A stretch of 34,368 bases of DNA from Parcubacteria group bacterium M10-OD1-1 (GCA_003056145.1 LSNL01000002.1:1-34368); one strand, 5' to 3'. Shown: positions 1 to 34,368, numbered from the stretch's first letter. Numbers and translations are program-made. The notes: generated from the sequence alone by a model not told the origin.

Positions 1-185
1 TAGTTATGGGAAAGATTGTTAGATAGGGGATTTTAATAAGTTTAATAGAATCTTTATTGTTTTAGAAACATTTTAAAAAATGTATTATAAAGGCTTAAAA
101 GATCAAACATAAAATTTCAAGGGTGATATTCTTAGTTTCAGAGATTTTTCAAGAGTACATAAATGCACTACGTATGTTAAATTTG

Positions 186-920
186 TTACATTTCCAAACT
201 TTCCCAACTCATCATAAAAATACTTTTTAGTGTTGTGTGTAGAGTTTCGCTCTCAATAATAAGACCCATATTTTCTTTGAAGGAGACAATTCCTATTTTG
301 TTTTTGCCGTATAAATCAATCTCCACTTTTATGGGAAATTTTTGAGCATCAATTATTCTTGTTTGGCGAAGAGATTCTCCTTCTACTTTTTTATATTCCC
401 GTATTTCAGGAGTGTCGGGAGCAATAGCCTTTACCCATATTTTATTTTTTACCCTCTGAGGAACATAATAATCAATAAAATCTTTTCCTAATGTTTCAAA
501 AGCTTCTTCTGAAACCCACGCCAGTATTTCTTGTTTTTTATAATTCAAAAAGTCGCGATAAACGGTTTTAATTCCTTCTGAACCTTCATAGAAAGTTATT
601 TTAGGTTTTTTATCTAAAAAATTAGACATTGCCAACAACTCGGGAACGATTGAATCAAACATGTTTTTCTTTTCTTCTATCTTTTTTCCAATAGATCTTG
701 GATCTTCTGCATAAAAATACTGTTTCTTTCCCTTTTTTAAAGAATTAACAAACCCTTTTTCTTTTAAAGACTCAATAACTAAATAAACCGTTGTTCTTTT
801 TAACTTGGATTTTTTAGCAATCTCTGCAATAGTGGCTTCTCCTAATTCCAATAAAGCCAAATAAGTTTTTGTTTCTTTTTCCGAAAACCCTATATTATTT
901 TTCAATTGTTCATCTAACAT
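186..920 (-). CDS. TrmB-family transcriptional regulator (N-terminal wHTH, C-terminal effector-binding domain)
   Basis: GFSEKETKTYLALLELG...IAKKSKLKRTTVYLVIESLKEKG wHTH; PKITFYEGSEGI linker; 244-aa TrmB type common in CPR. Confidence 0.88.
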   Translation of the reverse strand: MLDEQLKNNIGFSEKETKTYLALLELGEATIAEIAKKSKLKRTTVYLVIESLKEKGFVNSLKKGKKQYFYAEDPRSIGKKIEEKKNMFDSIVPELLAMSNFLDKKPKITFYEGSEGIKTVYRDFLNYKKQEILAWVSEEAFETLGKDFIDYYVPQRVKNKIWVKAIAPDTPEIREYKKVEGESLRQTRIIDAQKFPIKVEIDLYGKNKIGIVSFKENMGLIIESETLHTTLKSIFMMSWESLEM

Positions 921-984
921 TGTTTTGTCGTTAATTATGTCAACAGTTGTAGTGTACTATATACCCTTGTTTTAAGCAATAAAT
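860..984. repeat. 125-bp direct repeat, copy 1 (trmB upstream region plus first 20 codons)
   Basis: Matches 1118-1242 except A917 vs G1175 (manual alignment, offset 258). Confidence 0.95.
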
Positions 985-1076
985 AACTCTTTCATATATC
1001 GCGTAATTGTGTTTTTGAATTTATTATTAGTACAGAGAATGTCTATCCGCTAAGAGTTGGCTTACTAAAAGAGAGT

Positions 1077-1178
1077 TTAGGAAAAAGGTAGCTGAAACTT
1101 AAAGTTCTTTAAAAAATAATAAGTTTTTGTTTCTTTTTCCGAAAACCCTATATTATTTTTCAATTGTTCATCTAGCAT
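1077..1178 (-). pseudogene. Truncated duplicate of the trmB 5' end (33 aa)
   Basis: Reads MLDEQLKNNIGFSEKETKTY, identical to TrmB 1-20, then the unrelated YFLKNFKFQLPFS-stop. Confidence 0.7.
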
Positions 1179-1242
1179 TGTTTTGTCGTTAATTATGTCA
1201 ACAGTTGTAGTGTACTATATACCCTTGTTTTAAGCAATAAAT
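1118..1242. repeat. 125-bp direct repeat, copy 2
   Basis: Matches 860-984 with one mismatch. Confidence 0.95.
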
Positions 1243-1284
1243 TACGATAATTGGTAGTATATGGGTGTATATTTGACATCAATA

Positions 1285-1313
1285 TTGACATAACGCCATT
1301 TATCTGTTAAGAT
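1285..1313 (+). promoter_or_regulatory. sigma70-like promoter for the 1390 gene
   Basis: TTGACA-17bp-TAAGAT with extended -10 TG; leader hairpin about 1330-1357; SD GAGGAGG 5 nt before the ATG. Confidence 0.7.
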
Positions 1314-1389
1314 TTGACTTAGTAAATGAGGTTTCGGATAAAAAGTACCTGAAACCAAAAAGTTTTTTTAAAAAAAAGAGGAGGATATT

Positions 1390-1899
1390 ATGAAAATTTT
1401 AGTCATTGATGACAACACCCGGAATCTGGAGGCTGCTGTAGAGCAGTTTCCAGATGTCGACATCACCACTGTCGACTCAGTAGAGTTGGCAGTGGAATTA
1501 CTAGCAGGGAAAAAATCAGTTTTTTCCCCGCGGGAACCCAAAACCAGGTATGATGTGGTCTTAATTGACCTCAACATGCCAGCTAGTTTTTTGTCTGTTG
1601 GAGTAAGTCCAGCAGGCAAAAAAAAGGAGGGGGAATTATCCCCTGTTGGAATGTTTTTAGTATTCTTGGCTGCCCGAAACGGCGCCAAGAAAATTGTCAT
1701 GCTGACCGATTCAGGTCACCATAATGACCCGTCCAGTGCAATGATTGACCTGGTCTCATCAGAGGATCTCAAGAAAATCAAAACGTTTTCGCTGGATGGA
1801 GCCACAGTTGTTTTAACAAACAACTGTGGCCTGATTATCCGAACCCCTGGCGGGGAGAGGGTAAAAGACTGGAAAACCGCTCTCTCCTTATGTGTTTAG
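1390..1899 (+). CDS. Stand-alone atypical response-regulator receiver (REC) domain protein
   Basis: MKILVIDD start; YDVVLIDLNMP phospho-acceptor motif; insertions and an MLTDSGHH motif; no output domain; GC clearly above flanks (48% in one counted 60-nt line). Confidence 0.75.
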   Translation: MKILVIDDNTRNLEAAVEQFPDVDITTVDSVELAVELLAGKKSVFSPREPKTRYDVVLIDLNMPASFLSVGVSPAGKKKEGELSPVGMFLVFLAARNGAKKIVMLTDSGHHNDPSSAMIDLVSSEDLKKIKTFSLDGATVVLTNNCGLIIRTPGGERVKDWKTALSLCV

Positions 1900-1946
1900 A
1901 GAGTAGTTCATTAAAGTGAGTAAGATTGTTCTCTTACTCACACAGC

Positions 1947-1988
1947 AAACCGCTATACTTAGTTCAAGTATAGCGGTTTTTTATTTTA
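1947..1988 (+). terminator. Intrinsic terminator
   Basis: AAACCGCTATACTT-agttc-AAGTATAGCGGTTT perfect 14-bp stem plus T-rich tract; a second hairpin (GTGAGTAAGA/TCTTACTCAC) lies at 1916-1941. Confidence 0.85.
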
Positions 1989-2070
1989 ATTAACGCAAAA
2001 AAGCCGGTATATTTTTTAGATAATTAAAAATCCCTTTTAGGAAGGGATTAAATGCGTTTGATTGAAAATA

Positions 2071-2113
2071 AAATAAAAAAAATTGCCAGACCGTTTATTG
2101 AAAACAGTCTGGC
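2071..2113 (-). terminator. Intrinsic terminator of dapB
   Basis: Minus strand GCCAGACTGTTT-tcaat-AAACGGTCTGGC followed by a T-tract. Confidence 0.8.
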
Positions 2114-2138
2114 GATGTGTAGCTCGTTAATTTTGGGA

Positions 2139-2951
2139 CTAGAAATCATTCAGTCCCAGGACATCGAACATGGTGTACAAGCCGTTCGGCTTGGCCACGA
2201 TCCAGTCGGCGGCCAAGGTGGCGCCCCGGGCGAAGTTGTCTCGATTGTGAGCCCGGTGAGTAATCTCAATTCGTTCGCCGGCCCCGGCAAAGTAGACCGT
2301 ATGCTCGCCGACGATATCTCCGGCTCTGATGGACTGGATGCCGATCTCCTGGTCCGTCCGCTCGCCGATTATGCCGTGGCGCTCAAACACTCCGACGCTC
2401 GACAGTTTTCGGTTCAGGGCGGTTGCTGCCATTTCACCGAGTTTCAGGGCTGTGCCTGAGGGCGCGTCTTTTTTCATACGGTGATGAGTCTCGACGATCT
2501 CCACGTCATAGGCATCGCCCAGAACGGCCGCTGTCTTGGCGACGAGCTTGAATAGGACATTGACGCCGATGGACATATTGGGTGCCTGGACACAGGTGAA
2601 GTTTTTCTCGGCCAGTTCTGCTAGGATAGCAAGGTCATATGGGGTCAGTCCAGTGGTACCAATAACCATGGCTCGTCCATACTCGCTTGCAATACGGGCA
2701 AATCCTATAGTGGCTGTGTGAAAGGTGAAGTCAATGATGACATCACCCTGATTGATAACCGATTCCAGGCTGGCGGCAATAATCACTCCAGTGGTGCCGA
2801 AACCGGCGTTTTCGCCAACATCCCGTCCTACTGCCGGATTATCCTGATGCTCAAAAGCGGCGGTCAGCTGGAGATTAGGATTCTTCTGCACCATTAAGCT
2901 GATGCGCTTACCCATACGTCCATCAGCACCAGCAATAATTACTCTGGTCAT
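2139..2951 (-). CDS. dapB: 4-hydroxy-tetrahydrodipicolinate reductase
   Basis: GADGRMG nucleotide-binding motif, IDFT, IGTTG, APNMSIG, catalytic ETHHRMKKDAPSGTA, GEHTV, FARGA. Confidence 0.97.
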   Translation of the reverse strand: MTRVIIAGADGRMGKRISLMVQKNPNLQLTAAFEHQDNPAVGRDVGENAGFGTTGVIIAASLESVINQGDVIIDFTFHTATIGFARIASEYGRAMVIGTTGLTPYDLAILAELAEKNFTCVQAPNMSIGVNVLFKLVAKTAAVLGDAYDVEIVETHHRMKKDAPSGTALKLGEMAATALNRKLSSVGVFERHGIIGERTDQEIGIQSIRAGDIVGEHTVYFAGAGERIEITHRAHNRDNFARGATLAADWIVAKPNGLYTMFDVLGLNDF

Positions 2952-3028
2952 TTTTTACCTCCCTTATTGCTCACTATTTGTGAGTCGTTAAATTGGTAAG
3001 TTTTCTGACACCCGTTGCCAGAAAGTTT

Positions 3029-3057
3029 ATACTACTAAGCATTTTGTCTCTTGTCAA
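3029..3057 (-). promoter_or_regulatory. sigma70-like promoter for dapB
   Basis: TTGACA-17bp-TAGTAT on the minus strand; leader hairpin 3002-3024; SD TAAGGGAGGT at 2957-2966. Confidence 0.7.
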
Positions 3058-3446
3058 ATGATTGTACATAATAACCATCCCGAAATAATCCTATTAAGCT
3101 TTATAAAAATAATAAAAAGAAACTTTTATATAGCTACTTTAAGTTTAAAATAAAATTATATAATTTTGGTGGCAATCTATTTTTCTTGGCATTTATTTTT
3201 TAGATAATTTAGCAAAAATTTCCGCTTTGCTACAGTTTTTAATAATTATAACTAGGACTTTCGACGATAGATAGAATTCAGTGCGACTTTTTCCTCGAGG
3301 GAAAATAAGTTGATAGTAGCTGGATAAACGGTTAGAAATTGTGCTATTATATAGTTAATAATAATGATCATTCAAATCTTGGTTAGTCGTTTAATAGAAA
3401 AGAAAAAGTTTTAAAAATATAACTTCAAACCTTAATATATATCAAA

Positions 3447-4241
3447 ATGAAATTAATAAGTTTCAATATTGGGATTAAAATTGATAACTCCAAAGAGATA
3501 GGAAATTTTATCAAATCACAAGATGCAGACATAGTTGCGTTTCAAGAAATTATAAAACATTTTAATGAATCTGTTTTTGAGATATATAAATCCAAAAAAC
3601 ATATCGAAGAAATTATTGGCAAGAAATTACCTTATTCTTTTTTTGGTCCACAATGGATAGCCGATGCAATGAGAAAAAATGGAAAGATGCATCGCGATTT
3701 TAATGGTTTTATAGAACAAGGAAATGAAATAATTTCAAAATTCCCAATTTTAAAGGCTACTAATGAATTTTATTATAAACATTATTCCTTAGAATTAGAA
3801 TGGGCAAATTTTCATACTGAAGATCATCCAAGGTGTGTTCAAATTGTGGAATTGAATGTTAATAATAAAAATTTGCAAATTCTTAATTTACATGGTTTAT
3901 ATTCCAAAGATAAGCAAGACAGTAAGAGAACTCTTAATCAGTGTAAATATATTCTTGAAGCTGCTAAAAGAAAAAATATTCCAACAATTATTGTAGGAGA
4001 TTTTAATTTGTTTCCCGAAACAAAAAGCATTGGAATATTAAATAAAAAATTCAGAAATTTAATTGATGAATACAAAATCAAATCCACAAGACCTACTTTT
4101 GATGACGAAACCGATAAAAGAAATAATGTAGTTGATTACATTTTTGTAAATGATAAAATTAAGGTGAATAATTTTGGAGTTATCATTACCAATATTTCCG
4201 ACCATCTTCCTTTGATTCTAGATTTTGATATATTAGATTAA
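3447..4241 (+). CDS. Endonuclease/exonuclease/phosphatase (EEP) family protein
   Basis: SFNI, DIVAFQE, NLHG, GDFN, DYIF and SDHLP motifs. Confidence 0.92.
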   Translation: MKLISFNIGIKIDNSKEIGNFIKSQDADIVAFQEIIKHFNESVFEIYKSKKHIEEIIGKKLPYSFFGPQWIADAMRKNGKMHRDFNGFIEQGNEIISKFPILKATNEFYYKHYSLELEWANFHTEDHPRCVQIVELNVNNKNLQILNLHGLYSKDKQDSKRTLNQCKYILEAAKRKNIPTIIVGDFNLFPETKSIGILNKKFRNLIDEYKIKSTRPTFDDETDKRNNVVDYIFVNDKIKVNNFGVIITNISDHLPLILDFDILD

Positions 4242-4355
4242 AAAAGTTTGAAGTTATAAAAATAATATTTTTTTACCTTAATTTCAATTTGAGCTAAAGT
4301 TAAGAAAACACCCGCAGACTATTTAATTTGTTATCTCATAATATGAACAAATAAT

Positions 4356-5615
4356 ATGAACAAAAAAATTTTAATAATTGGAATAGCATTTTTCGTAACG
4401 GCTATTATAACTATGGCAGTAGTATTATTTCTTTTTTCTTATCAACCAGCCCAAACACCGCAAACAGAGGATGTTGGTTTAACGCAACAAGGAATTCAGG
4501 AAGTTGTAAGGGCTAATAATCAATTTGCTTTTGATTTATACTCTAAATTAAGTAAATCAAAACAAGGAAATATATTCTATTCGCCCTATAGTCTCTCTGC
4601 TGCTTTGGCAATGACTTATGAAGGGGCTAGGGGTCAGACAGCTAAGGAAATAAAATCTGTTTTTCATTTTCCTAAAAGTAATATTTTAAGATCTAATTTT
4701 GCTACAATTCAAAATGGAATAAATAAAGAAAATAAATTTTATAAATTAAAAACAGGAAATGCTTTATGGGCTCAATATAATTATCGGTTTCTTAAAAATT
4801 ACACAGACAGAGTAAAAAAATACTATGGGGGTAAGGTAGTTAATCTTGATTTTAAACAAGAAACTGAAAAATCAAGACAGACAATTAATTCATTCATTGA
4901 GAAACAAACTAACAATAAGATTAAAAATTTAATCCCAGCTGGAGTTCTTAGTTCAATGACAAAATTAGTTATTACGAATGCAATTTATTTTAAAGGAAGT
5001 TGGAAATGGGAATTTGATAAATCTAAAACTTCTGAACAGGATTTTAAGATAACTCCTACAAAGGTTGTAAAAACTCCTATGATGTATATGAAGCCAGATA
5101 AAGTCAGATTTGATTACGCTAAGATTAAAGGTTTACAAATTTTGGAGTTGCCTTATAAAGGTGAAAAAATTTCTATGTTGATATTATTACCAACGAATAA
5201 TCTTAATTCCATAGAATCTTCTTTAACTGTCAGAAAGCTTAATGAATATAAAGCTCAAATGAAAGAAACAAAATTAGATTCAATTTCGCTCCCTAATTTT
5301 AGTTTTAATAGTAAATATTTTATGAAAGGAATATTGAGTGCTATGGGTATGCCAACTGCTTTTGGTAATGCTGATTTTTCAGGTATGGATGGAACAAAAA
5401 ATTTACAAATTAGTCAAGTTATCCATCAAGCTTTTATAAAAATTAATGAAAAAGGAACAGAAGCCGCAGCTGTAACAGCAGTTACAATGAAAAACTCAAT
5501 GGTTATGTCAAGGAACATTTTCAGAGCAGACCACCCATTTATTTTTATAATTCAGGAAAAAGGAACGGGCAATATTCTGTTTATGGGACGAGTTATAGAC
5601 CCAACTAAACAGTAA
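4356..5615 (+). CDS. Serpin-family serine protease inhibitor with N-terminal membrane anchor/signal
   Basis: NNQFAFDLY, NIFYSPYS, NAIYFKGSW, hinge EKGTEAAAVT, FRADHPFIF..ILFMGRV; hydrophobic residues about 5-28. Confidence 0.96.
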   Translation: MNKKILIIGIAFFVTAIITMAVVLFLFSYQPAQTPQTEDVGLTQQGIQEVVRANNQFAFDLYSKLSKSKQGNIFYSPYSLSAALAMTYEGARGQTAKEIKSVFHFPKSNILRSNFATIQNGINKENKFYKLKTGNALWAQYNYRFLKNYTDRVKKYYGGKVVNLDFKQETEKSRQTINSFIEKQTNNKIKNLIPAGVLSSMTKLVITNAIYFKGSWKWEFDKSKTSEQDFKITPTKVVKTPMMYMKPDKVRFDYAKIKGLQILELPYKGEKISMLILLPTNNLNSIESSLTVRKLNEYKAQMKETKLDSISLPNFSFNSKYFMKGILSAMGMPTAFGNADFSGMDGTKNLQISQVIHQAFIKINEKGTEAAAVTAVTMKNSMVMSRNIFRADHPFIFIIQEKGTGNILFMGRVIDPTKQ

Positions 5616-5793
5616 ATTTTCTGTATCTTTTTTGGTTTTGTTATAAAAAAACTTCTTGCATAGTTAGTCGTATAGGTAATACAAAGAAGAAACAGAAAAA
5701 GTAATTTACAAAAAAGATTGATGAGCTTGAATTTTAGAGAATTTAATCACTAAAAAATTTATAATAATTAGTAATTAAAATAGCGGAGTAATC

Positions 5794-5823
5794 TTTACAA
5801 AAAAAACAATGCGTGCTTATAAT
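5794..5823 (+). promoter_or_regulatory. sigma70-like promoter for the 5909 gene
   Basis: TTTACA-18bp-TATAAT; inverted repeat TTAACACAAA-a-TTTGTGTTAA at 5855-5875; SD AAGGAG. Confidence 0.6.
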
Positions 5824-5908
5824 AAAGAGTGTTGTTTAAAAATTAGATAGAGGCTTAACACAAAATTTGTGTTAAAAAATTAGAACTTTTATAAAGGAGA
5901 ATTTTAAA

Positions 5909-7141
5909 ATGAATTATTTTTATGAACTTTTTTTTTGGTTGGTTGCGGTTTTTCTAATATTATTAATTTTTGTTGTTAACAAATATGGTGATGGATTGTT
6001 TGGATTTTTACAAAGATGTATGTTAGCTATAGTTGATTGGAGGACTATACGGAGGAAAATATTAGGTCAACCTACTCTAGATGTAGTGTTTATTTCCAAT
6101 ATGCGACATTCAGGAGACAAGAAAATTTATCTTGGTAGTTATGTTCCTCCAGAAGGACATTTCAATGGTCCTAGAATAGTTTTTCAGAATATGCTTGGGC
6201 GAACTAGAGCATTAAATGTTTTGGCTTCGGACTTGTATCACAAATCTATGAATCATATGAAGACTACTCGGAGAATAAGTAGAAAATATTATCTAAGCGC
6301 TTGTCAATGGGCTCAAAAAAATGGAGCTCAAGTAATTTTATCAGGAGCTAGCTTAAAAGAACTTTTTGGCAGAGATGTTAAAGAGGCTAAAAAGCAATTT
6401 CCAAAGTTGCTTTTTACTAAAGGAGATAATGGAACAATAATTTTGTTTTGGCGACAATGTCAAAAATCTTTTGAATTAGCAGGTCTTTCTACAAAATCTA
6501 GAATTGGATTTTTATGTCCATATAATACAAACGGGAAAGGAATTATGAATTTTCTTGTTAAAGATGGCTATAGCAATGTGGTCCTTTTTGGTAGTAAACC
6601 TAAGGCAGTAGAAAAAGTTTCTCGAGAAACTGGATTTCCATTTGTTTTTTCTTATGCTGAGATGGGAGAGGTGGACGCTTTAATTTGTTGTTCTCATTCT
6701 CAAGATGTCCAATTGAAAGACAATGATATTCAAAATCTTCGCAAAAAAAATAAAAAATTATTAATTCTTACAGTTGCTCAACCTCCAAATCCTGAATATT
6801 CTATTTATGAAAAATGTCAAAACGATGTAATAGTAATTAGTACCGGAAATGGATATTCCAGCCAGCAGAAATATATTTTGGGTGATGTAGCAGCAGGATT
6901 ATTTGGTTTTGCTAACCAACATTTTAATTTCGGTTGTTATTTGGAGGCTATTTCACTGGCCTATATTTTAAAAAATAAGATTACTAAATATGGCGATCCG
7001 TATCAAATTAATTGGTTTGAAACCAATGAAGAGAATATGTTATTTATAGAAAGAATTTTTAATGACATTGGAATCAGTCCGTTTCCAATGGCTTCTTATT
7101 CTAAAATTAATAATAAAAATTCTCTTTATTTGAGTCAATAA
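5909..7141 (+). CDS. Membrane-anchored acyl-ACP reductase-like (COG5322/WAX2-C-like) NAD(P)-binding-fold protein, divergent
   Basis: Ordered motifs resemble AAR: ILSGAS, FTKGDNGT (TTGN-like), degenerate Rossmann LCPYNTNG, TVAQPPN (DVAxPxN-like), FGCYLEAI (FACFAEAM-like catalytic Cys); N-terminal TM helix. Confidence 0.55.
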   Translation: MNYFYELFFWLVAVFLILLIFVVNKYGDGLFGFLQRCMLAIVDWRTIRRKILGQPTLDVVFISNMRHSGDKKIYLGSYVPPEGHFNGPRIVFQNMLGRTRALNVLASDLYHKSMNHMKTTRRISRKYYLSACQWAQKNGAQVILSGASLKELFGRDVKEAKKQFPKLLFTKGDNGTIILFWRQCQKSFELAGLSTKSRIGFLCPYNTNGKGIMNFLVKDGYSNVVLFGSKPKAVEKVSRETGFPFVFSYAEMGEVDALICCSHSQDVQLKDNDIQNLRKKNKKLLILTVAQPPNPEYSIYEKCQNDVIVISTGNGYSSQQKYILGDVAAGLFGFANQHFNFGCYLEAISLAYILKNKITKYGDPYQINWFETNEENMLFIERIFNDIGISPFPMASYSKINNKNSLYLSQ

Positions 7142-7164
7142 AAATTAAAGTGAATGCTATTCAT

Positions 7165-7207
7165 AGGCTACTTGATCTGAAAGGAGAAAGTAGCTTTTTA
7201 TTTTTTT
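7165..7207 (+). terminator. Probable intrinsic terminator
   Basis: AGGCTACTT...AAGTAGCTT stem followed by a T-rich tract. Confidence 0.6.
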
Positions 7208-7279
7208 AAATATTTAGTATATAATAAAAGTAGATAATTTCTATAAATGGGTTACATATTTAAAGGAAAATTAAAGTAA

Positions 7280-9517
7280 ATGAAATTTACAACAATACTA
7301 CCTTTGCTAAGTACTTTTTTCGTTGCCTTTTTAGGTTGGATAGTTTTGATTAAGGCTAGAAAAAATAGAATTAGTTTCACTTTCGTCTTATTTTCGTTGA
7401 CAATATCAATTTGGATGTTTGGAACTTTTATGATGTTTTTAGAAAGAAGTAATATATCGGATATTATTTTTTGGGATAAATTTGTTTATATTGGTGTGAT
7501 TTATATCCCTGCTATAATGTATCATTTTGGATTAGCTTTAACTAAAAATAAAAAAACTATTTCAAAAAAAATTTTATTTTTTGGATACACACTTTCAACC
7601 TTCTTTTTAATTTTACTTCCGACAAAACTTTTTGTTAATGGAGTATTTATCTATAAAGGAGGAGCTCATACAAAAGCTCAATTATTTCACCATCTTTTTT
7701 TAGTTTATTTTGTATTTTTTATAATACTATGGTTTGTAACTGTATATAAATATTATAAGGTTAGTAGGTTATCTATAGAAAGAGAGAGAATAAAATATTA
7801 TTTTATATCATTCTTTATTTTAGCTTTTTTCGGATCACTTGGTTATCTTCCAGCTTATGGGATAGGAATATATCCATTTGAATATTTGGCAGGAGTTGTC
7901 TTTGTAACTATCTTATTTTACGCGATTGTTCGGCATCGCTTGATGGATATTAAATTAGTTTTACGAAAATCAACAGTTTTATTGTTGTCTTTGTTGACTA
8001 TTTTTATTCCTGCTTTTATGGCGATGACTTTTTTTGCATATCATATTGGTAATTTTTCAATCTGGCCTAATTTTTTTGTTCTAATGATAGGAGTTTTAAT
8101 TTACCCAATTGTTAGAAATTATTATTTTCAATTAGCTAATAAATATTTATTTTCCTCTCTTTATGATAGCGTTCAGGTTGTTTCAGAAGTTAGCAATGGT
8201 TTAAAGATGATTTTAGATGTGAATAAGACTTATCAGTTTATAAATGCAGTATTTACTAAAATATTTCATCTTAAATCTTTTTATATTTTTATAGCTGATA
8301 CTGAAGGGGAAAAATATGTAATTAAATATAAAAAAGGAGTTAAAATAAAAAAGCCAGACGTATTTCTACGAAATAGTTCTTTACAAAAATATTTTTTTCA
8401 AGGAGAGACAACTATTATAGTAGAAGAGCTGCAATCTAATTATTCTAATAAAGATGCTAAAGAGCTAGTTGACTTTTTGACCAAATTAGGTGTTGAAATA
8501 GTTGTTCCGTTAAATGTTAAAAACAAAAATATTGGGTTACTTGCTTTAGGGGCTAAAGAATCAGGTGATATGTATAATAGCGAAGATTTGCAAATTCTAG
8601 ATACGATTAGTGCTCAGCTCGGAGTATCTATTAACAATGCTCAATTATATACAGAAGTTAAGGATTTTAATGTTAAATTAAGAAAAGAAATTGTTCGAGC
8701 AACATCTAAATTACAGACAACCAATAACCGATTACAAATTATGGCTAATAGATTAGCTCAAGCTAACGATCAATTGAGAAAACTGGACAATGCTAAAACT
8801 GAATTTATTTCTATTGCTTCGCACCAGTTAAGAACTCCTTTAACTGCTGTTAAGGGTTTTGTCTCTTTGCTACTAGAAGGTTCTTATGGGAAACTTAGTA
8901 AAGAAATAAAAAGTACTTTAAATAAAGTTTATTTAAGTAATGAAAGACTTATTCAGTTAGTTGAAGATTTGTTAAATGTTTCGAAAATTGAGGCAGGTCG
9001 AATGGATTATCAATTTGAAAAGACTCAGCTGATAGATGTTTGCCGAGAGCTATTTGATACTTTTATCATTAGGGCTAAAGAAAGGCGATTGAAATTAGAG
9101 CTAAAGATTTCTTCTAAAAAAATTCCTGAAGTTATGACGGATAGAAATAAAATTAGAGAAGTCATTTCTAATTTAATTGATAATGCTATTAAGTATACTT
9201 TAAAAGGAGGTGTGATTGTAAAAATTACTTCTAGTAACAATAGGGTTCAAATAGCTATTATAGACACAGGAATTGGCGTTCCAGCGGAAGAAACTCCTTA
9301 TCTTTTTCAAAAATTCTCTCGGGGAAAAGATATTTCTCGACTTAATACTGGAGGAACAGGACTAGGATTACATGTGGGTAAAAAAATAATGGAAGCTTTA
9401 CACGGAAAAATTTGGCTGGAATCAGCTGGAACTAATAAGGGATCTACTTTTTTTATAGAAGTGCCTATTGAAATTCTAAAAATTAAAAATAATAAAAAAG
9501 ATAATAAAATTTATTGA
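7280..9517 (+). CDS. Sensor histidine kinase (multi-TM/7TM N-terminal sensor, GAF, HisKA, HATPase)
   Basis: Many N-terminal TM helices; GAF-like segment; H-box ASHQLRTPL; N-box NLIDNAIKY; DTGIG; GTGLGL. Confidence 0.95.
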   Translation: MKFTTILPLLSTFFVAFLGWIVLIKARKNRISFTFVLFSLTISIWMFGTFMMFLERSNISDIIFWDKFVYIGVIYIPAIMYHFGLALTKNKKTISKKILFFGYTLSTFFLILLPTKLFVNGVFIYKGGAHTKAQLFHHLFLVYFVFFIILWFVTVYKYYKVSRLSIERERIKYYFISFFILAFFGSLGYLPAYGIGIYPFEYLAGVVFVTILFYAIVRHRLMDIKLVLRKSTVLLLSLLTIFIPAFMAMTFFAYHIGNFSIWPNFFVLMIGVLIYPIVRNYYFQLANKYLFSSLYDSVQVVSEVSNGLKMILDVNKTYQFINAVFTKIFHLKSFYIFIADTEGEKYVIKYKKGVKIKKPDVFLRNSSLQKYFFQGETTIIVEELQSNYSNKDAKELVDFLTKLGVEIVVPLNVKNKNIGLLALGAKESGDMYNSEDLQILDTISAQLGVSINNAQLYTEVKDFNVKLRKEIVRATSKLQTTNNRLQIMANRLAQANDQLRKLDNAKTEFISIASHQLRTPLTAVKGFVSLLLEGSYGKLSKEIKSTLNKVYLSNERLIQLVEDLLNVSKIEAGRMDYQFEKTQLIDVCRELFDTFIIRAKERRLKLELKISSKKIPEVMTDRNKIREVISNLIDNAIKYTLKGGVIVKITSSNNRVQIAIIDTGIGVPAEETPYLFQKFSRGKDISRLNTGGTGLGLHVGKKIMEALHGKIWLESAGTNKGSTFFIEVPIEILKIKNNKKDNKIY

Positions 9518-9523
9518 TAAATT

Positions 9524-10381
9524 ATGAATATTCATCTTAGCCAATACGCTGGTTTTTGCGACGGTGTTAAGAGAGCTTATGAAATGGTTAATTCATTAGA
9601 AATGGCTAAACTAAAAATGCCAATCTATATTTTAGGATCACTAGTCCATAACCAAGATGTTAATAAAAAAATAATTGCTAAAGGAGTTAAGCCTATCAGT
9701 CGGGAAGATTTTTTTAATTCTAAAATTGGGGAAATAGGAACACTTATTTTAACTGCTCATGGCGTAGGTCCAAGAATATATGCTTGGGCAAAAAAGAACC
9801 AGTTTGATTTAATTGATGCAACTTGTCCAAAAGTAATGAAAGCTCAAAGATTGGCTCAGGTATTTTCTAATCGTCAACAAACTATAGTTTTAGTAGGAGA
9901 TAAAGGACATAAGGAAGTAGAAGGTATTAGAGGTTGGGGCGGTCAAAAAGTAGTGATTATTTCTAACGAAGAAGATTTAAAAAATAGTAACTTTAAATTA
10001 GATGAGAAATTAACAGTTTTAGCTCAAACGACTCAAGATGAAAAATTTTTTAATCAAGTAGTGGAATTTTTACGTCAGAAATATTCTCAAGTAACTGCTT
10101 TAGAAACTATTTGTTATTCTACTCAAGAAAGACAACTAGAGATTAAAAAATTAGCGCAACAAAATGATTTAGTAGTTATAATTGGTTCAAAAACTAGTGC
10201 TAACTCTAATCGATTATTTGAAATTGCTCAAGATATTAATTCAAAAGCTTATTTTATTGAGAATGCTCAAGCAATAAAAAAGGAGTGGTTCAGTGGAGTA
10301 AAAAATGTTGCAATTACCGCTGGCGCTTCTACTCCTGAATGGGTGATTAAAAAAGTTTTAGAAAAAATAAAACAGCTATAA
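9524..10381 (+). CDS. ispH: 4-hydroxy-3-methylbut-2-enyl diphosphate reductase
   Basis: AGFCDGVKRA, VHN, AHG, DATCPKV, HKEV, QTT, TICYSTQERQ, SANS, TAGASTP; three Fe-S cysteines present. Confidence 0.96.
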   Translation: MNIHLSQYAGFCDGVKRAYEMVNSLEMAKLKMPIYILGSLVHNQDVNKKIIAKGVKPISREDFFNSKIGEIGTLILTAHGVGPRIYAWAKKNQFDLIDATCPKVMKAQRLAQVFSNRQQTIVLVGDKGHKEVEGIRGWGGQKVVIISNEEDLKNSNFKLDEKLTVLAQTTQDEKFFNQVVEFLRQKYSQVTALETICYSTQERQLEIKKLAQQNDLVVIIGSKTSANSNRLFEIAQDINSKAYFIENAQAIKKEWFSGVKNVAITAGASTPEWVIKKVLEKIKQL

Positions 10382-10459
10382 TTTATTTAAAAAAAAATTT
10401 GCTTTTTCTTTTTATCTAAGTGTATAATTGATTAGGCTAAATAAAGTTAAGAATATTTT

Positions 10460-11278
10460 ATGACAAAAATGATTATTGTAGAAGATGATTCTATGATTTC
10501 AGAAATCTATCAGAAAAAATTTTCAGAGGCTGGCTATGATGTGGCTATTGCCAATAACGGAGAGCAGGTATTGGGTATGATTAAAAAAGAGCCAGTGGAT
10601 ATAATTCTGCTAGATTTAATGATGCCAAAAATGGATGGTTTTGAAACAACAAAAGCTATCAGAAAAAATCCCGCTAATAAAAATCTCAAAATTTTAATTG
10701 TCAGTAATCTTAGTCAAAAGGAACAACAAGATGAAGTTATGAAATTAGGTGCTGATGGATTTATCGTGAAGGCTAACTATTCTCCGAGTCAATTAGTTAA
10801 AGAAGTCTCTCGTTTGATTGATCAAGAAAAAGAAGAGATTAAAAATGAAGCTAGAATTAATTCGGAAAATCAAACTAGTCAAGAAAATAAAGAGAATGAA
10901 ATTAAAAATCAAAAAAAAGTTTTACTTATTGAAGATGAGGATGTCTTCATTGAAATGTTTGGTAAGAAATTGAAACAGGAAGGTTATTATGTGGAGTCAG
11001 CTAATAGCGGGGAAGTGGGCTTAGAAAAAGCTTTACAGAAAAAATTTGACATTTTTATTTTAGACGTAATGATGCCAGTAATGACTGGAGAAGAAATAAT
11101 TGAGAATTTAAAATTAAATGAAAAAACTAAAAATGTTCCAATTATTATTTTAGCTTCTTCTCTAGATGATGAAATAGAGGAAAAAATTAGAGCTGAGGGA
11201 ATTAAGGATATTTTTATTAAAACTAAAATTATTCCTAGCGAATTAGCTAAAAAGGTAATTGATTTAATAGGAAAATAA
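10460..11278 (+). CDS. Response regulator with two tandem receiver domains and no output domain
   Basis: IVEDD..LLDLMMPKMDG and LIEDE..ILDVMMP, joined by an E/N/K/Q-rich linker. Confidence 0.9.
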   Translation: MTKMIIVEDDSMISEIYQKKFSEAGYDVAIANNGEQVLGMIKKEPVDIILLDLMMPKMDGFETTKAIRKNPANKNLKILIVSNLSQKEQQDEVMKLGADGFIVKANYSPSQLVKEVSRLIDQEKEEIKNEARINSENQTSQENKENEIKNQKKVLLIEDEDVFIEMFGKKLKQEGYYVESANSGEVGLEKALQKKFDIFILDVMMPVMTGEEIIENLKLNEKTKNVPIIILASSLDDEIEEKIRAEGIKDIFIKTKIIPSELAKKVIDLIGK

Positions 11279-11286
11279 TAAATAAT

Positions 11287-12606
11287 ATGAAACGAACTTT
11301 AATCGTTAGGATTCCAGAATTAGTTGGAGAAAAAGTTAAAATTGCTGGCTGGATTAATGTCAGACGAGATCATGGGAAATTAATTTTTATTGATTTAAGA
11401 GATCGTTCAGGAGTAATTCAGATAGTTATAATTCCAGATAATGAAGAGGCTTATCAAAGAGCTAGAGAAGTTAGAGATGAATATGTTATTGAAGTAGAAG
11501 GCTTAGTTAAAAAAAGACCAGGTGGGCAATCTACAGAAAAGTTAGAAACTTCTAGCGTAGAAATAGAAGTGGAAAAGATGAAAATTATTTCTCGAGTGGA
11601 AGGTGAATTATCATTTGAGGTTTCATCTAAAAAATTAGATGTTAATATTCAGACACTTTTAGATAATAGAAATTTATCTCTGCGTAATAAAAGAGTGAAT
11701 GATATTTTTAAAATTTATTCTCAAATTTTAAAATCCTATAATGATGTAATGAGAGAGAATGATTTTTTGGAAATCAAGAGTCCTAAAATTCTTTCTACTG
11801 CTTCTGAGGGAGGTGCAAATTTTTTCAAAATGGAATATTTTCAAGGAGAGGCTTTTCTAGCTCAAAGCCCTCAATTTTATAAACAGGCTGGAGTTGGAGC
11901 TTTTGAGCGGGTGTTTGAAATTGGTACGGTTTTTCGAGCGGAACCGCATTTTACTACTCGTCATGTTAACGAATATACTAGCTTTGATGCAGAGATGGGT
12001 TTCATTGAAAGTTATGCTGATATAATGAAGCAGTTAACTCAAGTTATGAAAAGAATTATACGTGATATTCAAAAAAATTGCGCTTCAGAATTGGCTGAAT
12101 ATGAAAGTGAGTTGTTTGTTCCTGATGAATTTCCAAAAATAAAACTCACTGAAGCGTTGGAAATTTTAAAGAAAGAATTTGGCAAAGAGATGGAAGGAAT
12201 TGATATTGATCCAGAAGGGGAGAGACTGATTGGTGAATGGGCCAAAAAAACTTATAACTCAGATTTTATTTTTCTAACTCATTATCCTTCTAGCATCAGA
12301 CCTTTCTATACAATGCCAAGCGCCGATCCGCAATATACAGAAAGTTTTGATTTAATTTTTAAAGGCGTAGAAATTGCAACAGGCGGACAAAGAATTCACG
12401 ATTATAATCAATTAGTAGCTAGTATTCAAAGTCATGGTTTAAAGCTGGACGACTTTAAACATTATTTAGAAATTTTTAAATTAGGAATTCCTCCTCACGG
12501 CGGTTGGGGTCTAGGATCTGAGCGGATAGTGCAAAAAGTTTTAGGAATTAAAAATATAAAAGAGGTTATTCTTTTCCCAAGAGATGTTAAGCGACTTACT
12601 CCGTAA
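11287..12606 (+). CDS. aspS: Aspartate--tRNA(Asp/Asn) ligase, short archaeal-type, probably non-discriminating
   Basis: OB-fold RRDHGKLIFIDLRD, LAQSPQFYKQ, FRAE, GGQRIH, PPHGGWGLGSER; 439 aa with no bacterial GAD insert. Confidence 0.95.
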   Translation: MKRTLIVRIPELVGEKVKIAGWINVRRDHGKLIFIDLRDRSGVIQIVIIPDNEEAYQRAREVRDEYVIEVEGLVKKRPGGQSTEKLETSSVEIEVEKMKIISRVEGELSFEVSSKKLDVNIQTLLDNRNLSLRNKRVNDIFKIYSQILKSYNDVMRENDFLEIKSPKILSTASEGGANFFKMEYFQGEAFLAQSPQFYKQAGVGAFERVFEIGTVFRAEPHFTTRHVNEYTSFDAEMGFIESYADIMKQLTQVMKRIIRDIQKNCASELAEYESELFVPDEFPKIKLTEALEILKKEFGKEMEGIDIDPEGERLIGEWAKKTYNSDFIFLTHYPSSIRPFYTMPSADPQYTESFDLIFKGVEIATGGQRIHDYNQLVASIQSHGLKLDDFKHYLEIFKLGIPPHGGWGLGSERIVQKVLGIKNIKEVILFPRDVKRLTP

Positions 12607-12623
12607 AATTAAAATAAAAGAAG

Positions 12624-13844
12624 ATGGATATTCAAGATCAAGTTATCAGAGACATTTCTTTTCATGATGAAAAGCTTAATGCTAAAAAAATAAAATTGAT
12701 TGGGGCTATTTCCTTTTTAGTCGGCTTCGCCCAGGTGTTTTTTCTCTATATAATGTCGTCTTATTTTAAATTGATTTCTGGCATTCAAAATGTGGGGATT
12801 TTTTATTTTGTCGCTTATAGCTTAATTCTCTTAATTCTTTTAAATTTACATAAACTTGTTAAAAAAGTTGGAAAGTCTCATCTTTTTCATTTATCACTTT
12901 TTTTTAAAATTCTAACTATTCTATTTTTGCTTTTTCTTCCACCCAGTTGGGTTAATATTATTTTAGTTGGTTTATATATTATCTTAGGAAATATAGAATG
13001 GGTCAGTTTAGATATGATTCTAGAATCTTACTCTACTGACGCAATGTCAGGGAGAATTAGGGGAGGTTTTTTATCATTAATGAACTTAGGCGTTTTGATA
13101 GGACCTTTTCTTTCCACTTGGGTTTTGGAAAGAAAAAATTATCACGGTATTTTTATTTTATTATTAATTTTTAATGTCATTATTTTGTTTGTTGGGATTT
13201 TTGGCTTAAAAAAAGTTAATCATCGCTTTCGCGAAAAAGCTCAAATGAAAGATATTATAAAAAAAGTTATTCGTCGAACTAATATTAGAAAAATATTTTA
13301 TATTTCTTTCGTTTTGGAATTTTTTTATGCTTTAATGATTATTTATACGCCAATTTATTTAAGAAATTTAGGTCTTAGTTGGGAAAGTATTGGTGTAATT
13401 TTTACTATGATGCTTTTACCTTTTGTTTTTCTACAATATCCAGTGGGAGTTTTGGCTGATAGAAAACTAGGTGAAAAAGAAATTCTAATTGGTTCTATTG
13501 GGTTAATGGGCATTACGACAATAGTTATTTTTTTTATTGGCTCTACTAGCCTTATTCTTTGGTCAATAATTTTATTTCTAACTAGAGTAGGGGCGTCGTT
13601 AGTAGAAATACTAAGAGATTCTTATTTTTATAAAAGAATTGATGGACATAATATTGATTTGATTGATGTTTTTAGAGCGATGCGTCCAGTCGCTTATATT
13701 TTAGCTACTGCTTCTTCGGCTCTGGTTTTAGCTATTCTTCCTATGAAATTTATTTTTATTCTAGTTGGTTTGATAATTTTTTCAGCTTTGTATCCAGCTA
13801 TTGGATTAGTAGATAATCTTAGTGAGAAAGAACTAAAAAAATAA
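12624..13844 (+). CDS. Major facilitator superfamily transporter
   Basis: About 12 hydrophobic segments in two halves; GVLADRKLGEK motif A-like. Confidence 0.85.
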   Translation: MDIQDQVIRDISFHDEKLNAKKIKLIGAISFLVGFAQVFFLYIMSSYFKLISGIQNVGIFYFVAYSLILLILLNLHKLVKKVGKSHLFHLSLFFKILTILFLLFLPPSWVNIILVGLYIILGNIEWVSLDMILESYSTDAMSGRIRGGFLSLMNLGVLIGPFLSTWVLERKNYHGIFILLLIFNVIILFVGIFGLKKVNHRFREKAQMKDIIKKVIRRTNIRKIFYISFVLEFFYALMIIYTPIYLRNLGLSWESIGVIFTMMLLPFVFLQYPVGVLADRKLGEKEILIGSIGLMGITTIVIFFIGSTSLILWSIILFLTRVGASLVEILRDSYFYKRIDGHNIDLIDVFRAMRPVAYILATASSALVLAILPMKFIFILVGLIIFSALYPAIGLVDNLSEKELKK

Positions 13845-13956
13845 GTTAATAAAGATAAACTATTATTAAATTGTAAGTTTGAATATTTTTCCTTGAAATG
13901 GTATGATTGACTAGATAAGAAGCCTTAGAACAATATAAAACTTAGTTTATTTGAGA

Positions 13957-14661
13957 ATGTATAAAGTAAAACTGGAAAAATTTGAAGGACCGATGGAGCT
14001 TTTACTAGAGCTGATAGAAAAAGAAAAAATGAATATTACTGAATTGAGTTTGTCAAAAGTGGCAGATGAATATCTAGAATATATTAAAGATAACCACAAT
14101 ATTCACTTAGAGAATTTAGCTGAATTTTTATCTGTAGCTGCTAAACTTATTTTAATTAAGTCTAAAGCACTTTTGCCAATGCTCAAGTTTAGTGATGAGG
14201 AAGAAGAAGAAATAAAAGATTTAACTTATCAGTTAGAAGAATATAAAAAATTTAAAAAAGCTTCGTTGTTAATTGGAGAAATGGCTGAACGAGGATTAAT
14301 TAGCTACGCACGCGAAAGCTTTAGTGGAGTTAAAACAGTTTTTTATCCACCAGAGAATATCAACAGATTTGATTTAAAAAAATATTTTCAGCTAGTGATT
14401 AGTGAAATTCCTCAGTTAGAAAAACTAAAAGAGGAAGTTGTGGAAGAAGTAGTAACACTGGAAGAAAGAATAGTAGAATTGGAAAATAGTTTGCGTTCTA
14501 AGGCAGAAACTTCCTTTTCTACTTTGATAGCCAAGGCATCTACTAAAGTTGATGCCATTATATCCTTTTTAGCTATGTTAGAAATGATTAAACAAAGGAT
14601 AATAAAAGTGGAGCAGAAAGATTTATTTGAGGAGATCAAATTAACTGTTAAAAGAAATTAA
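13957..14661 (+). CDS. scpA: Segregation and condensation protein A
   Basis: FEGPMELLLELI, AAKLILIKSKALLP, SFLAMLEM; ATG at 13957 (the ORF track starts at TTG 13951). Confidence 0.95.
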   Translation: MYKVKLEKFEGPMELLLELIEKEKMNITELSLSKVADEYLEYIKDNHNIHLENLAEFLSVAAKLILIKSKALLPMLKFSDEEEEEIKDLTYQLEEYKKFKKASLLIGEMAERGLISYARESFSGVKTVFYPPENINRFDLKKYFQLVISEIPQLEKLKEEVVEEVVTLEERIVELENSLRSKAETSFSTLIAKASTKVDAIISFLAMLEMIKQRIIKVEQKDLFEEIKLTVKRN

Positions 14662-14673
14662 TTAAATTTTATT

Positions 14674-15219
14674 ATGGAAATTGGAAAATTAAAATCTATT
14701 CTGGAGAGTTTATTATTTGTTAGCGGAGAACCAATCAAAATAATTAAATTAGCTAAAATAATAGGAATTAAAGACATTGAAATTGAAACAGCTATTAATC
14801 AAATTCAAAAAGAAGACGCTGGAAATCGGGGAATGATTATTATCCGAAAGGAAGGTTTAGTCCAAATGGTAACTAATCCTCAAAATGCTAAAATTGCTAA
14901 GGAACTAGTGAAAGGCGAAATTCAATCTAGTTTAAGTAAGGCTTCGTTGGAAGTTTTATCAATTATAGCTTATCGAGGACCACTTTCTAGAATTGATGTT
15001 GAGGCGGTTAGAGGTGTTAACTGTAGCTTTACAATACGGGCTCTTTTAATGCGAGGACTGATTGAAAGAACGAGTAATCCCACCAATAATCGCTCCTATC
15101 TTTACAAAATATCTTTTGAATTTTTAAAAAAGTTAGGAATTGAAACAGTGGAAAAATTACCTGATTGGGAAAAACTTTCTCAAAATCCTCAGGTAGAAGA
15201 TTTAGTTGAAAATAAATAA
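14674..15219 (+). CDS. scpB: Segregation and condensation protein B
   Basis: LESLLFVSGEP, LSKASLEVLSIIAYRGP, VRGVN; follows scpA. Confidence 0.96.
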   Translation: MEIGKLKSILESLLFVSGEPIKIIKLAKIIGIKDIEIETAINQIQKEDAGNRGMIIIRKEGLVQMVTNPQNAKIAKELVKGEIQSSLSKASLEVLSIIAYRGPLSRIDVEAVRGVNCSFTIRALLMRGLIERTSNPTNNRSYLYKISFEFLKKLGIETVEKLPDWEKLSQNPQVEDLVENK

Positions 15220-15231
15220 TTTTTAGATTTA

Positions 15232-16281
15232 TTGTTAAATATGTTAAATATAATTTTGCTAATTCTGATTGCTCCTTTCTTACCAGTTTTTATGTATGGC
15301 AGTTTAAGTAGTGGTGCTAATCAGCCAACTACTAATAAAACTAGTCAAGTCTTAGGAGCTAGTCAGCAAAAACAAGAAATTTCTACTGGTGAAAAAAAAC
15401 AAGCTCAACCTTTTTCTACTCACAACTTTTTATCTTTTGATACAGCTTCTCATTCAGGATTTATGCCAATTAGGAAAGATAATTATTCGGATATTAAAAT
15501 TTGGGCTAGATCTTCAGTAGTTATTGACGTAGATAGCGGTACTCTTTTACATTATGATAATGGAAGAAAGAGGACTCAAATTGCTTCGTTAACTAAATTG
15601 ATGACTGCGACTTTAACTTTAGAGAAAGTTAAAAATTTAAATGAAACAGTTACTATTAGTAAGAGAGCTTTGCAAGTAGATGGCACGGTAGTTGGTTGTC
15701 CGACTAGTATTTTTTGTAACGATGAGAGATTGCATGTAGGAGAAAAAATTAGCGTTAGAAGTCTTTTGACGGCAATGCTTTTAGATAGTGCTAATGATGC
15801 TGCTACCCAATTAGGAATTTATATGGCTGGAACACCAGAAAAATTTGTTAAAATGATGAATGCTAAAGCTCGTTCGCTGGGGCTTCAAGATACGCATTTT
15901 TGTACTCCTTCAGGATTAGAAATTGACGGACATGCTTCAGAATGTTACTCTTCAGCTTACGACATTGCTAGAATTGCGGCTAATTCTTTAAAATATAAAC
16001 TAATTTGGCAGATAATGAGAACGAAAAAAGCTCAAGTTTCCTCACTAGATCATAAATATGTGCATAATTTAAAAAATACTGATAAGCTTTTAAGTCAGAT
16101 GCCTAATTGTATTGGTGGTAAAACTGGATTTACTCCTTTAGCTGGGCATTCTCTTTTATTAGGAGCGATTGATAAAACTAAAAAACATAGAATTATAGCG
16201 GTAATTTTAAATGATCCTAATCGATGGACCGATATGAAAAAATTAATCAGTTGGACTTTTGCTAATTATCGTTGGCAATAA
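15232..16281 (+). CDS. D-alanyl-D-alanine carboxypeptidase (peptidase S11)
   Basis: SxxK (ASLTK), SxN (SAN) and KTG motifs; N-terminal signal/anchor; true start may be ATG 15241. Confidence 0.92.
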   Translation: MLNMLNIILLILIAPFLPVFMYGSLSSGANQPTTNKTSQVLGASQQKQEISTGEKKQAQPFSTHNFLSFDTASHSGFMPIRKDNYSDIKIWARSSVVIDVDSGTLLHYDNGRKRTQIASLTKLMTATLTLEKVKNLNETVTISKRALQVDGTVVGCPTSIFCNDERLHVGEKISVRSLLTAMLLDSANDAATQLGIYMAGTPEKFVKMMNAKARSLGLQDTHFCTPSGLEIDGHASECYSSAYDIARIAANSLKYKLIWQIMRTKKAQVSSLDHKYVHNLKNTDKLLSQMPNCIGGKTGFTPLAGHSLLLGAIDKTKKHRIIAVILNDPNRWTDMKKLISWTFANYRWQ

Positions 16282-16307
16282 ATAGCAAAATTTAATTAAA
16301 AATTTTT

Positions 16308-17417
16308 ATGGATATTTCTCAAATACAGACTATTCCTGAGGTAATTAATATTTTGAAAATATTAGTTACAGGTTTTTTAGCTTTTTTAATGGCGTTTTTT
16401 TCAACACCAATTTTTACCCATTTTCTTTATCAACATAAAATAGGAATTAAAATTAAAAAGAACTCAGTCAGTGGAGAAAAGTTAAAATATGTTAGTACTC
16501 TTCATCAACATAAATCCGGAACACCAACAATGGGCGGGGTTTTAATTTGGCTTTCGGTAGTAATTTTAGTTTTTGCGTCTCATTATATTTTCCCTTACAT
16601 TGCTCAGCTTTTTGGTATAAATTTTATTGCTAGATTAGATTTTTTAAGTCGTTCTCAGGTTTGGTTACCTCTTTTTGCCTTAGTTTCGGCAGGCATTCTC
16701 GGTCTTTTTGATGATTATATGAGTATTAAAGGTATTGGAGCTAATAAAGGCGGGGGAATGAGATTTTTTTCTCGTTTTGGTTGGTTAATTATAATTTCTG
16801 CTTTAGGTGCTTGGTGGTTTTATTTTAAATTAGGTTGGGACAAATTACATATTCCAGCAGTAGGAGATTTTGGCATTGGACTTTGGTATATTCCACTTTT
16901 TATTTTAGTAATTCTTTTCTCAGCTATTTCTTCTAATGAAACCGATGGTTTAGATGGTCTTAATGGCGGAATTTTATTGATTGCTTTTGGCTCCTTTGCC
17001 TTAATTTCAGCTTTTCAAAACAAAATAGACTTGGCGGCTTTTTGTGCAGCCTTAGCTGGAGCTCTTTTGGCTTTTCTTTGGTTTAATATTTATCCAGCTA
17101 GATTTTTTATGGGCGATACTGGGGCGGTTTCTTTAGGAATTACTTTGGGAGTTATTGCTATGCTAACTAATTCAGCTCTAGTTCTTCTCATTATTGTTTT
17201 TATATATGTGATTGAGTCAGGATCAGTCGTGATCCAACTTTTTTCAAAAAGATTTTTTGGTCGAAAAGTCTTTCTAGCCGCTCCCATTCATCATCATTTT
17301 GAGGCATTGGGTTGGCCAGAAACTAAAGTAACAATGCGTGCTTGGATTTTCACGGCAGTTACGGCTTTGATTGGAGTTATTGTGGGAATATTAGGTGCTG
17401 GTATTTTTAACAAGTAA
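16308..17417 (+). CDS. mraY: Phospho-N-acetylmuramoyl-pentapeptide transferase
   Basis: KSGTPTMGG, GLFDD, NETDGLDGL, PARFFMGDTG, APIHHHFE. Confidence 0.96.
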   Translation: MDISQIQTIPEVINILKILVTGFLAFLMAFFSTPIFTHFLYQHKIGIKIKKNSVSGEKLKYVSTLHQHKSGTPTMGGVLIWLSVVILVFASHYIFPYIAQLFGINFIARLDFLSRSQVWLPLFALVSAGILGLFDDYMSIKGIGANKGGGMRFFSRFGWLIIISALGAWWFYFKLGWDKLHIPAVGDFGIGLWYIPLFILVILFSAISSNETDGLDGLNGGILLIAFGSFALISAFQNKIDLAAFCAALAGALLAFLWFNIYPARFFMGDTGAVSLGITLGVIAMLTNSALVLLIIVFIYVIESGSVVIQLFSKRFFGRKVFLAAPIHHHFEALGWPETKVTMRAWIFTAVTALIGVIVGILGAGIFNK

Positions 17418-17549
17418 ATTGAAGAATAGATTCAATAATTTGGTTCATTTTTCTTATAGATGAGTTGATTTTTATTTGGTTGTGTGCTAGGGTACAAACA
17501 AGAAACGGTAGTTTAACAATATTATATTTTTGCAAAAAAAGGAGCTTCT

Positions 17550-17879
17550 ATGTACAAAGATACGCCGAAAGTCGTCGTTCGAGATGAGGATATTATATTA
17601 CAGTGGCAGGAGGAATCCGGAACAAAAAGGGATTTCCCCCTAGTTCTGCCAGCAAAAAAGGATGTGTTTCAGGAAAAAACAACAATTTTGTTTGTAGGTT
17701 TTTTCCTTGATTTTAAGAGAAAGAATATTCACAGGAAGAGACCAACTGATATAAGGTCGTATCAGGAAGATCCTTTTCCTGATACTCCCGTTGTGTATGG
17801 TAAGTTCCAGAGAAGGGTGTTTTTTTTGGAGCTTAGGTATGTCCCAGACATACCAAAGCAGTTTTGTGCAATTCCTTGA
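17550..17879 (+). CDS. Hypothetical protein (109 aa)
   Basis: Own promoter-like TTGATT-17-TAGGGT (17465-17493), SD AAGGAG and downstream terminator; no recognisable family. Confidence 0.65.
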   Translation: MYKDTPKVVVRDEDIILQWQEESGTKRDFPLVLPAKKDVFQEKTTILFVGFFLDFKRKNIHRKRPTDIRSYQEDPFPDTPVVYGKFQRRVFFLELRYVPDIPKQFCAIP

Positions 17880-17904
17880 GGCTTTAAGCTTAGGGAGTTG
17901 CCAG

Positions 17905-17940
17905 AGATCTAATTCTGAATTTAGAGTTAGGTCTTTTTTT
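17905..17940 (+). terminator. Intrinsic terminator
   Basis: AGATCTAATTCT-gaattt-AGAGTTAGGTCT plus T-tract; another hairpin at 17868-17901 overlaps the stop codon. Confidence 0.75.
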
Positions 17941-18070
17941 ATTGGTTGAGTCTTAAATGTTTTCAGGTTATAATAAAAACTAGAGAAATAAGGTATAGAC
18001 CTATTAAGATTTTTTTAAAAGCAATTAGTTTAATAGTCAAAAATTTAAATAAAGTAACTTAATCAAAAAA

Positions 18071-19243
18071 ATGGAAAATATAATAAATGGAAAAGAGGCT
18101 ATCATTGATTATGTGGCAGAATTAGTGAAAAATGGTGCTAATAAAACACGAGTCAAGGATCAATTAATGGCAGTTGGTTGGTCGGAAGATCAAGTAGACT
18201 TAGTTTATAGCAAGGCTTTAATTCAAAATGGAATTCCAGTTCCTAGCAAAATAAAATCTTCAGCTAATATAACAACATCAATTTCTGGTAAAAAGTCATC
18301 TACTGTAGAGGTGGCGCTTAATTTATTTTCTTTTATTCTTTTAGGAATAATTGCCATAGCGACAGGGACACTTTTTTATCAAATTATTAATAAATATTTT
18401 CCAGACACACTTATTACTAATTATTACCAAGGTCAAATTTCAACAGAGACAATTCATTATGCAATTGCAACATTAATTATCGGCTTTCCAATATATTATA
18501 TTTCTATGCGATTATGGTTTCGCGGATTTCAAAAAGATGAAGGTAAAAGGGAGACGAAATTAACAAAATGGTTGACTTATTTAGTATTACTAATTGCTTC
18601 AATTACTGTCGTTGGCGATTTAATAACAGCAGTGTTTACATTCTTACAAGGGGAAATTAGTGTGCGGTTTTTTCTTAAAGCTTTAACTATTCTGGCGATT
18701 GCTGGAGCGATTTTTGGTTTCTATTTTTTAGAACGGAGAAAAATCCAGTATCGTAAACCGATTTCTCAAGGTCTTTTTAAGCGCTTCGGAATAATTGTTT
18801 CAGCTACTATTTTTATTGGAATTATTTTAGGATTTATCGTCGGAGGATCGCCAACAACAGAAAGAAAGAGAGGATTTGATGCTCAAAGAGAAAAAGATCT
18901 TTTTACTATTTCAAATTGTGTAAGTAACTATGCCAGGAGATATAAAAGATTGCCAGAATCTTTGAATGAATTACAAACTAATATGTATTCATATTGCGCT
19001 AATAAAAAAGATCCTGAGACTAAGAAAGTTTATGAGTACCATATAATTACTGCTTCAAAAATCGTTGGAACAAATCGTGAAGGAACCTTTGAACTTTGTG
19101 CAAATTTTAATTTAAAATCGGAAAAAAATAACTCTGAAGGACATAATTATTATTCAGGTGATGGTAAATGGGAAAAACATAATGCTGGGAAAAATTGTGA
19201 TAAAGTAAATGTTATTTTTGAGAAATTTAATAGAAATCAATAG
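18071..19243 (+). CDS. DUF5671-like polytopic membrane protein with C-terminal extracytoplasmic domain
   Basis: About 5 TM helices, KWLTYLVLLIA..GDLI..FLQGE pattern; C-terminal LPESLNEL..DPET..YEY..FELCANF. Confidence 0.7.
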   Translation: MENIINGKEAIIDYVAELVKNGANKTRVKDQLMAVGWSEDQVDLVYSKALIQNGIPVPSKIKSSANITTSISGKKSSTVEVALNLFSFILLGIIAIATGTLFYQIINKYFPDTLITNYYQGQISTETIHYAIATLIIGFPIYYISMRLWFRGFQKDEGKRETKLTKWLTYLVLLIASITVVGDLITAVFTFLQGEISVRFFLKALTILAIAGAIFGFYFLERRKIQYRKPISQGLFKRFGIIVSATIFIGIILGFIVGGSPTTERKRGFDAQREKDLFTISNCVSNYARRYKRLPESLNELQTNMYSYCANKKDPETKKVYEYHIITASKIVGTNREGTFELCANFNLKSEKNNSEGHNYYSGDGKWEKHNAGKNCDKVNVIFEKFNRNQ

Positions 19244-19245
19244 TT

Positions 19246-19869
19246 ATGAATATAAAAAGGCAAATAGTAGTTATTCATGGTGGAGAAGTTTTCAATTCAT
19301 ATGAAGACTATTTAAAATACTTAAAAAATTATCCAGTTGACTTGAATCGGCTTATTAAAAGACCTCGCTGGAAAAATTATTTGCAGGATGATTTAGGCGA
19401 TAGTTGGGAAGTTTTTTCTCCGCAAATGCCGAATTTTCGTAATGCTAAATATTTAGAATGGAAGATTTGGTTTGAAAAAATCCTGCCACATCTTCAAGAC
19501 GGAGTTGTTCTTATTGGACAATCGTTAGGCGGAATTTTTTTGGCAAAGTATCTTTCGGAAAATGATTTTTCGGTAAAGATTTCTGCAACATATTTAGTTG
19601 CTGCTCCGTTTGATAGCAAGGCTAGAGATGACATTGATTATACCCTGGGAGATTTTGAGTTACCAGAATCTTTGGAAAAATTTCAAGCGCAGTCAGAAAA
19701 AATATTTATTTATCATTCAAAAGATGATTCACTCGTGCCTTTTTCTGATTTAGAAAAATATTCTCGGGCGCTTCCTAAAGCAGAAAAGGTTATTTTTTAT
19801 GATCGCGGACATTTTATTCAAGAGCATTTCCCAGAAATTGTAGAAGAAATTCGTAAGTTGGAAAAATAA
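19246..19869 (+). CDS. Alpha/beta hydrolase, RBBP9/YdeN family
   Basis: IHGG, GQSLGG nucleophile elbow, HSKDD..VP, GHF. Confidence 0.9.
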   Translation: MNIKRQIVVIHGGEVFNSYEDYLKYLKNYPVDLNRLIKRPRWKNYLQDDLGDSWEVFSPQMPNFRNAKYLEWKIWFEKILPHLQDGVVLIGQSLGGIFLAKYLSENDFSVKISATYLVAAPFDSKARDDIDYTLGDFELPESLEKFQAQSEKIFIYHSKDDSLVPFSDLEKYSRALPKAEKVIFYDRGHFIQEHFPEIVEEIRKLEK

Positions 19870-19941
19870 TAAGAGAAATCCCGTTTTTATTCTGCTAATT
19901 AATTATTCTTTGTTGAATAGAATAAAAAGTAACTGTGGCTA

Positions 19942-19978
19942 AAGTATATATCAAAGTATATACTTAAGTATATACTTT
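19942..19978. promoter_or_regulatory. Tandem 12-bp palindromic repeats (AAGTATATACTT x2 plus one degenerate copy), probable operator
   Basis: Units at 19942-19953, 19954-19965 and 19966-19977; 19953-19978 is a perfect 26-bp palindrome 14 nt upstream of an AbrB-like gene. Confidence 0.7.
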
Positions 19979-19992
19979 TAATTTTTAAAAAT

Positions 19993-20163
19993 ATGTCAAA
20001 ATTAAAAAATAAAAATACACGTAAATTAATGAGATTGGGCAAAACTAGTTTGGCCGTTACTTTGCCGAAAGAAATGATTAATTCTTTAGGTTGGCGGGAA
20101 AAACAAAAAGTGGTTGCTAAAAAAGTTCGAGGTGGAATTTTGATTAAGGATTGGAAAAAGTAA
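19993..20163 (+). CDS. AbrB/MazE/SpoVT-family small DNA-binding protein (56 aa, absent from the ORF track)
   Basis: Manual translation MSKLKNKNTRKLMRLGKTSLAVTLPKEMINSLGWREKQKVVAKKVRGGILIKDWKK; GxxSxxVTLPK..LGW swapped-hairpin pattern. Confidence 0.85.
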   Translation: MSKLKNKNTRKLMRLGKTSLAVTLPKEMINSLGWREKQKVVAKKVRGGILIKDWKK

Positions 20164-20240
20164 ATTTATAAATCAAAAAAATAAATTTAAGGGTGACTAT
20201 TTATTGAAGAAGATAAAATTAGTAGATAAATTTTAGAAAT

Positions 20241-20279
20241 AAAAAACCGACAGGTTTCGTGACTTCCGAAACCTGCCGG
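20241..20279 (-). terminator. Intrinsic terminator of pyrE-pyrF
   Basis: Plus strand CCGACAGGTTTCG-tgacttc-CGAAACCTGCCGG stem, with a T-tract after it on the minus strand. Confidence 0.8.
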
Positions 20280-20306
20280 CTAGATAAGAACTTAAACACT
20301 TATTTA

Positions 20307-21125
20307 TTATCGGGCAGAAGCTATGTCCGCATAAATCGCGGTAATAACCTCATGCCTAGTTTTCCCTCCTTTAGGCTCTCTTATTGGTCGTCCGATAATA
20401 AAACCTCTAACTCCATTGCGATAAGCCTCGCCTGGAGTCATGGTTCTTTTTTGGTCATCGGGCGGATCCCATGGCAACCTGATTCCAGGAGACCATATTT
20501 CCTTCTCGGGAAATTTTTTGTGAAGAGAAGGAGCTTCACGGGCCGAGGTCAGTAAAATATCCATACCAGCATTCACTGACATCTCGGCAAGCTTCAGCGT
20601 AAACCAACTCATTTGTTGACCTTCAGAATCAAAAATCATCCCTGGCGGAGGACTAATTCCAGCTTGCCGGAGCATTGTAATATTCATACTGGTTAAATAA
20701 TGAACTGCAATAATTTTTGGTGGTTTAATGCCCAGAATTCTTGCCTGTTCATCGCGTCCTTTAACAGCTTTCGCCATCATTTCTTCCATACCGAAAGCCA
20801 TCACATTAAAATATTCCATACCATTAAGTACCTGCTTTGTTATTCCTTTAGCAGCACCATAAATCGTATTTGGAATATCCACCAGCTTGACATCAGCAAA
20901 AGCTTTTTTGCCAAAATCAGTCGCGACCTGTAATGCCGTGGGGAGTGTGACATTGTTTATCAGTTCTAAACCGATTTTTGGCAAGGAAATACTCTCGTAA
21001 ACTTCTTCCATAAGAGAATATCCCGCTCTTAATGTCGGCGTATCAACTGGAAAAATGATCTTTACATCATTTTTTTCGGCAACCTTTTTACATCCCGTTC
21101 CTAGTGCAATCGCTGTCCCTGCCAT
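20307..21125 (-). CDS. pyrF: Orotidine-5'-phosphate decarboxylase
   Basis: KIGLEL, DVKLVDIPNT (DxKxxDIxxT), LTS, PGIR, DDQKR, IIGRPI; SD AAGGAGG. Confidence 0.92.
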   Translation of the reverse strand: MAGTAIALGTGCKKVAEKNDVKIIFPVDTPTLRAGYSLMEEVYESISLPKIGLELINNVTLPTALQVATDFGKKAFADVKLVDIPNTIYGAAKGITKQVLNGMEYFNVMAFGMEEMMAKAVKGRDEQARILGIKPPKIIAVHYLTSMNITMLRQAGISPPPGMIFDSEGQQMSWFTLKLAEMSVNAGMDILLTSAREAPSLHKKFPEKEIWSPGIRLPWDPPDDQKRTMTPGEAYRNGVRGFIIGRPIREPKGGKTRHEVITAIYADIASAR

Positions 21126-21144
21126 TTTTTCTACCTCCTTAGTT

Positions 21145-21882
21145 TTATTTTTGAGAATTTTCTAATAATTCCCAATTCTCATCACTCACTTTAGGTTTTA
21201 TTCTTTTTGAGCCAATTTTACATAATTCACATGGAGGATCCCAAGAATTAATCCAATGTTTGACCAAAGCCAGAACATTAAAAGATCCATATTTTTTAAC
21301 CAGGATATATTCAATAGCTCCTCTATTGAGTATCACAAGCTCTACTGGCAAAATGTCTATTGCCGGGTAACGCCCTTTAATTTCACAGACTGTTTCTTTA
21401 AAGCCAGTCCCAGTAGTAGTAAAATCTTCTACTAGCAATAAGGTGCCATTCGGACTAGCTTGATTCCGTTTTTCCATAACAACAATTCTGCCCTGCTTGT
21501 CTTTGATAAGATTAAGGTTTTTAGCTCCCAAAATTTCTGCAACATCATTTCCAAGTTCAGTCGCTCCCTTAGGTATTCCAGCAACATAATCTGGTCGTTG
21601 CAGTCCAGAATCGTTATAAATACGAACGAGATTCTTAGCTATAATCCGTCGTAAGTTATTGTATTGCAAGACAGTTTTAGAATAGAAAAAACCGTCGCTA
21701 CACATTTTAGACTTAAGTTCAGCGTGTAAACCTACCCTTCCTTCTTCCGCAGCCACCCTATCATATGACCAGAACCCTTTAAACACATTAAAAATATGCA
21801 ACAAATCTTCCTTGGATAAGTTCACATCAAGTTTGTCCAAAGCCAGTAATTCTGATTTACTCATCATAATTATTGATTTCAT
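21145..21882 (-). CDS. pyrE: Orotate phosphoribosyltransferase-like type I PRTase
   Basis: PRPP-binding LLVEDFTTTGTG, HAELKS..SDGF; directly upstream of pyrF; SD AAGGAG. Confidence 0.78.
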   Translation of the reverse strand: MKSIIMMSKSELLALDKLDVNLSKEDLLHIFNVFKGFWSYDRVAAEEGRVGLHAELKSKMCSDGFFYSKTVLQYNNLRRIIAKNLVRIYNDSGLQRPDYVAGIPKGATELGNDVAEILGAKNLNLIKDKQGRIVVMEKRNQASPNGTLLLVEDFTTTGTGFKETVCEIKGRYPAIDILPVELVILNRGAIEYILVKKYGSFNVLALVKHWINSWDPPCELCKIGSKRIKPKVSDENWELLENSQK

Positions 21883-21936
21883 TCTTTGCTCCTTAGTTTT
21901 ATTTGAGAATCTTTAAATTGAAAATGAACTATTAGT

Positions 21937-21965
21937 AGTCTACTGATTTAATTGAAATTAGTCAA
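21937..21965 (-). promoter_or_regulatory. sigma70-like promoter for pyrE-pyrF
   Basis: TTGACT-17bp-TAGACT on the minus strand. Confidence 0.65.
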
Positions 21966-22222
21966 TAAAATAGCAGATAACTTCTTAAATAATTAAATGT
22001 ATTACCTTGCTTATTTTTATTCTAGAAAGTAGGAGGTTAATAGCTAGAAATCAAATTGTAAATAAATAGTTCTTAAAAAAAATAGATTAAAGAAATAAAT
22101 TTTTTAAAAAGTAAGAATCAATTGATAGTTTGAAATCTTTAGTATAAAATAAAAGAGTGATTGGCAATTTAAGTTACTTAGAACTGTAAAATACAACTTA
22201 AGATAAATAGAAATAATTTTAA

Positions 22223-22795
22223 ATGCTCAACCAGTCAATAAAAATTAAAACGCTTGGATTAATTGGTCTTATTTTTCTTATTGGAATAGTAATTGGTTTT
22301 CAGCTCGGAAAAAATAATTTAGCAGTTAATAATTATCATCAAAATCAACTAACTGAAAAAGTAGTTAAAGATAAAATTTCTCAAGTAGCTTATATTGGAA
22401 AATATAAAGTTGCGAGAGTTATTGATGGTGATACAATTGAGATTGAAGGTGGAGAGCGAGTGAGGTATATTGGCATGGATACTCCAGAGACAGTCAAACC
22501 GCACACAGCTATTCAATGTTTTGGACCAGAAGCTAGCCAGGAAAATAAAAAATTAGTCGCTGGAAAAATAGTTCGTTTAGAAAAAGATGTAACTAACCGT
22601 GATAAATACGGTCGTTTATTGCGTTATGTCTGGTTAGGTAATAATTTAGTAGATTTAACTTTAGTACAATTAGGTTTTGCTCGTGCTACGCCTTATCCAC
22701 CTAATATTCATTATAAAACTAAATTTTATCAAGCTGAAAATTTAGCACGAAAACAAAAAATTGGTTTGTGGAAATCGTGTGTAAAAAATAATTAA
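22223..22795 (+). CDS. Thermonuclease (staphylococcal nuclease-like) with N-terminal membrane anchor
   Basis: VIDGDTI, RYIGMDTPE, DKYGRLLRYV, GLW. Confidence 0.93.
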   Translation: MLNQSIKIKTLGLIGLIFLIGIVIGFQLGKNNLAVNNYHQNQLTEKVVKDKISQVAYIGKYKVARVIDGDTIEIEGGERVRYIGMDTPETVKPHTAIQCFGPEASQENKKLVAGKIVRLEKDVTNRDKYGRLLRYVWLGNNLVDLTLVQLGFARATPYPPNIHYKTKFYQAENLARKQKIGLWKSCVKNN

Positions 22796-22904
22796 AACTA
22801 AATATAAATGTAGTAGATTAAGAAAGATAAATAGGGGTATAATAAAAAAACAGATATTTAATAAAATAATTCAAACAAATCAATCTAGATTATAAGAAAA
22901 AAAT

Positions 22905-23939
22905 ATGAAAATAAGAAGAATTCAAGAAGCTGAATTAGAAAATAAAAAGGTCTTATTGAGAGTAGATTTTAATGTAGCTTTAGAAAACGAGAAGGTAAAA
23001 GAAGATTTTAAAATTAAAGTTGCTCAAGAAACAATAAATTATTTATTAAGTCGAGGAGCTAAAGTAGCTCTACTTTCTCATCTCGGAAGACCAGAGGGGA
23101 TGGTTAAATCAGAATTTTCTCTAGCTCAAATAAAAGATGATGTACAGAAAATTCTAGGTAAAAAAATTAATTTTATTTCTGATTGTATTGGAGAAAAAAT
23201 AAATAAAATATCGCGAGAAGAGATACTTCTATTAGAAAATGTAAGATTTCATCTTGGGGATAAAAACAATAATCAAGAGTTTTCTCAAAAATTAGCTGAA
23301 AATTTCGATATTTTTATCAACGATGCTTTTAGTGTTTCTCATCGTGATCAAGCTTCGGTAACTGGAGTGGCTAAAATACTGCCTAGCTATGCAGGTTTTC
23401 GGCTACAAAAAGAAATAGCCGAAATGGAAAAGATAAAAAATAATTTTGAACGACCAGCAATAGCAATTATTGGTGGCGCAAAAATAAAAACTAAATTACC
23501 GGTGATTAATTTTTTTGAAACTAATTATGATTTTATTTTAGTAGGAGGGAAAATTGCTAACGAAGCTTTAGATGAAAAAATTAAATTTTCTGAGAAAGTT
23601 ATTTTACCGTTGGATTTTATAGACAATCGTTTAGATATTGGTAATAAAACTTTAGCTCAATTTAAGGCTCTGATTGTTTCGGCTAAAACTATTGTCTGGA
23701 ATGGTCCGACCGGAAAATTTGAAGAAAAGAAATATGCTAAAAGTTCCAATGAAATTTTAGAGGCAATTTTGGCTTCAGGAGCATACACGGTAATTGGTGG
23801 AGGAGAAACAATTGAAATAGTAGAAAAGAATAAAGCAATGAACAAAATTAGTTTTGTTTCTACTGGTGGCGGTGCAATGCTGGCTTATTTGGGAGGTGAG
23901 AAGATGCCAGGGATTGAAGTTTTAGAAAATAGAAAGTAA
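22905..23939 (+). CDS. pgk: Phosphoglycerate kinase (internally shortened)
   Basis: RVDFNV, SHLGRP, LLENVRF, NDAF, GGAK, WNGP, GGGET, STGGGA. Confidence 0.95.
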   Translation: MKIRRIQEAELENKKVLLRVDFNVALENEKVKEDFKIKVAQETINYLLSRGAKVALLSHLGRPEGMVKSEFSLAQIKDDVQKILGKKINFISDCIGEKINKISREEILLLENVRFHLGDKNNNQEFSQKLAENFDIFINDAFSVSHRDQASVTGVAKILPSYAGFRLQKEIAEMEKIKNNFERPAIAIIGGAKIKTKLPVINFFETNYDFILVGGKIANEALDEKIKFSEKVILPLDFIDNRLDIGNKTLAQFKALIVSAKTIVWNGPTGKFEEKKYAKSSNEILEAILASGAYTVIGGGETIEIVEKNKAMNKISFVSTGGGAMLAYLGGEKMPGIEVLENRK

Positions 23940-24017
23940 ATGTGCTATAATGTAAAAAAGAAAACTTAAAAGTTAAATTAAAAAAATAATTAATGCTTTA
24001 AATTAAATTTTAAAAAT

Positions 24018-25274
24018 ATGTCAAAAATACGCAACATTCAAGCAAGGGAAATTTTAGATTCTCGAGGTAATCCTACTATTGAAGTAGAAATTGAATTACA
24101 TTCTGGTTTAAAAGCTAAAGCGGGAGTTCCAAGTGGTGCTTCTACTGGAGCTTATGAAGCTGTAGAGCTTCGGGATGGTGATGCTAATCGTTATGGTGGA
24201 AAAGGAGTACTTAAGGCAATTAACAATATTAATGATAAAATTGCTAAAATAATCATCGGTACAGAAGTTAGAAGTCAAGAAGAAATAGATGAAAAAATGA
24301 TTAAATTAGATGGAACGGAAAATAAGTCTAATTTAGGAGCCAATGCTATTGTGGGAGTTTCTTTAGTCTGTGCTCGGGCAGCTGCAATGGAGCAAGAAAT
24401 TCCTTTATACAAATATATTGCTAAAACTTACGATTTTAGTTGCGAAAAATTCACTTTACCAATGCCGATGTTTAATATTTTAAACGGAGGTAAGCATAGT
24501 GATTCTGGATTAAGTATTCAAGAATATAAATTAGTTCCTAGTGGTGTTGAAAAGTTTAGCGAACAGCTACGAGCGGGCAGTGAAGTTTTTCACACGCTTT
24601 CTGGAATATTATCTAGTAACGGATTTTCTATTTCAGTTGGAGATGAAGGAGGTTTTGCTCCTAAATTAGAAAGTAACGCCAAAGCGCTTGAATTTATTAA
24701 TCTAGCGATTGAAAAGGCTGGATATAAAAAAGGCGTAGAGTTAAATATTGGGATTGATGCGGCCGCTAATTCTTTTTTTGATGAAAAAGAAGATAAATAT
24801 ATTTTCAAACCAGAGAACTCAATGCTAAATAAAGAAATGTTGATTAATATTTACAATGAATGGATTGATAAATATAATGTTATCTCTGTGGAGGATGGAT
24901 TAGATGAAAATGATTGGGATGGTTGGAAAATTATGAACGAGAAGATTGGAGGAAAGGTTATGACTATTGGAGATGATTTAATAGTTACTAATGTTAAACG
25001 TTTGGAAAAGGCTATCGCTAAAAAAGCTTGTAACGCTGTTTTAATTAAAACTAATCAAATCGGAAGCTTAAGTGAAACAGTTGAGTGTGTTAAGTTGGCT
25101 CAAAAAAATAAAATGAAAATTGTTATTTCTCATCGTAGTGGAGAAACAGTGGACGATTTTATTTCTGATTTAGCAGTCGGAGTTGGTGCTGAATATATGA
25201 AATCTGGATCTCTAAGTCGGGGAGAAAGAATCTGTAAATATAATCGGTTATTAAAAATAGAGAAAGAAGTATAA
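24018..25274 (+). CDS. eno: Enolase
   Basis: DSRGNPT, PSGASTG, GDEGGFAP, GDDL, KTNQIG, SHRSGET. Confidence 0.98.
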   Translation: MSKIRNIQAREILDSRGNPTIEVEIELHSGLKAKAGVPSGASTGAYEAVELRDGDANRYGGKGVLKAINNINDKIAKIIIGTEVRSQEEIDEKMIKLDGTENKSNLGANAIVGVSLVCARAAAMEQEIPLYKYIAKTYDFSCEKFTLPMPMFNILNGGKHSDSGLSIQEYKLVPSGVEKFSEQLRAGSEVFHTLSGILSSNGFSISVGDEGGFAPKLESNAKALEFINLAIEKAGYKKGVELNIGIDAAANSFFDEKEDKYIFKPENSMLNKEMLINIYNEWIDKYNVISVEDGLDENDWDGWKIMNEKIGGKVMTIGDDLIVTNVKRLEKAIAKKACNAVLIKTNQIGSLSETVECVKLAQKNKMKIVISHRSGETVDDFISDLAVGVGAEYMKSGSLSRGERICKYNRLLKIEKEV

Positions 25275-25365
25275 ATCAAGACTACAGAAAAAACTAAAAT
25301 TCTCTGATTAAATTTTTTTAGAAAAACTTATTAAGTGTTTTAATAAAAATTAAAATCAATTAAAA

Positions 25366-26916
25366 ATGATAAAATCTAAGAGCCCTACTTTACTAGTTAT
25401 TTTAGATGGTTATGGTATCGGGAGAGCTTCAAAATATAACGCAGTAACCTTAGCTAAAAGGCCTAATCTAGATCGGCTTTTTGAACTTTATCCTTCTACT
25501 CAATTAGGAGCTACTGGTAAAGATGTTGGACTAGAGGATAATAAAATGAGTGGTTCTGAGGCTGGGCATATGAATATTGGTGCTGGTCGAACTGTTCATC
25601 AGGATTCTTATTATATAACTGAAAGTATTAAAAACGGAGATTTTTTTATGAATCCAGCTATTTTGGGAGCGTTTCATCGTTTGAAAAATACTGATGGAGA
25701 TTGTCACCTTATGGGATTAATGGGTAACTATGATAGTCCTCACAGCGATCCAGATCATTTTCGGGCGATTCTTAAATTAGCAAAAGACAAAGGAGTAAAA
25801 GAGGTCTATTGCCATTTATTTACTGACGGTCGGGATTCTTATCCAAGAAGTGCTAAAAAACATTTAAAAGCCTTTCAAAAAATTATCAGAGAAGAGGGTA
25901 TCGGTAGGATTGCGAGTTTGAGTGGTAGATTTTATGCTATGGATCGAGCTAAAAATTGGGATCGTTTAACCAAAGCTTATAATGCAATCGTTTTAGCAGA
26001 AGGAGAAAAAGCTAGAACTCCTGAAGAGGCAATTGAAAAAGCTTATCAAAATAATTTAACTGATGAGTATCTTTTACCGACGGTTATTTATGGAAAAAAT
26101 GGACCAGTGGCTCAAATTAAAGAAGAAGATAGCGTTATTTTTTTTAATTTACGATCTGATAGGGCTAGACAATTTTCTAAGCTATTTGTTGCTAGTCATC
26201 AGCAAGAAATTAGTCAAGATGATATGCCAATGATAAAACATCTTAAGAATTTATATTTTGTGGCATTAACTGATTTTGGACCAGATTTAAATGTGCATAC
26301 TGTTTGGAGAGGACATACTTTAATGGGGACGTTGCCAATGTCACTAGGAAAATCCAAACAACTATATATTGCTGAATCGGAAAAGTACGCCCATATTACT
26401 TATTTTCTTAATGGTGGTTATGCAGATCCAGTTAATGACGAAGATAGAATAATGATTCCTTCTCCAAAGATTAGTTCTTATGCTAAGATACCCCAGATGT
26501 CAGCGAGAAAAATAACTCAAACAGTAGTAGAAAAACTACAAGCTGAAGCTTATGATTTTTATGCTATTAATTTTGCTAATGCTGATATGGTTGGACATAC
26601 TGGAGATTTAAAAGCGACGATTAAGGCTTGCGAAGTTTTGGATCAGCAAATTGAAATTTTAGCAAAAAAAGTTTTACGCCAACAAGGAAGGTTAATTATT
26701 ACAGCTGATCATGGGAATGCAGAAGATTTATTTGATGAAAAAGTAGGGCAAGCTAATACTTTTCATACCAAAAATCCAGTACCCTTTTTGTTGGTAGGAG
26801 ATGAGTTTAAAGGTAAAAAATTAAAAACAGACGGAGTTTTAGGTAATATTGCACCGACTATTTTAGAAATATTAGATATTGAAAAACCTCAAAAAATGTT
26901 AACAGGATTGTTATAA
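25366..26916 (+). CDS. gpmI: 2,3-bisphosphoglycerate-independent phosphoglycerate mutase
   Basis: ILDGYG, SEAGH, DGRD, GRFYAMDR, RSDRARQ, ESEKYAH, NADMVGHTG, TADHGN. Confidence 0.97.
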   Translation: MIKSKSPTLLVILDGYGIGRASKYNAVTLAKRPNLDRLFELYPSTQLGATGKDVGLEDNKMSGSEAGHMNIGAGRTVHQDSYYITESIKNGDFFMNPAILGAFHRLKNTDGDCHLMGLMGNYDSPHSDPDHFRAILKLAKDKGVKEVYCHLFTDGRDSYPRSAKKHLKAFQKIIREEGIGRIASLSGRFYAMDRAKNWDRLTKAYNAIVLAEGEKARTPEEAIEKAYQNNLTDEYLLPTVIYGKNGPVAQIKEEDSVIFFNLRSDRARQFSKLFVASHQQEISQDDMPMIKHLKNLYFVALTDFGPDLNVHTVWRGHTLMGTLPMSLGKSKQLYIAESEKYAHITYFLNGGYADPVNDEDRIMIPSPKISSYAKIPQMSARKITQTVVEKLQAEAYDFYAINFANADMVGHTGDLKATIKACEVLDQQIEILAKKVLRQQGRLIITADHGNAEDLFDEKVGQANTFHTKNPVPFLLVGDEFKGKKLKTDGVLGNIAPTILEILDIEKPQKMLTGLL

Positions 26917-27011
26917 AAATATCAAAGTAAAACAATTAAAGGAAAGATAAAAATAAATTAAAATAAGTGCCGAGTTAGCTTAAATAATTTTTTAAAGTAA
27001 TTTAATTAAAT

Positions 27012-28013
27012 ATGAAAAATCAAGTTTTATGCTTAGGATCAGCTGGTAAGGATATTTTTTTTCCTACAACTGAAGGTCAAGTAGTAGAAACGCCAGATGA
27101 TTTAATGTCTCAAAAAAAATTTATTTTTGAATTAGGAGCTAAATATAAAATTCAAGAAAGGTATGAAGCCTTAGGTGGCTCAGCCGCAAATGTAGCAGTA
27201 GGACTAGTAAAATTAGGTATTTCTGTTGCTTGTGCTTCAGTGATTGGGGATGATTTAATCAGTATTTGGATTAGAGAAGAATTAAGAAAGAATAAAGTAG
27301 ATCTGAGTTTAATAAAAGTTCAAGAGAAAGCTAAAAGTGATTTATCGGCTATTATTGTAGATTATAGAAGCGCTGATAGAACTATTTTTTCTAACCGGGG
27401 TCTAAATGGAAAATTGGAGTTAGAGGCGGAAAATTTTCGCGAGGTAGAATGGATTTTTCTAGGCGATATTAGTGGAAAATGGGAAGACCAATTAGAAGAT
27501 ATTATTCAATTAGCCAAGGAAGAAAATAAAAAAATAGCTTTTAATCCCAGGGGAGTGCATATTCAAGAAGATCCGGTAGAAATTATTAAGGCTGTTTCAC
27601 TGTGTGAAATATTATTTGTTAATAAAGATGAAGCGATGGCAATTATTTCTCAAGTAGATAAAAATATTTCTGCTCAAAATTTAAATCAGGAAGAATTTCT
27701 GTTGAAAAAGTTTCAAGAATTAGAAGTAGAAGTGGTAGTCATTACTGATGGGAAAAGAGGAGCTTGGGCAATGAATAAAAACGGAATAGTCTCGGCTAAT
27801 GGATTAGGAGTATCAGCGGTTGATTCTACTGGAGCAGGAGACTCTTTTGCTAGTGGATTTTTAGCTGCTTATATCAAAAGTAAGGATATTTCTGAATGTC
27901 TTCAATGGGGAATTGCTAATAGTAGTAATGAAGTTCAATTTTATGGTTCTATTGATGGACTTTTGGGTGAAGAAGAAATGGAAAAAAAATCAAAAGATGT
28001 AATATTACAATAA
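27012..28013 (+). CDS. PfkB/ribokinase-family carbohydrate kinase
   Basis: GGSAANVA, NKDEA, TDGKRG, DSTGAGDSFASGF. Confidence 0.92.
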   Translation: MKNQVLCLGSAGKDIFFPTTEGQVVETPDDLMSQKKFIFELGAKYKIQERYEALGGSAANVAVGLVKLGISVACASVIGDDLISIWIREELRKNKVDLSLIKVQEKAKSDLSAIIVDYRSADRTIFSNRGLNGKLELEAENFREVEWIFLGDISGKWEDQLEDIIQLAKEENKKIAFNPRGVHIQEDPVEIIKAVSLCEILFVNKDEAMAIISQVDKNISAQNLNQEEFLLKKFQELEVEVVVITDGKRGAWAMNKNGIVSANGLGVSAVDSTGAGDSFASGFLAAYIKSKDISECLQWGIANSSNEVQFYGSIDGLLGEEEMEKKSKDVILQ

Positions 28014-28037
28014 AATAATTTAATAAATATATTTTTT

Positions 28038-30110
28038 ATGAAATTAGAAAAACTTTTTAATCCTCAATCAATTGCGATTGTCGGTGCTTCAGCCGAACAA
28101 GGAAAAGTGGGAAATGCGATTACAAAAAATATCTTAAATTTAGGTTATGCTGGGGAAGTATTTCTAGTAAATCCGAAACACGATGAAGTCTTGGAAAAAA
28201 AATGTTACCATAGTCTTTCTGATATAGAATCAGAGGTTGATTTAGCCGTAGTTGCTATTCCAGCTAAATTTGTTTTGGGCGAAATTGAAAAAAATGCAGA
28301 TAGGATAAAAAATTATGTAATTATTTCCGCAGGTTTTTCTGAAACTGGAAAAGAAGGAAAGGAATTTGAGGAAAAGCTGTTAACATTAGCGCAGAAAAAA
28401 AATCTTAATATTTTAGGTCCGAATTGTTTGGGTTTCATTGTCCCTGCGAATAAATTAAATAACTCTTTTGCAGGCGGAATGCCTCATACTGGAAATATAT
28501 CTTTTATTACTCAGTCGGGAGCGTTAGCGGTGGCAATTATGGACATTGCTAAAAAAGAGGGGATTGCTTTCTCTAATATAATTTCAGTTGGTAACAAAAT
28601 GCAAATTGGAGAATCAGAACTTTTAGAGTTTATGGAGAATGATGATAAAACGGAATTTATTTTTATGTATTTAGAAGGTATTAAAGATGGTTTAAAATTT
28701 GAAAGAATAGCCAAGAGAGTGGCTAGAAAAAAACCAGTAATTATTCTTAAAGCTGGACGAAATGAGAGAACTCAAAAGGCTATTTCTTCGCATACCGGGG
28801 CTTTAGCTGGGAATGATGAAATTATTTCTGCTGTTTTTAACAATACGGGGATTGTTAGAGTCGCTAGCTTAGAAGAACTTTTTGATTTATTTAAGATAGT
28901 CAAGATGAAAAAGAAAATCACAAATGAAAACACAGTGGTTCTTACTAACGCTGGAGGTGTGGGTGTTTTGAGTGCTGATGCGTTTGGTGGAAAAAATATC
29001 AAGCTAGCAGAATTGAAAGATGAGATAAAAGAAAAAATAAAAGAAAATCTACCCAAGGAAGCTTCAGTGGAAAATCCGATAGATTTATTGGGAGACGCTC
29101 AAGAGGATAGATATGAAAAAACGTTGGAAATTATTTCTAATCTCAAAAATATTGGTTCAGTTATCTGCATTTTAACGCCACAAGATCAGACTCCTGTGGA
29201 AAAAATTGCTGACAAACTTATTGAATTTAAAAACAAGACGGGAAAGCTTGTGGTAGCGGTGTTTTTGGGTGGAGAGCGAGTGGAAAGCGCGATTGCTAAG
29301 ATGAGAGAGAATAATATTAGTAATTTTCAGTTCCCAGAAAAAGCTATTTTTGCTATGGATAAATATTTTAAATGGAATTTGTATGCTTCTTCAATAAATA
29401 AAAATTTCGAATATAAAATTAATGAAAGACGAAAAAAAGAAGCGGAGGCTATAATTGAAAAAGCTAAAAAAGAGAAAAGAAAAGCGCTCTATTTTTCTGA
29501 GGCAAGGGAGATTATGGAAATGTACGGAGTAAATACCGTGCCAATCATCAATATTTACCCAGGTAAAAAAGTTAATAGTAGTTTGACTCCTTTCAGATAC
29601 CCAGTCGTTTTGAAAGTGGATGACGATAAAGTTTTACACAAGACTGATCGACAAGGAGTAGTTTTGAATATTAAGGATGAAAAACAATTGGAAAAATCAA
29701 TTTCGCAGATGCAAAGAGATTTTCCTAATAGTAGATTAATTGTTGAATCTATGGTTTCTAAGGGAATGGAACTTATTATTGGAATTAAACGAGATGAGGT
29801 TTTTGGTCCTGTCATTATATATGGTCTGGGTGGAATTTATACGGAATTTTTAAAACTAGTAGATTATTTAATTCTTCCACTGGAGGCTTCCCAAATTCAA
29901 GAGTCTTTATTGAAAGGAAAATTAGGATTTTTGTTTAATGGAGCACGCGGACAAAATCCATATGATGTAAAAGATCTTTCTGAATTATTCTTCGGTGTCA
30001 GTTCCTTGGCACTAGAAGTTTCTCAGATAAGAGAATTTGATATCAATCCAGTGATTACTTACAATAACGGGAAAAAATCTCTGGCTGTGGATGTGAAAAT
30101 CATTCTTTGA
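28038..30110 (+). CDS. ADP-forming acetate--CoA ligase (fused alpha/beta, AcdAB-type)
   Basis: SIAIVGAS, LGPNCLG, QSGAL, phospho-His SHTGALA, NPIDLLGD; C-terminal ATP-grasp HKTD..GV, DINP. Confidence 0.93.
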   Translation: MKLEKLFNPQSIAIVGASAEQGKVGNAITKNILNLGYAGEVFLVNPKHDEVLEKKCYHSLSDIESEVDLAVVAIPAKFVLGEIEKNADRIKNYVIISAGFSETGKEGKEFEEKLLTLAQKKNLNILGPNCLGFIVPANKLNNSFAGGMPHTGNISFITQSGALAVAIMDIAKKEGIAFSNIISVGNKMQIGESELLEFMENDDKTEFIFMYLEGIKDGLKFERIAKRVARKKPVIILKAGRNERTQKAISSHTGALAGNDEIISAVFNNTGIVRVASLEELFDLFKIVKMKKKITNENTVVLTNAGGVGVLSADAFGGKNIKLAELKDEIKEKIKENLPKEASVENPIDLLGDAQEDRYEKTLEIISNLKNIGSVICILTPQDQTPVEKIADKLIEFKNKTGKLVVAVFLGGERVESAIAKMRENNISNFQFPEKAIFAMDKYFKWNLYASSINKNFEYKINERRKKEAEAIIEKAKKEKRKALYFSEAREIMEMYGVNTVPIINIYPGKKVNSSLTPFRYPVVLKVDDDKVLHKTDRQGVVLNIKDEKQLEKSISQMQRDFPNSRLIVESMVSKGMELIIGIKRDEVFGPVIIYGLGGIYTEFLKLVDYLILPLEASQIQESLLKGKLGFLFNGARGQNPYDVKDLSELFFGVSSLALEVSQIREFDINPVITYNNGKKSLAVDVKIIL

Positions 30111-30125
30111 TAAGAACAGAAAAAC

Positions 30126-30154
30126 TTGACTGAATGGGTTTGTTGTTATAAACT
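30126..30154 (+). promoter_or_regulatory. sigma70-like promoter for the 30258 gene
   Basis: TTGACT-17bp-TAAACT; SD AGAGGAG upstream of ATG 30258. Confidence 0.55.
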
Positions 30155-30257
30155 AAAAAGAATGCAATCTTGAACTTTTTTAGTTGATTTTGCTTCAAAA
30201 ATGTTCTTGGAAAAATATTTGTGAAGGGGGAAGAGGCAAAAAAGAGGAGATAGTCCT

Positions 30258-30449
30258 ATGAAAAAAATCATACAAAAGCTAAAGATACCATTGGATGTAG
30301 TTTCCTTCGGTTTTATTTTAGCCGGAGGATTTTGTTCGGACTGGTTTGAATGGAAAATTGCTTGTAGTTTTTCCTTTATTGGTTTAGTTTTAATTATTAT
30401 TGAAGTACGAACTAATCGCCGTCCTTCCCCTTATGCGAACAGGAAATAA
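30258..30449 (+). CDS. Small membrane protein (63 aa, two hydrophobic segments)
   Basis: Good SD, own promoter-like site, basic N- and C-termini, 14-bp inverted repeat over the stop codon. Confidence 0.65.
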   Translation: MKKIIQKLKIPLDVVSFGFILAGGFCSDWFEWKIACSFSFIGLVLIIIEVRTNRRPSPYANRK

Positions 30450-30597
30450 TATTTCCTGTTCGCCCCCCCCTCAAAGATATTTTCTTGCAATTTATTTTTT
30501 AAAAAAACTAATTTAGAATATAGTTTCTAACTTTTTTTGGATAGAATAGTGGTTGAATAAGTGACAATCTGTGTGTGGTTTGATTGAGTGTGATAAT

Positions 30598-30626
30598 TTG
30601 ACAATCAGACTCCGATATGTTATAAA
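30598..30626 (+). promoter_or_regulatory. sigma70-like promoter for the GT2-GH18 pair
   Basis: TTGACA-17bp-TATAAA with extended -10 TG; TGACAATC occurs twice (about 30562 and 30599). Confidence 0.6.
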
Positions 30627-30659
30627 TAACAATTAACTTTATATGATCGTTAAATACTA

Positions 30660-32960
30660 ATGGATAATAAAACTGCAGGTAAGAAAAAGTATAAGCAGAT
30701 TTCTCGTGAAAAGCAATGGGGAACTGAATATCAAACATTACCACTATCCAATCTTCATAGCCAACCTTCAAGTTTTGCTATTGCTTTTAGTCGCCTCTCT
30801 GTAGTACTGACGATATTTTTTTGGGCGATGTATGTTGTTTCGGTTATCGTCCGCCAACTTTTTGATGGTCCGCAAAGCTATCAATTTACCATGGAAAGTT
30901 TTGGTTATCTAATTATTGTGACTTTTTTAACTTTCTCGGCATTAGTTTATTTAATTGCTCGGCAAGGTGCGTTTCAACGATTTAGTAGCCATATTCGTGT
31001 TCCGAGAGCTACGCTTGATAAATATTTTTTTACGCATCAGCCATCAATTACAGTTTTAATTCCTTCTTATAGCGAAGAGACTCAAGTTATCCGAAAAACA
31101 ATGTTATCTGTGGCATTGCAGGAGTATCCTAATATCAAAGTTGTTCTTTTAATTGATGATGATGCTTCAAAGATTTGTTCTGAGGATATGCTTCGGTTGG
31201 AAGCGACACGGGCTCTTGCTAGTGAAATTGAAACACTTTTAGCAATACCATACAAACGCTTTAAGAAAATATTGAAACGGTTTGAAGAGGCTAATCGGAA
31301 AAATAATATAATAATTAGTAAGGCCGTTGAAGAAATAGCTGCACAATATATTTGGGCAGCAAAGTGGCTAAATACATTAGCAGATAAAGAAGTAATTGAG
31401 GATCATGTAGATATATTTTTTGCTAATCAAGTATTGCGTGAACTTGCTGAAGATTTAAAACTTGTTGGAGAGGCATTAGTAGTTTCGCATAAAGAAGATG
31501 CACAAATTCCAGTTGATCGTCTAATGCAATTATATCGTAGGCTGGTACTAATATTTGGAGCGAACCTAGAGGTCTTTGAACGAAAAAAATATGCATCTTT
31601 ATCACATGAACTGAATAAGGCAATGAACATCAATTCATATATCGGATTGATGGGGGGTATGTATCAGCAGGAGCAAACACCAGATGGAATTGTTTTAGTA
31701 CCGACCATGAATCAATCCAATGCTGATATAATTATTAATGATAGTGAATTTATATTAACACTGGATGCTGACTCTATTTTGTTAAGAGAATACTGTTTGC
31801 GATTAGTCTATTTTTTACAGCAACCTGATAATGCAGATGTGGCTATTGCGCAGACTCCGTATTCTTCTTTTCGCGGAGCTCCTACGCGTGTCGAGCGTTT
31901 ATCTGGCGCTACAACAGATATTCAACATATTATTCATCAGGGGATGAGCTATTATGGTGCAACTTTTTGGGTAGGGGCTAATGCAATAATAAGAAAATGT
32001 GCTCTTGAAGATATAGTTGAAAAAAAATGGGTAGGTGGATTTGAAATTAAAAGATATGTGCAAGATCATACGGTCATAGAAGATACTGAATCAAGTATTG
32101 ATTTGGCGATTCATGATTGGAAATTAGTTAATTATCCGGAGCGTTTGAGTTATAGTGCAACACCGCCTGACTTCGGTTCTTTAGTGATACAGCGTCGTCG
32201 GTGGGCTAATGGAGGACTTCTCATACTTCCGAAGCTATGGACATTGATTCGTAAACGCAAAAATAAAGGTAATCCTATATCAAAAACCGAATTCATAATC
32301 AGACTGAACTATATGACCTCTATTGCTTGGTCAAATATTGGTTTGATATTTCTTTTAATTTATCCCTATGATGGAAGATTATTAAGTCCGTTGATACTTC
32401 TTGCGGCGGTACCTTATTTTTTAGCTATGGCTATTGATTTAAGATATTGCCGTTATAAATATAGTGATATTATTCGTATCTATGGTTTCAATTTAATATT
32501 ACTTCCAGTGAATATTGCAGGAACGCTTAAGTCGCTTGAACAGGCATTGACCACTAAGAAGACACCGTTCGCTAGAACTCCTAAAGTTAAAAATCGAACA
32601 TCCGCAGCGTTGCCGTATGTGCTTTCACCTTTACTTATTGTTGGTTTTTCTTTATTCACATTAGGGCGTAATATTCAAGGAGAAGATTGGGGGAATGCAG
32701 CGTTTGCTGGTTTTAATGCTTTTACATCTATCTGGGCTATTTTTTCATACATTGGAATTAAAAACTTATTTATTGATATTTGGATCGGATTGATAGATTT
32801 ACTTTATGTTGATACTCCTCCTAATAATATAAGCCAAAAATCAAATAAAAATGAATCAGAATTAAATTGGAAAAGTGTGTTGTATCATGGAGAATCAAAT
32901 GGGATAGTTCCTCATGAAGCTACAAAAGAGGTGATAATAAATAAAAAACGAACCACATAA
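30660..32960 (+). CDS. Processive GT2 glycosyltransferase (cellulose/chitin synthase-like membrane polysaccharide synthase)
   Basis: Two N-terminal TMs; PSYSE, LIDD, KAMNIN, LDAD, QTP, IEDT, QRRRW; several C-terminal TMs. Confidence 0.92.
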   Translation: MDNKTAGKKKYKQISREKQWGTEYQTLPLSNLHSQPSSFAIAFSRLSVVLTIFFWAMYVVSVIVRQLFDGPQSYQFTMESFGYLIIVTFLTFSALVYLIARQGAFQRFSSHIRVPRATLDKYFFTHQPSITVLIPSYSEETQVIRKTMLSVALQEYPNIKVVLLIDDDASKICSEDMLRLEATRALASEIETLLAIPYKRFKKILKRFEEANRKNNIIISKAVEEIAAQYIWAAKWLNTLADKEVIEDHVDIFFANQVLRELAEDLKLVGEALVVSHKEDAQIPVDRLMQLYRRLVLIFGANLEVFERKKYASLSHELNKAMNINSYIGLMGGMYQQEQTPDGIVLVPTMNQSNADIIINDSEFILTLDADSILLREYCLRLVYFLQQPDNADVAIAQTPYSSFRGAPTRVERLSGATTDIQHIIHQGMSYYGATFWVGANAIIRKCALEDIVEKKWVGGFEIKRYVQDHTVIEDTESSIDLAIHDWKLVNYPERLSYSATPPDFGSLVIQRRRWANGGLLILPKLWTLIRKRKNKGNPISKTEFIIRLNYMTSIAWSNIGLIFLLIYPYDGRLLSPLILLAAVPYFLAMAIDLRYCRYKYSDIIRIYGFNLILLPVNIAGTLKSLEQALTTKKTPFARTPKVKNRTSAALPYVLSPLLIVGFSLFTLGRNIQGEDWGNAAFAGFNAFTSIWAIFSYIGIKNLFIDIWIGLIDLLYVDTPPNNISQKSNKNESELNWKSVLYHGESNGIVPHEATKEVIINKKRTT

Positions 32961-32967
32961 ATATAAT

Positions 32968-34368
32968 ATGAAAGAAGCTAATACTCAAACAAAATTTATT
33001 CCTAAAAGAAGATTATCTCTTTGGCGGGTTTTATTTGCTATTTTAATGCTGATTGGACTTGCCTATGGCACGACTCTCAGTTGGGATAGATGGCAACAAC
33101 AAAAAGAGGAGGCTAAGACATCTTCATCCAAGCCATGGTTTGCCGCGTATACGGATGTTACATCCACGCCGACATATAATTTTGAGCAACTAGGATCTAC
33201 TGCGACACCCGAGGTCATACTTTCTTTTATTGTTTCTTCTACATCTGACCCTTGTGTGCCTACATGGGGAACTCACGACACACTGGATCAAGCAGCAAAA
33301 AAGCTTGATCTTGATCGTCGGATTGCCAGGCTTGAGCAACAGGGAGGAAAAATAGCCGTGTCTTTTGGAGGCGCTTTGAATTCAGAACTATCTCTTAAAT
33401 GCACAGATTTTAACAAGCTGTTTAATGCCTATAACTCTGTTATAGAACGCTATGGCATAGATACTATAGACTTAGATCTTGAGAGTAAAAATTTAAGTGA
33501 TATTAAAGCAGTCAAGCGTCGTGCGGATGTTATTGCACAAGTACAGGAGCATTATCGTATTAAGGGTAAAAGTCTCGCCGTTTGGTTGACTCTACCAGTG
33601 TCCCCTCAGGGATTGACGCAAGAAGGTACAAATGCAGTAGCTCAAATGTTATCAAGCGGAGTTGATTTAGCCGGAGTGAATGTAATGACGATGGATTATG
33701 GCGCAAGTCTTCAAGGAGAGACAATGCTTGATGCATCTAAACAGGCGTTAATTGAAACTCATCGTCAATTAGGGATACTTTATCAACAAGCGGGGATTAA
33801 TTTAAATAGTAATTCGTTATGGAAGAAAATTGGAGCCACGCCGATGATTGGTCAAAATGATTTTTCAGATGAGATATTTACATTGAAGGATGCTAAGGCA
33901 TTTAATTCTTTCTCTTTGAGCCATAGTATTGGACGAATGTCTATGTGGTCAGCTAATCGGGATATTCCTTGTGGTGAAAATTATGTTAATATGAAAGTTG
34001 TTTCCGATTCGTGCAGTGGTGTAAAAACTCCTGCGTTTGGATTTGCTAAAGCCTTGAGTAATGGATTTAAGGGCAATCTTACTCAAAGTGCTGGTATTTT
34101 AACTATAGCAGATCCCAAAAGTAATTCTCCTATAATTGATGATCCAAAGAAAAGTCCATATCAAATTTGGCAAAGTACGGGAGCTTATCCGAAAGAGGTA
34201 AAGGTTGTTTGGCATGGGAATGTGTATGAGGCAAAATGGTGGACAAAAAATGATTTACCTGATAATCCAGTCTTACAAGCTTGGCAGACACCTTGGCAGT
34301 TAATTGGGCCGGTCTTACCTGGCGAAAAACCTATTAAGCAACCAACACTGCCAAAAGGAACATATTCA
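32968..34368 (+). CDS. GH18 chitinase-like glycoside hydrolase with N-terminal TM anchor and C-terminal CBM5/12-like module (3'-partial, absent from the ORF track)
   Basis: Manual translation from ATG 32968, open to the window end: SFGGA, IDTIDLDLE (DxxDxDxE), MTMDYG, TPMIGQND, SMWSANRD, WHGNVYEAKWWT. Confidence 0.9.
   Translation, partial: MKEANTQTKFIPKRRLSLWRVLFAILMLIGLAYGTTLSWDRWQQQKEEAKTSSSKPWFAAYTDVTSTPTYNFEQLGSTATPEVILSFIVSSTSDPCVPTWGTHDTLDQAAKKLDLDRRIARLEQQGGKIAVSFGGALNSELSLKCTDFNKLFNAYNSVIERYGIDTIDLDLESKNLSDIKAVKRRADVIAQVQEHYRIKGKSLAVWLTLPVSPQGLTQEGTNAVAQMLSSGVDLAGVNVMTMDYGASLQGETMLDASKQALIETHRQLGILYQQAGINLNSNSLWKKIGATPMIGQNDFSDEIFTLKDAKAFNSFSLSHSIGRMSMWSANRDIPCGENYVNMKVVSDSCSGVKTPAFGFAKALSNGFKGNLTQSAGILTIADPKSNSPIIDDPKKSPYQIWQSTGAYPKEVKVVWHGNVYEAKWWTKNDLPDNPVLQAWQTPWQLIGPVLPGEKPIKQPTLPKGTYS

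Follow-up and report, generated by a model that had tools for sequence, protein, structure and literature searches.

The window analysed here is the whole stretch of 34,368 nucleotides from Parcubacteria group bacterium M10-OD1-1, and it carries six units whose genes start behind an SD (Table 1). They hold a REC-like gene, dapB, the genes beginning at 5909 and 17550, the pyrE-pyrF operon, and a putative ORF at 30258 that is the weakest of the set. For REC-like, dapB, 5909, 17550, pyrE and pyrF the SD lies 5-9 nt ahead of the ATG, while the other 22 ORFs of at least 80 aa are preceded by A/T-rich leaders, the exceptions being a chance-level AAGGA before a histidine kinase gene and an AGGA before aspS. 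The contrast drawn in the first-pass annotation, between SD-less core genes and a handful of SD-led ones, therefore holds in the window, and it also holds genome-wide (57/781). All five terminator-like hairpins of at least 10 pairs found in the window are located at the noted SD-led units. A GC content above the flanks, another proposed mark, is seen in most units but not in 5909 (0.311), and the 30258 ORF stands at 0.339; core genes range from about 0.26 to 0.34.

Table 1. Features of the SD-led units and adjoining landmarks, in window coordinates.
Feature	Position	Strand	Description
Direct repeat, 128 nt	860-987 and 1118-1245 (span 860-1245)		98% identical
REC-like unit	1285-1979	+	promoter-like site, leader, SD, CDS, terminator hairpin
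REC-like promoter-like site	1285-1313	+	TTGACA-17-TAAGAT
REC-like SD	1378-1384	+	GAGGAGG
REC-like CDS	1390-1899	+	169 aa, GC 0.459
REC-like terminator hairpin	1947-1979	+	
dapB unit	2085-3057	-	promoter-like site, structured leader, SD, CDS, terminator
dapB promoter-like site	3057-3029	-	TTGACA-17-TAGTAT
dapB structured leader	3028-2952	-	
dapB SD	2957-2963	-	GGGAGGT
dapB CDS	2139-2951	-	GC 0.545
dapB terminator	2113-2085	-	
5909 unit	5794-7141	+	promoter-like site, SD, CDS; no strong terminator
5909 promoter-like site	5794-5823	+	TTTACA-18-TATAAT
5909 SD	5894-5899	+	AAGGAG
5909 CDS	5909-7141	+	native GC, 0.311
5.5-kb block between mraY and pgk	17418-22904		from synteny
17550 unit	17539-17936	+	SD, CDS, terminator
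17550 SD	17539-17544	+	AAGGAG
17550 CDS	17550-17879	+	109 aa, GC 0.397
17550 terminator	17903-17936	+	
pyrE-pyrF operon	20245-21965	-	promoter-like site, two SDs, two CDSs, terminator
pyrE-pyrF promoter-like site	21965-21937	-	weak, 9/12
pyrE SD	21889-21894	-	AAGGAG
pyrE CDS	21145-21882	-	GC 0.359
pyrF SD	21133-21140	-	AAGGAGGT
pyrF CDS	20307-21125	-	GC 0.426
pyrE-pyrF terminator	20281-20245	-	GC-rich
30258 unit	30126-30463	+	promoter-like site 9/12
30258 SD	30243-30249	+	AGAGGAG
30258 putative ORF	30258-30449	+	63 aa, GC 0.339; hairpin across stop codon, without T run
Terminator-like hairpin	30303-30329		inside the 30258 ORF

The genome comprises 866 kb at 30% GC, and the 3' end of its 16S rRNA, GGATCACCTCCTTTCT, retains a canonical anti-SD. 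Scored against this tail, 57 of the 781 genes called are SD-led and 698 are without any motif; these gene calls were made by us, and some of them are spurious ORFs, such as those inside rRNA. Matches of at least 6 nt precede 41/781 starts versus 63/3623 internal ATGs, an excess over chance, and allowing alternative starts up to 150 nt away gained at most 52/724 genes at a match of at least 5 nt and 11/724 at 6 nt or more. A complete genome of the same family (G004, GC 0.46) has the same anti-SD and is equally SD-poor (67/949 genes SD-led), and at the relatives' loci 2 of 95 ORFs were SD-led. The organism, from a small-genome lineage of Patescibacteria type, thus begins its own mRNAs behind A-rich, G-poor, SD-less leaders and nevertheless keeps its anti-SD.

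The genome holds two classes of genes, and the SD-led class is distinct in composition, mostly accessory and richer in terminators, as the first-pass annotation had supposed. Median GC is 0.362 for SD-led genes and 0.307 for the others (p=2e-11), with the SD-led share going from 26/693 in genes with GC below 0.35 to 9/49 (0.35-0.38), 10/20 (0.38-0.42) and 12/19 (0.42 and above), and a native codon model missed 23/57 SD-led versus 44/698 SD-less genes. Presence among relatives is patchy, as anticipated, since 12/51 SD-led versus 497/650 SD-less genes are present in G004 (p=3.9e-14), and among SD-led genes with GC of at least 0.36 this falls to 2/27. The 3' hairpin or terminator of the proposed layout is enriched throughout the genome: strong intrinsic terminators follow 17/43 SD-led and 28/397 other genes (p=4.6e-8), and within accessory genes alone the counts are 13/27 and 5/77. 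The pairing of SD and terminator is not purely a foreign mark, because conserved native SD-led genes often carry terminators as well (4/10). The cargo does consist of isolated biosynthetic steps, with dapB, an aminotransferase and a PLP decarboxylase present and neither dapA nor dapF found in the 97%-complete assembly.

Two further marks of the supposed common layout had to be given up. Near-consensus promoters are no commoner in this class than at native genes, as promoter-like sites scoring at least 10/12 occur at 12/35 SD-led and 80/291 SD-less genes (p=0.43), and across the window their number is at or below that in shuffles. Leader hairpins fail as a class mark too, the dapB leader alone folding better than shuffles (z=-4.13); the five other units range from z -1.39 to +1.84 and resemble six native leaders. 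The Rfam search gave one sub-threshold match and none within a leader.

Judged by its best matches, dapB is of Desulfobulbales type, with 88% amino acid and 87% nucleotide identity over 2141-2954 only. Homology to the nearest donor-like locus stops within 3 nt of the CDS ends, and the flanks are unrelated to those of six Desulfobulbales loci (z -1.2 to +1.4), which among themselves have alignable flanks in 8/10 comparisons at CDS identity 0.75-0.95. Since these flanks fail to align, the dapB promoter, leader and terminator are not simple carry-over from Desulfobulbales. The SD region reads AAGGGAGGT in the window and merely GGAG, at longer spacing, in the nearest donor-like locus; AAGGAG-type SDs do occur before other Desulfobulbales dapB genes, so a short piece may have been carried over. 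Among 40 relatives, dapB was not found in 39 and gave a weak match in one, and when metagenome contigs were scanned for exact 25-mers the dapB junction turned up nowhere else. The neighbouring REC-like protein is an orphan among 5.8 billion proteins, its gene is absent from G004, and its match to the Pfam receiver model, at 19.7 bits, falls short of the 30.2-bit cut-off. A common Desulfobulbales donor was considered and dropped, as five such genomes yielded neither the REC-like protein nor two further high-GC proteins, an empty result that proves little.

At this locus the foreign DNA is physically joined to native DNA. In 4 runs belonging to 3 studies, individual contigs that show 0-1 differences extend from the dapB interior into the EEP/serpin genes, which are native (X2 2326-5882, X4 2722-5441, X5 2722-5882, X6 2533-5882), at a depth close to that of the neighbouring sequence, and contigs likewise bridge mraY, the 17550 unit and the DUF5671 gene. 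High-GC genes are indeed concentrated near contig termini (C1 at its end, C2 at both, C3 at its start and C7 at its end), and additional dapB-like contigs accumulate at 2325-2436 in the same samples, as might be expected if high-GC pieces of other organisms had been joined in during assembly or binning; however, with dapB bridged to its native neighbours in three studies, a chimera is extremely improbable. The 128-nt repeat, a duplicated TrmB 5' end with its promoter region, adjoins the left edge of the REC/dapB island, and because of this repeat a contig loose end at 1118 is equivalent to window 830-859. The left junction itself is unbridged among the contig records listed.

Synteny indicates that the junction of mraY and pgk holds an insertion carrying 17550 and pyrE-pyrF. 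The inserted block contains the 17550 unit, a DUF5671 gene, a hydrolase gene, a small ORF, pyrF, pyrE and an SNase gene. In the synteny comparison mraY is directly followed by pgk in 20/27 relatives and separated from it by one ORF in 4 more (dacA-mraY-pgk synteny). The 17550 protein is an orphan, and a Pfam search gave no match. For pyrF, matches were found in 21/200 other genomes of the phylum, with a best identity of 40%, and a search for its donor in metagenome contigs returned one partial match (55% over 47 residues). The 5909 gene sits within a strain-variable segment (5883-7917), with an alternative joint from 5882 to 7918 in 4/4 runs, and its protein has only 7 relatives, at 36-62% identity.

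Horizontally acquired, compositionally atypical genes are known to undergo amelioration. We consider it probable that the SD-led units are mostly such acquired genes, from SD-using donors, and that their layout reflects convergence and not one capture machine. Imports would retain a GC content above the native level, foreign codon usage, an SD of donor style and, in many cases, a GC-rich intrinsic terminator, and would be placed, as monocistronic units or in short operons, where conserved synteny is interrupted. The shared layout would then be convergent, with donor-type signals travelling with the gene, and a filter would probably favour imports capable of initiating translation and terminating transcription by themselves. 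We infer such donors for the units other than dapB, as we do the functioning of SDs and terminators in this organism and the selective filter. The units resemble acquired islets of atypical genes, a concept set out for GeneMarkS-2 in PMC6028130, in their raised GC and foreign codons, in being absent from relatives and located where synteny breaks, and in the one donor lineage identified. They differ in that the recipient itself lacks SDs, so that the translation signal also marks the imports, and in that mobility genes and tRNA sites are absent here and the dapB homology ends at the CDS.

How the flanking signals arose is a separate matter. The first-pass annotation had named alignment of promoter, leader and terminator to the donor genome as a sign of plain carry-over; such alignment is not seen for dapB, the sole unit with an identified donor. 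Carry-over does hold in another sense for at least four operon-internal SDs, which sit within the preceding higher-GC foreign CDS and therefore arrived with donor DNA. The SDs, and perhaps the terminators, could alternatively have been kept or evolved after arrival, through selection in a recipient where GC-rich foreign starts fold more and need an SD. In line with this, the median MFE of the -30 to +30 region around the start is lower in SD-led genes (-4.6) than in SD-less ones (-3.2; p=4e-4), reaching -5.3 for SD-led genes with GC of at least 0.36, the dapB flanks are not donor-like, and the short GGAG of the nearest donor-like locus has to be set against the AAGGGAGGT of the window. We nevertheless regard such local compensation as quite unlikely, given the operon-internal SDs within foreign coding sequence, the AAGGAG-type SDs of other Desulfobulbales dapB genes and the low chance of a 9-nt match arising de novo in A/T-rich DNA.

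The first-pass annotation had also raised an unrecognised cassette-capture mechanism, which, whether integron-like or RNA-mediated, would set a foreign CDS with gene-level precision between a promoter-SD module and a hairpin. The exact end of dapB homology at the CDS, with new A/T-rich and functional-looking flanks, and the cassette-like shape of ORF plus 3' hairpin would suit this idea. An integron cassette has one ORF and a 3' hairpin (attC), with integrase and attI beside the array; the units are similarly compact, with a single ORF, a 3' hairpin and boundaries near the ORF, but they have promoter-like sites of their own and show no attC-like shared motif, integrase, attI or array. In an all-versus-all blastn of the flanks of the 57 units (200 nt upstream, 150 nt downstream), only the SD itself and chance 14-20-mers were shared, and the sole downstream-flank overlap is that of the REC-like and dapB units, which converge. 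A repeated motif of recombination-site type was not observed, and the hairpins consist of perfect stems with T runs behind them. The genome has two tyrosine recombinases (PF00589), both Xer-like and on other contigs (C2 and C7) than that of the window, and no serine recombinase (PF00239) or resolvase. With no shared flank sequence and no recombinase nearby, and with the units dispersed and not arrayed, nothing points to a capture machine, and we hold one to be very unlikely. Phage morons carry their own promoter-like site and terminator and have an odd composition. Sites of this kind can be read in the sequence of the REC-like and dapB units, promoter-like sites being no commoner at SD-led than at native genes. 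The SD-led units may also be compared with morons as PMC3594210 describes them, extra genes that form independent, horizontally spread transcription units between conserved neighbours; unlike morons, they are in a chromosome among housekeeping genes, with no phage genes around. The REC/dapB island had no DNA match in phage or plasmid collections, and a viral-contig search with four proteins (REC-like, 17550, 5909 and pyrE) gave no relatives, which likewise speaks against capture.

Besides the imports there is a smaller native SD-led set with extended SDs, which includes rpsU. A strong SD precedes rpsU in 30/30 genomes from this family and order, by eye GGAGG in 25 of them and GGGGG in 5, and in G000 its match to the 16S tail spans 11 consecutive bases. 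At native starts weak pairing with the anti-SD (at or below -3 kcal/mol) is depleted, 51 versus 81 in a mock window, and strong pairing (at or below -10 kcal/mol) is enriched, 7 versus 1; at or below -16 kcal/mol there are 8 genes, 7 of them conserved in G004, so that rpsU is not the lone strong-SD gene, and about 17 further genes pair at -12 to -14.5 kcal/mol. Passages of PMC9976891 report the same depletion and enrichment at the starts of Flavobacteriales. In Bacteroidia, according to sections of PMC7797042 and PMC9976891, the anti-SD is hidden by bS21, bS18 and bS6, in a pocket formed by bS21 Tyr54, bS18 Phe50/Asn56/Gln58 and the bS6 C-terminal helix, and rpsU is autoregulated. The organism studied here is alike in its canonical anti-SD, near-universal lack of SDs, extended SD on rpsU, depletion of weak SD-like motifs at starts and A-rich leaders.

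The first-pass annotation had suggested a different translation regime, and the extended SD found on rpsU across the order is a lead in that direction. The parallels with Bacteroidia raise the idea that the organism's ribosomes are mostly SD-blind, and that SD-led mRNAs, both native extended-SD and imported ones, are read by a subpopulation of ribosomes, for example lacking bS21, as a conditionally translated set. The conserved rpsU SD, the pairing statistics and the equally SD-poor G004 with its identical anti-SD agree with this, as does a Tyr at position 53 in 30/30 bS21 proteins, a putative counterpart of Tyr54; a PDB search with bS21 had no Flavobacterium chain among its seven matches. We judge this regime unlikely, however, as an account of the SD-led class. 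The C-terminal part of bS21 is very basic here (16 K/R versus 4 D/E in 42 residues, the K/R counted by eye), in contrast to the less basic Bacteroidetes tail described in part of PMC7797042. Flavobacteriales typically have one strong-SD gene, whereas here, in another phylum, strong SDs are found on several native genes and on imports by the dozen, and the raised GC and absence from relatives are left unexplained. A broader version, also unlikely in our view, is that this Patescibacteria order independently became Bacteroidia-like, with SD-less ordinary mRNAs and an anti-SD retained to serve a regulon of extended-SD genes that has rpsU at its head and includes Hsp20, HU and pilins; imports from SD-users would then fall under the minority regime, a built-in channel of conditional or quarantined expression and, more boldly still, imports such as dapB might be precisely re-flanked at their CDS ends by an undescribed process.

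If the SD-led units are mostly acquired genes, as we favour, then in lineages that drop SDs the SD itself would flag recent imports, which may aid the annotation of uncultured symbionts. The flag would show borrowed metabolic steps, here in lysine, leucine and pyrimidine metabolism, and Desulfobulbales as the donor lineage of dapB may indicate a partner or neighbour organism. The boundary of the dapB import exactly at its CDS raises the question of how foreign genes gain working flanks in reduced genomes. Finally, the conservation of an extended SD on rpsU in an order that does not belong to Bacteroidia hints at more than one possible evolutionary origin of SD-blind translation with bS21 feedback.

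A clear Shine-Dalgarno (SD) motif, 5-9 nt 5' of the ATG, was seen in six window genes when the 40 nt 5' of each of 28 ORFs were inspected (REC-like at 1390, dapB, 5909, 17550, pyrE and pyrF; numbers are CDS starts), and the 63-aa ORF at 30258 has an SD too, while the other ORFs inspected carry A/T-rich leaders 5' of the start. The assembly of M10-OD1-1 (865,987 bases, seven contigs, GC 0.30-0.31, completeness 97%) belongs to a phylum with genomes of 0.5-1.5 Mb; this range, the assembly's own size and its DUF5671 gene agree with a Patescibacteria-type organism. Its 16S rRNA 3' end, GGATCACCTCCTTTCT, keeps the canonical anti-SD. Genes were called with a purpose-written finder, a 3-periodic Markov model trained on long ORFs, with long ORFs then added in gaps and the first ATG taken as start; it yielded 783 ORFs (781 with usable upstream sequence), of which a few are spurious (e.g. 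inside the 16S gene), and it missed foreign-composition ORFs below 80 aa. Scoring of starts for SD-core matches gave 57/781 SD-led genes (match of at least 5 nt, spacer 3-13) and 698/781 without any match, and the separation into SD-led and SD-less genes proposed by the first-pass annotation is real. Matches of at least 6 nt occur at 41/781 starts vs 63/3623 internal ATGs, and 4-nt matches are rarer at starts (21/781 vs 325/3623). If the 724 non-SD genes may each take whichever start lies within 150 nt, no more than 52 of them become SD-led at the 5-nt threshold, and 11 at 6 nt. Native leaders have about 13% G+C over -20 to -1, with A peaks at -11, -6, -5 and -3.

The shared layout described for these units stood for composition and terminators and failed for promoters and leader hairpins. 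Five of the six SD-led window genes have raised GC, 5909 being native-like, and genome-wide the SD-led genes have higher median GC (0.362 vs 0.307 in SD-less genes; p=2e-11) and GC3 (0.268 vs 0.196), and were missed more often by the native codon model (23/57 vs 44/698). The SD-led share climbs with gene GC, from 26/693 below 0.35 to 9/49 (0.35-0.38), 10/20 (0.38-0.42) and 12/19 above, several of the SD-less ORFs in the high-GC bins being rRNA artefacts. All five terminator-like hairpins with at least 10 pairs in the window lie at SD-led units, and a terminator (stem of at least 9 bp plus a T run, counted where the next gene is at least 40 nt away) follows 17/43 SD-led vs 28/397 SD-less genes (p=4.6e-8). 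Promoter-like sites scoring at least 10/12 did not differ (12/35 vs 80/291; p=0.43), and promoter-like sites across the whole window were no commoner than in shuffles (103 vs 85.4±9.6; 48 vs 68.4±8.3). Good sites were found at the REC-like unit, dapB (10/12) and 5909 (11/12), pyrE and 30258 reached 9/12, and none among the sites listed falls at the 17550 unit. Among the leaders, dapB alone exceeds shuffles in structure (z=-4.13); z is -0.63, -1.16, +1.84, +1.74 and -1.39 for the remaining SD-led ones, and -0.69 to +1.20 for six native ones. Promoters and leader hairpins are outside the class signature. The ORF at 30258 is a weak unit, since one hairpin (30303-30329) lies inside it and the hairpin at its end has no T run.

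Patchy presence of SD-led genes among relatives, which had been suggested as a check, was borne out in a complete same-family genome, G004 (ten contigs, 968,888 bases, GC 0.462). Among genes of at least 100 aa, 12/51 SD-led vs 497/650 SD-less genes have a G004 match covering at least half the gene length (p=3.9e-14); the share falls to 2/27 for SD-led genes at GC 0.36 or above, and none of the six SD-led window genes was found there. Accessory status by itself brings no SD: G004 also lacks 153 SD-less genes, whose GC is native (0.301), and among accessory genes terminators follow 13/27 SD-led vs 5/77 SD-less. G004 is itself SD-poor (67/949 ORFs, with the SD-led share peaking in the top GC bin, 12/48) and has an identical anti-SD, so SD poverty characterises the family and does not follow from low GC. 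Within the family M10-OD1-1, at GC 0.30, is strongly A/T-shifted, relatives' loci averaging 0.416 (range 0.33-0.49). The 3' part of the G004 16S gene matches as two pieces about 865 bases apart (G004:C9:111808-112884), which suggests an insertion in that rRNA gene.

The first-pass annotation had also raised an unrecognised cassette-capture mechanism, and this idea found no support. The flanks of the 57 units compared share no common sequence, no leader holds an Rfam element, the units searched have no phage, plasmid or viral match, no serine recombinase was found in the genome, and its only two tyrosine recombinases are both on contigs other than the window's. The best reading is that horizontal acquisition, not a cassette machine, is the main cause of the two-class pattern. 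In the simplest account, genes would have been imported from SD-using donors, and the imports retained would be units able to start their own translation and end their own transcription. SD-led starts are somewhat more folded (median MFE -4.6 vs -3.2 for SD-less; p=4e-4), in keeping with an SD being required at starts that lack the native, A-rich arrangement. Moreover, in four higher-GC operons the downstream gene's SD lies inside the upstream CDS, so that the SD came in with the DNA. SD-led imports outside the window include leuB, leuD, leuC, UDP-glucose dehydrogenase, hemerythrin, a PLP decarboxylase (Orn/DAP/Arg family) and a class I/II aminotransferase. High-GC, mostly SD-led clusters lie at contig ends (table), where imported or strain-variable islands seem to have interrupted assembly; one lysine-related island may comprise dapB (start of C3) together with the genes for the PLP decarboxylase and the aminotransferase (start of contig C2). 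Neither dapA nor dapF was found in the assembly, where gaps at contig ends could hide either.

Table. Coordinates of features in M10-OD1-1 (C1-C7, contigs; the window spans bases 1-34,368 of C3, LSNL01000002.1)
Feature	Location	Strand	Remark
rpsU (bS21), extended SD	C7:68625-68879	-	11 consecutive bases complementary to the 16S tail
Strong-pairing starts besides rpsU	C4:15823, C6:1190, C7:113036, C4:25395, C7:11518, C7:135233, C2:31945		
The eight strong-pairing genes			T4SS-pilin-like protein, rpsU, Hsp20, mechanosensitive-channel-like protein, HU, pilin, two unknowns; Pfam for four
Serpin, full-length	window 4356-5615		Signal-like N-terminus; Pfam E=5e-117
Direct repeat, 128 nt	window 860-987 and 1118-1245		98% identical; duplicates TrmB 5' end and upstream region
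High-GC, mostly SD-led clusters at contig ends	C1 42650-44155; C2 657-3126, 145826-147046; C3 1390-2951; C7 168723-171022		

The donor can be approached most closely for dapB, for which 40 relatives gave a single match (29% identity) and whose best homologues are from Desulfobulbales, the top one with 88% protein and 87% DNA identity. The DNA match spans window 2141-2954, the CDS plus 3 nt, and GC3 of the CDS is 0.61 vs 0.76 in the nearest locus, the dapB flanks being at 0.34-0.36. Alignability of the flanks to the donor, as plain carry-over would leave, was not found: local alignment of 150 nt on each side with six Desulfobulbales loci gave z of -1.23 to +1.43 in 12 comparisons, vs z above 8 in 8/10 comparisons among those loci themselves (CDS identity 0.75-0.95). 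The promoter-like site, structured leader and terminator were therefore not supplied by the dapB context of that lineage. Only the SD could have been, given that AAGGAG-type SDs occur at other dapB genes of Desulfobulbales. The change to new flanks exactly at the CDS ends is worth follow-up. At 2325-2436, within dapB, up to five contigs pile up, and the summed depth (80-114 in run X2) exceeds that of the neighbours; further dapB sequences of at least 90% similarity occur in the samples of the compared runs and may stem from the donor lineage. A sub-threshold Rfam match to the trpB motif in the REC-like/dapB terminator region (1939-2034, minus strand; 31.9 vs 59 bits, E=0.89) is probably chance.

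The window stretch 700-3700 is present in six runs of three studies, and contigs from four of the runs were compared over 860-20859. Single contigs with 0-1 differences lead from the dapB interior to native downstream genes (X2 2326-5882, X4 2722-5441, X5 2722-5882, X6 2533-5882), mraY, the 17550 unit and the DUF5671 gene are likewise crossed, and the depth of the REC/dapB island is about that of neighbouring sequence. No contig among the records listed for the four runs bridges the island's left junction; right at this edge sits the 128-nt repeat, which may reflect true duplication, strain variation or the assembly process. Segment 5883-7917, with 5909 and the N-terminal membrane part of a histidine kinase, has lower depth, and an alternative joint 5882->7918 occurs in 4/4 runs with the depths of both paths summing to flank depth, so the 5909 unit is strain-variable. 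Some contigs continue with other sequence after 5885 and 5891. The serpin gene adjoins an EEP-family nuclease/phosphatase gene, and neither is present in G004.

The synteny comparison called for in the annotation revealed an insertion at mraY-pgk. In 20/27 relatives (two loci cut by contig ends excluded) pgk comes straight after dacA-mraY; in 4 a single ORF intervenes, and in 3 other sequence follows. M10-OD1-1 has 5.5 kb there (17418-22904), holding the 17550 unit, pyrE-pyrF and SD-less genes. PyrF has matches in 21/200 other genomes of the phylum (best 40%), and seven relatives of 5909 were found, with identities of 36-62%. In a search of 5.8 billion proteins, both the REC-like protein and the 17550 protein came out as orphans.

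When all starts were ordered by how strongly they pair with the 16S tail, two tiers emerged. The tier from -12 to -14.5 kcal/mol holds mostly foreign genes, and at -16 kcal/mol or stronger there are eight genes, 7/8 conserved in G004. Some members of this native set are SD-led in G004 as well. Across 317 native genes with at least 70 nt upstream, the SD window shows weak pairing less often than a mock window placed 40 nt farther upstream (51 vs 81 at -3 or below; 26 vs 37 at -5 or below) and strong pairing more often (7 vs 1 at -10 or below). A strong rpsU SD is present in 30/30 family and order genomes, M10-OD1-1 and 29 relatives (loci L125-L153), as GGAGG in 25 and GGGGG in 5, at 5-8 nt (counted by eye), and a Tyr near position 53 of bS21 is conserved across them. 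According to PMC9297842, some Parcubacteria have lost the anti-SD motif and bS21 is frequently absent in some CPR groups, and we found no account of SD use or of an rpsU SD in Patescibacteria in the literature searched. The SD pattern and rpsU SD of M10-OD1-1 agree with the descriptions in two accounts of Flavobacteriales (PMC7797042, PMC9976891), where, however, rpsU is typically the sole strong-SD gene. M10-OD1-1 has more, and its native extended-SD set is also worth follow-up.
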